Part shown: positions 1 to 64,000 of the stretch, in pieces | Layout of the letters: each line of letters opens with the position of its first letter | Position numbering within the stretch: the first letter of the stretch is position 1 | From: Cenococcum geophilum | Taxonomy: Eukaryota | Direction of reading: 5' to 3' | Assembly (NCBI GenBank): GCA_050273025.1 | Contig: CP158635.1 | Span: 7,626,001-7,690,000 of the forward strand | DNA: 64,000 nucleotides | Program-made: the position numbers and the translations under genes | Notes under the pieces: model-generated | Seen by the model: only the letters and a program-made list of their open reading frames with translations | The model's database searches: none | What the model was told of the DNA's origin: nothing

Positions 1-399
1 AAATTACCGCAGTTCTAGGGTATAAGTTACAGCTTAAAGCAGTAATTAGCGGTTAAACTAATTAATTAACTAATTAATGTCGCGTAGAGGTGCCATACGA
101 GAGTTAGTTAAGGTAGTAGAGGTAAAGAGTTAGGCGAAGTAGATATTAAAGTTAAGTACTCCTATAGAAACGCTAGTAGGTAAATTGCTGTTATCTAATA
201 CTTATTAATAGTAAGGTAAATTAAGAAGTTCTAGTAAATACGCAGCATGCTAAGTTTAGCGGCATTTTACGGTAGATTGCCTTAGGTAGTATAAGTTTTA
301 TATAGTTATAATCTTTAGGATTTAAGAACTAAACTAACTTATTAGTTTATTAAACCTTATAAATCCTACCTAGACTACTAATATAAAAAGGTAATAACT

Positions 400-1290
400 T
401 AGCTAAGTATAGAATTTATATATTGTTTTTAATTATATTTTAATAGGAGACTAAGTAAAGCTAATTGAGCCTTTACTATAGCCTCCTTTAAGCCCCCCTT
501 TACCGCCCTTAATTAATCCTCTATATTAAACAGCCGCTAGTTAAACCGTCTAATTACTTATAGGACTTAATACACCTTATTTAGCGTATATAGTATATCC
601 TCCCTTATAACCTTAAGCTAGTCCTTTACTAAAAGCTTTTAAAATATTACCTTTTTTTAATTTATATTATGCGCTTTAGTTATAAATATAGTTTTATAAC
701 CTTAGAGATAATCCTGCTTTATTACTTAGGCGTCCTAAATTAGATTAATAATAGATATATTTTAAGCCTTTTTAGCTTTTTAAAGTTCCTTAATTTCTGC
801 CTTTAAACTCTCTATTTTAGTAATTAGAGGGTAATACAGTCTATAAAGCATCCTATTCCTCCTTTTTATAACTAATTATCTAACTTACAATATTAAAGAG
901 GTCCCTCTTTATAGTTTTTTTAGTTTCTATAATAGCCATCTCCGCGGCGCTATTTTTATTTAACTTAGTTCTCTTTAAAGTATATATAGCGGCATTTTTA
1001 GCGGCTGGTAGGATAGAATAGGTTAGTAAAGGCTTCTTAATAGATAGCTAAGCTATCTTCGTGGCTTTAGCTACCTTACTATTCTTCTCCTACTTAATTA
1101 GAAACCCTCTAATCTCCTTTTAGTAACTATCCACCGCTTTCTTCTTTCGCGACTTTAGAGCTAGCTTAGTGGTCCTATCTCTATTCTTTAGTAACGCCTT
1201 TTTAATATAGGGACGCTTAGTGCGCTTAGTTAGGTAGCTGCATACCTAGGGTTTTTATTTATCTATAATAACCGATTAGCGTAAAATATC
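400..1290 (-). pseudogene. RIP-degraded ORF of unknown function, K/E-rich and coiled-coil-like
   Basis: Minus-strand frames read e.g. KLALKSRKKKAVDSY*KEIRGFLIK*EKN and LITKIESLKAEIKEL*KAKKA, with only TAA/TAG interruptions. No family recognised and boundaries are approximate. Confidence 0.35.
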
Positions 1291-1623
1291 TATAACTCTT
1301 TCTTAGCATATATACTATTACGATATTTACTTTAAAAATAGGTTAAGGGCTGGTATATAGTTAAGTTAAGGGGAAATTAGTTCTAATATAAAGAGTAGGT
1401 AATAGATAGATGGATAGTATTTAGCAGTAGGATCTAAAAGGGAAGCTTATCCTTATTAACGTTAAGAACGCATATAAAGTAGATAGGTAGTAGTAATTTA
1501 GGGGAAGACTTTAATAAAGGATTATTTTATATAATTAGTAGCTAGTTAATAGAGGAAGGCTAGAAACCTATAGTTATAATATTATATATTATAACATTTT
1601 GCCTAACTTCCTCAAATATACAT

Positions 1624-2178
1624 ATAGGTGGTGGCCTTCTATAGCATTTTGTCGGCATTATAAGTTAACGCGTTTTAGTAAGGCTTACTAATAAAATTAC
1701 GCTAGCTAGGGTGCCCGTAGTATACTAACCTAGGTAAAAGCGTCTAAAGCGCCTAATATAAAAAGTATTTTTTACTAAATAAAGGGATATAGAGCTTAAA
1801 GCTCCTTACTATTCGGTTATAAATCGCCTTTATATTATAACTGTTCGATCTATACGCCTTTTAGTATTACCTATTTTATAATTAGTGGCGGCTACTACTA
1901 TAGCTTATTTAAATCTGTAATTAAGTTAATTATTTAGTAAGGCTCTAAAATAAGGCTTTAGATTTAACTTTATATATTAATACGTAATTAATATTAGTAA
2001 GCAATTTAAAAGAGCCCATCTCTACTATTAGGCCTCTATCGCGACTTCCTACTTTAGTATAATAATAGAGCCTCCTTAACCAACGTCCTCTCTACAATCG
2101 GCGTTTCCTATATCTTTACCTACCTCCAATATAAACCCCCTAGAAACAAGCTTATCGCGATTAAAAAGGTTAAAATAA
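1624..2178 (+). pseudogene. possible RIP-degraded ORF of unknown function
   Basis: One plus-strand frame (IGGGLL*HFVGIIS*RVLVRLTNKITLARVPVVY*PR*KRLKRLI...) has only RIP-type stops. No motif recognised. Confidence 0.2.
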
Positions 2179-2728
2179 GAATATTATATAAGGCATGCAA
2201 CGCGACTATAGTATTACAATTAAGGTATATATCTAGAACGAGCCGTATACTAGTATAAAGAGAATAGTAGTAGAATAAGCGGGTGTTTTAGATTCTATAG
2301 CTAATACGCCCCTTAATAAACATTAAGTTAATAATAGAGCTTTAGGAGTTACTAATTAGCCTTATATTAAGTATAGAGTTACTAGTAATCTATTCTTTCT
2401 TAGCTATATTTTAAATTAGGTATAGATTTAAAGCTTTAAAAGCTATATTAACTTTATATTTACTCCACTTTACTAATTAAATAGTTAGATCTAAAGTCTA
2501 TATTAATTATAACTCTAGCTAGGAGCTCCAATCTAATAAAATTACTGCCTTAAAGAGTAAACTAACAGACTTTAATTACTAAGCGCGAAATTGCTGTATA
2601 TTACCTAGTATATGCCTAGTTTTTTAAGTGGTAAGCTAGTAAACTTCTATTACTAAGCGCGAAATTGCTATATATTACCTAGTATACCGCCTAGTTCCTT
2701 AAGCAGCAAGCTAGTAAAATTCTATTAC

Positions 2729-2886
2729 TGTTGGACTTAAAAGGGGATATCACGTAGCTACGGTTCGTAGATAGTATGATGGTTGTTATTCTTGTTAATT
2801 AGAAAGGGGAAGGGTGAGGAACTTAAGGTTCCTTACCACGCTAGTGCCACGGCAACACGTGACAACCACGTGCCTTATTCCTAACA
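2729..2886 (-). repeat. 3' LTR of Copia 1
   Basis: tgttggact...attcctaaca, near-identical to 8459-8616. A purine-rich tract (aaaaaaaaggttgccag on the minus strand) lies just inside it. Confidence 0.95.
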
Positions 2887-2959
2887 CTGGCAACCTTTTT
2901 TTTATGGTTGCTATCTATATATAAATAACGCAACTAAGCTATAACGGTGCTAGCATCCG

Positions 2960-3152
2960 CCACGTTATTGTATTTTGCCGTCTTCTGCCGTATTCTGCTA
3001 GCTATAATATTCTGCCAAATTCTGCCCCATGTTCTGTTAAATTCTGCCAGCTATACTCTGCCAGATTCTGCCAGCCATACTCTGCCAGATTCTACCAGCT
3101 ATATTCTACCAGATTCTGCCAGCCATATTCTACCAAATTCTACCAGCCATAT
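2960..3152. repeat. short tandem repeats built on attctgcca(g) in the Copia 3' non-coding region
   Basis: About four 24-bp units attctgccagccatactctgccag, plus flanking partial copies. Confidence 0.85.
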
Positions 3153-3199
3153 TTGCGCCTTAGCGGCCCTCGCTATATCTCCTACTCCCTTTTAACCTA

Positions 3200-6100
3200 A
3201 CCTTTAACTTATACACGCAAAGTATTTATATTAACGAATGTCTCTAGTGCCTTATTTAGGTTTACCTTCGTCATCGCATCTACTGGGTTATCTTGGCTAT
3301 TAATCTATAAATTTTAAAGAGTTCTTAACGCTTATAGGATTGCTGAAGTACCATAATATCGATTATAAGGCGCTTCTTTTTCGTAGTACCGAGCTTAACT
3401 AAATACTCGTAGAGGGAATATAAGTCGGTGCACACGATTGTAGGGATAATAGGAAGTTTAAGTTAATCTATAATTATCTTTAGGGTAGTTCTAATTGCAA
3501 TTGCTATATTAACTCCGCTAACTATTTTATATATCTCTGATGCTAAAACACTTTGGGTAACGCGCTTGCTCTTAGTTAAGCTCTAATAGATAAGATTGCC
3601 ATAGATTGTAAAGTTATTCTCTCTAGTAAATTCGTTCGCGATAATAATCTTATATCCTAATTAGGAGCTAAAATCTTTATTATTTATAAACGATCTATTA
3701 ATAAATACAAAGAGCTTAGCGGTAGGAAGATTAATAGGCACGTAGAGTAGTCCCCAATCGAGATGGTTTATTTACTAGAAAAGACGTTTATTTAGGGCAA
3801 GAACATTATCCTTAGTTGGTTCTTAGTGTTAAATGGCAACGGAGAGATTAAATAAAGCCTTAGGTTAATAGATAGAAGTAATATAAGCTCCGCGAGCGCG
3901 TTACTTTACGTATCCTTACTTTAGGGAATTAACGTTAATAACGTTAATCTTCTTACCTTAACCCTTCTAGCGTAAAGCAATAGAATCCTTATTTAGGGAA
4001 AGGATGTATCTATTAAAGAGTAATGGTGTTGTTAAATTAAGCTTTTCTTTTAGCTTTACTATAAGATTTGCCTTTACTAGCTCGTCTTCTTTAAGAGCTA
4101 AAAATTAGTCGTCTCCTAAGATAATTATATCGTTAGTTTATATACCAACGATTCTAAATGGAGTTCCTGTAGTTGTAATAAGGAAGCAGGGATTAAATAT
4201 AGAAGTAGTTATTAAAAGCTTCTCTTTATGGTGCTTGCTGTAGGTAGCCCACCAGTAAGTTTCTACCTCTACGATCCTATATAATGGCTTAAGTATAACT
4301 ATAATCGTATCTTTAGGATACTGGTGGCGAATTTGCTTTAGAAGGTATGCTAATATTAAGCGCTAAAGGTGCGTCTCTAATTGGGTGTAGGCTTAAGTAA
4401 TATCTCGTAAATAAACCGCTATTCTATTCTTTATTAAGGAGGGAGCTAGCGCAATAATAACTCGCTAACTAGCTTATTAAATCATGGGAGACTACGTAAG
4501 AATTACCTCCTTACTATTATTGTTGTAGCCTTAAATAACAAGCCTTAATTTCTTGAATGGGGCGTTAGTAGCTTTACCCTTAATCTCGTTAACCATTCTT
4601 AACTTAAAGATGCGAATTCTATTAAACTTAGTAGGGTTATACTTCTTAAATTTAAAGACTCCTCTTGCGATAAGACCGTTAATCTTCTACTTGTCGGATG
4701 CTTAGAAAGGAGCTCCTAGGGTTATAATACGACCTTCCTTTTGGAGCTGTTTTGCGAGCTTAAAGTTAGCCTTCTCTTTAGCTATTATAAAGGCCATTAA
4801 TAACTTAACTCTATTCTTAATGGCGGCAACAAATTATTTTTTAAAATTAATAAGATATTGGCGATTTTATAATCCCTTTGGGCGACCTCTACCGCGTCGT
4901 GGTTGTGGCGTATCTACTATAATTGTATTGGGATTATAGTCGTCTTCTAGAGCATGTTAATTATAGTTCTCTTTTAGGGCATCTTCTAGGGCATCCTGTA
5001 AAGGCTCGGAATTGTTATCTTTATAGTAAGGCTTAATAATAGTTAAACGGAATTAAGTGGGTCTATAAGGCATCTAAATAGTATAAGTTTAACCATTAAT
5101 TATAATAAGTTAATGTGGGCCTAACTATTTTCCTTTTTTACGCTATACGCGTACTTTAGACTAGAGTGGCGGATTGAGCGTAGTTAAGGTATTTGGGCCA
5201 TTTCTTATTCCTAGTGCGTTATTAACCTAGCGTATAGCATAGAGACATCGCACCTCCTTTATTGCCTTATAAATAGCCTCGGCTTATTATATAATAGAGA
5301 GAAATAGTGGAGAATTGTTAGTTATTTAAGGGTAGGCGCTAAAGACTAGTAACGTAGGTACGAGTCTATCTAGGCCAGCAGAATTATTAATAGCTTTAAT
5401 AGCTATTTGCAAGGTAAGTTCTTTACTAGCGTCCTTTAGTTCTAAAGAGATAATCTTATATATACGGCGTAATGGCGTATAATATCGTTCTACTTTTCTA
5501 ATACTATTATATGCCTTAATAGGGACTTCCTTAACCTTAACTGCTATTGCCTTTATCTATTATCGAAACTCTATAAATAAGAAGTTCTTTCCTACGTTAT
5601 GGACGATTTAATTAGGGGGTCCTAAATAGATATTAATCTAGTATAACTAAAGGGTCTCCTATACGTTTCTGGCTAATATATCTTTTAAAAAACACGCGGC
5701 TTAGAAGGAGGTTAAGAAGTTAATAACTTAGAGTACTGGCTTACCGCTAAGATATATAACGTTAATAATAATATAGAAGTTAAAGTTGTAGTTATTCTTA
5801 AGGGTGAACTTAAATCGGCTAGGGGACTTCTGGTTTATTTAGCAGTAATAGTAATACTTTATAAAATACTTAATTGCCTTAACCTTGACTTTATAACCTA
5901 CTTGCTAAAGAACCCTAAGCAATTAATAAATAGATAGGTGGCCAAAATGACGGTATAGTTGGCGTAATTCCGACTTAATTAAGTAGCTTTAAGTAATACT
6001 CTTTTCTAGTTAATAAAGGAGTAACTAGGGGTAACCCTACTTGCATATAACGGGTACCTAATTATCTCCCTAAATAAGTATATTCTTAAGGTTATTAAGC

Positions 6101-8073
6101 CTAATACCTAACTTATCTATATCTTTAATGTAAAATAGAAACGGAGTATTTATAGGAATAACGTGAAAACTAATATACCCTAAGGGGGTTTAAACCCTAA
6201 TTGTGCCGAGAGAGATTATAGTACCTTTGCTAAAACGAATTGTATGCTAGCCTGCCGTTAAATAGTTAATTTAAATAGAGCTATTAAGCTACTAAAGGGC
6301 TTAAACTTAAGGTTCTCCTACTATAGATACTCCTACGGCTTTAGTATCTGGTATAATACTATAAAAGACATTTGCCGAGTATCTATCGTCGAAGGAAAAC
6401 GCGGAGCTCTCCTTTGGCTTATTAAAGATATCTAACTTTATAATAGAATGGAGCGTAGATTGGTTATTAAGGACAGCAATAGTTTATGTGCTATTTACCT
6501 TACTATACTTAGTAAAGTATTGGTTAGGTAAGTAGTCTTTAATTTCTATATCTATAAGGAGCTGTTTAGTTTTATTAACCTTACCCTTAAGGTCTTCTAC
6601 GCCTTTATATTAAACTAGGAAGCTTTAGAAGTAGGCCATAGTAACCTTATAATTTCTAATATTTCTTATACTCTAACGGAACTTATTATATACCTCTTTT
6701 CGCTTATTAAGGGAGTGTCTAGTTAACTAGCAATTTAGCTTCTTATAAACGTAGCATTTCTTTTAGTAATTACTTTAAAATAAACCTTTATAGGGACCTC
6801 TATAATTACCTTATAGTTAACGTTAATCGTACCCTCTTCTATATTCCCTACCGCGGCTACTATATATTTAATTAGTCTAGTTATAATCGTGTTGGTTAGG
6901 AATACTTAGTTAGGTAAGGTTTTTAGTATAGAACTATTAAGATTCTTATATTTATATCGCAGTACCTATAGCAGAGCGTAGCTTAGCATATACTCCTTTA
7001 AACGTATTTATAGGTTTATATAGCGCCAAGTTATACTTAAGAACGCTATAGCATGCTAAGATAACCTGGTCCCTTAGGCTGTTTTTATTTTAGTAAGTTT
7101 TAGTAAAGCCATATTAGATTTTCTAGAGTTTATTAAAGAGTAGTTAAAGGCACTCTAAACGAGTCTTTGTTAGGTTAGAAGTAATAACTTTTTAGAACGT
7201 AGTCTCTCGCCATTCGGATATATAAAGTTGGCGATTCTTATTAGTCTTAAAGTGGGCTCTAGTAAGCTAAAGCATTATATTAAAGTTATAGTTTTTACCC
7301 GTAATATAGTCGTAATAGAATATTACTGCCCGTCCCTTTAATATAATAGAGAAAGCATAATAGTACTAGTAGCGTTAAATTTTAACCTTATTATAACAGT
7401 TATAAAAGACTTATAGTTTTGCTTTAAGTATATTATATAGTTCTCCTTTAAACTTTTTCTCTTCGTCTAAATATACCTTTATTAGATTCGTAACTTCTTA
7501 TAGTAAAGGCTTACCGGTTAGCTAGAGTAAAGGAGGTAAAGGCGAAGCAACTCTAAGTAGGAGAGCACCTTTAGGTGGGAGAGCAGCTCTAGGTAGGGGG
7601 TTAGCGTTCTAGGGGTTTTAATATAAATTAAAGTTGCCTTCTGAAGAATATAGGTTATTTTTAGGTTTCCGTAGTTAACGTATAATCTCAGCTTCCGTCT
7701 ATATTAGTTCTTTTATACTAGTAATAACGGCCTAAATATTGCTAGTAATTGGGTTACCGTTCTTAGCAATATATACCCCGTTCCTATAGAGGAAGTCTTA
7801 AAAATCCTAAACAATATTAATATTGCTAAGTGCCTAGGTGTTAGCGGTCCATCCTACGAAATCCTTCCTAAAATATTCCTATAGCTATATATCGGTATAG
7901 TATCTACTTTAGTAGAATATAATATGGTATAGGAGAAAGCTATTAACTTATTTTACGGTATAAGTTATTATATTAAAGGTAAATTCGTTCTAATTTTTAT
8001 TAATAAGTTTCGCGTATAAAGCTACCCCTAGTAATAAGGAGTCTTCCTAGTTGTTTAAAGTAGGCGTAGCCAT
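3200..8073 (-). pseudogene. Copia gag-pol polyprotein pseudogene
   Basis: Protease IIPDTKAVGVSIVG (~6325-6360, DTGA-type). Integrase RQLYRHFGHLS (~5935-5965). RT LRDIT*AYTQ (~4380-4410) and LKPLYRIVEVETYWWAT (~4245-4293). RNase H end *INSQDNPVDAMTK (~3265-3305). Confidence 0.92.
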
Positions 8074-8458
8074 ATTTTTAAAGGAAGGGAAGTGTTATTG
8101 GCGTAGGGATTGTCGTTTAGTACGCGTTCGTAATATATATTTATTATTTAGTACGCGTTCGTAACATATATTTATAATTATAGGGCTTAGGACCAGTTCT
8201 AGCCTTAAATCGCGAAGACTTGTAAAGCGTGTTATTCTGCGTAATAAACGCAAGAATCTGTAATCTTAGAAAGGCTTAGGATTAGTTCTGGCCTTTAGAT
8301 CCTTAGATTTGTGGAAGAGTTCTATTTAAGGTTTAGGACTAGTTCTGACCTTAAAAGACAGCTTCCTCTAGCACGAGTAGCACTGGTACAGTGGCTCGTC
8401 TCTTCTTAGTGATACCTAGCTGTTCTGTGGTATAATAGTAAAGTTAACCACTAATCAG

Positions 8459-8616
8459 TGTTGGACTCATAAGGGGATATCACGTAGCTACGGTTCGTAG
8501 ATAGTATAATAGTTATTATTCTTGTTAATTAGAAAGGGGAAGGGTGAGGAACTTAAGGTTCCTTACCACGCTAGTGCCGCGGCGACACGTGATAACCACG
8601 TGCCTCATTCCCGACA
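8459..8616 (-). repeat. 5' LTR of Copia 1
   Basis: tgttggact...attcccgaca, direct repeat of 2729-2886. Confidence 0.95.
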
Positions 8617-8681
8617 ATTATTAAGCGTAAAATTGCTATATATTGCCTAGTATACCGCTTAGTTTCTTAAGCGGTAAGCTA

Positions 8682-9104
8682 ACGTATTTTACAAGCGAAG
8701 TATTGACATAAGCGAGTTATCGAAACCAATTTCTCACCAAAATCTATAAAATCTATAACGAAATATCTTAATAACGACTAAATAAAAACTCTAAAAATTT
8801 AATAGATTATAAACATTAATTAGAAAAAGTAATTATTATTTTTTATAGGATAAAACCTAATAATTATTAAGATATTAAGTTTTAGTCTTTAAATATAAAT
8901 AAAATATTATGTCTTAATAACAAGTACATTTATTAATTTAAAAATTTAATATAGGCTTTAAATTATATGTAAAAGTTTAATTTAAAAATTTCAGAGTGTT
9001 TTATCTAGTTGTTGTTAAGATATTTCATTGTAGATTTTATAGATTTTGGTGAGAAATTGGTTTCGATAACTCGCTTATGTCAATACTTCGCTTGTAAAAT
9101 ACGT
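8682..9104. mobile_element. 423-bp MITE, Tc1/mariner-pogo (Fot1/Pot2-like) type, non-autonomous
   Basis: TIRs of about 115 bp start ACGTATTTTACAAGCGAAG, and the outer ~74 bp are a perfect inverted match. TA duplication at 8680-8681 and 9105-9106. Removing the element restores the tandem-array unit aagc-ta-gtagacttct. Confidence 0.93.
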
Positions 9105-9899
9105 TAGTAGACTTCTATTATTAAGCATAAAGTTACTGTATATTGCTAGGTATATTACCTAATTCTTTAAATTATAAGCTAGTAGGTATCGCCTATTAGT
9201 AGAGTATTTTAATATATTAGCTCGTATATTGCCTAGCTCCTATATTATAAGCTAGCAGACTTACTACATTAATAGAGCACTATAATATATAGCCTAGCGC
9301 ATTACTTAGGTCCTTAAGTAGTAAATTAATAGGCGCTACTTATTAATAGAGCACTATAATATATCTAATTATGCGTTGCCTAGTTCCTACATTATAAGCT
9401 AATAGGCTCCTTTTATAAGTAGAGTATTCCGAATATTGGCTTATATATTACCCGGTTCCCACATTATAAGCTAGCGGCTTCTTTTATTAACGAAGCACTG
9501 CGATATATTACCCACGCATTACCCGGTTTTTTAAATAGCAAAATAGTATACTTTTCTTATTAATAAAAGAATTGTAGTATATTGCTAATATATTACCTAG
9601 TTTTATAAAAAACAACTTAGTATATACCTTCTATTAGCCGTAAGACTGCTATATATTGCCAAGTACATTACTTAATTCTATAAAAAAAAATTAGTATTTG
9701 CCTTTTACTAACTATAAAACTGCGGAATACTGCCTACTATATTACCTAATTCTAAAAATAATAGTCTGTTATACTTCTTCCACCAGAGAAGAATTTACGG
9801 CAAACTACCTAGTATATTGCCTAATTCTGCGCTAAAAGGATTAAAAATATATCGCTACTATAATCTATAATATTTGCATTAGCTACTTCTTTAAAATTT

Positions 9900-12500
9900 T
9901 AGACTTATTTATACCTACGTTCTTCTTAAACTTAAGCTTATTTAAAATTCCACTTTTAATACGGAAAGCCGTTAATAGTAATACCCTCCGTAATAGCCTT
10001 TAGAAATAATAAGAGAATTTATAGTCCGTTTAGCTACTTTTATATGTTATAGATTATATAGTCTTTTTACTTTAGTAATATTCCTTTAGGGAGGCATATA
10101 ACGGCATCCTTACTATATTTAGTAACTAAGGCCTAAAATAAGTGTTAGTTTAGAGTTCTAGTTAAGCGTGCTGCTATTAAGAGGTAAAAAGATAAAGTAT
10201 TTTGCTACTTACTAGTATATATACCGCCCTAATAAATAAAAAATTAGTACTAATAAAAATTTTACTACAATAGCCTTTAATATATAGTGCTGCTGTAATT
10301 TCTTTATAGATAGCTAAAAGCGTCCTAAACTTCGCGTTATTATAAAGAATTTCCTCCTTATTCTAATCCAAGATACTTTTAATAGGATTTTTAACTGCGT
10401 TGGTGTAGTATTAAACTAAACTTTTTTTTGATATCTAGAAAATCTTTACTAAATCTATCCTTCTATAAAAGTAACCCAGGCGTTATTACTGCATTATAGT
10501 ACGTAAAGTAGCTGCTTAAGGAGCTGCTGGCCATTTATACTAGTTTTTTCCTAGTAGGAGAACTATCTTCTCTCTATTTAACTATTTTCTGCTAAAATAC
10601 CTCTTTTATTTCTAATACTATTACACCTTCTATACTATATAGAAATTTAAGTTCTTTAGTTTTATAATTATACTTTATATATTAAATTTAGAGCTAGTCT
10701 AGAATAGCTTTTAGTTTTCTGTTATTAAAGTTAATAGTATCCTAGTTACGGTAAATAAGAAAATTTATAAAAATTAGGCTACCAACCTTAACTAATTCTT
10801 TATATATCGTAGACTATAAGGCACTTTTAGGGTTGCTCCTTCCCTACTTTAAAAATTGGGTCTATAGTTTAGCTATTTTATTAACTTCCGCGGATATATA
10901 TTTTCTAAGAATATTAGGTTAGCTTAAGCGGTTGCCTAATTTGTATCTTTAAGGGCGCTTATAATAAACTAGTATATATCTATAATACCATTCTCTATTA
11001 CTATACTAGAAATAGCCTAGGTAAAGAATCTTAGGTATAACAGTACCACTTTTTTTTTTAAGAATAAAGGAATTAGTTAATATAAGTTTCTTATTTTTTT
11101 TTTATTATAAAACTTATCCTATAAGATTCTGCTAAAGAGCGTAGTTATAATAACCTATATACTTCTATAAAGGGCCATTAAAGAACTATAAGTAGGGCGT
11201 TTTCTTTTTACCTATTAAAGTCCAACTATTATTTATCGCATTATAATCTAACTAGTCCCCTAAAGTCCCTATTTAAAGCTATTCCTAAAGGTTTAGTCGC
11301 GCTATTTCTTTAAATATACCTTTTATTTTATAGTATATTGCAAAATATAGTAGCGTCTACTCTTTTATTATAAGCGTAGAGTCTTTAAATAATAAGATAT
11401 AATTATCTCTCTAGTTAGTAATTATACTTAGAATTATATATAACTAGATTTGCACTATACTATCTTTATATTATAGATATAGCGTTTTAATTTATATATA
11501 AGTATAAAAAAGGTATCTTGTTCTAGCTAGGACACTTAGCGTCTTTAGCCTAGTTATTCTTTTATAGATACTAATTTGCATTTTTAGACGCTTAATTAGC
11601 AGCTACTTTATCTAGGTTTATAGCATAGTGGTAACTAAGGATAATAGTTAAGTACGCAGTTACGATTTTTCCGGTTCCTATACTATTAGCAAAAACCCCA
11701 CTATTTAGTTATGTGCGCTCTTAGTGGAATATCTTAAATGCGCTATATAGCTATAGGAATAATTTAAACTTTAGATTTAAACCCTATTTACTAGAAATAG
11801 GGACTAGGTTCTTTACTAAAACGGCCTTTTTAGGAACTCTATATAGCTTAGCTAAATGTTTATATATTTACTACTCTATTTATTAAACGTTACTTCCTAC
11901 TTTAGCTATAGCGGTCTCTTAAAATCTAAAAAGAGCTAATATTAGTCTAATTTAAGATATACTCTATATAACTATATACTTATGCCTTTGCGTAATAGGC
12001 ATTATAACCTATATCTTCTTAGCTTAGGTTATATTATCCTTAGGCGCATTTTTACCTAAGGTATCTTAGATTATATTAGTTTCTATAATTTTACTAAGGA
12101 AAGCTTTTACGGGTATAGAGTTAAATTATTATATAGAGTTTAAGCTAATTAGGGATATAAAGCAGTTTTACTCTAGAGAGTATCGCAATTATCCTTACCG
12201 TACTTTATATTATTGGGATTATCTATAGGCTAAATAACTAGATTATTACGGCTGTTTCTAGTAGCTTACCGCAGTTTGCCGTAGTTTGCCTATAGATGCC
12301 TCTAGTAAGTTACTCCCTTTTATAATTATATTTCTTTAGACTTAATAGACTTAGAATACCGCTATATATTAATAAGATAGATAAAGCATCGCTTTTATTC
12401 TTACTATCTTTATTAATAAACTTAATATCTAAGTGCTTACGGATTAGCTTAGGCGTAATCTTCTACTATTTCTTAAGTACGGCCTTAGCGCGCGAATACT
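9900..12500 (-). pseudogene. SNF2/SWI2-family ATP-dependent helicase pseudogene with at least one intron
   Basis: Motif I SGVFANSIGTGKIVT (~11660-11705; un-RIPed GGVFADGMGTGKT). Motif II RIL*DKFYNK (~11101-11130; DEFH). Motif III *AISSIVIEN (~10990-11020; WAxSGTxxEN). C-lobe AKFRTLL...KIFISTNF (~10240-10335). Motif V-like ILLLFLKAITEGITI (~9975-10018). Phase-0 intron 10133-10212 (GTAAGT..CTAAC..TTTTAG). Ends are approximate. Confidence 0.8.
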
Positions 12501-13149
12501 ATAGGTTAGAGTATTAGGAATTTAAAGAGGGTTTATATAATAATAATTCATTGCTTAACGTCCGATTTGGATCCCTATTAGGCCTACGCGGACTACTCCT
12601 TATTTACATATAGGGAGAAAACTCTATTTAAGAAAAATAAGAAAACCCTATAATCCATCTCCCCGCCTTTTAGGACTCGCCTACTTAGCGCCTATAAGTC
12701 GCCTATAGTACTCTACTACCTTACTATTTAACCTTCTTAGAAACTACTACTGCCGTAATAAGCCTACGGACGCGCTAGTATTATAAACTATTACTTTACT
12801 ACTATAGAGTTACTAGGGGGCACCTACTGCTCGCCCCCTTGCCTTTTATTACTATTTCCCTTATAACCCGGAACTAATTTAGCACATTTTAACTAATAAG
12901 CCACTAGGTGACCGCCTTAAGGCCTTTTTATGTTAAGAGTAGTGTATTATAGTTCTCTATGCCAGCTACTAAAAGCATTATTTCTTAATTGGTGCGTAGG
13001 GGGCATAGCAGTATTACGTATTTTAGTGTCTGTCTTAGCCAGCTATATTTATATCTTAGGCTACCTACTAGGACACCTATCTAGTAAAGCCAATCTTTTA
13101 GTCCTATTATTCCTATTCTTAAAAGTGTTGCTATTATATTTTCTGCCTT

Positions 13150-16100
13150 TATTAGGCCTTCTTAGAGCCCTTAGGTATTTACCCCCTATAGCGTTAACTA
13201 TACTATAGCTTGGGTTTATCTTGCCTAAGTCAGCCTCTGTACCTTTAACTCTTATTTACCTCTTTAGTGTTAGTCCAACTAGTATTATATTGTAGTAGAT
13301 AGTTTTCTAGCGTTCTTATATGTTCTACTTTAGCTCCTTTCTCTATCTTATTATTGTCTTTACTAACCTCTTATACATCTCCCTTCCTCCTCTATATAGG
13401 CCTAGGCCCTAAAGCGGCACCATTTTTCTTCTACTTTCTTTACCTATTTCTCTAATATCTCTTCCCTACTTTAGGGTTATTAGTTTATTCTCCTATAGGG
13501 CACCCTAGGGTCCCTCTATAGTTTACTTAGGCGTGTCTTAATGTACTTTATAATATTAGAGTTATGTTTATTTTACGTTCTTTATATTATAGCGGCTTTA
13601 ATATATAACTGTAGGGGGGGAATATTAGATTCCTTCTTAAGTAGTACTATAGCCGTTTGCTTGTACCCGCCTGTGATACTCTAAAGGTAGGCTATTTGGA
13701 CCTTTTAAAGTAGTTTAAGGAGTAATTTAGGGGGGCCCTTTTTAGTTTCTCTAATGGCCTAAATACTAGATCTATATATTATGGTTGGCCAGACGACTGC
13801 TGTATATAGTAGGCGTAACCTCTAAAAGTATAGACCCTATATAGAATTAATAATCCTAGATAAAGTAATAAACTATACTTGGCCTTTATAGGCCGCTTAC
13901 GCCGCATATACGCTCCACTAGAGCTTACTATCTACCTATACTCCTAATACCCTTAGGCCCTAAATTGGTTAACCCCCAAAGCCTTAAATACAAATTATAT
14001 ACTAGAGATCTATAGATTAGTTGCGTTTTCTTATAAAATAGATTAGCTAGTATTTCTCTAGTAAGAATTAGACTCTATAACGTTTTGCCTATTCTATATA
14101 AGTATTATAGGCTTTCTCTAGTGTTCTGCAATTCTCTACGGCTATTAGCCCGTATATAATTAGGTTTGTATTATTAATAAAGCCTATCCCCTAGGTCGCC
14201 CCTTCCTTAAAGAAGTCAAGTAGGTTACTTATAAAGAAAAGGAAGAGTATAGGCGAGAGGGGTAATCCTTATAGTATTCCTGTTGTAACTGCGATAGGGG
14301 GGCTCTAGTATCCGCTAAAAACCAATAATGTTTCTTTCTGGCCTATAAACCCTTAAACAAATTATATAATCCATTCTAAGAAGCCCTTTACCCTAAGGAT
14401 ATATAGGAGACGCTTGTGGGGTATATTATTATAGGCACCACTAATGTTTAGGCTAAGCATTAATACTATAAAGTCCTTTTACATCGCCTATATAGATTTA
14501 ATGGTAGCAGTAAGTAGCATAAGTGCTAATAGTGTTAAGTGGTTCTTTCTTGCCCCTATTTAGCTTTATAGTAGTAGGGCGTGTTCCTCTACTATATCTG
14601 CTATATGTTCCGCTATTACCCTTTTTAAGATCTTACTAAGGGTGTTTTCTAAGGCAATAGGGCAGTAGCTTCCTAGGATTAAGTAATCTGCTTTACCTTC
14701 TTTTTATAGAATAACCGTTATTATAAATCTTCCAAATCGTAGGTAGTAGCCTATAGTAAAGTATACTCTAGCTATATCTGCAAGCTAAGGTGCTATAAGT
14801 AGCCTATAGGTTTTTAGGGCCTTATTTAGAATCCTATCTAGTCCTAGTACTATATTATTTAAAAGGCGGCTAATAGTTCTAGTCATTTCCTCTGTTATTA
14901 TATCGCTATTAACCTATAGGCAAGTTACCGGTGTTTCGCCCGTAATATTACTAAGGTCTACTAAAGCCAGTTAGGGGAAGAACCTTTCTATAAGGATCTT
15001 TACCTTCTTATCGTTATCGTTTATAGCCTATAATTCTCCTACTCTTTATAGGGGTAGTAGGTGTAAGTCTTCTACTAGGCGCCCTGCCTTTTTCTTTACC
15101 CATTTCGCTATAGCCTAAAGGCCCTTATTATAGGGGAGGCTTAGGTTAAAAGTATACTTGTTTATAAACTATCTCCAGTTATTCCTTACTTCTTTTTTTA
15201 GGGTATTCTTTAGCTAGTTTCTTATATCTTTGTATCGTCTCTCGTCTTTAAGGTTGTGGCTACTTATATATTTCCTTCTTACTTATTGTTAGCTAGTAAC
15301 TAGAACTGCGTATTATATAAACTATATGTATCGCGTATAGGGGCCCAGTTTTAAGATCAGGTAGTACTCTTTTAGCCCATTTTTAATCGCTGCCTAGATC
15401 CTTTCTAGTTTTTAGTTAATTTCCTTAGGGGTGGCCAATAAGCCTTGCTTGTTTAGTATTAGGTAGATTTCTTCTAGGTCTTAGAGTTATTATTTAACTG
15501 CATTAAGGAAACTGTCTATCTTAAGCTTCCTTATTACGTATCTTTTTCTATTTAGTTGCGCTTTAGTATCTAGGTCTAGCTATATCTAGATAGGGATATA
15601 GTCTAGGGTAAGTGCCTATTCTTCTTTAGGGTTATACCTTTTAAGTCTCTAGTATAGGCCTTCGTCTATAAATATAAGGTCAATTATACTTCTAGCGGTG
15701 CCTCATTGCCATATAATTGCTCCTAGGGGGGTGGCTAGCTTAAGGCCCTAGATATTTATAGCTCTTAGTAGGCACTCTAACTGTTAATCTACAGTAATAT
15801 AAATACCCCCCTACCGCGGGTAGTAGAGGTTTATATCTCCTAGTAGAATAGACTCTATACCTTTAGTTTCTAGTAAGCTTATTACTAATATAATATTCTC
15901 TATTTATGGGACCCCTTTAACCCTAGGGTTATACACATTAATAATTTATACCGGTCCCCTATATATTTAGATTGTTATAACTATAATATCTAGGTTAACT
16001 GCCAACTATAACTATAAGGATAGGCTAATAGCCTTACTAATTATAAAGCACACGTATATAGCTACTTTTAGTTTATATAGGAGCTAGAATCCTTAGGGGC

Positions 16101-16250
16101 AGTATATTAATTATATAAAGGTATTATAATACGGTTCTTATATAGTAAGGATATAGTATTTCTCTAGGTCTAGACTATCTAGTAGGGGCCTTATAAGGCG
16201 GTGGTTTATATTACCGTAGTTATACTATATAATAGATAGGTGGCGGACCC
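13150..16250 (-). pseudogene. LINE ORF2: AP endonuclease, reverse transcriptase and C-terminal Cys/His motif
   Basis: APE GDINLYYPR*GG (~15808-15842) and VIDL (~15676-15690). RT YCPIALENTLSKIL (~14627-14668), LNISGAYNNIPH (~14415-14452), GIL*GLPLSPILFLF (~14237-14282) and GFINNTNLI (~14160-14185; xVDD). Confidence 0.92.
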
Positions 16251-17436
16251 CTAGCGAGGGTCCTTTAACTCTCCTTCGTTCTTTGCTTCTTCTATTTTTA
16301 CTTTCTCTAAAATATTTGGAGCTTCTATCTCTTATATCTATACCCTAGTTACTACTTATTTTATATAGAGCTTTCCATTCCCATATCTTATATTCCTGTT
16401 AGCGCTTCTATATCTAAATCTATTATTATTACCAGTTCTTCCCCTATTCTTACTAGTCGGCTATATACCCTTTATAGGTCGGCTGCGAATGTTATATTTA
16501 CCGTATTAAGTCTAATTCTTAATTATCCTAGTCTTAAGCCTACTATTACTGTCTATAGGGGTCTTTTTACGGGGCGTCCTCTCCCTTATGTCCCCTATAA
16601 CCCTTATATCCCTAATTAGTCTAGTAATATTACGCGGCGTTACTTCTAGCCTATTAAGGCTTGGGATAGCTAGCCTAGCCCTCCAGTATTAAAGGTAGGA
16701 AACGCTAGGAAGGCACCTACGTCCCCCTAGCTTATCGCCTATTATTTCCATTTATATAACCTAGCATATAGTTATTCCCGCAGCTATTAAGCCCTTACCT
16801 TCTATCTCCTATATTTAATACAGTCTTCCCTTTCCCACGCCTTATATATACTTTGGTGGCAGTTCGCGTATTTTATTTAGTTTTAATTTAAGTAATGTCT
16901 CGTATTGTAGGGGCCTATATAGTGGTCGCAGCACACCTATACTGCGTATATAGATCAGGTGTGTCCCCATTATATACAGCGATAGTATTATTTTAGGTAT
17001 AGTCTATAGTTATAAAGCCTTGTGTTATATATAAGGCCATTTATAATTATTCCTTTTTGGATAAGGAGTTTTTGCATTCCTAGTGTATATATACTAACGA
17101 TAAGGGAGCCATATATTCGTCCAGCGTCTCCCTAGTAAGTCTCCGGCGACTCTTATATCCTCTTATTATTCTTATTATATACTTAGTTTACATTTTCCTA
17201 TTAAAGCTATTAAATTTAGGTGATTTTAAGTCTTAATATAAGGCGTTCCGTTTATCTTACTATCTCCTATATAATTGCTATATTATCTGCCTCAGGGTTA
17301 TTAATAATATTTTTATTCATTGCTTTATAACGATATATTCATTCATAAGGAGTGATAATAATTAAATATTTTGCCATCCCTTATAAATGAATATTTATAT
17401 AATTATGAATATATATAGAGGGTTGGGCTAGTAAAA

Positions 17437-20400
17437 TGTCATAGGACGGGGCAGTGGCTATAAGACGTATGTATTTAAGGAGTCTATAAGACGTTACGCG
17501 ATCGATCGTAAGGGTCGAGGGCGTAAGGGGGTAATATACCTACGCGTAGCTGATATAAGCTGTACGCGAGGTGTATGCAAGAGCACGGGGCTCTCCTATG
17601 GAGGCCCCTGTGGTGGGGTTCCGTGACACTACCCCCCCTCCTATAGAGGCGGAGCTCTGGTGACGCTATGGTTACTATATATATATAGAAGGGACACTTA
17701 GGGTATAGAAAAGAAGAAAGGGGGGTATTACTAAAGGCTTAAAACAACGTTATATAATAAGGCTTGGCATCTAAGAATCTGACTAATTAAATAACTTTAA
17801 CCGCCAGTCAAAGTTCCTGGACATCTTAACAATATTCCAGTCACGTGATTGCACTTTACCGCAATCTAACGGCAATCTAACGGCAATTTGCCCCTACGTG
17901 GTAATGTATAACGGTTTAACTCTATAAGGGCTCCTATAGAGGATTAGGTATAAAATCTCTGCTTAGGCCCAATTTCTGTAGGTTCGCGTAGTAAAAGTCG
18001 CTAATTAGATCCTTTGCATTTTTGAAGTCTTCCTATAGTTACCATTCTGGCTAATTTATGTTAAATCCTATGTATATAGCTCTGTAGTAGAGCCGTTGTC
18101 CTCTGCCTTTGCTAAAGTATTTAGAGTTAATAATTCGTTTAACGGTCTACTCCTTATGGTTCTTGTCTTCGTTCTCGTCTCGGATTAATACTAGTGGGGG
18201 TTTAGGCTATATCTACTCTAGTAAGGGGTTAGGCTAGTAAAGGTGTAGTAGCTATGGGTGAAATATAGGCTATATTCCGCGGGTGGCTAGGGCAGGTAGA
18301 AGCTCTAGCTCGTATACGGCTTCCCTATTAATGACTTATTTAATTAGGTAGGGGCTAAGGTTCTTATAATTAAGTGACTTTATAGGCCTCTGTATAGAGA
18401 TATTATGTGTATTTAGCTATACTTAGTCGCCAACACATATCTCCGGTGGTGGCGTTTTATAATAGTTGGCGAAGTAGGCCTGCTTTACTTAAGCCTAGGC
18501 CATTTCTCCCTTGCAGTAGTTAAGTAGATTTTTTATACGGTCTATATGCTGGTCGGTAAGTAGTATCTTAAGGCGTTTTCTATATAGCAGTTTCTTATTA
18601 ATAGGTTCTGGTGGTTTTATGCCGGATTAGGGGTAATATCCCTTGTTCGCGAAGAACGGGGTAAGTCCTGTAGTAGTTAAGACGTAGTTATTTGCTGCGA
18701 ATTTACCTAGTGGGAGGTGATCTACCTAGTTATTTTAACTATAGGCGACTACCTGTTGTAGGTATGCTTTTATGCTAGCATTAGCGTTTTCCGGTTGCCT
18801 AGCAGTTTTATAGTAGAAGGATATAGACATCTTAACGGAGATGCTAAGGCGTTAGCAGATTTGTCTCTATATATTAGAGCCGAACTATATGCCTTAGTCA
18901 GACGTAATCGAGTTAGGTAACCTATATAATTAGTAGATTTCGCGGAGGAAGGCGTTAGTAACGTTGCTAACGGCTACGCCTTTAGTTGGGACGTAGTGGC
19001 GCTCTTTTATAAGTTGGTATATTATTATAAGGATGTTCTTATAGGTACGGCTATATCGCTTATAGGGTAGTAGGTTAACAACGAAATCTATGGCGATATC
19101 TGCCTATCGTTATATAGGTACTGGTAGAGGGTGTAGTAGTCCTTAGTACTTTATATTAAAGGCCTTAGCGCGCTTATAACTGTAGTAGGCGCCTATAAAG
19201 CGTTCAACTAAGTCTATTATTTTAGGCCAGAAGTAGTATCGGCTAAGAAGCTTATAGGTTCCTCCTTTACCTAGGTAGCCGCTTAATTGGAGGTTGTAGG
19301 CCATTTAGATTAATTGCTGTTGTAGATTTTCTAAGTTAAGGACGAATAGACGGCCTCTATAATAGAGCCTGTTCTCTTTTACTTCTAAGGCTGCTATATT
19401 AATCTGGCCTAAGCTTTGAAGTTTAGTTGGTAGTATATGGGCGCTAGCGGTCTTTGCGGTAATAAGTTAATACAGTAATAGGTTAATAGAGGTGTTATAT
19501 GCCGTAGTAATAAGCTTATTGATTTTGGGAGGTAATTCTAGTTCTATAGTGTGGAGCTAAGATATAGTTAGCTTTATTGTAGGTAGTATACCTAGGGCCA
19601 AATTCCGTACTTTTAGGATTATCTGTTGTTGGAACTGGTTATAGGGGTTATCTTTGGACTAAGGAAGGTCTTATAAGCGGCGTATTAGGCTATTAGGCTT
19701 AGTACCTTATACTCCTAGCCTATATATAATTTTAAAGTTAAAACTAGAGAGGAACTCGTTCTAGCGTACTTAGTGTTAGTTTAGCTATTTTATAGTTATA
19801 AAGTACTTAAGGTTGCGATAATCCGTAAGGACTTTAGTTAGCTAGTTAGGTTCTACTAAGGAGAGTTCTAGTTAGAATTCCTTAAACGCTTATATAATCG
19901 CGAGAAGTTCCTTATTATAGATCTTATAGTTATATTCTTATAGTGTAAGCTTAGATGAATAGAATACGACTAGGTAGAGGAAACCGTTGTCGCCCATCTA
20001 AGAAAGGACCCCTGCGTTAACGTGGTCTAAGGAGTTAGTCTTAAGATAGAGTTGTTGTCCTAGTATGAAGTAAGCTAGGATAGGTGCTTTGGTAAAAGTA
20101 TCTTTAAGGTCTTAGAACGCCTTCTTATATTTAGGCGTCCAGATAAAACGTAGATGTGTTTTTCTTCCTTTTATAGAAAGGCCCTTTATTCGCATTATTG
20201 CTATAAGTGGTGCTATAACACCCGAGAAGTTATATATGAATTTTTAATAGAAGTTGGCGAAACTAAGGAAAGCTTATACGTCTTTAATGCAGTTAGGGGT
20301 TTACTATTTAGTAATTATACGTACCTTCTTAGGGTCTATACGGACACCTTTAGTAGTAACAATTAGTTTAAGGTATTTTACTTCTATAACTAAGAATTTA

Positions 20401-23400
20401 TACTTCTTTAAATTAATATAAAGTCCTGCGTCCCTAAGGCGCTATAAGACCTTTTAAACGTGCTCGGTATGCTTAGAAGGGTTATTGCTGTAAATAAGTA
20501 TATCGTCTAGGTACGCAGAGCAGAAGTCGTTAAGGTAGTCCCGTAAGGCGTTATTAATATAGCTTTGGAAGCTGCCTAGGCTGTTATATACGCTAAAGGG
20601 TATAACGGTATATTTAAATTGGCCAAAGCGCGATGCGAATGCGGTTTTCTATTTGTTACCTTCTTATATTTAAAGGCGGTTAAAGGCGGCGATGATATTA
20701 AGCTTAGTATAGATTTTAGCTTGGCTAAGCCGCTTAAGAGTCTTATATATAAGCGGTATAGGGTATTAGTTCTTAATTATAATAGCGTTAAGTCCTTTAT
20801 AGTTAATATAGAATCGAATACCTCCTCCTAGCTTCTTAGTAAGGAGGATGGGGGCGGCTGCTAGGGATATGCTGGGGTGAATAAACCCTTTATTAAGGTG
20901 TTTGTTGATATACTTTTTAATAACTAGAAGTTTGTCTTTTAATATTAGGTAGGGTCTCTTATAGGGTGGCGTTTTTCCTTATTTAATATTAATGGCATAG
21001 TTATTAGGTTAATATAGGGGGAGTGTATCTGCGTTCTTTTATAAGTATACATTAATAAAGTTATAGTACCTTTTAGGGAGGAGCTTACGGAGTTCCTCGT
21101 TGGTAAGTCCTTTTTTAAGCTTTATAAACTTCTTAAAGTCTAAAGGTGAAAGTCCGTAGAGTTCTGTGGGGGCATTATTTTCTAAAAGGTTAACTATGTC
21201 TATCCTGTTACTATAGAGGACGTAGTTCTATTCTTTATTAAGCTTATATAGTTATAATTGGGAGGCTGCGGTAACGGTCCAGCCTTTCCTATATACTATG
21301 CGGTAGAAGGCCGCGGTACTTATGTAGTAGTAGTTAGTCGTAGGTAGGGTAATAAGGGGTTTCTTAGGTTAGTATCCTGGGGAGTAGATAGAGGCGGCTA
21401 GGCTATGTCCTAGGCAGGTTTCTCTATAGTATTTAGAGTTAAAGGTTACTTCTCTCTTTTTTTAGTTAATGGCGGGGTTGTGTTATTTAAGCTAGTTTAT
21501 TCTGAGGATAATAGGGTAGTTAGTAAGTGGTATAATATAGGCCCAGAGTTCTTCCTGGTGCCCATTTATATCTAGGTAGAGTTGTGCTATATAGGTAATC
21601 TTCTGTGTGGTATAACTACTATTGGCGAGTTATAGGGCGCGGGCTTTGGTAAGGGGTAAGGTAGGTAGGTTATAAGTGCGTACGAATTAGGTATTTATAA
21701 ATTTATTAGTAGCTCTGCAATTAATTATAGAACGGCTTTTATATTATTTTTTAGCAGTAGTTCCTATTACGGGTAAAACTATCTATTTCCGTCTATTTAT
21801 CTTTACTAAGTTATCTATTAAGTAGGCCGATATATAGATCCCCTTATTATTAGGGCGTCCTAACCTGCGACTTAGGGCTGGGATTTGGCGTTTTCCGTTT
21901 CCGTATCTAACTCTACTACTATTACTACGTCTTCATCTTATACAGTAGTGGCACATAGCAATATATTTAGTATTTAAGGTACTAGGTTAGGTGTTAGGCG
22001 GCGGCTGCTAAACCTAGCTATTAGGCAGTTTAGGCTATAGCTATAACAGCCTTTTTAATAATATCTATAGTAACGCTTTAGCTTCTAGAGTAGCTCGCGT
22101 TCTCCGTCTAGTAGCTTCTACGGAAAGGTTAGTATAAAAAGGTCGATATTAGGACCAGTAGTGTTGCTTAGGGTAGTAGGCGTTGGTGGTTTAGTAGGTC
22201 CGGAGGGCTTCTATAGGGAGGTCTTTAGGTAGGGGTTTGCAGTAGCGATCTAATTTAGTTGTCGTTTAATCTTCCGTATAGCTGCTACTATATTATAAAC
22301 ATTATTATAGTTATGGCTGGCGGCTGCGTGACTAAGGTAATAAGTGACTTTTTTAAGGAGATCTTCCTAGTCTTTAGTATCATCTTAGGTAAGGGCTTTA
22401 GTGTATTCCTAGAATTTAATATAAAACTCGTTAAATAATTTGGTAGGGCTTATCTTTAGGGCATATAGTTTAGCTCGGTTGGTGGCTAGTAGGTTATAAT
22501 CGCGGTATATTAGGTCGAGATTGTTAAGGACTTCTTAATAGGACTGCCACTTTTGGGGGCTATTAGTCTCCCATCGGGCAAAGAGTCTGTTAAATAGTAT
22601 ACCCTTTATTCGCCCGATAATGTAGCCAATCTTAGTGTCTTCTGTAGGAAAAAGGCAGGCGCTCTAAGTTAGTTTCTCGCGGATTTACATCTTCTAGTGG
22701 CTGTATTCTTTGCGGTCTCCCTAGAAAACTAGAGGATTAGGGTAACGTGTATTAGACCCTATAGTAGCAGCTTAGGTTCGGTTGTTATAGCTTTTATTAT
22801 TGCTTTAGTAGGGGTTTCCGTTAAGTAAGGCTGCTTAGCGCTAACCCTCTGTTAAGTATTAAGTAGGTGAAGTTGCTGGGGGCGTAGAGACTTAAGTGGC
22901 GTTATATATAGTAGAGAGGTGTCTAGCGTTATTACGAATGTGCTTATTAAGCTAAGATTATAGGTATTTAATTATGCCTTCTCTTTTAGTGATTGTAGCA
23001 ATAAGTATAATCTTAGCCTTCTTTAACTATTGGACGTCGCGTTTAAACACGCAAAGGTTATTTTTAGTTTCTTAATGTGTGTTATCGGCGAGCGCCTTAT
23101 AAGCTTATAGGTCTTAGATGATATTATAATCTTAGGTAGTACGCATCTCGGCTCATATAAGCTTTAGGTAGTAGTTCTGTAGAAAGCGGTAGTATTTATT
23201 AGGTTCTTATGCTACCATTTTTATAAACGTCTCGGCGTCTTATATTTTAATTTTAATAGGTAGTAGCCCTTCCGCTTGCTTGTCCGTAGTTGTGTAGTTA
23301 ATAAAAGATAAGATATTATTAGTGTCCATCTCCTTAAGGGTTAAGGCTAGGGCTAATAAATTGAATTCTCCTGGGATTAATTGGCGTTATAGGTTGAGTA

Positions 23401-23780
23401 TAGGTATTAGATTATTCTTTAGGTTTAATATAGTAGCTAGTAAGAAATATTATCTTACTATTATAGGTTCCTTAGAAGTATAAAGTGAGGTAACTCATAG
23501 GCACGCTGCTTCTGGTAGCGCCTATAGTATTGCAGAGACATAGAATTGGTCGTAGGCTGGGTGTTAGTGGTAAAAAGGTATAACGTAATATTATGGGACG
23601 GGGCAGTAGCTATAAGATGTATGTATTTAAGGAGTTTACAAAACGTTACGCGATCGATCATAAGGGTCGAGGGCGTAAGGGGGTAATATACCTACGCGTA
23701 GCTAATATAAGCTGTATGTAAGGTGTATGTAAGAGCACGGGGCTCTCCTATGGAGGCCCCTGCGGTGGGGTTCCGTAATA
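17437..23780 (-). mobile_element. full-length Ty3/Gypsy chromovirus LTR retrotransposon
   Basis: 192-bp LTRs at 17437-17628 and 23589-23780. PPT (gagggggggtag on the minus strand) at 17629-17640. Flanks taaaa/taaat (4/5 match). Domain order gag, PR, RT, RH, IN, chromodomain. Confidence 0.95.
17910..23329 (-). pseudogene. Gypsy gag and pol (PR, RT, RNase H, integrase, chromodomain) pseudogenes
   Basis: RT FCSAYLDDILIYS (~20487-20525). RH TNSLDHVNAGVLS (~20000-20040). IN GYLGKGGTY (~19255-19280) and PVPI*R*ADIAIDFV (~19081-19125). Chromodomain E*TVKRIINSKY...PEW*L*EDFKNAKDLISDF (~17993-18152). Gag Cys/His knuckle at ~22020-22075. Confidence 0.92.
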
Positions 23781-25090
23781 TAAATATTAAGCCGTCGGAG
23801 TACTTAAAGTTGTGGAAAAAAGGATAAGTTATATAAGGCTAGGAGGAGAGAGCTGCTAGTGAATGTTTAGGGGGGGTAGAAGGGGGGGTAGAGAGGGGGT
23901 AGAGGCCTCTAAGGAGGCATCAGCCCTATTGATTTAGTGCCCCACCATGCTAAGACTGGTAATACCGCCTATATCTAAGATATCGTAATTATTCATTCAT
24001 ATCGCGATATTTTGGTTAGCTTATGAATTAAATACGATATTAGGCCTATTTATTCATTTATTTATCATTAACAACCCTAATCTACTTAGCGTCCCTTTTT
24101 TACCCTAAGGCTTATAGGAACCGCTAGGACTTTAACTAGGTAATCCTTACAAAGTACTTTTATACCAATACGTTCTTCTAGCCTATCCCCTACCCTTATA
24201 GCTTGTTCCTTTACCTATTAGTCCTTTAAGGTAACTCTAATATCTCCGCTCTTAAGGTGTTGGACTATAATAGCGTTATAGACCTCTTTATATATCTCTA
24301 TAAGGACTTCTATTTCTAATTATCCCCTAAGCCCCTCTACTTATTCTATATTTAGTTATATTATAATTATATACCTAGTTATTAACTTAAGGGGGGTGGG
24401 TTCCCTATACTATAAAAGCGTAGCTATAGCGGCCTAGGTGCGGTTCGCCGGTAAGAGGGAGTTATACTTATTTTTAATTTTGCTTAGCTATTAGAGGATT
24501 TAATTAAGGGTTTACTAAAGGGGCGCCTAAGGTTTACTAGACTAGCGAAGCCATTCTACTAGCTGTATTAGTTTGTTATAGCTAACGGTTACTCCCCCAC
24601 AGTTTTAGATACTAGACACATCTAATAGGCTTTATATTTTATTAGATACCTTCTTAATAAAGGTATTTCCGCTTTATAGTATAGTATTCGCCCGTCTTTA
24701 TTATAAAGGGCCATTGCTAGGCGTAGTTCTAGCGGTCGCGCGCGAGTATAAGCTACCGTCGTTTAACGTATACCTCCCCTGCGATGCATGCATCTTAGGG
24801 GAATTCTCTAGGTGTTTTTTAGGGTTCTTTTAGTTAGTTTTAGTCTTTTTAGGCCGGGTATAGCAAGCAGGTAGTTATATAGTAGAGTTTAACGTACCTG
24901 CTTATCTAAGCCTCTACCCTAGTTTTCTAGTAACGGTCCTAAACCTCTAAGCACGAGGGCCTAGAGGGGCTTTCTATAAACAGTTAGCTGCCACTACCAA
25001 TAACACAGGGATTCTTATCAGTTCTTTTAGATATCTTATAATGGGTTTTATTAGCCTAAGTACTAGTCCGCCCCCTAGCGGTCTATATAA

Positions 25091-27531
25091 TAATAATAAT
25101 TCATTACTTAACGTCCGATTTAGATCCCTATTAGGCCCACGCGGACTACTCCTTATTTACATATAGGGAGAAAACTCTATTTAAGAAAAATGAGAAAACC
25201 CCATAATCCATCTCCCCGCCTTTTAGGACTCGCCTACTTAGCGCCTATAAGTCGCCTATAGTGCTCTACTACCTTACTATTTAACCTCTTTAGGAACCAC
25301 TGCTGCCGTAATAAGCCTATAGACGCGCTAGTATTATAAACTATTACTCTACTACTGTAGAGTTACTAGGGGGCACCTACTGCTCGCCCCCTTACCTTCT
25401 ATTACTATTTCCCTTGCAACCCGGAACTAATTTAGCATATTTTAACTAATAAGCCACTAGGTAACCGCCTTAAGGCCTTTTTATATTAAGAGTAGTATAT
25501 TATAGTTCTCTATACTAGCTGCTAAGAGCATTATTTCTTAATTAGTGCGTAGGGGGCATAGCAGTATTACGTGTTTTAGTATCTGTCTTAGCTAGCTATA
25601 TTCGCATCTTAGGCTACCTACTAGAACACCCACCCAGTAAAGCCAATCTTTTAGTCCTATTATTCCTATTCTTAAGAGTATTGCTATTATATTTTCTACC
25701 TTTATTAGGCCTTTTCGGAGCCCTTAGGTATTTACCCCCTATAGCGTTAACCATACTATAGCTTAGGTTTGTCTTGCCTAAGTTAGCCTCTGTACCTTTA
25801 ACTCCCATTTACCTCTCCAGCGTTAGTCCAACCAGTATTGCATTACGGTAGATGGTTTCCCGGCGTTCTTACGTATTCTACTTTAGCTCCTTTCTCTATC
25901 TTACTATTGTCTTTACTAACCTCTTACGCGTTTCCCTTTCTCCTCTATATAGGCCTGGGCCCTAAAGCAGTACTATTCTTCTTCTGCTTTCTTTACCTGT
26001 TTCTCTAATATCTCTTCCCTACTTTAAAGTTATTGGTTTATTCTCCTACGGGGCACCCTAGGGTCCCTCCATAGTTTACTTAGGCGTGTCTTAATATACT
26101 TTATAACATTAGAGTTACGTTTATTTTATGTTTTTTATATTACAGCGGCTTTAATATATAACTATAGGGGGGGAATATTGGATTCCTTCTTAAGCAGTGC
26201 TATGGCCGTTCGCTTATACCCGCCTATAATACTCTAAAGGCAAGCTATCTAGACCTTTTAAAGTAGTTTAAGGAGTGATTTAAGGGGGCCCTTCTCAGTT
26301 TCTCTAATGGCCCAAATACTGGATCCATATGTTATGGTTGGCCGGACGACTGCTATATATAGTAGGCGTAACCTCTAGAAGCATAGACCCCATATAGAGT
26401 TAACAATTTTAGATAAAGCAATGAACTGTGCTTGGCCTTTATGGGCCGCTTACGCCGCATATACGCTCTACCAGAGCTTGCTGTCTACCTATACTCCTAA
26501 TACCCTTAGGCCCTAAACTAGTTAACCCCTAAAGCCTTAAATGCGAATTATATGCTAGAGATCTGCAGATTGGTTGCGTTTTCTTATAAAATAGATTAGC
26601 TAGTATTTCTCTGGTGAGAATTAGACTCTATAACGTTTTGCCTATTCTATATAAGTGTTATAGGCTTTCTCTAGTATTCTACAATTCTTTACGGCTATTG
26701 GCCCGTATATAATTAGGTTTATATTATTAACAAAGCCTATCCCCTAGGTCGCCCCTTCCTTAAAAAAGTTAAGTAGGTTGCTTATAAAGAAAAGGAAGAG
26801 TATAGGCAAGAGGGGTAATCCTTATAGTATTCCTGTTATAACTGTAATAGGGGGGCTCTAGTATCCGCTAAAGACTAGTAATGTTTCTTTCTAGCCTATA
26901 AACCCTTAGATAAATTGTATAATCCATTCTGGGAAGCCCTTTGCCCTAAGGATATACAAAAGACGCTCGTGGGGTATATTATCGTAGGCACCACTAATGT
27001 CTAGGCTAAGCATTAATACTATAAAGTCCTTTCGCATCGCCTATGCAGATTTAATAGTGGCAGCGAGTAGCGTAAGTGCTAATAGTGTTGAGCGGTTCTT
27101 TTTTGCCCCCATTTAGCTTTATGGTAGTAGGGCGTATTCCTCTACTATATCTACCATGCGTTCCGCTATTACCCTTTCTAAGATCTTATTAAGGGTGTTT
27201 TCTAAGGCAATAGGGCGGTAGCTTCCTGGGATTAAGTAATCTGCTTTGCCTTCTTTTTATAGGACAACCGTCGTTATAGATCTTCCGAGTCGCGGGTAGT
27301 AGCCTATAGTAAAGTATGCTCTGGCTACATCTACAAGCCAAGGTGCTATAAATGGCCCACAGGTTTTTAGGGCCTTATTTGGAATCCCATCTGGTCCTAG
27401 TGCTATATTGTTTAAAAGGCGGCTAATGGTTCTAGCCATTTCCTCTGTTGTCATGTCGCTGTCGACCCGCAGGCGAGTCACCGGTGTTTCGCCCGTGATA
27501 TCACTGAGGTCTGCTAGAGCCGGTTAGGGGA
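25091..27531 (-). mobile_element. 5'-truncated second copy of the same LINE, inserted in the 5' region of copy 1
   Basis: Collinear with 12540-14978. (TAA)n tail. TSD tagcggtctatataa at 25076-25090 and 27532-27546 (its end is ambiguous with the tail). Carries only RT and the 3' UTR. Confidence 0.95.
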
Positions 27532-29209
27532 TAGCGGTCTATATAAGAGTCTCCTCCTAGAGTTAGTATGCTTTTGTACGGCTTAGGAGCCTTCTATAGC
27601 CTCTAGTTTTACGCCTATCTTTATTGTTTCCGCCGGTACGGGTATAAGCTACCATTTATAGGGGTCGTAACTCCCGTCTTACGTGCCTACTGGCGTAGTC
27701 CTATAAGGGCGTTGTAGCTGCATCCTGTAATATAGAAAGCCTTAGGTGTACCTTTTACGGTTAAGGCCTAGCTAAAGCCTCTCCCGCCTAAGTAACTCCT
27801 ATTTACTCCTTAAGCGTACCTTACTAGCGTACTGCCCTAGCAAGCAGTCCTATCTATTGGTATACTAATACACGCATCCGTTCTCTTAAGCTATGTAGTA
27901 GTCTCTCTAGCTAGGACGTGATCCTACCTACCTACTAGGTGCACTAGGGGTTAGAGCCTAGCTAAGGGGTAAGGTCCTTAGAGCTAGCAGTAGCTACTAT
28001 ATACTACGCCCCGCGGGAGGTTTTAATTCCCATTTCGCGTTGCCTATAAGAGTCTCCTTATAATAGGCCGACCGTATCTTACAGAATAGGTTATAGACTA
28101 GGTCCTATGCTAAGCGACCTACCCTATCCTATTCTACTAACTAAGCTTATATCCCCCCTTTTTATAAGCCGGCCTATATCTCTAGCTGTCAAGTCCTTAT
28201 ATAACTGGCCTGTGTTTCCTTAGAGCCTCCCCCATATATATATGCGCAGGTTACGTGCACCACGCCTATTAAGACCCTCCTGTAAGTCACCTGGTCGCTA
28301 TAGGGCCGTCAAAGCTGGCCTATGTTTCCGCTACCTAGAGCTTTGCCCGTGTTTCCACCTCGTAGAGCCGTCCGGTCGCTGTCGCGCCACTATCTCGTCC
28401 AGGTCGCGCGCACCACACCTATTAAGACCCTCTTCTAAGTCTCCTAGATGTACCGGATAGGCTCTCGTAGAGGGGCCTTAACGAGTTCTCTAGGTAGGGC
28501 CTTAATAAGTTCTTCGCGGTGGCCTTGGGGCCTTAATAAGTTTGTATAAGGTATCTGCGACGCGTTAACCTTAACAAGTTCTTATAAAAAGGGTTTCCCT
28601 ACGCCCTCGTCTTGCGATCTTAGAGCTAGTGCAAGCCTAAGAGTGTCCTGTTATACGACTAGGACGCGTCTACGTCGACTAGCTAATGATAAGGCTAGTT
28701 TCGGGCCTGGCTACGAGCCAGGTAGTCGTATATCGGGTGGTTTTCGTATCCCAGTATCCCTTAATAGGCCTCCCTAGGTGGTAGAGCAGGAGCCTTAAGC
28801 GGAGGCAGTAAGGCTCCTGGTGTTGTTAAGGGCGATGCTTTATACGATAGTACGCGTCGCGAGCTTAACACCACAGAACCGCGACGACAGCGTGCTGCAC
28901 GCGCTGCGACGGCTCCCTACCATCGCCTCTGCACTTGGCCATTAAAAGAAAACGATTTCCTAATAATGTTTCCACCCGCGGCGACGTGGACGCGTACAGT
29001 AGGGCTTCGCGGGTAGAGGGTTTATATATAAGGTAAGGATATAGATAGGGAGTTTAATAATAGAATAATAGGGTATATTATAAGCAGACGAATCCTTAAG
29101 GGAGAAGGAGGAGTCTGAGGTGCGAGGTAACGAAGGGGTTTCCCTAGATACGTGTAGAGCACGTGCCTTATAGGCGAGTTGTATGCGAGTCGCCTGTGCC
29201 TCCTAGCTA

Positions 29210-32200
29210 TCTAATATATACTAAGTTTGGGTTGAACCTAAGTGTCTAATTAGTTAAAAATTTGTCTGGTTACCTAATATAAGGGACATGCTACCTTATA
29301 TGCTACCCCATTAAATTCCTTACCTCGCGACCTTAAATCCTACCCCTTACTGCTCTTTACCTTCTACCCCAGTTGCTACTCCCTATTTACTGCCTAAATG
29401 CCTTCTAATCGTATATTTTGTACTGCCTGTAAGCAGTATCGCTCTTCTACTAACTTTATAACGAACCGTCATGGAGCTCTATATAAGACCTGTAACTATT
29501 ATAGGGTTAATCCTTTACTTACTCTTTTTTAACTTACTACCTTTCTAACTCTATATAGGAGAAAAGAAATAGATGGTCCCGACAACCTTTAGCGGACCTT
29601 CCACAGCCTATACCCCAAACTACAGCTACTACTACTTCCACTGCTACCTCCGCTGCTACTTCTCCCCTTATACCGCCTGTATCGATCTAGCAACCGCTTA
29701 TACCAATTTAGCCACGACCGCCCGCATTTATCCAGCTATAACCGCCTGCATTTATTTAGCTACAACCCGCCATAGCCCGCCCTATTACGGGCCAGTTAAA
29801 TATCGGGCCTATTACTACAGCCCGCCCTATTGCGGAGCAGCTAAATCGTGGTCTAATTACTACAGTCCGCCATATTACGGAGCAGCTAGATCTCAGTCCT
29901 ATAGACATTATCTATAACTTCTACACAGCCCTACATTGGATTAATAAACGTGTTAGTATATTACCTGCTAGTAATCTACGCTTTAAAGCCTACTATAAGC
30001 ACGGTAATGTAAACCTCCCTCTATTTTAGCTACCGCCAGAATATCTACGCGATCTTTTAGAGTCCTGTAGTACTTCTACTAGGTAGTTTAGGAAGCGGCT
30101 TCGCTTATATAATATAGCATTAGCTTTTACATCCGTAAACTATACTGTTACTAACCGTGGTGTAGCCCAGGGCGGCCTAAATTACTTCTAGATATATAGT
30201 AAGCTTTACTATCTATAGGGCCCGCTAGAGCCTCCTACTAATATTGCTCCGCGGTATGCCTAGCTATACTTTTACAACCCTAGTTATGCCATAGATATCC
30301 GGCTACGGGCCCGTCCTAATACCCAGCTAGATACAACTATTTTATAGTGCCTTACTACTATGCTATCTAAGGTACGGAACCCTTTTATCGCCCTCTATTA
30401 AACCGCAAAGGAACGGCTTCAGGCTTAGCCCGTAATAACCCTATTATAGATTATCTTAAACCCACAGATGTAGCTTATCTTAAAGGCTAGTGCTAATTAG
30501 CGCCATAAAAACCTCCTAATAAGCAATAAGGTGGCCATTATTATACTAGACGAGTATAGTAATACTAGCTTCCGTAATATCGTACTTATAGAGCGTTATA
30601 CGCCTAATAAGCGGCCGCGATACTGCCGTATTAACTTAACGCATGCCATATATATGCCGCTCTACTACGTACTGCTCTTCCCCCGCGGTAATACTAGCTA
30701 GCACTAGGGTCTCTAGCTATATAACTCTAATTAAGCCTACTAGCAAAACCGTTTAATATAGTGGGCGTACTTTCAGTTCTACCTACACGTCCGTATTAAC
30801 TCTAGGTTAGTCCCTTTTACCTACTACTGGCTATTTTAGTAGTATATTATAGATATATAGGCGCTATATAATTAGAATAAGCTTAGCTAAATCCGCTCTA
30901 ACTAAATAACCCTCCACGCGGAGCTATATAATGGCGTTACAGATACTCTTACCCGCTATAATCTGGACCCTACCTTATTAGGCTGTTATATAGTCCTTCC
31001 ATCTAGTTTCCTTAGCGGAGCTCGCTTTATCGGCCAGTGCTATTAGGATTTAATAGCTATTATCCGTAAATACGGCCGTCTAAGTATATTTATTACGTTT
31101 ACTGCTAACCCTAAGTAGGACGAGATTACCCGCGAGCTACTACCTAGCTAGACCGCTATAGATAGGCCCGATCTGGTTATGCGTGTCTTCTATATAAAAC
31201 TTATTTATTTTTTTTACGACCTAAAACGGAAGTAGATCTTCAGCCGGTACTACGGCTCTGTTTAGACTATTAAGTACCAGAAACAGGGCCTGCCCTATTT
31301 ATACCTACTGCTCTTCCTATATCTATATAACCGCGATAGGCTACTAAACCTAGCCGTTATTAACCGTTTTATATCTATAGAGCTTCTATAGCCTAAGGGC
31401 AATCCTACCAGTCATCTTACTAAGATCGTAAAGTTAATAATGGTTTACGGCCCTTGCGGCTCCTAAAATCCGCAAGCTCCTTATATAGTTTCGCCAGGGC
31501 TAGGCCTTCCGCTAACCTACTTAAAGCGGTACCCTAAGCCTTTTAACCCTACTACTGTCATATATAAGGACGGCTATCTAGAATACCGCCATCGCAATAA
31601 TCTGCGGTTGTGGTCTGTCCGCTTACTAGGGGGAGCTATATTTAAAATAAACAACCGCTAGATTATTCTATATAACCCATATCTAACCACAAAGTATTAT
31701 GCCTATATAAATATTAAGGTCTACGCCTCCATAAAGTCCGTTAAGTATATCTATAAGTATATATATAAGGGGAACAACTATACTACTTTACGACTTATAG
31801 ACGGCAATAAGGTAAGCTAGTATTTATAGGGCTGTTATATTGGCCCCTCCGAGGCTATCTAGCGGCTATTTAAGTTTCCCGTTTATAAGGAGTTCCCCCC
31901 TATAATCTAGCTTGCGGTATACCTTCTAGGCGAGCAGCTTATATACTTTTAGCTAGACTAGTCTATAGAGAAGATCTAGCAACGCCTTAAGCTCTCTTAC
32001 TCTACCTTAACGGCCTTCTTTAAGTATAACGCGGAGTATAATAATGGCCGTAACCGCCTATATTAAGACTTCCCTAAGCGCTACGTCTTTTATATAAAGT
32101 AGTGGGAGTGGCGTCTACGCCAGCGAGGCCTTATAATAGGCCGTATATATTACTGCAGCCCCATTACGGGCGAGAGGTTCTACTTACGGCTACTACTAAC

Positions 32201-34328
32201 CTCTATTTCCGGCCCTACCTCCTTTAAGGACCTCCGTACTATTGCTGGTGTAGTCTATTTAACCTTTTAGGCCGCCTACGTGGCTCTAGGGCTACTGGAG
32301 GATAATTATAAGTAGATTAATTACTTTACGGAGGCCGCCATTTTTGCCACTAGCGCCTAGCTACGCTCCTTATTTATAACCGCTTTACTTTACAGCCCTA
32401 TTACGGAGCTAGTTACTTTATAGGACCGCTTTAAACAGTCTATCTATAATAATCTACCTCGCTTTCTAGCCCGCTAACCTAATACTCCTCCTATAGTTAG
32501 CGAGGACAATAACACCTATTTTAATTACAGCCTATACCTTATCTATTAGATACTTACGGATTACTAAAAAACGCTTACGGACTATAGCCTGCCCTAGTTC
32601 TAGCACTAGTAGGGTATTATTGCCGAGGCAAGTAACCCGCTTCTTATAGCGGAGCTACTATAATACGACCCTATAGAGGAAGAATGCTAGTTTACTAAGC
32701 TATGCTAGCAGCTAAATACGGATTAGGCAGCGTGCTTTAATACTATTATTGCCGCTATAGATGCGGATCTGCAAACCGCCTACTTTTTTCTCTAGGGCCC
32801 TATAGGCACTAGTAAAACGTTTCTTTATTACTACCTCTACCACTACTACCGCTTACGTGGTAAGATTGTTCTTTATATAGCTTCTTCTAGTATTACAGCC
32901 CTTTTACTGCCTAGCAGCTGTACCGCCTATTCCCGTTTTTAGATACCTATTAATCTACATAAGGAGTCTACTTATAATGTCTCTAAAAGCTTAAATCTAG
33001 CTAAGCTCCTACGCCGTACCTCTCTGCTTATTTAGGATGAGGTGCCAATATAGCACCACTACTACTTTAAAGCCGTACACTATATACTTACGGATATCCG
33101 TTCTAACGACTCTACCTTTAGCGGACTCCCTACTATCTTAGGCGGCGACTTTGCTTAAATACTGCCTATTATCCCACGGGGAAACCGCGTAGCTATTATA
33201 GGTGCTTGCCTATAGCGGTCGTTCCTCTAGCCTACCTTCTATATCCTCTCCCTACGGTTAAATATACGTATTTGCTAGGGCGAGATAAACCAGTAGTTTG
33301 CCGCTTAGGTGCGAAGCTTATCCTATAATATATCCCTAGCTAGTAGGGTTAGTATTCTACCTAGTATAGCCTAGTTCTAGTCCCAGGAATTCTTTTATAG
33401 GCATATATACCCTCTATATCTACTTACGCGGGCATACTATAACCTAGATGCCTTTCGCGATCGCGCTATCCTAACTATTCGTAATAATACCATTGCTAAG
33501 ATTAATAAGGCTATCCTTACGTAGCTCTACGGCTCCCTAAGCACCTTTTATTCTATAGACTCTGTAAAGTAAAATAGAGCAGAAGAGAGTTATATAGAAC
33601 TACCGCCAGCAGAGCTCCTATAGATATTTAACCCTAATAACCTACCTCTATTAAAGCTTTCCCTAAAGGTAGGCACGCCCGTAATCCTTTTACGGAACCT
33701 TTACCCTAAGGAAGGGCTCTATAACGGCACCCGTATAGTTATTACGCGCCTAGGCCGCCGCTATATTAAAACTCGGGTATTTAGCAGTACCTTTTACAGG
33801 CAGCTACAGCTAATCCCTTATATTAAGCTCACCTCTATAGACGGAGAACTACCGTTTATTATTAGTAGAAGGTAGTTTCTAATCCGGCTATACTTTGCTA
33901 TAACTATAAACAAGTTATAAGGGCAGTCTTTTAACTTTGTTGGTGTTAATTTGCGTATACCAGTCTTTATATATAGGCAGCTATATATTACACTATTAAG
34001 AGTAACGGATATACGCGGGCTTTTGCTATTACTACCGTAGAATAGGGATAGTATAACTGCTAATATTATATATCTAGAGGTATTGCTATACTTTTAGTAT
34101 TTTACTGGCCGTTACGGGCTAAGACGCGAGGGGACGGTATAGTAGCAGTGGCAGCAATAGTAGTAGTGGTAGTAGTAATAGCAGGGCAGTAGTAGGGCAG
34201 ACTGAGTTTAAAAGGCTAAAAGCCCGCCATAGGCGCAAGAAATCCGTTAAATTTACCTAAGGACCAAAATTGCTGGCTATAAGTCAGCAATTTTAAAAAT
34301 TTCCTTAGAAAATTTAACGGATTTCTCG
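29210..34328 (+). mobile_element. Helitron unit 1 (5119 bp)
   Basis: A|TC 5' start with no TSD. Contains the RepHel pseudogene. Terminal hairpin ends ...atttctcg and directly abuts the TC of unit 2. Confidence 0.95.
29398..34097 (+). pseudogene. Helitron Rep/PIF1 helicase (RepHel), unit 1
   Basis: N-terminal CxxC..CxxC and a probable intron at 29506-29558. Rep motifs FITFTANPK* (~31090), KYQKQGLPYLYLLLF (~31272; HUH motif GLPHLH) and YIYKYIYKG (~31746). PIF1 motifs GPIGTSKTF (~32796), DEVPI (~33036), LGGDFA*ILP, FAITINKL*GQS (~33894) and GQLYV-like/LSRV-like (~33975). Confidence 0.95.
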
Positions 34329-37300
34329 TCTAATATATACCAAGTTTGGGTTAAACCTAAGTGTCTAATTGGTTAAAAATTTGTCTGGTTACCTGATATA
34401 AGGGATATACTACCTTACATGCTACCCCATCAAATTCCTTACCTCGCGACCTTAAATCCTACCCCTTACTGCTCTCTACCTTCTACCCCAGTTACTACTC
34501 CCTATTTACTGCCTAAATGCCTTCTAATTGTATATTTTGTACTGCCTATAAGCAGTATTACTCTTCTACTAACTTTGCAACAAACTGTTATAAAGCTCCG
34601 TATAAGACCTATAACTATTATAGGGTTAATCCTTTACTTACTCTTTTTTAACTTACTACCTTTCTAACTCTATATAGGAGAAAAGAAATAGACGGTCCTA
34701 ACAACCTTTAGCGGACCTTTTACAGCCTATACCCTAAACTACAGCCACTACTACTTCCGCTACTACCTCCACTACTACTTCTCCCCTTATACCGCCTGTA
34801 TTAATCTAGTAACCACCTATACCAATCTAGCCGCGACCGCCTGCATTTATCCAGCCGCAACTACCCGCATTTATCTAGCCATAACCCGCTATGGCCCGCC
34901 CTATTATAGGCTAGTTAAATATCGGGCCTATTACTATAGCCCGCCCTATTGCAAAGCAGCTAGATCGTAATCCAATTACTATAATCCGCCATATTACAGA
35001 GCAGCTAGATCTTAGTTCTATAGACGTTATCTATAACTTCTACACAGCCCTACATTAGATTAATAAACGTGTTAGTATATTACCTGCCAGCAATCCACGC
35101 TTTAAAGCCTACTATAAGCACGGTGATATAAACCTCCCTCTATTTTAGCCACCACCAAAATATCTACGCGATCTTTTGGAGTCCCATAGTACTTCTACTA
35201 AACAATTTAAGGAGCGGCTTCGCTTATATAATGCAGTATTAGCTTTTACGTCCGTAAACTATACTGTTACTAACCATAGTATAGCCCGGGGCGGCCCAAA
35301 TTGCTTTTAAATATATGGTAAGCTTTACCATCTATAGGGCCCGCTAGAGCCTCCTACCGATATTACTCCGCGGTATACCTAGCTATACTTTTACAACCCT
35401 AGTTATACCATAGATATTTAGCTACGGGCCCGTCCTAATACCTAGCTAAATACAACCATTTTACGGTGCCTTACTACTATGCTATCTAAGGTACGGAACC
35501 CTTTTATTACCCTCTATTAAACCGTAAAGGAATAGCTTTAGGCTTAACCCGTAACAACCCTGTCGCGGATTATCTTAAACCTATAGATATAGCTTATCTT
35601 AAAAGCTGGTACTAATTAGTACTGTAAGAACCTCTTAATAAGCAACAAGGTGGCCGTTATTATACTAAACAAGTACGGTAATGCTAGCTTCTGCGATATT
35701 ATACTTGCGGAGCATTATACGCCTAATAAGCGGCCGCGATACTACTGTATTAACTTAACGCATGCCGTATATATACCGCTCCACTACATGCTGCTCTTCC
35801 CCCGCGGTAATACTGGCTGGCACTAAGGTCTCCAGCTACGCGACTTTAATTAAGCCCGCTAGCAAGACCGTTTAACGCAATAGGCGTACTTTTAGTTCTA
35901 CCTACACGTCCGTATTAACTTTAGGTTAGTCCCTTTTACTTACTACCGACTATTTTAGCAGTATGTTATAGATGCATAGGCGCTATATAATTAGAATAAG
36001 CTTAGCTAAATCCGCTCTAACTAAACAACCTTTTACATAGAGCTGTATAATGGCGTTGCGGATACTCTTACCCGCCATAATCTGGACCCTACCTTATTAG
36101 GCTACTATATAGTCCTTCTATCTAGTTTTCTTAGCGGAGCTCGCTTTATCGGCTAGTGCTATTAGGATTTAATAGCTATTGTCCGTAAATACGGCCGTTT
36201 AAGTATATTTATTACGTTTACTGCCAACCCTAAATGGGACGAGATTACCCGCGAGCTACTACCTAGCCAGACCGCTATAGATAGGCCCGATCTGGTTATA
36301 CGCGTCTTCCGTATAAAACTTATCTACCTTTTTCACAACCTAAAACAGAAGCAGATCTTCGGCTAGTACCGCGGCTCTATCTAGACCATTAAGTACCAAA
36401 AACAGGGCCTGCCCCATCTATACCTACTGCTCTTCCTATATCCGTATAACCGCGATAGGCTGCTAAACCTAGCCGTTATTAACCGTTTTATATCCGCGGA
36501 GCTTCCGCAGCCTAAGGATAATCCCACTAGTCATTTTACTGAGATTATAAAGTCGATAATAGTTTACGGCCCTTGCGGCTCCTAGAATCCGCGAGCTCCC
36601 TATATAGTTTTGCTAGGGCTAGGCCTTCCGCCAACCTACTTAAAGCGGTACCCTAAGCCTTTTAACCCTACTACTGTTATATATAAGGACAGCTATTCAA
36701 AATACCGCCGTCGCAATAATCTACGGTTATAGTCTGTCCGCTTACTAGGGGGAGCTATATTTAAAATAAACAACCATTAAATTATTCCGTATAACCCGTA
36801 TCTAACTACAAAGTATTATACCTATATAAATGTTAAGGTCTACGCCTCTATAAAGTCCGTTAAGTATATCTATAAGTATATATATAAGGGGAACGACCGC
36901 ACCACTTTACGACTTACGGACGGCGACGAGGTAAGCCAGTATTTATAGGGCCGTTATATTGGCCCCTCTAAGGCTATCTGGCGGCTATTTAAGTTTCCCA
37001 TTTATAAGGAGTTCCCCCCTATAATCTAGCTTACAGTACACCTTCTAGGCGAGCAGCCCGTATACTTTTAGCTAGATTAGTCTATAGAGGAGATCTAGTA
37101 GCGCCTTAAGCTCTCTTACTCTACCTTAACGGCCTTCTTTAAGTATAACGCGGAGTATAATAATGGCCGTAACCGCCTATATCAAGACTTCCCTAAGCGC
37201 TACGTCTTTTATACAAAGCAGCGGGAGTGGCGTCTGCGCCAACGAGGCCTTGCGATAGGCCGTATATATTACTACAGCCCCATTATAGGCGAGAGGTTCT

Positions 37301-39447
37301 ACTTACGGCTACTACTAACCTCCGTTCCCGGCCCTACCTCCTTTAAGGACCTCTATACTATTACTAGTATAATCTATTTAACCTTTTAGGCCGCCTACGT
37401 GGCTCTAGGGCTACTAAAGGATAATTATAAATAAATTAATTACTTTACGGAGGCCGCCGTTTTTGCCACTGGCGCCCAGCTACGCTCCTTATTTATAACC
37501 GCTTTACTTTACAGCCCTATTACGGAGCTAGTTGCTTTATAGGACCGCTTTAAACAGTCTATCTATAATAATCTGCCTTGCTTTCTGGCCCACTAACCTA
37601 ATACTCCTCCTATAGTCGGCGAGGACGATAACACCTATCTTAATTACGGCCTATACCTTATTTATTAGATACTTACGGATCACCAAAAGACGCTTATAGA
37701 TTATGGCCTGCCCCAGTTCCAGTACTAGTGGAGTATTATTACCGAGGTAAGTAACCTACTTCTTATAGCGGAGCTGCTACAATATGACCCTATAGAGGAA
37801 GAACGCCAGTTTACTAAGCTACGCCAGTAGCTAAATACGGATTAGGCAGCGTGCTTTAATACTATCGTTACCGCTATAGATGCGGATCCGTAAACCGCCC
37901 GCTTCTTTCTCTAGGGCCCTATAAGCACTAGTAAAACGTTTCTTTATCGCTACCTCTACTACTACTACCGCTCGCGCGGTAAGATTGTTCTTTACGTAGC
38001 TTCTTTTAGTATTGCGGCCCTTTTACTACCCGGCGGCCATACCGCCCATTCCCGTTTTCGGATACCTATTAATCTATATAAGGAGTCTACTTGCAATATC
38101 TCTAAAAGCTTAAATCTAGCTAAGCTCCTACGCCGTACCTCTCTACTTATTTGGGATGAGGTGCTAATACAGTACCGCTACTGCTTTAAAGCCATATACT
38201 ATATACTTACGGATATTCGTTCTAACGACTCTACCTTTAGCGGACTCCCTACTATCTTAGGCGGTGACTTTACTTAGATACTGCTTATCGTCCCACGGGG
38301 GAACTACGCAGCTATTATAGGTGCTTACCTATAGCGGTCATTCCTCTAGCCTACCTTCTATATCCTTTCCCTATAGTTAAATATACGTGTCCACTAGGGC
38401 GAGATAAACTAGCAGTTTACCACTTAAGTGCGAAGCTTATCCTACAATACATCCCTAGCTAGTAGGGTTGGTATTCTACCTAGTATAGCCCAGTTCCGGT
38501 CCCAGGAATCCTTTTACGGGCATATATACCCTCCGTATCTACTTACGCGGGCACACTATAACCTAAATGCCTTCCGCGATCGCGCTATCCTAACTATTTA
38601 TAATGATACCGTTACTAAGATCAATAAGGCTATCCTTACGTAGCTCTACGGCTTCCTAAGCACCTTTTATTTTATAGACTCTATAGAGTAAAATGAAGTA
38701 GAAGAGAGTTATATGGAACTACCGCTAGCAGAGCTCCTATAGACATTTAACCCCAGTAACCTACCTCCGTTAAAGCTTTCCCTAAAGGTAGGCACGCCCG
38801 TAATCCTTTTATAGAACCTTTACCCTAAGGAAGGGCTCTATAACGGCACCCGTATAGTTATTACGCGCCTAGGCCGCCGCTATATTAAGACTTAGGTACT
38901 TAGCGGTACCTTTTATGGGCAGCTACGGCTAATCCCTTGCATTAAGCTTACCTCTACGGACGGAGAACTACCGTTTATTGTTAGTAGAAGGCAGTTTCTA
39001 ATCCGGCTATGCTTTACTATAACCGTAAATAAGTTATAAGGGCAGTCTTTTAACTTTGTCGGTGTTAATTTATGTATACCAGTCTTTATGTATAGGCAGC
39101 TATATATTACACTATTAAGAGTAACGGATATATATGGGCTTTCGCTATTACTACCGCAGAACAGGGATAGTATAATTACTAATATTATATATCCGGAGGT
39201 ATTGCTGTACTCTTAGTATTTTACTAGCCGTTACAGGCTAAGACGCAAGGGGACGGTATAGCAGCAGTGGTAGTAGTAGTAGTAGTAGCAGTGGTAATAG
39301 TAGGGTAATAGTAGGGCAGACTAAGTTTAGAAGGCCAAAAGCCCGCCATAGGCGTAAGAAATCCGTTAAATTTACCCAAGAACCAAAATTGCTAGCTATA
39401 AGTTAGTAATTTTAAAATTTTCCTTAGAAAATTTAATGGATTTCTTA
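34329..39447 (+). mobile_element. Helitron unit 2 (5119 bp)
   Basis: Collinear with unit 1 at an offset of exactly 5119. Differences are RIP-type. Confidence 0.95.
34517..39216 (+). pseudogene. RepHel, unit 2
   Basis: Same motifs as unit 1, e.g. FTANPKWDEI (~36217) and GLPHL (~36406). Confidence 0.93.
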
Positions 39448-42400
39448 TCTAATATATACTAAGTTTGGGTTAAACCTAAGTATCTAATTGGTTAAAAATT
39501 TGTCTGGTTACCTAATATAAGGGATATACTACCTTACGTGCTACCCTATTAAATTCCTTACCTTACGACCTTAAATCCTACCCCTTACTACTCTCTACCT
39601 TCTACCCCAGTTACTACTCCCTATTTACTACCTAAATGCCTTCCAATTATATATTTTGTACTACCTATAAGCAGTATCACTCTTCTATTAACTTTACAAC
39701 GAACTGTTATAGAGCTCCATATAAGACCTATAACCATTATAAAGTTAATCCTTTATTTACTCTTTTTTAACTTACTACCTTTCTAACTCTATATAGGAGA
39801 AAAGAAATAAACGGTCCCGATAACCTTTAGCGGACCTTTTACAGCCTATACCCTAAACTACAGCCACTACTACTTCCGCTACTACCTCCGCTGCTACTTC
39901 TCCCCTTATACCGCCCGTATTAATCTAGCAACCGCCTATACCAATTCAGCCGCGACCGCCCGCATTTATCTAGCTATAACCGCCCGCATTTATCTAGCCA
40001 CAACCTGCTATAGCCCGCCCTATTACGGGCCAGTTAAATATTAAGCCTATTACTATAGCCCGCCCTATTGTAGAGCAGCTAGATTATAGTCTAATTACTA
40101 TAGTCCGCTATATTACGGAGCAGCTAGATCTCGGTCCTATAGATATTATCTATAACTTCTATATAGCCCTACATTAGATTAATAAATGTATTAGTATATT
40201 ACCTGCCAGCAATTCACGCTTTAAAGCCTACTGTAAGTACAGTAATATAAACCTCCCTCTATTCTAGCTACCGCTAAAATATCTACGCGATCTTTTAGAG
40301 TCCTGTAGTACTTCTACTAGGTAGTTTAGGGAGCGGCTTCGCTTATATAATATAGCATTAGCTTTTATATTCGCAAACTATACCATTACTAACCGTAGTA
40401 TAGCCTAGGGCGGCCCAAATTGCTTCTAGATATATAGTGAGCTTTACTATCTACAGGGCCCACTAGAGCCTCCTACTGATATTGCTCCGCGGTATACCTA
40501 GCTATACTTTTACGACCCTAGTTATACTATAAATGTCCGGCTATAAGCCCGTCCTAATACCTAGCTAGATATAACCATTCTATAGTGCCTTACTACTATA
40601 CTATCTAAGGTACGGAACCCTTTTATCGCCCTCTATTAAACCGTAAAGAAACAGCTTTAGGCTTAGCCCGTAACAACCCCGTCGCGAATTATCTTAAACC
40701 TATAGATACAGCTTATCTTAGAGGCTAGTGCTAATTAGCGCCGTAAGAACCTCCTAATAAGTAATAAGGTGGCCGTTATTATACTAAACAAGTATAGTAA
40801 TACTAGCTTCCGTAATATTGTGCTTATAAAGCGTTATACGCCTAATAAGCGGCCGTAATACTACCGTATTAACTTAACGCATGCCGCATATATGCCGCTT
40901 TACTACGTACTACTCTTCCCCCGCAGTAATACTGGCTAGTACTAGGGTCTCTAGCTACGCGACTCTAATTAAGCCCGCCAATAAGACCGTTTAATATAGT
41001 GGGCGTACTTTTGGTTCTACCTACACGTCCGTATTAACTCTAGGTTAATCCCTTTTACTTACTACTAGCTATTTTAGCAGTATATTGTGGATATATAGGC
41101 GCTATATAATTAAAATAAGCTTAGCTAGATCTGCTCTAACTAAACAACCCTCCGCGTGGAGCTATATAATGGCGTTATAAATACTCTTACCTGCTATAAT
41201 CTGGACCCTACCTTATTAGGCCGCCGTATAGTCCTTCCATCTAGTTTCCTTAGCGAAGCTCGCTTTATCAGCCAGTGCTATTAGGATTTAATAGCTATTA
41301 TCCGTAAATACGGCCGTCTAAGTATATTTATTACGTTTACTGCTAACCCTAAGTAGGACGAGATTACCCATAAGCTATTACCTAGCTAGACCGCTACAGA
41401 CAGGCCCAATCTAGTTATGCGCGTCTTCCGCATAAAACTTATCTACCTTTTTTACGACCTAAAACGGAAGTAGATCTTCGGCCGGTACCGCGGCTCTATC
41501 TAGACTATTAAGTACTAAAAACAGGGCCTGCCCCATCTATACCTGCTGCTCTTTCTGTATCCGTATAACCGCGATAGGCTGCTAGACCTAGCTGTTATCG
41601 ACCGTTTTATATCCGCGGAGCTTCTATAGCCTAAGAACGATCCTACTAGTTATCTTACTAAGATTATAAAGTCAATAATAGTTCACGGCCCTTATAGCTC
41701 CTAGAATCCGCGAGCTCCCTATATAGTTTTACTAGGGCTAGGCCTTCCACCAACCTATTTAAAGCGGTACCCTAAGCCTTTTAACCTTACTACTGTCGTA
41801 TATAAGGACGGCTATCTAGAATACCGCCGTTATAATAATTTACGGTTATGGTCTATCCGCTTACTAGGGGGAGCTATATTTAAAATAAATAACCGCTAGA
41901 TTATTCCGTACAACCTGTATCTAACCGTAAAGTATTATACCTATATAAATGTTAAGGTCTGCGCCTTCGTAAAGTCCGTTAAGTATATCTATAAGTATAT
42001 ATATAAGGGGAACAACCGCACCACTTTACGACTTATAGACGGCGATAAGGTAAGCTAGTATTTACAGGGCCGTTATATTGGCCCCTCCGAGGCTATCTAG
42101 CGGCTATTTAAGTTTCCCATTTATAAGAAGTTCCCCCCTATAATCTAGCTTACGGTACACCTTCTAGGTAAATAGCCTGTATACTTTTAGCTAGACTAGT
42201 CTATAGAGGAGATCCAGTAGCGCCTTAAGCTCTCTTACTCTACCTTAACGGCCTTCTTTAAGTATAACGCGGAGCATAATAATGGCTGTAACCGCCTATA
42301 TTAAGACTTCCCTAAGCGCTATATCTTTTATATAAAGCAGCGGGAGTAACGTCTACGCTAGTAAGGCCTTATAATAGGCCGTATATATTACTACAGCCCC

Positions 42401-44566
42401 GTTACAGGCGAGAGGTTTTACTTATAGCTACTACTAACCTTCGTTCCCGGCCCTACCTCCTTTAAGGACCTCCATACTGTTGCTAGTATAGTCTATTTAA
42501 CCTTTTAGGCCGCCTACGTGGCTCTAGGGCTACTAAAGAATAATTATAAGTGGATTAATTACTTTACGGAGGCCGCCGTTTTTACCGCTAGCGCCTAGCT
42601 ACGCTCCTTATTTATAACCGCTTTACTTTACGGCCCTATTATGGAGCCAGTTGCTTTATAGGACCGCTTTAAATAGTCTATCTGTGATAATCTGCCTCGC
42701 TTTCTGGCCTACTAACCTAATACTTTTCCTATAGTCGGCAAGGATAATAACGCCTATCTTAATTATAGCCTATACTTTATCTATTAAATACTTGCGGATT
42801 ATTAGAAGACGCTTACGGACTATAGCCTGCCCCAGTTCCAGCGCTAGTGGGGTATTATTACCGAGGTAAGTAACCCGCTTCTTATAGCGGAGCTGCTACA
42901 ATACAACCCTATAGAGGAAAAACGCCAGTTTATTAAGCTACGCTAGCAGCTAAATGCGGATTAGGCAGCGTGCTTTAATACTATTATTGCCGCTATAGAT
43001 ATAGATCCGTAAACCGCCCGCTTCTTTTTCCAGGGCCCTATAGGCACTAGTAAAACGTTTCTTTATTACTACCTCTGCCACTACTACCGCTCGCGCGGTA
43101 AGATTATTCTTTACGTAGCTTCTTCTAGTATTACGGCCCTTTTACTACCCGGCAGCCGTATCGCCTATTCCCGTTTTCGGATACCTATTAATCTATATAA
43201 GGAGTCTACTTACAATATCTCTAAAAGCTTAAATCTGGCTAAGCTCCTACGCTATACCTCTTTACTTATTTAAGATAAGGTGCTAATACAGCACCGCTAC
43301 TACTTTAAAGCCGTATACTATATGCTTACGGATATCCGTTCTAACGACTCTACCTTTAGCGGACTCCCTACTATCTTAGGCGGCGACTTTACTTAGATAC
43401 TGCCTATCGTCCCATAGGGGAACCGCGCAGCTATTATAGGTGCTTGCCTATAGCGGTCGTTCCTCTAGCCTACCTTCTATATCCTCTCCCTATGGTTAAA
43501 TATGCGTGTCCGCCAGGGCGAGATAAACTAGTAGTTTGCCGCTTAGGTGCGAAGCTTATCCTATAATATATCCCTAGCTAATAGGATTGGTATTCTACCT
43601 AGTATAGCCTAGTTCCAGTTCCAAGAATCCTTTTATAGGTATATATACCCTCCATATCTACTTACGCGGGCACACTATAACCTAGATACCTTCCGCGATC
43701 GCGCCATCCTAACTGTTTGTAATAATACCGTTACTGAGATTAATAAGGCTATCCTTACGCAGCTCTACGGCTCCCTAAGCACCTTTTATTCTATAGACTC
43801 TATGGAGTAAAATGGAGCAGAAGAGAGTTATATAGAACTACCGCCAGCAGAGCTCCTGCAGACATTTAACCCTAGTAGCCTACCTCCGTTAAAGCTTTCC
43901 CTAAAGGTAGGCACGCCCGTAATCCTTTTACGGAACCTTTACCCTAAGGAAGGGCTCTATAACGGCACCCGTATAGTTATTACGCGCCTAGGCCGCCGCT
44001 ATATTAAGACTCGGGTACTTAGCGGTACCTTTTACAGGCAGCTGCGGCTAATCCCTCGTATTAAGCTCACCTCTACGGACGGAGAACTGCCGTTTGTTAT
44101 CAGTAGAAGGCAGTTTCCAATCCGGCTATACTTTGCTATAACCGTAAACAAGTTATAAGGGTAGTCTTTTAACTTTATCGGTGTTAATGTACATATACCA
44201 GTCTTTACGCATGGGCAGCTATATGTTGCACTATTAAGAGTAACGGATATACGCGGGCTTTCGCTATTACTGCCGCAGAACGGGGATGGTATAACTGCTA
44301 ATATTATATATCCGGAGGTATTGCTGCACTCTTAGTATTTTACTAGCCGTTACGGGCTAAGACGCGAGGGGACGGTATGGCAGCAGTGGCAGTAGTAGTA
44401 GTAGTGGCAGTGGTAATAGCAGGGCAGTAGTAGGGCAGACTGAGTTTAGAAGGCCAAAAGCCCGCCGCAGGCGCGAGAAATCTGTTAAATTTACCCAAGG
44501 ACCAAAATTGCTGGCTGTAAGTCAGCAATTTTGAAATTTTCCTTGGAAAATTTAACGGATTTCTCG
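39448..44566 (+). mobile_element. Helitron unit 3 (5119 bp)
   Basis: Collinear with units 1 and 2. Holds the least mutated copy of the 3' hairpin (44474-44566). Confidence 0.95.
39636..44335 (+). pseudogene. RepHel, unit 3
   Basis: Same motifs. VFTHGQLYVALLRV is nearly intact at ~44201-44243. Confidence 0.93.
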
Positions 44567-45029
44567 TCTTATATATACTGAATTAATTTTAAGCGACTCT
44601 TAAGATTGGTTATTTAATTGGTTGTTATTTGTCAGGTCACGTATAGGGTCCGTACTACCCCATTAAATCGCGACCAACTGACCGACCCTTCTACACCTAC
44701 GATGCACTCCCTAGTAGTAGATATATAACAGTTCTATTTATATAGTTTTATAGAGCTTATAAAGCGCTTTAAAATAGCACTACTTTTGTCTATATATCTT
44801 AAGGCTAAGTAATAATATACTAATGTAAAGCTTTAGAGCTCTACGGAAAAAATTTCATAGGGGGTGCACGGAGCTATATACGGAGCTCTGCACGGAGCTC
44901 TGTATAGAGCTCTACTAAAGTTCTATAGGCTCTGCAGATTCTATAAGCTTACAACCTCTTCCTATCCCTTACTGCTCTACTACTCTCTACCTTCTGCCCT
45001 AATTGCTACTTATTATATCTATTACCTAA

Positions 45030-48000
45030 ATGCCTTCCAATTATATATTTTATACTGCCTATAAGCAGTATCGCTCTTCTACTAACTTTACTACGAACTG
45101 TTGTGGAGCTCCGTATAAGACCTATAACTCTTATAGGGTTAATTCTTTATTTCCTCTTTAACTTACTACCTTTCTAACTCTATATATATAGGAGAAGAGA
45201 AATAGGCAGTCCCGACGACCTTTTATAGACCTTCCGTAGCCTATAAACCAAACTATAGCTTCTACTACTTCCGCCGCTGCTTCCGCCGCTGCTTCTCCCC
45301 TTATACTGCCTATATTAATCTAGCCGCAACCACCCGTATTAATCTAGCCGCGACTACCTATATTAATTTAGCCGCGACCTACTACGGTCCGCCCTATCGC
45401 GGAGCAGCTAGATTATAGTCCTACTGTCCACTATATTATGGAGCAGCTAGATCTCGGTCCTATGGACGTTAAGTGCAACTTTTGCGCCGCCCTATATTAG
45501 ATAGATAAACGTGTTAGTATATTATATTTTAGTAATCTACGGTTTAAAGCCTGCTATAAGCACGGCGATATAAACCTCCCTCTATTCTAGCCTCTGCTAG
45601 AATATCTACGCGACCTTTTAGAGTCTTATAGTACTTCTACTAGGCAGTTTAGGGAGCGGCTCCGCGCATATAATGCAGCATTAGCTTTTACGTCTATAAA
45701 CTATACTGTTACTAACCGTAGTATAGCCTATAGTAGCCTAAATTGCTTCTAGATATATAGTGAGCTTTATTATCTATAGGGCCCGCTAGAGCCTCCTACT
45801 AATATTACTCCGCGGTATATATAGCTATACTTTTATAACCCTAGTTATACTATAGATGTCCAGCTACGGGCCTATCCTAATACCTAGCTAGATATAACTA
45901 TTCTGCGGTGCCTTATTACTATGCTATCTAAGGTACGGAACCCTTTTATTACCCTTTATTAAACCGTAAGGGAACGGCTTTAGGCTTAGCCCGTAACGGC
46001 CCTATTACGGATTATCTTAAACCTATAAATACGGCTTATCTTAGAGGCTAGTGCTAATCGCTACTGTAAGAACCTCCTAATAAGCAATAAGGTGGCCGTT
46101 ATTATACCAAATAAATACGGTAATGCTAGCTTCCGCAATATTATACTTGCGGAGCGTTATGTGCCTAATAAGCAGCCGCGTTACTGCCGTATTAACTTAA
46201 CGCATGCCGCATATATGCCGCTCCACTATATACTACTCTTCCCCCATAGTAATACTAGCTGGTACTAGGGTCTCCAGCTACGCAACTCTAATTAGGCCCG
46301 CTAGTGAGACCGTTTAACGCAGTAGGCGTACTTTTAGTTCTACCTATACGTCCGTATTAACTCTAGGTTAGTCCCTTTTACCTACTGCTAGCTATTTTAG
46401 CAGTATATTATAGATATATGGGCGCTTTATAATTAGAATAAGCTTAGCTAGATCTACTCTAACTAAACAACCCTCCGCGCGGAGCTGTATAATAGCATTA
46501 CAAATACTTTTACCCGCTATAATCTGGACCCTTAATTATTAGGCCGCCGCGTAGTTCTTCTATTAAGTTTCCTTAGCGGAGATCGCTTTATTAGGCAGTG
46601 CTATTAGGATTTAATAGCTATTGTCCGTAAATACGGCCGTCTAAGTATATTTATTATGTTTACTGCCAACCCTAGGTAGGACGAGATTACCCGTAAGCTA
46701 CTACCTAGCTAGACCGCTACAGATAGGCCCGATTTAGTTATGCGCGTCTTCTATATAAAAGTTATTTACCTCTTTTACAACCTAAAACGGAAGTAGATCT
46801 TTAGCTAGTACCGCGGCTCTATTTAAACTATTAAGTACTAAAAACGGGACCTACCCTATATATACCTGCTGCTTTTCCTATATCCGTATAACCGCGATAG
46901 GCTGCTAGATCTAGCCGTTATTAACTATTTTATATCCGCGGAGCTTCCGTAGCTAGAGGACAATCCTACTGGTCGTCTTACTAAGATTATAAAGTTAATA
47001 ATAGTTTACGGCCCTTGCGGCTCCTAGAATCCGCGAGCTCCCTATATAGTTTTGCTAAAGCTAGGCCTTCCGCCGACCTACTTAAAGCAGTACCTTAGGT
47101 ATTTTAACCCTACTACTATTATATATAAGGACGGCTATCTAGAATACCGCCGTTATAATAATTAGTGGATATAGTCTGTCCGCTTACCGGGGCCTCTTAG
47201 AGCTACATTTAAAATAGATAACCGCTAGATTATTCTATATAGTCCTTATCTAACTATAAAGTACTATACCTATATTAATGTTAAGATCTACGCCTTCGTA
47301 AAGTCTATTAAGTATATCTATAAGTATATATATAAGGGGAACAACCGTATTACTTTACGGCTTACGGACCGCGATAAGGTAAGCCAGTATTTATAAGGCC
47401 GTTATATTAGCCCCTCTAAGGCTATTTAGCAGCTATTTAAGTTTCCCGTTTATAAGGAGTACCCCCCTATAATCTAGCTTGCGGTATACCTTTTAGGCGA
47501 GTAGCCTATATACTTTTAGCCGAACTAGTCTATAGAGGAAATCTAGCAGCGTCTTAAGCTCTCTAACTTTATATTAATGGCCTTCTTTAAGTATAACGCG
47601 GAGTATAAGGACGGCCGTAACCGCCTATATTAAGACTTCCCTAAGCGGTATACCTTTCTTTTAAAGTAATGGGAGTGGCGTCTACGCCAGCAAGGCTCCG
47701 TAATAGGCCGTATATATTACTGCAGTCCTATTACAGGTAAGAGGTTTTACCTACGGCTACTACTAACCTCCGTTCCCGGCCCTACCTCCTTTAAGAACCT
47801 CCGTACTGTTACTAATATAGTCTATTTAACCTTCTAGGCCGCCTGCGTGGCCCTAGGGCTATTAAAGGATAATTATAAGTGGATTAATTACTTAACGGAG
47901 GCCGCTATTTTTACCGTTAGTACCTAGCTACGCTCCTTATTTATAACCGCTTTACTTTACAGCCCTATTACGGAGCCAGTTACTTTATAGGACCGCTTTA

Positions 48001-49652
48001 AACAGTTTATCTATAATAATCTGCCTTACTTTTTGGCCCGCTAACCTAATACTCCTCCTATAGTCGGCAATAACAATAACGCCTATTTTAATTATAGCCT
48101 ATACCTTATCTATTAGATACTTACAGATTACCAAAAGACGCTTACGGACTATAGCCTACCCTAGTTCCAGTATTAGTGGGGTATTATTGCTAAGGGTAGT
48201 AACCCGCTTCTTATAGCGGAGCTACAATATAACCGTATAGAGGAAGAACGCTAGTTTACTAAGCTACGCTAGCAGCTAAATCCCAATTAGGCAGCGTGCT
48301 TTAATACTATTATTGCCGCTATAGATACGGATCCGTAAACCGCCCGCTTCTTTCTCTAGGGCCCTATAGGCACCGGTAAAACGTTTCTCTATTACTACCT
48401 CTACTACTACTACCGCTCGCGTAGTAAGATTATTCTTTGCGTAGCTTCTTCTAGCATTACGGCCCTACTACTGCCCGGCAGCTGTACTACCTACTCCTGT
48501 TTTTGGATACCTATTAACTTATACAAAGAGTCTACTTATAATGTCTCTAAAAGGTTATATCTAGCCAAGCTTCTACGCCGTACCTCTTTACTTATTTGGG
48601 ATAAGGTGCTAATACAGCACTACTACTACTTTAAAGCCATATACCGTATGCTTACAGACGTCCGTTTTAACAACTCTACCTTTAGCGAACTCCCTACTAT
48701 CTTAGGCGGTAACTTTGCTTAGATACTACCTGTTATCCTATAGGGGAACCGCGCAGCTATTATAGGTGCCTGCTTATAGCGGTTGTTTCTCTAGCCTACC
48801 TTTTATATACTGTCCCTACGGTTAAATATACGTATCCGCTAGGGTAAGGTTAATTAGTAATTTGCAGCTTAGGTACGGAGCTTATCCTACAATACGTCCC
48901 TATCTAGCAGCATTACTATCCTGCCTGGTATAGCCCAGTTACAGTCTAATAAACCCTTCTATGGCTATATATACCCTCCGTAACTACTTACCTAGGTATA
49001 TACTACTCCTAATACCTTCCGCGATCGCGCTATCCTAACTATTCGCAATAATACTATAGCTAATATTAACGAGGCTATCCTTCCGCGGCTTTATAGCTCC
49101 CTAAGCACCTTTTACTTTACGGACTCTGTAGAGCAAAATAGAGAAGAAAATTATATAGAACTGCCGCTAGTAGAGCTCCTGCAGACATTTAACCCTAATA
49201 GCCTACCTCTATTAAAGCTTTCCCTAAAGGTAGGCGCGCCCGTAATCCTTTTACGGAACCTCTACCCTAAGGAAGGGCTCTATAACGGCACCCGTATAGT
49301 TATTACGCGCCTAGGCCGCCGCTATATTAAAACTTAGATACTTAGTAGCAGCTTTTACGGCTAGCTGCGGCTAATCCCTTGTATTAAGCTTACCTCTATA
49401 GACGGAGAACTGCCGTTTATTATTAGTAGAAGGCAGTTTCTAATTTAGTTATACTTTGCTATAACCGTAAATAAGTTATAGGGTTAGTCCTTTAACTTTA
49501 TTGGCGTTAACTTATATATACCAGTCTTTACCTATAGGCAGCTCTATATTACCCTATCTTAGGTTACTACTATAAATAGTATTTTAGTACTGCTTCCCTT
49601 AAATTAAACTATTATAGATAATATTATATATCCAGAAGTTTTACTTACGTGA
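45030..49652 (+). pseudogene. RepHel, unit 4
   Basis: GPIGTGKTF (~48360), Rep motifs at ~46650-46880, ends NIIYPEVLLT-TGA. Confidence 0.92.
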
Positions 49653-49827
49653 TAAGGTATATTATTTTTTTAAATAACTACTTCTATAACTGCCCTATAG
49701 GGTTAGTAAACTATCTATAAATGCCCCACAGGGCCTAGTAAACCCCCCTTTCCTCTACCTTCTACCCCCTCCCCTACTCCTTATACTCCTTAACTATATC
49801 CGCCAAATAGCAGAGCAGCCCTATAAA

Positions 49828-50776
49828 CTACTGGCGCTGCCTAGAATAGGGACAGGCGTAGGTAAGCGGGGCCTCCTCTTCCTTATTATTATCATTATTA
49901 TTATTATCGTTATTATTATTATTATTATCGGCAGTAGCGGTAGTGGGAGGTGCTAAGGCGCGGGAGGAAGCGCGGCCGCGGCGGACTGGTATAGTAGTAG
50001 TAGTGGCGGCGGTGGCTACGGCGGGGGCAGACGCTATTATCTCTATTAGTTATACTTTTTACCATTTATATTACTAACTTATAGGCCCAGAAGAAGCACC
50101 GCGCCCCTTTACTACTATAATAGCAGTTAGTATAGCTACCGCGTAGCTAGCCCGCGACTAATATACACTCTATAAATAGGCCACCGCCCTACGCGTATAA
50201 CGTATAAGCCTACAGGGCTACTATACCCCGGCTTTACGCTAGGGCCGCCTCCGTATTTAGGGCCCTGGCCTTAAGGCGGACCCCCTAATAGACCCTAGGA
50301 GCTCTACCTAGGCTAGGAGCCTACCGTAGAGATATACCCTAAATACGCGGCAGGGGACGCAGCGCCCGCATTATGGCTATATTAGCGGTAGCGGCTTTAG
50401 CGGCGGCAGCGAGCGCGGTAGGAGACGAATTCTGGGGTGGGAGGGCAGCGGGCGGCGGGAGGGCGGCGGGCTGATTAATGGCCGTAAAGCTGGCCGCGGG
50501 GGGAGCAACGGGAGCAGCAGCGGTAGCGGCAGCGGTAGTAGTAAGGGCGGGGAGGGCCCTAGCAGCAGCTGTAGCTACAGCAGCTATTTACATGTTAGTA
50601 TTTTCTTAAATTCTTAAATTCTTTTATAGTACTAATACTTACTAATACGCTTATCTGCTGGGACCGAAGTCCCACACGCAGGCACCCTAGCCTATAACGG
50701 CGGCGGCATAGACGGCGGCACTAAGAGGCGGCGGCATGGACGGCGGCACTAAGAGGCGGCGGCCGGGCGCGGACAT
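49828..50776 (-). pseudogene. two-intron Ala/Pro/Thr-rich gene with a Cys-rich DUF3716-like domain, carried by Helitron 4
   Basis: LNTEAALA*SRGIVAL*AYTLYA*GGGLFIECILVAG*LRGSYTNCYYSSKGARCFF (~50090-50260). Un-RIPed this gives NxEA..QxRG..CxxC..GxGPFxxC..GSCANCHY..RCSF, the DUF3716 pattern as I recall it. Intron 50584-50642 keeps the frame, and a second intron lies at ~50043-50082. Confidence 0.7.
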
Positions 50777-51498
50777 GGCGGCGGCAGCGGCGGTGGTGGT
50801 AATAGTGGTGGTAGTAGTGGTGGTGGCAGCAGCGGTGGTAGCAGTAGCAGCAGGAGTAAGAGCAGAAGACGCAGCAGCAGCAGCAGCGGCAGTAATGGTG
50901 GTGGTAATGGTGCTATTACTTAAGGAAGAAGACGACGACAACAACGACAACGTAAATAGCTATTGTTAATATACGTCACATGATCAATTATATAAATCTA
51001 TATCACGCGATTATCACGTAAAGGCAGCCTTACGTCACCACTATAATAGTAGGCTAGTAGTAGGGCAGTAGCAGGGCAGCAGTAGGGTAGTAGTAGGGCA
51101 GTAGGGCAGTAGTAGGGCAGTAGTAGGGTAGTAGCAGGGCAGTAGCAGGGCAGTAGCAGGGCAGTAGTAGGACTTCGTCTTAAAAGGACTTCGTCCTAAA
51201 GGACAAAAGCCCGCCGCAGGCGTGAGAAATAAGTAAACTTTTCTAAGGAACTGAAATTGCCAGCTGTAAGTCGGCAATTTCAGAAATTTTCCTTAGAAAA
51301 TTTGCTTATTTCTCGTCTTCTATATACTAAGTTTGGGTTAAACCTAATGTTCTAATTGGTTAAAATTTGGTTCGGGTTACCTGATAAAGGGACGTGCTAC
51401 CTCACGTACTACCCTATCAAATTTACGACCTTACGACCTCTTCCTACCCCTTACTGCTCAAATATCTTCTATATATTACCACCCTACCTACTACCTAA

Positions 51499-54400
51499 AT
51501 GCCTTCCGATCGTATATTTTGCAACGCCTATAAGCAGTATCGCTCTTTTACTAACTTTATAACGAACCATTATAGAGCTCTGTATAAGACCTGTAACTAT
51601 TATAGGGTTAATTCTTTATTTACTCTTTTTACCTACTACCTTTTTAACTCTATATAGGATAAAAGAAAGGGACAGTCCCAACAATAACCTTTAGCGGACC
51701 TTCCGCAGCCCGCCGCTACTACTTCCGCCGCTGCTTCTCCCTCTGCTTCCCGCCTTCTTATACCGCCCGTATCGATTTAGCCGCGACCGCGACCACCCAT
51801 ATTAATCCAGCCGCAACCGCAACCACCCGTATCAATCCAGCCGCGACCGTAACCACCCGTATCAATCCAGCCGCGACCGCAACCACCTGTATTAATTCAG
51901 CCGCGACCTACTACGGTCCGCCCTATCGCGGAGCAGCTAGATTGTGGTCCTATTACTACCGTCCGCCATATTACGGAGCAGCTAGATCTTAGTTCTATGG
52001 ACGTTATCTATAACTTCTACGCGGCCCTACATTGGATTAATAAACGTATTAGTACATCACCCGCCAGCAATCTATAGTTTAAAGCCTACTGTAAGTATAG
52101 CGATATAAACCTCCCTCTATTCCAGCCTCCGCCAGAATATTTACGCGACCTTTTAGAGTCCTATAGTACTTCTACTAGGCAGTTTAGGGAGCGGCTCCGC
52201 GCATATAATGCAGCATTAGCTTTTACGTCCGTAAACTATACCGTTACTAACTATAGTATAGCCTAGGGCAGCCTAAATTACTTCTAGATATATAGTAAGC
52301 TTTACCATCTACAGGGCCCGCTAGAGCATCCTACTAATATTACTCTACGGTATGCGCAGCTATACTTTTACGACCCCAGTTATACTATAGATATTTAGCT
52401 ACGGGCCCGTCCTAATACTTAGCTAGATATAACTATTCTATAGTACCTTACTGCTATACTATCTAAGATACAGAACCCTTTTATCACCCTTTATTAAACC
52501 GTAAAGGAACGGCTTTAGGCTTAGCCCGTAATAACCCTATTGCAAATTATCTTAAACCCACAGATATAGCTTATCTTAGAGGCTAGTGCTAATTAGCGCC
52601 GTAAAAACCTCCTAATAAGTAATAAGGTGGCCGTTATTATACCGGACGAGTATGGTGATGCTAGCTTTTACAATATCGTGCTTGCGGAGCGTGGCATACC
52701 TAATAAACCCCCGCGATACTGCCGTATTAACTCAGCACACGCCGCATATATGCCGCTCTACTACGTGCTACTCTTCCCTCACGGTAATACTAGCTGGCAC
52801 TAGGGTCTCTAGCTACGCAACTCTAATTAAACCCGCTAGTGAGACTATTTAACGTAGTAGGCGTACTTTCGGTTCTACCTACACGTCCATATTAACTTTA
52901 AGTTAGTCCCTTTTACCTACTACCGGCTATTTTAGTAGTATATTATAGATATATAGGCGCTATATAATTAGAATAAGCTTAACTAGATCTGCTTTAACCA
53001 AATAACCCTCTATATAGAGCTATATAATGGCGTTATAAATGCTCTTACCCGCCATAATCTGGACCCTACATTATTAGGCTACCGCGTAGTCCTTCTATCC
53101 AGTTTCCTTAGCGGAGCTCGCTTTATTAGGCAGTGCTATTAGGATTTAATAGCTATTATTTATAAATACAGCCGTTTAAGTATATTTCTTATGTTTATTA
53201 CTAACCCTAGGTAAAACAAGATTACCCATAAGCTACTACCTAGGTAAACCGCTATAGATAGGCCCAATCTAGTTATGCGCGTCTTCCGTATAAAACTTAT
53301 CTACCTTATTTATAACCTAAAACGGAAGTAAATCTTCGGCCAGTACCGCGGCTCCGTTTAGATCATTAAGTACTAGAAATAGGGCCTACCCTATATACAC
53401 CTACTGCTCTTCCTATATCCGCATAACCGCGATAGGCTGCTAAACCTAGCTATTATTAACTATTTTATATCCGCGGAGCTTCTGTAGCCGGAGGGTAATC
53501 CTACTAGTCGTTTTACTAAGATTATAAAGTTAATAATGGTTTACAGCCCTTGCGGCTCCTAAAATCCGCGAGCTCCCTATATAGTTTTGCTAAGGCTAGG
53601 CCTTCTACTAACCTACTTAAAGCAGTACCCTAAGCCTTTTAACCCTACTACTGTTATATATAAGGACGGCTATCCAGAATACCGCCGTCGTAATAATTAG
53701 CGGATGTAGTCTGTTTGCTTACTAGGGCCTTTTAAAGCTACGTTTAAAATAAATAACCGCTAGATTATTCTATATAGTCCGTATCTAACCGTAAAGTACT
53801 ATACCTATATAAATGTTAAGATCTGCGCCTCTATAAAGTCCGTTAAGTATATCTATAAGTATATATATAAGGGGAGCGACCGTACCACTTTACGACTTAT
53901 AGATGGCGATAAGGTAAGCTAGTATTTGTAAGGCCGTTATATTAGCCCTTTTAAGGCTATCTAGCAGCTATTTAAGTTTCCCGTTTATAAGGAGTTCCCC
54001 CCTATAATTTAGCTTGCAGTGCACCTTTTAGGTAAATAGCCCGTATACTTTTAGCTGGACTAAACTATAGAGGAAATCTAATAGCGCCTTAAGCTCTCCT
54101 ACTCTACACTAATGGCCTTCTTTAAGTATAACGCGGAGTATAATAATGCCCGTAACCGCCTATATTAAGACTTCCCTAAGCAGTACGTCTTTTATATAAA
54201 GTAATGGGAGTAGTGTCTACGCTAGCGAGGCCTTATAATAGGCCGTATATATTACTACAGTCCTATTATAGGCGAGAGGTTTTACTTACGGCTGCTGCTA
54301 ACCTCTATTCCCGGCCCTACCTCCTTTAAAAACCTCCGTACTATTGCTGGTATAGTCTATCTAACCTTTTAGGCCGCCTGCGTGGCTTTAGGGCTACTAA

Positions 54401-56196
54401 AGGATAATTATAAGTAAATTAATTACTTTACAGAGGCCGCCGTTTTTGCTATTAGCGCCTAACTACGCTTCTTATTTATAACCGCTTTAGTTTACGGCCC
54501 TATTACAGAGCTAGTTGCTTTATAGGACTGCTTTAAATAGTCTATTTATAATAATCTACCTCGCTTTTTAACCCAGCAGCCTAATGCTCCTATAGTTAGT
54601 GAGGATAATAACGCCTATTTTAATTACGGCCTATACCTTATCCATTAGATACTTATAAATCACCAAAAAATACTTACGGACTATAGCCTACCCCAGTTTC
54701 AGCACTAGTGGGCCGTTATTGCCGAGGGAAATAACCCGCTTCTTGTAGCTGAGCTATAGCAATATAACCCTATAGAGGAAGAACGCTAGTTTACTAAGCT
54801 ACGCTAGCAGCTAAATGCCAATTAGGCGGCGTGCTTTAATACTATTATTACCGCTATAGATACGGATCCGTAGATAGCCCGCTTCTTCCTCTAGGGCCTT
54901 ATAGGTACTGGTAAAACGTTTCTCTATCGCTGCCTCTGCTACTACTACCGCTTATATAGTAAGATTGTTCTTTATATAGCTTCTTCTAGCATTACGGCCC
55001 TTTTACTGCCTAGTAGCCGTACTACCTACTTCCGTTTTTGGATACCTCTTAATCTATATAAAGAGTCTACTTATAATATCTCCAAAAGCTTAAATCTAGC
55101 TAAGCTTCTACGCCGTACTTCTCTGCTTATTTAGGATAAGGTGTTAATATAGCACCGCTACTACTATAAAGCTATACACCGTATACTTACGGACGTCCGT
55201 TCTAATAACTCTACCTTTAGCGGACTCCCTACTATCTTAGGTGGTGACTTTACTTAAATACTGCCTGTTATCCCATGGGGGAACCGCGTAGCTATTATAG
55301 GTGCCTACCTACAGCGGTCGTTTCTCTAGCCTACCTTCCGTATACTGTCCCTACGGTTAAATATACGTGTCCGCTAGGGCGAGATAAATTAGTGGTTTAC
55401 AGCTTAGGTATAAAGCTTATCCTATAATCTAGCCCTAGCTAGTAGTATTAGTATCCTACCTGGTATAGCCCTATTATAGTCCTAGGAACCCTTTTACGGG
55501 CATATATACCCTCCGCAACTGCTTGCTCAGGCATATACTAACCCTAATACCTTCCGCGATCGCGCTATCCTAACCATTTATAACGATACTGTGGCTAAGA
55601 TTAACGACGCTATTCTTCCGCGGCTCTACGGCTTCCCAAGCACCTTTTATTCTATAGACTCTATAGAGCAAAATAGGGAAGAAGAAAATTATATAGAACT
55701 ACCACCGGCGGAGCTTCTGCAGATATTTAACTATAGTAGCCTACCTCCGTTAAAGCTTTCCCTAAAAGTAGGCGCGCCCGTAATCCTTTTACGGAACCTT
55801 TACCCTAATAAAGGGCTCTATAACGGCACCCGTATAGTTATTACGCGCGTAGGCCGCTACTGTATTAAAACTTAGATATTTAGCGGCAGCTTTTATAACT
55901 AGCTACGGCTAATCCTTTATATTAAACTTACCTCTACGGAAGAAGAACTGCCGTTTATTATTAGTAGAAGGCAGTTTCTAATCCGGCTATACTTTGCTAT
56001 AACCGTAAATAAGTTATAGGGGCAGTCTTTTAACTTTGTTGGCGTTAATTTACGTATACCAGTCTTTACCCATAGGTAGCTATATATTGCGCTGTTAAGA
56101 GTAATAGATATAGCTAGGCTTTCGCTATTACTGCCATAGGACGGGGATGCTATAATAACTAATATTATATATCCGGAGGTATTGCTATAGTCTTAG
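51499..56196 (+). pseudogene. RepHel, unit 5
   Basis: Same Rep and PIF1 motifs. The longest surviving open stretch is the track ORF 55591-55875 (LSLKVGAPVILLRNL..GLYNGTR). Confidence 0.92.
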
Positions 56197-57395
56197 TATA
56201 TTACTAGCCATTACGGGCTAAGATATCGGGGGACGGTATAGCAGTAGTGGCAGTAATGGCAGTAAGGCAGTAAGGCAGTAGGGTAGTAATAGGACAGCAC
56301 TTGGTTTCGGGCTAATATTATATCTAGAGGTATTGCTTTTATAATAAGGTATATTATTTTATTATATAACTACTTCTATAACTGCCCTATAGGGCCAGTA
56401 AAACCTCTATAAGTGCCCTATAGGGTCTAGTAAACACTCCCTTTTTCCTCCCTTCTCCCCCCTCCCCCTCCTCTACCCCCCTCCTCTACCCCTCCTCTAC
56501 CTCCCCTCCCCTACTCCTTATCCTTCTCCCCCTTCTACTGCTTAACTATATCCGCCAAATAGCGGAGCAGCCCCGTAACCTACTGGCGCCGTACGGGGCG
56601 GGGACGGCCGCGGGTAGGCGGGGCCTCCTCTTTATTATCGTCGTCGTCGTCATTATCGTTATCGTCGTTATTGTCGGCGGTAGTAATGGCAGCGGCGGGA
56701 GGGACCAAGGCGTGGGAGGACGCGCGGCCGCGGCGGACCGGCAGGGTGGTGGCGGTGGCTACGGCAGGGGCAGACGCTATTATCTCTATTCTATCTATCG
56801 CAGTCACATAAGGGGATATTTTAATTTTTGTATAATTGGGAGGCGCAGGGCTATAAGGTCGCTCTAGGGCTAGTTCTTAGCAGTTTTGCTAGTTCCTAGC
56901 ACTTAAATCTGCTAAGGATTTGCCCTAAAGCGGCCAGATATCCCTAACCGTAAGCCTATAGCTGCAAGACTATCTAACTATAGTGGTCGCATTAAGGCTA
57001 GCTCTTAGTGGTTTTGCTAGTTCCTAGCACCTACTAAAGAATTGCCTTAAAGCGCTATCTATATATAATGTATACTAAGTGTAAGGGATGGCGGGTGGAG
57101 AAAGCGAATTAGCCACGTAGTGACTACGTTTAATATTCGCGAATATTGCGGAAGGTCTTAGCATTGTGCGTTGCTAAGGTAGATGCTGCTAAGTAATATA
57201 TAGACGCTAGTATCTATCTATCGCAGTCACGTAAGGGGATATTTTAATTTTTGTATAATTAGGAGGTGTAGGGCTATAAGGTCGCTCTAGGGCTAGTTCT
57301 TAGCAGTTTTACTAGTTCCTAGCACTTAAATCTGCTAAGGATTTGCCTTAAAGCGGCCAGATGTCCCTAAGTAAAGCTCCTACGCCTAATAAGAC

Positions 57396-57546
57396 ATTAC
57401 TGCATTCTGCCATATTCTACTAAATTCTGCCACCTTATTGCATTCTGCCAAATTTTACCACATTATCGCATTCTGCCAAATTCTGCTATATTATTGCATT
57501 CTGCCAAGTTCTGCTATATTATCGTATTCTGCTATATTCTGCCAAC
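57396..57546. repeat. attctgcca-based short tandem repeats in the Ngaro 3' non-coding region
   Basis: About five ~28-bp units attattgcattctgccaaattctgccac. Confidence 0.8.
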
Positions 57547-57679
57547 CCTAAGTTATAAGCCAACTAATCAGGATTTTCTATGCCCGGCATAGAAAATCGC
57601 TATTAGCTCGCTTACTACTAGCGCCTTAGCGGCCCTCTTAACATCTTAACCTATTATATAGTAATCCTTACGCTAAGAG

Positions 57680-58750
57680 CGGTATACTACGCTAAAAGTA
57701 AGAGTTAAGGTAACGGAGGTTAGTAGTCTTAGTTCTAATATATAGGCGAAAGGCTTCTAATAACCACCAACTTAGCTGCTAAATTTACTGGTATAAACAC
57801 CCTAAATCTTTAGCGAACTAGGCAGCGCCCTAGCGGAAGGAGTAGTTTAAGTAACTACTTAGGTTAATCCCAGCAGCTACTAAATGGGAGGAAAGGATCT
57901 TATAAACCCCTAGAAAGGTAAAGGGTTTACTATTAAGACTAAATAAGAGAGAGTTAAGGGGTTAAGGGTCCCTATTAAACAGCTTTATTATAATAGCAAC
58001 TAGGCATAATAGGCCGCCTACCGCCGTGATGGCGATGTTAACGCCCTAGTATTACTTATCAGCTTTACTCTATTTAAGGTAGAATATCATCCTATTAGGC
58101 GTAAAGGTAATATCGTATCAAGTGGCCTTTTTCGCTAGAAAGGTTATTTAGTTTTTAAGCTCCGCCGTAGTATATATAATTTTGCCTATCTATAGAAATC
58201 TAGCAAATATAAGGGTAAATACGGTATTAGTGTTAACATCTAGTAGCAATAGGCCGTGTATTACTACCTAGGCTAGAATGTCCCTAGTAATAGATTGCTT
58301 ATCCTTTTTTACTAAGGGAGAGATAGCGGCTGCTCCGGCGAGTAATTGGTGTACTATAGGATCCTTAAATGCTATAATTAAGATACCGTAATCTATATAG
58401 CGCGAGCGAATTACGGAGACGTAGGCTTATAAGGTTTCAGCCTTAAGCCTACCTATCTATAGCTAGGAGGTACTAAACGCGCGGCAGGTAATCTATTCGC
58501 CTAGTTTACGCGGCTTAGCTAGGTAGGGGGAGACTCCTTTAAGTGCGCAGTATAACTCCTAGCTATTAACTACTAAGGAATAGTTTCTATAGGTTGCTAG
58601 CGTAAGGCCGTTCTAAAAAAGGAGTGCGTAAAGGTTAAATAGCGCGTTAATATTATCTTTAAAGTTTATAAGCGGTTATAAGTAGTCCATTAGGTTTACG
58701 GCACCTATTAAAAACTTATTAGCTTTAGTAGTAATAAATTAAGGGCCTAG
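57680..58750 (-). pseudogene. tyrosine recombinase of the Ngaro element
   Basis: LK*SKADK*Y*GV (~58040-58078), NYSFR*GAA*FA (~57812-57848; HSFRRGAA) and QLSWWLLEAFRLYI (~57737-57778; LGRWxSxAFxxY). Confidence 0.88.
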
Positions 58751-58759
58751 TATAGGCAG

Positions 58760-60400
58760 AACTAATAGATAGCCGCGGCCTAGAATTAAGATAGTGTATT
58801 AGCTAAGCTATTTAAATTACCTAGGATCTACTTTACGGATATTGTGATATCGTAAGCTATAGCAGCTAGCATAATCTTATGGAGCAATTCATTTGCTACG
58901 CTACAGATAACGGTCTTCTTAATACCCTAGTAAACCACTATGCTATTGGTGTAAATAGATAGCGCGCTATACTGCTAGTTAGTAGACCATAGATTAAATA
59001 CGTAAGTAATAGTATATATCTCTTTCGGATTAATATAGTCTACTTATTAACTAGGCTTAGGCAATATACTAAACGCCTAAGATTAAGGGAGGTTGGCTGT
59101 ATACTACTACTAGTTATCCTTATATTTAAGTTTCTTAAAAAAGTAAAAGCCGCTAAACCTAAACTGGGTAAAGGTGTTAGTAAAGAGATAAATATGGGTA
59201 TGCTTAACGTTATTAAAGAACAATACCCTATTACTTATAGTAAGTAGGTTAAGCTAGATACATAAGTTACTTTATAACTTAGTACTAAATCGCCTAGGTT
59301 TATACTTATTTACTAAAGTCTCCGGCTAAGTAGTAATAAAGATCTAAAGGGATCTAGAGTAAGATTAACCAAGTTTAATTACGTGGGCGTACTATATAAG
59401 GTAGCCCGTAAGCTACTAGGCTTAAAAGAACGATAATAAGCTATATTAAAGTGTGGTAGTGACTTTCTTAATAGCACGTAATTATTTCTGTGGTAATAAT
59501 TACGTTTACATTTATACGGTGTCAATAGTATATCCTAGAACTTTAATAATAGTTCCTGTTATATTTTTAGAGCTATTTTAAGGGATACCTAGGGAGTTAG
59601 TAATAGAGATATAAGTCTAAGTAACAGCCGCTAAGTTATTTAGGTTAGTAAAAATAAAGATAAAGTTATTTAGGTAGTGTTTTACCTTATAAGGCAGTTA
59701 TAAATAGAGTATTTAGTATAGGCCTTCTATAAAGAGGTTAAATATAAGCGGCGCAGTTTAAAGACTAAAGGATAGGCAGTATTTTTAGTAGGTAACACCT
59801 TCCTAGGAGAAGCCTATTAATGTTCTTACCCTATAAGATAAGGGGACTATATGGAACGCGTCTTTAATATCTCTTTTAAGTAGCAGATATCTATAACCTA
59901 CAGAAATAATGTAGGCTTAAATAGCGGTAACTGTAGTATATACTAGTGCTCTATATTCTTCTAGGATTACGTTATTAACTAAAAATGCTAGTAGAAAGGA
60001 GAGATCGTAAATTTAGCGGTATCCTCTATTTGATTTTAGCACTAGGCTAAGAGGTAAGACTATAATAGGCCCTATCGCGATTCTAATATATCCTTTTTTA
60101 AGGTCTAATATTATCTTTTTAGAGATAAGGTCGGCGTTATCCTAAAAGGAGTTATGGTTCCTACAAGATCTTAAGGTAGAGATAGACTTGGCTCCTATCT
60201 CGCAGCTATAGGTTAGGATGCCTACTAAAGTGGCTAGTAGATTGCCCGGGTAGTTAAATAGAAGGGAGTGCTATACTAAGATCCTTAGGGGTAATAAAGA
60301 GTAGTAGAGAGCCTTTACCTCTATAAAGGTAGAGAATAATAGTAACGTATTAGGCCTAGGTCCTAGGCATATAATTAAAGTTAGTGTTATTATTAGGCTA
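58760..60400 (-). pseudogene. DIRS-type reverse transcriptase/RNase H
   Basis: LKRDIKDAFHIVPL (~59840-59880), CLSFSL*TAPLIFNLF (~59730-59780) and HYLNNFI (~59660-59680; YLDD). Confidence 0.9.
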
Positions 60401-60409
60401 GACCCTACT

Positions 60410-61317
60410 TTATAAGGTTCGCCTTGCTGTTCCTAGGCGCAAGCTTTAGATAATATAGTATAATCTTTACTATACTTTAAGCACTTATGCGGGTATTTAC
60501 AAGCTATATTATTACAGCCTCTGCTATTAAACCTACGGCAGGTATTAGAGGTATAGGAGGTATCCAACCTAAGTCTCTTTAAGGCGGCGAAGCCGATAGC
60601 ACTAGATATTATAAGGTATGGCGCTATATACTAGGCTAGCATTTGCCAATTAGCGGGCTCTAGTTGGCCATTAGTTATTATAAAGGTATAATAGTCGAGT
60701 GCTAAGTTAAGTATATAACCTACTTAGATATACTAGGTTGATAAGGTACAAATTATATTTATTTAAAGAAGTATACTAGTGATAAGGTCCAGCGGGTATA
60801 TACAAAGGGTGCTAGTAATAACTACGTAGTTAGTAAAACCTTTAAACCAGACGCCTTTATCTATAAATAGCTTCCTATCTACCTTTACCTTCCTTATAAC
60901 TAGAGTACCATTCTTAATCTATATCTCGTCGGCGATCTCAATTTAAGCAGTATAGACTTAAAAATAGGCGAGGTTTACTAGATTGAAGGTACCCTTAAAA
61001 ATATCTAGGTAATCCCTTTTTATAACGCCAGGAAGGCGGAGTTTAAGCGACTTTACGCTAAAAGGGAGAGGCTTACCAAGGACATTAGCTATAGTAGCTG
61101 TTATAATGGCCTATAAGGCCGAAGCGGCCAAGCCTAACTATAATTAAGCCATTTAAGCTAGGTGGTATTTATGCTAATAAGCCTCCTCCGCTAGGCGGGC
61201 TTTGCGCTCTTCCTTATACTTCTAAATCTCCCTTTTATCTCAGGCTTGTTCCCTTTACTCTTTAATAATTTCGCGCTCTTCTACGGTAGCGGCGCGTATA
61301 TTAGCCTTAGACGGCAT
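60410..61317 (-). pseudogene. gag-like ORF of the Ngaro element
   Basis: C-terminal CRRFNSRGCNNIACKYPHKC (~60480-60540), a Cys/His motif typical of DIRS/Ngaro gag. ATG at 61317. Confidence 0.7.
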
Positions 61318-62394
61318 TATAGAACTAGTGGAGGAGGGTGTAACGGTTGTAGATAATAGTGTAGTTAAGGTAGGTCGTCTAGGTGGGTTTACTTATTGGG
61401 ATTATATATATGTATAAGTCTCCCAGTTAGTTATAAGCGGTAATAGTGTTATAAAATAATTCTTAAACGAATAGATAATAAATGTATAATAAATATTAAT
61501 AAGTTTAGCGATATTGAAAGCGAATTAGCCACGTAGTGACTGCGTTTAATATTCGCGAATATTGCGGGAGGTCTCAGTATTGTGTGTTGCTGAGGTAGAT
61601 GCTGCCAAGCAATATATAGACGCTAGTATAGTTATACTTTTTACCGTTTATATTGCTAACTTATAGGCCTAAAAGGAGCACCGCACCCCTTTGCTGCTAT
61701 AATGGCAGTTAGTATAGCTACTACACAGCTAGCCCGCGACTAATATATACTCCATAAATAGGCCACCGCCCCGCGTATATAACGTATAAGCTTATAGGGC
61801 TACTATACCCCAGCTTTATACTAGGGCTACCTCTATATTTAGGGCCCTGGCCTTAAGGCGGACCCCCTAGTAAACCCTAGGAGCTTTACCTAGGCTAAAA
61901 GCCTACTATAAAAACACGCCCTAAACGCGCGGTAGGGGACGCAGCGCCCGCATTATAGCTATATTAGTAGTGGTAGCTTTAGCGGCAGTAGTAAGCGCGG
62001 CAGGTAACGGATTCTAGGGTAGGAGGGCGGCGGGCTAATTAATGGCCATAAAGCCGGCCGCGGGGGGAGCGATAGAAGCGGCAGCGGTAGTGGTAGCGGT
62101 AGTGGTAGGGGCGGGGAGGGCCCTAGCGGCAGCTATAGCTACAGCAGCTATTTATATATTAGTATTTTCTTAAATTCTTAAATTCTTTTATAGTACTAAT
62201 ACTTACTAGCACGCTTATCTGCTGGGACCGAAGTCCTATATATAGGCACCCCAGCCTATAACAGCGGCGGCATAGACGGCGGCACTAAGAGGCTGCGGCC
62301 TGGCGCGGACATGGCGGCGGCAGCGGCGGTAGTAGTGATGGTGGTAGTAGTGGTGGTAGTAGTAGTGGCGGCAGCGGTGGTAGTAGTAGCAGTA

Positions 62395-64000
62395 TGTTGG
62401 AATTACAAGGTCATAAGGTCACAGCGGAGCAGTCTTGAGGGTCTAATTGATGATAGAGATGACGCAGACGATGAATATTGATTGATTCGTGATGCAGTAG
62501 ATGCGGTTGATGTCTATGTAGATTGCATGAGGACTTCGACCTCACGACGTGTCCAGAGCTTAGTTAGCACCCCCATCGCTAATTCTGACACTCCCCTATG
62601 CTGACGATGCTCTGCTCGTCTGTCCTAAATAGGCAATTATGAAGCTATTCCCAAATGCCTTATAAGCGCCATTCGGCCTACGTATAGAGGGAAAACCTAT
62701 AGTAGGCGAAAAACCTCCGTAACTTGCTCCGTTAGTTGCTCCGTTAATTACCGATTCCTAGCGTTATACAGTGCTTTGTAAATTGGTTGATTAATAGCTG
62801 TTTCGTGTTGTACGGAAGGTTAACTGTACCCTTACTGTTATAGTAGAGCGTAGGGATAAAAGGGTTGTCGTTATCTCTCTCCCCTAGATCTCTCGTCAGC
62901 TTCTTAAGCCATACTGCTAACCTTGCTCCTTCTGATGCTGCCATAATCTCTGCTTCTATTAAGCTCAATGCCGTCAACTTCTGCCTTTGAGCCATCTAGA
63001 TTACCGCTCCCCCATAGCGTATAACTGCTATGCCTTAGAATGATATCCGATTGTGTTTATTATATTATCACATTTAAGGGGGCGGATTGCAGTTGTCCAT
63101 TTTCAGCCGTTAATCTCGATTGATTTGGAAACCTATAAGTACCTCTGCAGGACCTAGGTCTTTATATCTACGATCAGCATATCGTCAACAAATAATAAGA
63201 TGTATACTTTATTTCCATCTAAAGCCATTCTCTCGGTGCCTACTTTCTTGTAGTGACGGCTTAGCTGCTACCTTCGCCATTAGGAACCTAAAGGTGTTGC
63301 ATTATATAATAGACGCAAATGTCTCGAAATAGTTAATATTGGGGGTCTGCTTGTTTCCCCGAATGTATAGTCTTGTCTTCTTGCGAATTACTTCTCCTTT
63401 GGCGTTGTACTTGTTTGGGAGTAACGACCTTCCTTCTAGTACTCTCCCCCTTATAATAGTATAGGTGTGCAGTCTCTTTAGTACGGGCGTCCCACCCTTA
63501 GCATTACCTTGCAGATTTAAGCGTCCCACTTGATCTTAACCTAGGCTTCCTACTTAATTTAAGTGGCCCACTCGGTCTTGACCTGGGCTTCCTATTTAGC
63601 TTAAGCGGCCCACTTAGTCACCATCTGGCCTACTCGTAGTTCCCACTACTGGAGTCTCTGTTGGTACTTGGTCTTAACTTAGGCTTCCCACTTAATTTAA
63701 GCGGCCCACTTAATTACTATCTTACCTACTCGCAGTTCTCGCAACTAGAGTCTCTGTTAGCGCGTTTAAGGTAGTAGGGGGAGGTCTAGGTCGGTTCGGA
63801 GCTTAGCTTATAGTGTAATTTAAGCGTCCCGCTTGATCTTAATTTAAGCGTCCCGCTTAATCTTGACCTAGGCTTCCTACTCGATCTAAGCGGCCCACTC
63901 GGTCACCCTATCTCGTAGCTTGCTTATAGTATATACCTGACGTGCTCTATAAGGGAACCTATACTTGTTATAAGCATAGCACGTTTAGGGTTAAGGTAGG
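62395..64000 (-). mobile_element. 3' part of a second, unrelated Copia element, internally deleted and running off the window
   Basis: 196-bp TG...CA LTR at 62395-62590 and PPT aggggag next to it. RNase H QRQKLTALSLIEAEIMAASEG (ORF 62744-62995). RT start KKTRLYIRGNKQTPNINYFETFAS (ORF 63302-63529). Only one LTR is visible. Confidence 0.85.
63515..63900. repeat. degenerate tandem repeats within Copia 2, upstream of RT
   Basis: Recurring ttaagcggcccact and cctaggcttcctactt blocks at ~63517, 63541, 63586, 63601, 63680, 63698, 63820, 63844, 63867 and 63888. Confidence 0.75.

Follow-up and report, generated by a model that had tools for sequence, protein, structure and literature searches.

The gene at 9.9-12.5 kb of the window is a real, multicopy SNF2-type gene. 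Very probably (roughly 85%), it is carried by a DNA transposon of ~20.9 kb that moves by cut and paste and belongs to the PlavakaB lineage, which is CACTA-like. The window is a stretch of 64,000 nucleotides of the Cenococcum geophilum genome (G000:C1:7626001-7690000); the genome searched comprises 178 Mb in 7 contigs. The left half of the element contains two cassettes, each consisting of a minus-strand SNF2 gene followed by a 72-75-bp array. The window gene belongs to the second of these (cassette 2), which travelled along as a pseudogene; the window gene itself is without function. The parts of the element in the window, and the inserts that interrupt them, are as follows (positions are those of the window; negative positions lie upstream of it).

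1..145, minus strand: upstream (5') end of SNF2 cassette 1; -375..145 matches both cassettes, and the insert-interrupted body lies at ~-9250..-370
400..2180, minus strand: inter-cassette spacer with a RIP-broken frame (low in stops at ~630-1895); no Pfam match in two other copies
2540..2729, no strand: first 74-75-bp array units of cassette 2
2729..8611, minus strand: nested insert bounded by direct terminal repeats of 153 bp (2729-2881 / 8459-8611), absent from other copies and foreign to the element
8624..8679, no strand: array fragment between two inserts
8679..9107, no strand: nested palindromic MITE-like insert, foreign to the element; self-inverted match 79.5%
9106..9830, no strand: remaining 72-75-bp array units, immediately 3' of the SNF2 gene and paralogous to the array just inside the left end of the element
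9865..12537, minus strand: SNF2-family pseudogene, cassette 2; the 5' remainder lies past the window, starting at ~76,222
9949..10000, minus strand: start of motif V (10000-9971) and junction, at ~9971, of a 125-bp deletion that removes motif VI
10133..10212, minus strand: 80-nt spliceosomal intron (GTAAGT..CTAAC..TAG), at an equal position in both cassettes
10990..11016, minus strand: motif III remnant
11110..11139, minus strand: motif II (Walker B, which reads DEFH in cassette 1); its frame differs from that of motif I
11165..11185, minus strand: approximate junction of a 158-bp deletion relative to cassette 1, in 30/30 copies
11526..11537, minus strand: part of a His/Cys insertion, specific to the clade, that separates motifs I and Ia (H..CPS..C-x-C in relatives)
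11658..11684, minus strand: motif I (Walker A) remnant, within the region scored by the profile of relatives
12526..12539, plus strand: left copy of a 14-bp duplication; 12 bp of scaffold (including TTATA at 12533-12537) and 2 bp of the LTR-like insert
12540..29014, minus strand: nested LINE-type insert with inner retroelements (RVT_1, RT_RNaseH, Integrase_H2C2), foreign to the element
29015..29028, plus strand: right copy of the 14-bp duplication
29027..~29228, plus strand: LTR-like direct repeat, not SNF2 scaffold; its partner (~76007-76221, 90% identity) lies outside the window

The motif labels follow the known SNF2 motifs and were compared with intact relatives. The first-pass annotation had read motifs I, II and III in the right order, and remnants of all three are indeed found on the minus strand. 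A profile built from nine intact relatives scores 40.4 bits over 11750-11508; the reversed control scores -7.7 and the best of 100 shuffles -1.1. Pfam gives no match in the six window frames when stops are read as X (0/6), and no SNF2 match in two less mutated copies of cassette 2. The C-lobe that had also been read is present only in part: the start of motif V is there, but 30/30 copies lack its end together with motif VI. The His/Cys insertion of the SNF2 clade is a possible zinc site.

The proposed spliceosomal intron holds up; the 80-nt intron at 10212-10133 is matched by an exon break at the same place in the sister cassette, cassette 1 (profile positions 995/1004). By eye, its removal restores the spacing found in intact P0020, a Bipolaris maydis protein. 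The gene is mutated as densely as the transposons, as had been noted from the window alone. GC content is 28% at 9.9-12.5 kb, and the composite RIP index is 1.32-1.42 at 10-13 kb against a window range of 0.47-1.82. The window copy differs from the copy pile-up at 443 positions, 425 of which are C>T or G>A; the main RIP context across copies is CpA.

The 9.9-12.5 kb stretch has at least 43 matches in the genome (40 of 93 candidates scored). At least 28 of these, counting the window copy, are near full length, at 87-91% identity; merging six split pieces leaves at least 37 loci. Six long copies read over 50 kb have a common body of 20.9 kb with shared boundaries when private inserts are set aside. 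The copy number contradicts a single-copy gene syntenic with a host SNF2 orthologue. The earlier proposal, which placed the gene, the array and the ORFs around ~400-2180 in a single large mobile element present in many copies, is supported. A segmental repeat, offered as the alternative in that proposal, is not what the sharp ends indicate; the element has TIRs, 2-bp TSDs and a DDE (Plavaka) transposase.

The termini of the element read CATCAGG..CCTGATG, with a TIR of ~31-35 bp. Among 24 end pairs examined, 15 are readable and all 15 carry a matching 2-bp TSD (8 by script, 7 by eye). In the four copies with both ends, the TSDs are TA, AG, GT and AG (by eye). The 20 further end pairs were paired by proximity; 8/8 resolved by script match (TA in six, AA, CT), as do three read by eye (TA, AT, TA). 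RIP favours TA, so the weight rests on the six matching TSDs that are not TA (AA, CT, AT, GT, AG and AG).

The element has about six to seven coding regions. Three gene families can be assigned among them (transposase, SNF2 and DUF6532), and the other three or four frames lack a credible Pfam match. The transposase matches PF18759 (E 8.5e-26, 91.4 bits against a cut-off of 26.3; E 1.1e-19 in another scan) and aligns along most of its length to a 1148-aa protein of Ciborinia camelliae. Its D, D, C(2)C, H(3)H and E motifs are read from alignment to P0072, the motif listing of five intact relatives and the frames of the pile-up. In single copies, these motifs are altered by RIP. PF18759, these motifs, the termini and the TSD together point to the PlavakaB lineage. 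Like the transposase gene, the DUF6532 gene (E 7e-11) is in the right half.

From left to right, the element begins with the left TIR, which has a 170-bp terminal hairpin, followed by a 74-75-bp array with SNF2 cassette 1 (minus strand) and an ORF of unknown family. The middle comprises the array and SNF2 cassette 2, a further ORF without a family, and the Plavaka transposase on the plus strand, divergent from the SNF2 genes. One or more ORFs without a family, the DUF6532 gene, the right subterminal repeats and the TIR complete the right side. By tblastx, the ORF after cassette 2 has no match to the inter-cassette ORF. A candidate motif with the core GATTGCC[AG]CA is common to the array units and the right subterminal repeats on inspection of the pile-up. 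Short derivatives consisting of just two inverted left ends also exist.

This arrangement recurs at most of the 37 loci. Cassette 1 lies upstream at 35, the right arm downstream at 32 and PF18759 downstream at at least 29; the last figure is a lower bound, as it was counted from the 30 of 123 rows near the 37 loci. Spacing at linked loci is mostly fixed, at 4.6, 3.3 and 5.8 kb for cassette 1, PF18759 and the right arm, respectively.

The window copy consists of segments at -9232..-8809, -2501..-372, -375..2730, 8624-8679 and 9106-12536, and resumes at 76222. At ~78185 it jumps over ~7.2 kb that held the transposase and DUF6532 genes; since the transposase region is missing, this copy either is a non-autonomous derivative or underwent the deletion once inserted. 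Both ends had been placed outside the window: the right TIR is near 78,800 and none lies inside, while the left end was not found within 50 kb upstream. The 71-75-bp array described from the window is found at 2540-2729, 8624-8679 and 9106-~9830. The insert at 2729..8611 looks Copia-like by eye; Pfam at 1e-4 gives 0 matches on it.

The 14-bp duplication described as the TSD of the LINE (12526-12539 / 29015-29028) is real. The scaffold, however, does not resume at 29015-29209 as had been claimed; it is picked up again at 76222, where a duplication of 5 bp (TTATA) precedes it. The sequence at 29027-~29228 has no match to the element. As 29027-29228 is a direct repeat of 76007-76210, the last join suggested in the first-pass annotation (29029-29209) is wrong. 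In the array that starts at ~29208, a putative Helitron array according to the first-pass annotation, 5.1-kb tandem units are seen. Judging from the duplications, the LTR-like element would have entered the gene first, with duplication of TTATA, and the LINE would then have landed two bases inside it.

Compared with cassette 1, cassette 2 lacks ~155-158 bp of the N-lobe and another 125 bp that cover the end of motif V and motif VI. The N-lobe junction is common to 30/30 copies of cassette 2. The junction of the 125-bp deletion is exact in 22 copies and the 8 others differ 50 bp away; all 30 are without the 125 bp. Over four motif intervals, no copy of cassette 2 is in frame (0/30), against 16 of 29 measurable copies of cassette 1. 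These shared deletions and the contrast in frame indicate that the damage to cassette 2 is older than the spread of the family. A functional Snf2 ATPase has motifs I-VI in one frame; cassette 2 does not.

Cassette 1 is the complete paralogue of the element, with motifs I-VI. The two cassettes are ~75-80% alike. Their divergence shows a weak third-position bias in the N-lobe (57/54/98 for transitions and 31/28/41 for transversions); no such bias is found in the C-part. In cassette 1, 5 of 62 stop sites are fixed in all 29-30 copies, and many sites are near saturation. The fixed stops fit either saturation by RIP or a master that was damaged before it spread; the latter would make SNF2 dispensable in cis. 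One copy of cassette 1 matches PF00271 (E 2e-4) and PF00176 (E 0.03), both below the family cut-off. PF00176 is matched by 1/21 members of the cassette-1 alignment (E 0.011), and the alignment gives 0 matches against PDB sequences.

The relatives of cassette 1 form a recognizable clade. With 21 aligned copies as the query (stops read as X) and a database of 1.84 billion proteins, 36 proteins are found, 8 of which are 483-1310 aa long. PF00176 and/or PF00271 occur in 7/8 of these (PF00176 in 7/8 and PF00271 in 5/8 at E<=0.01, several under the cut-off). Profile-profile comparison of the relatives with the cassette-1 copies gives 99.9% probability (E 2.3e-34, 380 columns). Clade relatives at 19-37% identity keep all ATPase motifs. 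In B. maydis, related proteins are found under several accessions per assembly.

Both cassette 1 and the intact relatives share the two RecA-like lobes with motifs I-VI of the Snf2-family ATPases. The structural model of P0020 (pLDDT 62.8) matches Chd1, ISWI, Mot1, CSB and Rad54 at E 1e-17 to 1e-14. Identity to these solved members of the family, which also includes Rad5, is 12-16%, alike for all, so the clade is Snf2-like and near no host subfamily. Outside the clade, the closest named sequences are HLTF/TTF2/Rad5-like (E 1e-7 to 1e-4). The clade differs from the named ATPases in its His/Cys insertion after motif I and in having no reader or RING domain; cassette 2 differs further in the loss of motif VI. 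Pfam finds no histone-reader, nucleosome-reader or RING domain in the intact relatives, and in the absence of a reader domain the label 'chromatin remodeller' exceeds the data.

Host SNF2 genes with open frames are located elsewhere in the genome. No intact copy was seen within the family. Three identical intact SNF2 ORFs of 1163 aa were considered as the source and rejected; hhalign gives 0.2%, and they fall outside the clade on a long branch. A transposase beside an intact clade relative was also sought in other fungi. Five metagenome loci (of 297 pattern matches) are short or degraded, and 0/3 of those searched gave a transposase match. Host-like genes or degraded frames lie near three metagenome loci. 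In protein searches for the transposase, the RIP-damaged alignment query gives 0 matches; a transposase frame from a second Plavaka family finds 19 Plavaka proteins, none from Bipolaris.

Several described systems resemble the element. According to the accessible text of Kojima 2025 (PMC12730594), Plavaka transposases resemble EnSpm, and PlavakaB, in the CMCT clade, has CATCA..TGATG termini and 2- or 3-bp TSDs. The window element shares with PlavakaB the C(2)C and H(3-4)H motifs of a Plavaka transposase, these termini, a 2-bp TSD and adjoining accessory genes. In contrast to the window element, PlavakaB is described there from Agaricomycotina with TET/JBP cargo; the window element has a RIP-active fungal host, is 21 kb long and has SNF2 twice as well as DUF6532. 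TET/JBP was not found in the element frames scanned, and 'SNF2' occurs 0 times in the accessible text and supplement of that paper. In the accessible account of the red alga Bostrychia moritziana (bioRxiv 10.1101/2025.02.11.637652), giant Plavaka elements of 17-19 kb carry three accessory genes, PAG1-3. These are likewise large, with tandem arrays beside an accessory gene and a proposed action on their own chromatin. Their cargo is different (SET/6mA methylase, ParB/2OG oxygenase), and the sole mention of SNF2 in the accessible text concerns host genes.

Entons and Intons are fungal transposons whose conserved proteins number five to six and which have En/Spm and IS3EU ancestors, as outlined by Kapitonov in a 2012 meeting report (PMC3520738); SNF2 helicase is named among the Enton proteins by Bao and Jurka 2013 (PMC3627910), in the portions available. 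The window element is probably of the Enton kind: like Entons it is fungal, to judge from its RIP spectrum and fungal relatives, and has an En/Spm-related transposase and SNF2. The comparison is by description only; the available Enton text gives no sequence, termini, TSD or species and differs in mentioning no doubled cassette or array. A full description of SNF2-bearing Plavaka elements was not found in the literature searched, nor in the accessible part of PMC5751038.

The repeat X3X3R8 of Stagonospora nodorum SN15 is described in the accessible text of Hane and Oliver 2010 (PMC3017866) as RIP-hit, with tandem Rad5/SNF2-like genes and two X3 parts 10-20% apart. By description, it resembles the window element in being multicopy and RIP-hit, with tandem SNF2-like genes followed by a reverse-oriented part. 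It differs in being read there as an endogenous gene cluster with a Rad6-like gene and a third helicase; a transposase, TIR and TSD are absent from the accessible account.

Large size, several genes and an intron could also suggest that a segment was duplicated, that the gene is cargo of a Starship or that RIP leaked into a host SNF2 gene, and a similar repeat was read as a duplicated endogenous cluster in S. nodorum (PMC3017866, accessible text). This is highly improbable here given the sharp shared ends with TIRs, the 2-bp TSDs, the DDE transposase and the open host SNF2 genes elsewhere. In addition, the tyrosine-recombinase family is absent among Pfam matches in the element frames scanned. 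Starships have a tyrosine-recombinase captain gene at the 5' end and are not known to have DDE/TIR ends. The left end of this element is instead TIR, array and SNF2, and its ends are TIRs with a 2-bp TSD. The family spread by cut and paste to at least 37 loci, with a 2-bp duplication at each, and RIP then wrecked the copies. Before the spread, cassette 2 had already lost ~155 bp of the N-lobe, its frame and motif VI; the complete gene was that of cassette 1.

The role of the SNF2 gene is less certain. The SNF2 clade may be a long-standing accessory gene that encodes an ATP-driven double-stranded-DNA translocase. Such a motor would clear nucleosomes or bound proteins from the ends and promoters of the element; this would allow the transposase to be made and to reach the subterminal repeats in silenced chromatin. 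We tentatively give an anti-silencing helper that keeps ends and promoters open somewhat less than an even chance. This estimate is based on the fact that other Plavaka cargo, as described, acts on DNA or chromatin marks: in the accessible accounts, TET/JBP (PMC12730594) and, in B. moritziana, SET, 6mA methylase and 2OG oxygenase (bioRxiv 10.1101/2025.02.11.637652). Alternatively, the protein may act in the transposition reaction itself, either by removing transposase from the product or in gap or break repair like Rad54, Rad5 or Mot1. The intact relatives have no histone-reader domain, the nearest outside sequences are HLTF/TTF2/Rad5-like and the fold is equally near Mot1, CSB, Rad54 and remodellers; the accessible text of PMC3627910 also lists the SNF2 of Inton and Enton as 'potentially involved in transposition'. 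However, the accessory genes in the accessible Plavaka descriptions modify DNA or chromatin, which points to silencing, and those descriptions include Plavaka families for which no SNF2 gene is reported; a transposition role is doubtful. It is unlikely, to a slightly greater degree, that SNF2 is a neutral passenger that brings the element no benefit, a captured gene whose doubling came from unequal exchange driven by the array. Cassette 2 was already dead when it spread, stops are fixed in cassette 1, codon-position bias is weak and there are short derivatives made of two inverted left ends, all of which would suit a passenger. In contrast, the same clade in the same orientation is found in two families without alignable DNA, relatives at 19-37% identity retain all ATPase motifs and there is no close host subfamily.

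An anti-silencing motor, if of use to the element, would be a further transposon-encoded counter to silencing beside TET/JBP, SET and VANC, here an ATP-driven one. VANC is known as such a counter. Where there had been two sentences from a conference on En/Spm-derived fungal elements with SNF2, there is now a mapped element whose ends, TSD and gene order are given, and a defined protein clade with intact members is now attached to such elements. A class of multicopy 'orphan' SNF2 genes in fungal annotations can be explained as transposon genes, and a re-reading of X3X3R8 is offered.

The most interesting feature seems to be the independent doubling of the SNF2 and array cassette. The least mutated Plavaka match in the genome, at C7:7.206-7.230 Mb, belongs to a second family with ~40% amino acid identity to the first in the transposase and one 145-bp DNA match only. 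It contains two SNF2 genes of the same clade, head to head with the transposase, 69-77% alike and each followed by a ~81-bp array; a copy of this family matches PF00176 over the cut-off. A ZNFX1-domain gene is found on the opposite side, and CATCAGC is read at one end. In a quick, midpoint-rooted N-lobe tree of 27 rows, which are RIP-damaged and in some cases less than half filled, the SNF2 pair of each family forms its own clade (support 100 and 100). The same tree separates a 16-row clade, which holds both pairs, from named host and bacterial SNF2s (support 96). Since each pair is in its own clade, the doubling seems to have occurred twice, independently.

In the first family, the unit that is duplicated has its start just within the terminal hairpin, and the ORFs that follow it differ at the two places. 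A joined left arm from a sister family therefore fits at least as well as simple tandem duplication. Most likely, the second cassette arose by joining of the left arm (array and SNF2) of a diverged sister element, or by unequal exchange at the array. It is also conceivable, if rather improbable, that giant fungal Plavaka (Enton-like) transposons maintain a Snf2 motor clade of their own, dedicated to countering silencing through the adjacent tandem array, and that the cassette module has been repeatedly duplicated or swapped among families in an arms race with heterochromatin and RIP. Under such a module reading, the doubling is seen twice in this genome and perhaps a third time in S. nodorum X3X3R8.

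The left end of the element, a ~20.9-kb PlavakaB DNA transposon, carries a second, inward-pointing copy of the terminal inverted repeat (TIR) ~165 bp inside the terminus, which folds as a hairpin (z -6.75); no such inward TIR copy or hairpin is found at the right end. Two inverted left ends make up ~270-bp palindromic, MITE-like derivatives that are numerous in the genome, accounting for about 22 of 40 that were scored out of 440 candidates. Extracted stretches are given as L-numbers and contigs of this genome as C-numbers; the palindromic derivatives listed are examples.

L045:5835-6005, left-end hairpin
C1:24173100-24173367, palindromic derivative
C3:4749278-4749542, palindromic derivative
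L145-L147 (window -46830..-46567), palindromic derivative
L119:7078-7749, right arm, final ORF

This last ORF encodes an Asp/Asn/Gly-rich part and a compact C-terminal domain of ~90 aa; the latter has no credible match in Pfam.

A genome-wide search with the Plavaka transposase domain, PF18759, returned at least 123 Plavaka matches above the cut-off (123 scored of 266 candidates). In many of these, the domain is unsplit and lies away from loci of the element's family. A second Plavaka family is less mutated than that of the element.

C7:7205900-7230000 (L111-L113, L144), second Plavaka family

It contains a transposase, two diverged SNF2/~81-bp-array cassettes and a ZNFX1-domain helicase remnant (PF25396, E 2.3e-30). 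One end reads CATCAGC; the opposite end was sought at this locus and not found. A few kb from the family's end, open frames (L111:3-848, minus strand) resemble by eye a NACHT-type fungal NLR gene.

SNF2 sequences are also found towards contig ends.

C2:28468864, C5:23937521 and C7:18706562 (L106:2512-6003), three SNF2 ORFs of 1163 aa each
C7:8329, C1:8078, C1:36167, C4:124641, C4:254331, C4:25828633 and C5:132865-340680, stop-riddled SNF2 remnants

The three ORFs have equal scores and no stops (sequence read for the C2 copy). Since each also lies ~149.0 kb from the end of its contig, this suggests either a long terminal duplication common to the contigs and spared by RIP, or an assembly feature. 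The remnants cluster close to contig ends; the one read, C7:8329, matches the SNF2 clade of the element at motifs I and VI only. They may represent a telomere-linked SNF2 family.

Within the LTR-like insert (29027 to 76221, window coordinates), ~5.1-kb units, 83-90% alike, are arranged in tandem from 29208 to 56307 and beyond.

Follow-up and report, generated by a model that had tools for sequence, protein, structure and literature searches.

A head-to-tail chain of five RIP-mutated Helitrons from three lineages with exact, spacer-free joints

Five RepHel Helitron units (U1 to U5) belonging to three lineages lie head to tail, on the same (plus) strand, between positions 29210 and 62394 of the 64,000-nucleotide stretch of fungal DNA analyzed here (the window). 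We consider it somewhat probable that the five copies were joined by the element's own Rep-helicase chemistry, through end-directed integration, and that RIP inactivated them together afterwards.

Array layout and class of the elements

The array begins at 29210, directly after the left flank CTCCTAGCTA (29200..29209, plus strand), so that U1 is preceded by a host A. The flank lies inside a RIP-degraded retroelement (RVT_1, E 1.4e-16, minus strand of 25091-29209). U1 (29210..34328, from 5' TC to 3' CTCG), U2 (34329..39447), and U3 (39448..44566) each measure 5119 bp, confirming the equal lengths given in an earlier, sequence-only reading of this DNA. They are followed by U4 (44567..51315, 6749 bp), of a second lineage and with a beta-type 3' hairpin end, and by U5, of a third lineage. 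In the left part of U5 (51316..56790) lie the RepHel core and the beginning of an extra 3' segment, and its right part (61629..62394) matches U4 50047-50850. Between the two lies a 4.8-kb secondary insertion (56791..61628, strand unassigned) with internal direct repeats and a weak RVT_1 match on the minus strand (E 7.9e-06, below the Pfam cut-off); no target-site duplication was seen around it. U5 ceases to match U4 at 62394, in a (GGT/AGT)n microsatellite, and the sequence beyond (62395..64000, strand unassigned) is unrelated to the Helitron chain, with direct repeats of 63 to 93 nt and no Pfam match, so that 62394 is a break and not the end of the array. The last ~465 bp of U5 and its 3' terminus are absent from the window. 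The description of the chain as five full-length Helitrons thus has to be given up, as U5 is broken at 62394/5 and no unit is intact.

Profile searches found Helitron_like_N, PIF1, and Pif1_2B in all five units, in one plus-strand frame each (stops read as X), with E-values from 2e-23 to 1.5e-37 for Helitron_like_N and from 7e-35 to 1.8e-44 for PIF1. The frame of U2 starting at 34330 matched Helraiser (7lcc_A) over amino acids 272-1599 with an E-value of 7.7e-194. Judged by these matches to a Rep-PIF1 fusion, the elements are assigned to the canonical Helitrons (Helitron1 / Helraiser-like). All five units start with TCT. Metagenome contigs supplied 17 related 5' ends, of which 16 likewise begin with TC and the remaining one with TT. 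The 3' ends depart from the CTRR terminus: CT is retained, and the third base is C rather than a purine. Three of the four 3' ends in the window read CTCG, the fourth (CTTA) being a RIP product, and the seven metagenome 3' ends comprised five CTCG, one CTTG, and one CTTA.

A 3'-terminal compound hairpin of ~95 nt was predicted by DNA folding, on the plus strand, in U1 (34234..34328), U2 (39353-39447), U3 (44472-44566), and U4 (51221-51315), with z-scores of -9.2, -5.9, -10.6, and -9.5, respectively; none of 200 shuffles was as stable. In the predicted outer stem of U1, the final CTCG is paired with an upstream CGAG, so that the hairpin extends to the last nucleotide instead of stopping 10-12 nt short of the 3' end. 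Across 11 ends, compensatory double changes occurred in 11 of the 37 predicted pairs. The 3' end is thus predicted to be a conserved, covarying hairpin that takes in the cleavage nucleotide. The asymmetric terminal inverted repeat of Helitron2/Helentron was not found above the shuffled null: the reverse-complemented first 40 nt aligned to the last 300 nt with best local scores of 7.0-8.5, whereas in shuffled sequences the mean was 7.0-7.5 and the maximum 11-11.5. This speaks against a Helitron2 / Helentron identity.

Joints, lineages, and RIP

All four of the joints claimed in the sequence-only reading, spacer-free and at one and the same nucleotide of CTCG/TC (the slash marks the joint), could be read in the sequence, including the mutated one at 39447. 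The U1/U2 joint (34328/9) reads ...GGATTTCTCG followed by TCTAATATATAC; the U2/U3 joint (39447/8), ...TTTCTTA followed by TCTAATATATAC; the U3/U4 joint (44566/7), ...TTTCTCG followed by TCTTATATATAC; and the U4/U5 joint (51315/6), ...TTATTTCTCG followed by TCTTCTATATAC. The CTTA at 39447 differs from CTCG by a transition at each of the two CpG bases, in keeping with RIP. The window alone contains 5567 AT dinucleotides, and an origin of the joints by random insertion was ruled out. The two heterologous joints, both on the plus strand, are U3/U4 (44557..44578; an alpha-type 3' end against the U4-type 5' end) and U4/U5 (51306..51327; a beta-type 3' end against the U5-type 5' end).

Because RIP alters transitions only, transversions and indels still reveal which units came from the same template (U1 to U3) and which did not (U4 and U5). 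Over their full 5119 bp, U1 to U3 showed 500-534 differences per pair, all but 1-2 of them transitions, and in purine/pyrimidine (RY) coding they were 99.94-99.97% identical and gap-free. Since these units are separated by transitions in the ascomycete RIP context and by no indels, they were identical at birth. In a 4.18-kb core, they differed from one another by 0-1 transversions and no gaps, from U4 by 73-74 transversions and 18 gap columns, and from U5 by 57-58 transversions and 9 gap columns; U4 and U5 were separated by 67 transversions and 15 gap columns. The transversion distance of U4 and U5 from U1-U3 and from each other is 1.4-1.75%. The division into three subfamilies is therefore sound. 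Units identical at birth and linked by exact joints, as in a rolling-circle concatemer, were found in U1-U3 only and not across U3/U4 or U4/U5, which upholds the earlier view that read-through of one template explains the former and not the latter.

The 5' end of U4 is diverged and contains an extra ~240 bp. The 5' end of U5 resembles that of U1-U3, and a 3' segment of ~1.2 kb (three aligned pieces, U4 49619-50850), missing from U1-U3, is common to U4 and U5. U5 was nearest to a solo copy on another contig (L008), with 0.90% transversions and 16 of 24 private transversions in common; a 5' insert of the U4 type was found again in other contigs, as was the beta-type 3' end; and L001, L017, and L023 represent another dispersed lineage. 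By sequence comparison, U4 and U5 thus appear to be members of two other dispersed sub-lineages. To the right of each heterologous joint, the first lineage-diagnostic transversions appear at 4-5 nt, and to the left at 9-10 nt. Along the core, the private transversions of the three lineages are intermingled, with no block switch. The lineage switch sits within ~14 nt (-10 to +5) of each heterologous joint, at the termini and not inside RepHel, where the earlier reading had placed a possible refutation.

All five units are dead, with ~100 stop codons each (those of U1 in its RepHel frame), and no open reading frame of at least 120 amino acids was found anywhere in the 64 kb. The share of mutated sites was highest for CpA (44.8%), followed by CpG (20.9%) and, far behind, CpT (4.5%) and CpC (2.9%); the RIP indices were 1.9-2.0 for TpA/ApT and 0.38-0.47 for (CpA+TpG)/(ApC+GpT). 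These are the marks of the RIP of ascomycetes, namely CpA-biased C-to-T / G-to-A changes in repeated DNA. The RIP dose at CpA sites was 0.617, 0.505, 0.564, 0.627, and 0.574 in U1 to U5, respectively, with no left-to-right age gradient across the five units.

The joints recur elsewhere: 5 of the 17 related 5' ends in the metagenome contigs were exact ...TTCTCG/TC joints, which disposes of the other refutation considered earlier, that copies are almost all solitary. The five joints represented four different end-type combinations, and at least three of them linked non-identical elements (L002, 94.8% RY-identical over 1.9 kb; L009 and L020, with no common stretch of at least 150 nt), while the L001 pair had no transversions in 726 nt. 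Neither heterologous combination of the window was repeated among the five joints, as obtained with a scan pattern unable to match U4-type 5' ends. The contigs are assemblies of unspecified read type, and path switching by a short-read assembler at the conserved ~50-nt joint sequence could inflate the count of heterologous joints. Solo 5' ends were preceded by A in 7 of 12 cases and by CT in 5 of 12, so that the A/T target rule is not clean; both solo 3' ends (2/2) were followed by T. One contig (L027) carried a 3' end, a 138-nt spacer, and a 5' end on the same strand.

Origin of the joints

Besides the anatomy, the RIP signature, the three lineages, the terminal switches, and the recurrence elsewhere, which are observed, we infer an enzymatic route of joining. 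U1 to U3 would derive from one template, either as a rolling-circle trimer or by three hits from one master copy. RepHel would nick at A/TC (left end), at CTCG/T (right end), and at the CTCG/TC joint of the circle, and since these are the sites that it already nicks, a resident terminus, or a chromosomal joint mimicking the circle junction, would be the preferred strand-transfer site for an incoming element. Strand transfer there would produce a spacer-free joint. For the Helraiser transposase, the part of PMC5876387 drawn on here describes precise cleavage of the plus-strand RTS-LTS junction and circles with precise junctions that serve as donors. We put forward only tentatively the broader proposition that homing to its own ends is a habit of this fungal Helitron family, in which any related element would integrate preferentially at a resident terminus or at a chromosomal CTCG/TC joint resembling the circle junction. 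To our knowledge, end-targeting has been shown experimentally for no Helitron.

The sequence-only reading had taken the 5' A/TC side as the target and had the array grow leftwards, each new element entering the A/TC left boundary of the resident one, so that U5 would be the oldest and U1 the youngest unit. We find this order of events rather doubtful. The left flank of the array ends in A, as do 7 of the 12 solo 5' flanks, so that a host A and the resident T would recreate the canonical A/T target, and the same model is in print for maize (PMC2267711) and Metarhizium (PMC5148889), going by the portions of those papers cited here. The product would, however, be identical if insertion took place on the 3' CTCG/T side or into an existing joint, and U1, which on this model is the youngest, shows as much mutation as the others. 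The related observation that only the right-most unit carries insertions holds in that both events fall in U5, but it amounts to just one insertion and one break, and two events in one of five units are weak evidence of age. The similar RIP dose of all units is equally compatible with one ready-made multimer having integrated in a single step and with insertions in rapid succession. Mixed multimers might have formed before integration, by linkage of the 3' OH of one excised strand with a second element's tyrosine-linked 5' end or by switching between circles during replication, and the chain, whole or in blocks, would then have integrated once; we rate this as unlikely, a shade below leftward growth. 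Its assets, besides the RIP dose, are the exactness of all the joints, the statement in the cited part of PMC5876387 that concatemers are expected by-products of rolling-circle replication, and the resemblance of the U1-U3 trimer and the L001 pair to such products. Trans joining of two different Helitron strands, on the other hand, goes unreported in that same part of PMC5876387, and the near miss in L027, a single case, fits local targeting better.

RepHel might also have read through a terminator into an adjacent element and deposited the copied block here, the joints having been made elsewhere. The consulted text of PMC5148889 accepts end bypass of this kind as a way in which Helitrons capture genes, and joints are common in the window's family, but it merely shifts the question of the first adjacency, and none of the five metagenome joints repeats the window's heterologous combinations, within the reach of the scan pattern; we think it improbable. 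An assembly artefact, in which the conserved terminal sequence led to the false joining of unrelated copies, seems to us very improbable. The family has many copies (summed contig depth of 306-2112 per bin in run X1, which is not a copy number), zero-difference unitigs had a comparison depth of ~14-25 in the same run, and none of the listed source-sample unitigs (~100-240 nt) bridges a window joint. Against this, the boundary of a 3' end with host DNA and that of host DNA with a 5' end have no sequence in common, so that a joint could not be invented without real joint-bearing reads; every unit has its own RIP pattern, with about one difference per 10 nt; zero-difference, single-depth source-sample unitigs lie on U2, U3, U4, and U5; and the same type of joint occurs in independent contigs. 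Hardly any credence is left for a homogeneous concatemer whose units diverged where they stand or were patched through unequal crossing-over or gene conversion. Tandem repeats do exchange, and unequal exchange could account for part of the number of U1-U3 units, but the switches at the termini and the core free of block switches largely refute this origin, and the lineage variants shared with dispersed copies (those of U5 with L008, and the 5' insert and beta-type 3' terminus of U4) exclude divergence in place.

Relation to known arrays and meaning

Exact head-to-tail joining is already known for Helitrons, and the window locus is an unusually clear new example. The two alternatives of the sequence-only reading are both in print, in the sections used here of PMC2267711, on a pair of different Helitrons in maize, and of PMC5148889, on a triple in Metarhizium. 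In the maize r1 region (Du et al. 2008, BMC Genomics; PMC2267711, as far as the cited section goes), two adjacent Helitrons differing in sequence and cargo share an exact head-to-tail joint (3' CTAG / TC 5'), as in the window, and the authors conclude that two consecutive insertions took place. That pair consists of two units with a CTAG 3' end in a plant and comes with presence/absence data across lines, whereas the window is a single locus sequence from a fungus, with CTCG ends and five RIP-mutated units of three lineages, including an identical trimer. Chellapan et al. (2016, Mobile DNA; PMC5148889), in the passages relied on here, describe three tandem Helitron copies in Metarhizium acridum, a fungal tandem like ours, and the FoHeli elements of Fusarium, and note RIP marks on F. 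solani copies; those passages describe no heterologous chain. Unlike the Helraiser-like window elements, the Metarhizium/FoHeli ones belong to Helitron2 and have asymmetric terminal inverted repeats. With Helraiser/HeliBat of Myotis lucifugus, the window shares a collinear RepHel and, in its 3'-end/TC joint, the same structure as the circle's RTS-LTS junction, which the transposase cleaves precisely (PMC5876387, in part). For the bat genome (PMC5876387, in part, and Pritham and Feschotte 2007 as cited there and in PMC2267711), perfect head-to-tail junctions have been reported, in arrays read as tandem repeats of one element, whereas two of the four window joints link different lineages.

Helitron target choice and the origin of head-to-tail arrays are still argued from a handful of cases, and this locus offers a clean natural record in which the lineage switch is placed close to the cleavage site. 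In annotation, chains of this kind may be taken wrongly for gene capture or for a single long element. Head-to-tail multimers also arise by termination failure in the IS91-family / ISCR insertion sequences, which use an HUH/Y2 rolling-circle transposase but, unlike the window Helitrons, are bacterial and have no fused helicase. If homing is true, about one third of 5' ends in the family would lie in exact joints, cross-sub-lineage ones included, and chains would accumulate where the repeat DNA is dead already. As far as we know, no experiment has demonstrated such a self-targeting "safe harbour" habit in any eukaryotic rolling-circle transposon. The window, together with the joints in the metagenome contigs, suggests that end-to-end joining is common enough in this family to be studied, and would justify testing directly whether resident termini serve RepHel as integration sites.

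Structure and termini of the Helitron chain

The sequence-only reading had claimed four joints, i.e., spacer-free head-to-tail contacts of one unit's 3' end with the 5' TC of the next, and all four were found in the sequence exactly where it had placed them. They separate the five plus-strand Helitron units U1 (29210-34328), U2 (34329-39447), U3 (39448-44566), U4 (44567-51315), and U5 (from 51316), and read ...GGATTTCTCG|TCTAATATATAC (34328/9), ...GGATTTCTTA|TCTAATATATAC (39447/8), ...GGATTTCTCG|TCTTATATATAC (44566/7), and ...TTATTTCTCG|TCTTCTATATAC (51315/6). U1 starts at 29210, with the flank ...CTCCTAGCTA directly before it. Self-comparison gave three 5,119-bp units about 90% identical to each other, followed by a 6,749-bp unit and a fifth one extending to 62394. 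When stops were read as X, Pfam found Helitron_like_N, PIF1, and Pif1_2B in one plus-strand frame in all five units, and U2 was aligned with the Helraiser transposase (7lcc_A) over amino acids 272-1599 (E = 7.7e-194). The frame of each unit contains about 100 stops (102 in U1), and the ORF listing for the whole 64-kb window held no ORF of at least 120 amino acids. U1 to U5 are autonomous-type Helitrons of the Helraiser kind, all of them dead.

The element is canonical for a Helitron in its 5' TC, its 3' hairpin, and its Helraiser-like protein, and the base at the left of the array is a host A. Its 3' end, CTCG, is noncanonical, the canonical one being CTRR. The last ~95 nt of U1 to U4 are predicted to form a compound hairpin whose outer stem consists of the final CTCG and an upstream CGAG (z-scores of -9.2, -5.9, -10.6, and -9.5, respectively; 0 of 200 shuffles folded as well). 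When these four ends were aligned with seven related metagenome ends, 11 of the 37 predicted pairs stayed paired via two-sided changes, some of which were of the transversion type (A-U to U-A, C-G to A-U) and therefore cannot be products of repeat-induced point mutation (RIP). No asymmetric terminal inverted repeat rose above the shuffled null.

The count of five full-length Helitrons had to be corrected for U5, which tracks U4 as far as 62394, inside a (GGT/AGT)n run, and breaks there, with unrelated sequence beyond; the counterpart of the last ~465 bp of U4, including the 3' hairpin, is absent from the window. U5 is also interrupted at 56790/1 by a 4.8-kb insert (56791-61628) with internal direct repeats and a subthreshold RVT_1 match on the minus strand, the only Pfam match, itself subthreshold, in 56700-64000. 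Neither a target duplication around the insert nor TG..CA ends on it were seen. Its direct repeats are nested (56790-56947 = 57213-57370 and 57100-57213 = 61516-61629), both being 100% identical after recoding as purines and pyrimidines (RY), and further direct repeats of 63 to 93 nt lie downstream of the U5 break, at 63515-63904. In every unit, trinucleotide-type arrays, (GGT/AGT)n and GGGCAGTAGTAG, immediately precede the 3' hairpin (34136-34195, 50772-50912, 51043-51173, and 62304-62394). Both the U5 break and the deletion distinguishing U1 to U3 from the longer form of U4 and U5 fall within such arrays, which may be fragile or recombination-prone.

RIP, template identity, and the three lineages

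Since RIP makes only transitions, RY recoding of the DNA was used to see through it. In pairwise comparisons U1, U2, and U3 differed at 500 to 534 positions, all but one or two of them transitions, with no indels; each unit is 5,119 bp long, in agreement with the equal lengths noted before, and in RY coding the three were 99.94 to 99.97% identical over the full 5,119 bp with no gaps. U1 to U3 were thus identical at the time they were made. The mutated sites obey the ascomycete RIP rule, the mutated share being 44.8% for CpA (497 of 1,110), 20.9% for CpG (408 of 1,953), 4.5% for CpT (104 of 2,301), and 2.9% for CpC (59 of 2,070). The end at 39447 is indeed a mutated one, as its CTTA is CTCG with both CpG bases changed.

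The RIP indices in the units (TpA/ApT, 1.9 to 2.0; [CpA+TpG]/[ApC+GpT], 0.38 to 0.47) are similar to those outside them across the window, with the exception of the last 1.6 kb. The window consists entirely of repeat DNA degraded by RIP (1.67 to 1.9 and 0.43 to 0.51, respectively, for 1-62394), and the last 1.6 kb seems less affected (1.42 and 0.86). A 2.46-kb direct repeat (12537-15001 and 25090-27554) shows 90% nucleotide identity versus 99.8% RY identity without gaps, which marks it as another duplicate struck by RIP; its copy at 25090-27554 lies in an RVT_1 stretch (E = 1.4e-16, minus strand) immediately left of the Helitron chain.

Transversions and gaps set three lineages apart. Over a 4.18-kb core, U1 to U3 differed from U4 by 73 to 74 transversions and 18 gap columns and from U5 by 57 to 58 transversions and 9 gap columns, while U4 and U5 differed from each other by 67 transversions and 15 gap columns. 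The 119 informative columns (52 private to U4, 27 private to U5, 36 separating U1 to U3 from U4 plus U5, 3 three-state, and 1 private to U3) are scattered over the core and do not form blocks. U4 starts with ~95 nt that are homologous to the other 5' ends but diverged, after which it has an additional ~240 bp; a 3' segment of ~1.2 kb, in three aligned pieces (49619-50850 in U4), is common to U4 and U5 and absent from U1 to U3; and the last ~200 nt of U4 are 88% RY identical to their U1 to U3 counterparts. The word "cargo" for the 3' differences is unproven, the extra 3' segment of U4 having no match to a Pfam family (49500-51316, six frames). At the heterologous joints the first diagnostic transversions lie 4 to 5 nt into the downstream unit and, on the other side, 9 to 10 nt before the upstream unit ends; the switch between lineages is located at the joint termini and not inside RepHel (the fused Rep and helicase protein), where it would have spoken against self-targeting.

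Related copies in metagenome contigs

A scan of metagenome contigs with a RIP-tolerant 27-nt 5'-end pattern yielded 28 loci; short RIP-tolerant motif scans and RY terminal probes gave mostly noise, and stricter regular expressions were used instead. Eleven loci (L003, L004, L006, L007, L011, L012, L013, L014, L019, L024, and L028) were left out, as their sequence past the pattern was unlike the family 5' end and had no BLAST match to the array. Seven of these (L004, L006, L007, L011, L013, L019, and L028) are chance matches with one common AT-rich flank (...AATTAATAATA before the match), so they are copies of some other repeat, one that belongs to another genome of very high AT content. L010 was retained on its 45-nt 5' end despite having no BLAST match.

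The other 17 loci are true 5' ends, 75 to 87% identical to the window units and RIP-like, and none is the window locus itself. Five of them (L001, L002, L009, L020, and L026) lie in exact, spacer-free joints (...TTCTCG|TC, with CTTA in L020), so the copies elsewhere are not almost all solitary, as they might have been had self-targeting been mistaken. The 12 solo 5' ends have a flank ending in A (7 cases) or in CT (5 cases), and L027 supplies both of the solo 3' ends, each with T as the next base. The joint in L001 joins a one-lineage pair (only 6 nonidentical columns of 726, all of them gap columns). The two sides of the L002 joint have 1.9 kb in common, at only 94.8% RY identity; the upstream unit, for which no intact 5' end was found, contains the 3' part of RepHel, and there is none in 6 kb of the downstream unit. 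In L009 and L020 the sides have no common stretch of at least 150 nt, and L026 is too short for such a comparison. The five joints represent four different combinations of 3'-end type and 5'-end type, so mixed joints recur in the family, with the proviso that a short-read assembler, if one produced these contigs, could have crossed from one real joint to another within the ~50 nt of conserved joint sequence.

By transversion-only distance, U5 is nearest to the solo copy L008 (0.90% versus 1.36 to 1.61% to the other array units), which carries 16 of the 24 private transversions of U5, and other contigs also contain the 5' insert of the U4 type and the 3' end of the beta type, the type found at U4. 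L001, L017, and L023 differ by 0.02 to 0.07% (transversions, 4.2 kb) yet are flanked by different sequences, two of them as solo insertions. In L021 the 5' part belongs to the same sub-lineage, which has the appearance of a recent burst later struck by RIP.

Several solo 5' ends (at ~382 in oriented L016, ~5995 in L018, and 1611-1639 in L027) come after short tandem repeats, (TCT)n or TCTTATA, of the bases with which the element begins, and TCT|TCT is present in three of the five CT flanks. These repeats could be a stutter that arises when the 5' end is nicked and rejoined again and again, or they could reflect simple microsatellite expansion. A near miss is seen in L027 (3969-4108, plus strand), where a Helitron 3' end, with T next, is followed after 138 nt by a same-strand 5' end, the spacer including a degenerate 5'-end-like motif.

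Origin of the joints

Twenty sequencing runs contain part of 43500-52500; four, all from one sample, hold 56 to 61% of the sampled words, and runs under a second organism label hold 18 to 24%. When four runs, all in the form of Logan contigs, were compared with 32400-52399, the listed pieces were 101 to 238 nt long, except for one 3,716-nt contig touching only 51325-51448, and among them no joint was bridged, a result that neither supports nor contradicts the assembly. Zero-difference unitigs with a depth of ~14 to 25 in run X1 lie on U2, U3, U4, and U5; the summed contig depth in X1, 306 to 2,112 per bin, is not a copy number. Many read-contig "joints" had short sides (20 to 39 nt), apparently from other copies of the family. 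Misassembly of the array is the less likely explanation: solo ends share no sequence from which a joint could be created, each unit has its own RIP pattern, and the same kind of joint is present in independent contigs. The five-unit chain is a real feature.

The share of CpA mutated was 0.617, 0.505, 0.564, 0.627, and 0.574 in U1 to U5, respectively, and the mutated columns numbered 471, 420, 442, 479, and 495 of 1,024. The RIP load shows no age gradient, the dose not rising from left to right, and lends no support to the proposal that the rightmost unit is the oldest; transitions specific to the lineages of U4 and U5 would be expected to give about as slight an excess as these two units show. 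Most simply read, the data place the complete chain before the first RIP strike, whether it was built in one RIP-free interval or integrated as a block.

Random insertion was rejected as the source of the joints: with 5,567 AT dinucleotides in the window alone it cannot give this arrangement, so a specific process must make them. U1 to U3 could stem from rolling-circle over-replication of one circle or from repeated insertion out of a single master copy. End-directed integration is the best-supported idea for U3|U4 and U4|U5. According to passages of PMC5876387, the plus-strand RTS-LTS junction is both generated and precisely cut by the Helraiser transposase, and the circles that act as donors have precise junctions. 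The same substrate would be present in the chromosome at an A|TC boundary, a CTCG|T boundary, or a CTCG|TC joint, and strand transfer at such a site would leave the incoming element flush against the resident one. The self-targeting proposed from the sequence is in part supported, but the results favor neither end as the target and neither direction of growth, which had been put at the left. The main rival of end-directed integration is the formation of mixed multimers before integration; end-bypass copying of a composite is less likely. Less likely, too, is local divergence of the array, divergence in place being excluded by the variants shared by U5 and L008 and by the U4-type 5' insert and beta-type 3' end found elsewhere. 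The three array lineages are dispersed sub-families; they did not arise by decay or conversion within the array.

A 2008 paper (PMC2267711) describes a CTAG|TC joint between two different maize Helitrons, and perfect head-to-tail Helitron junctions in a bat genome are cited in passages of PMC2267711 and PMC5876387; self-targeting is already in print as a hypothesis. A limited literature search, which is no proof of absence, returned no paper on a multilineage Helitron chain in a RIP fungus among those it listed. The locus is a further example of a known Helitron arrangement, to which it adds a five-unit chain composed of an identical trimer and two other lineages, a RIP background in which template identity is readable, and an initial rough estimate of how often the 5' ends of one fungal family lie in exact joints (5 of 17).
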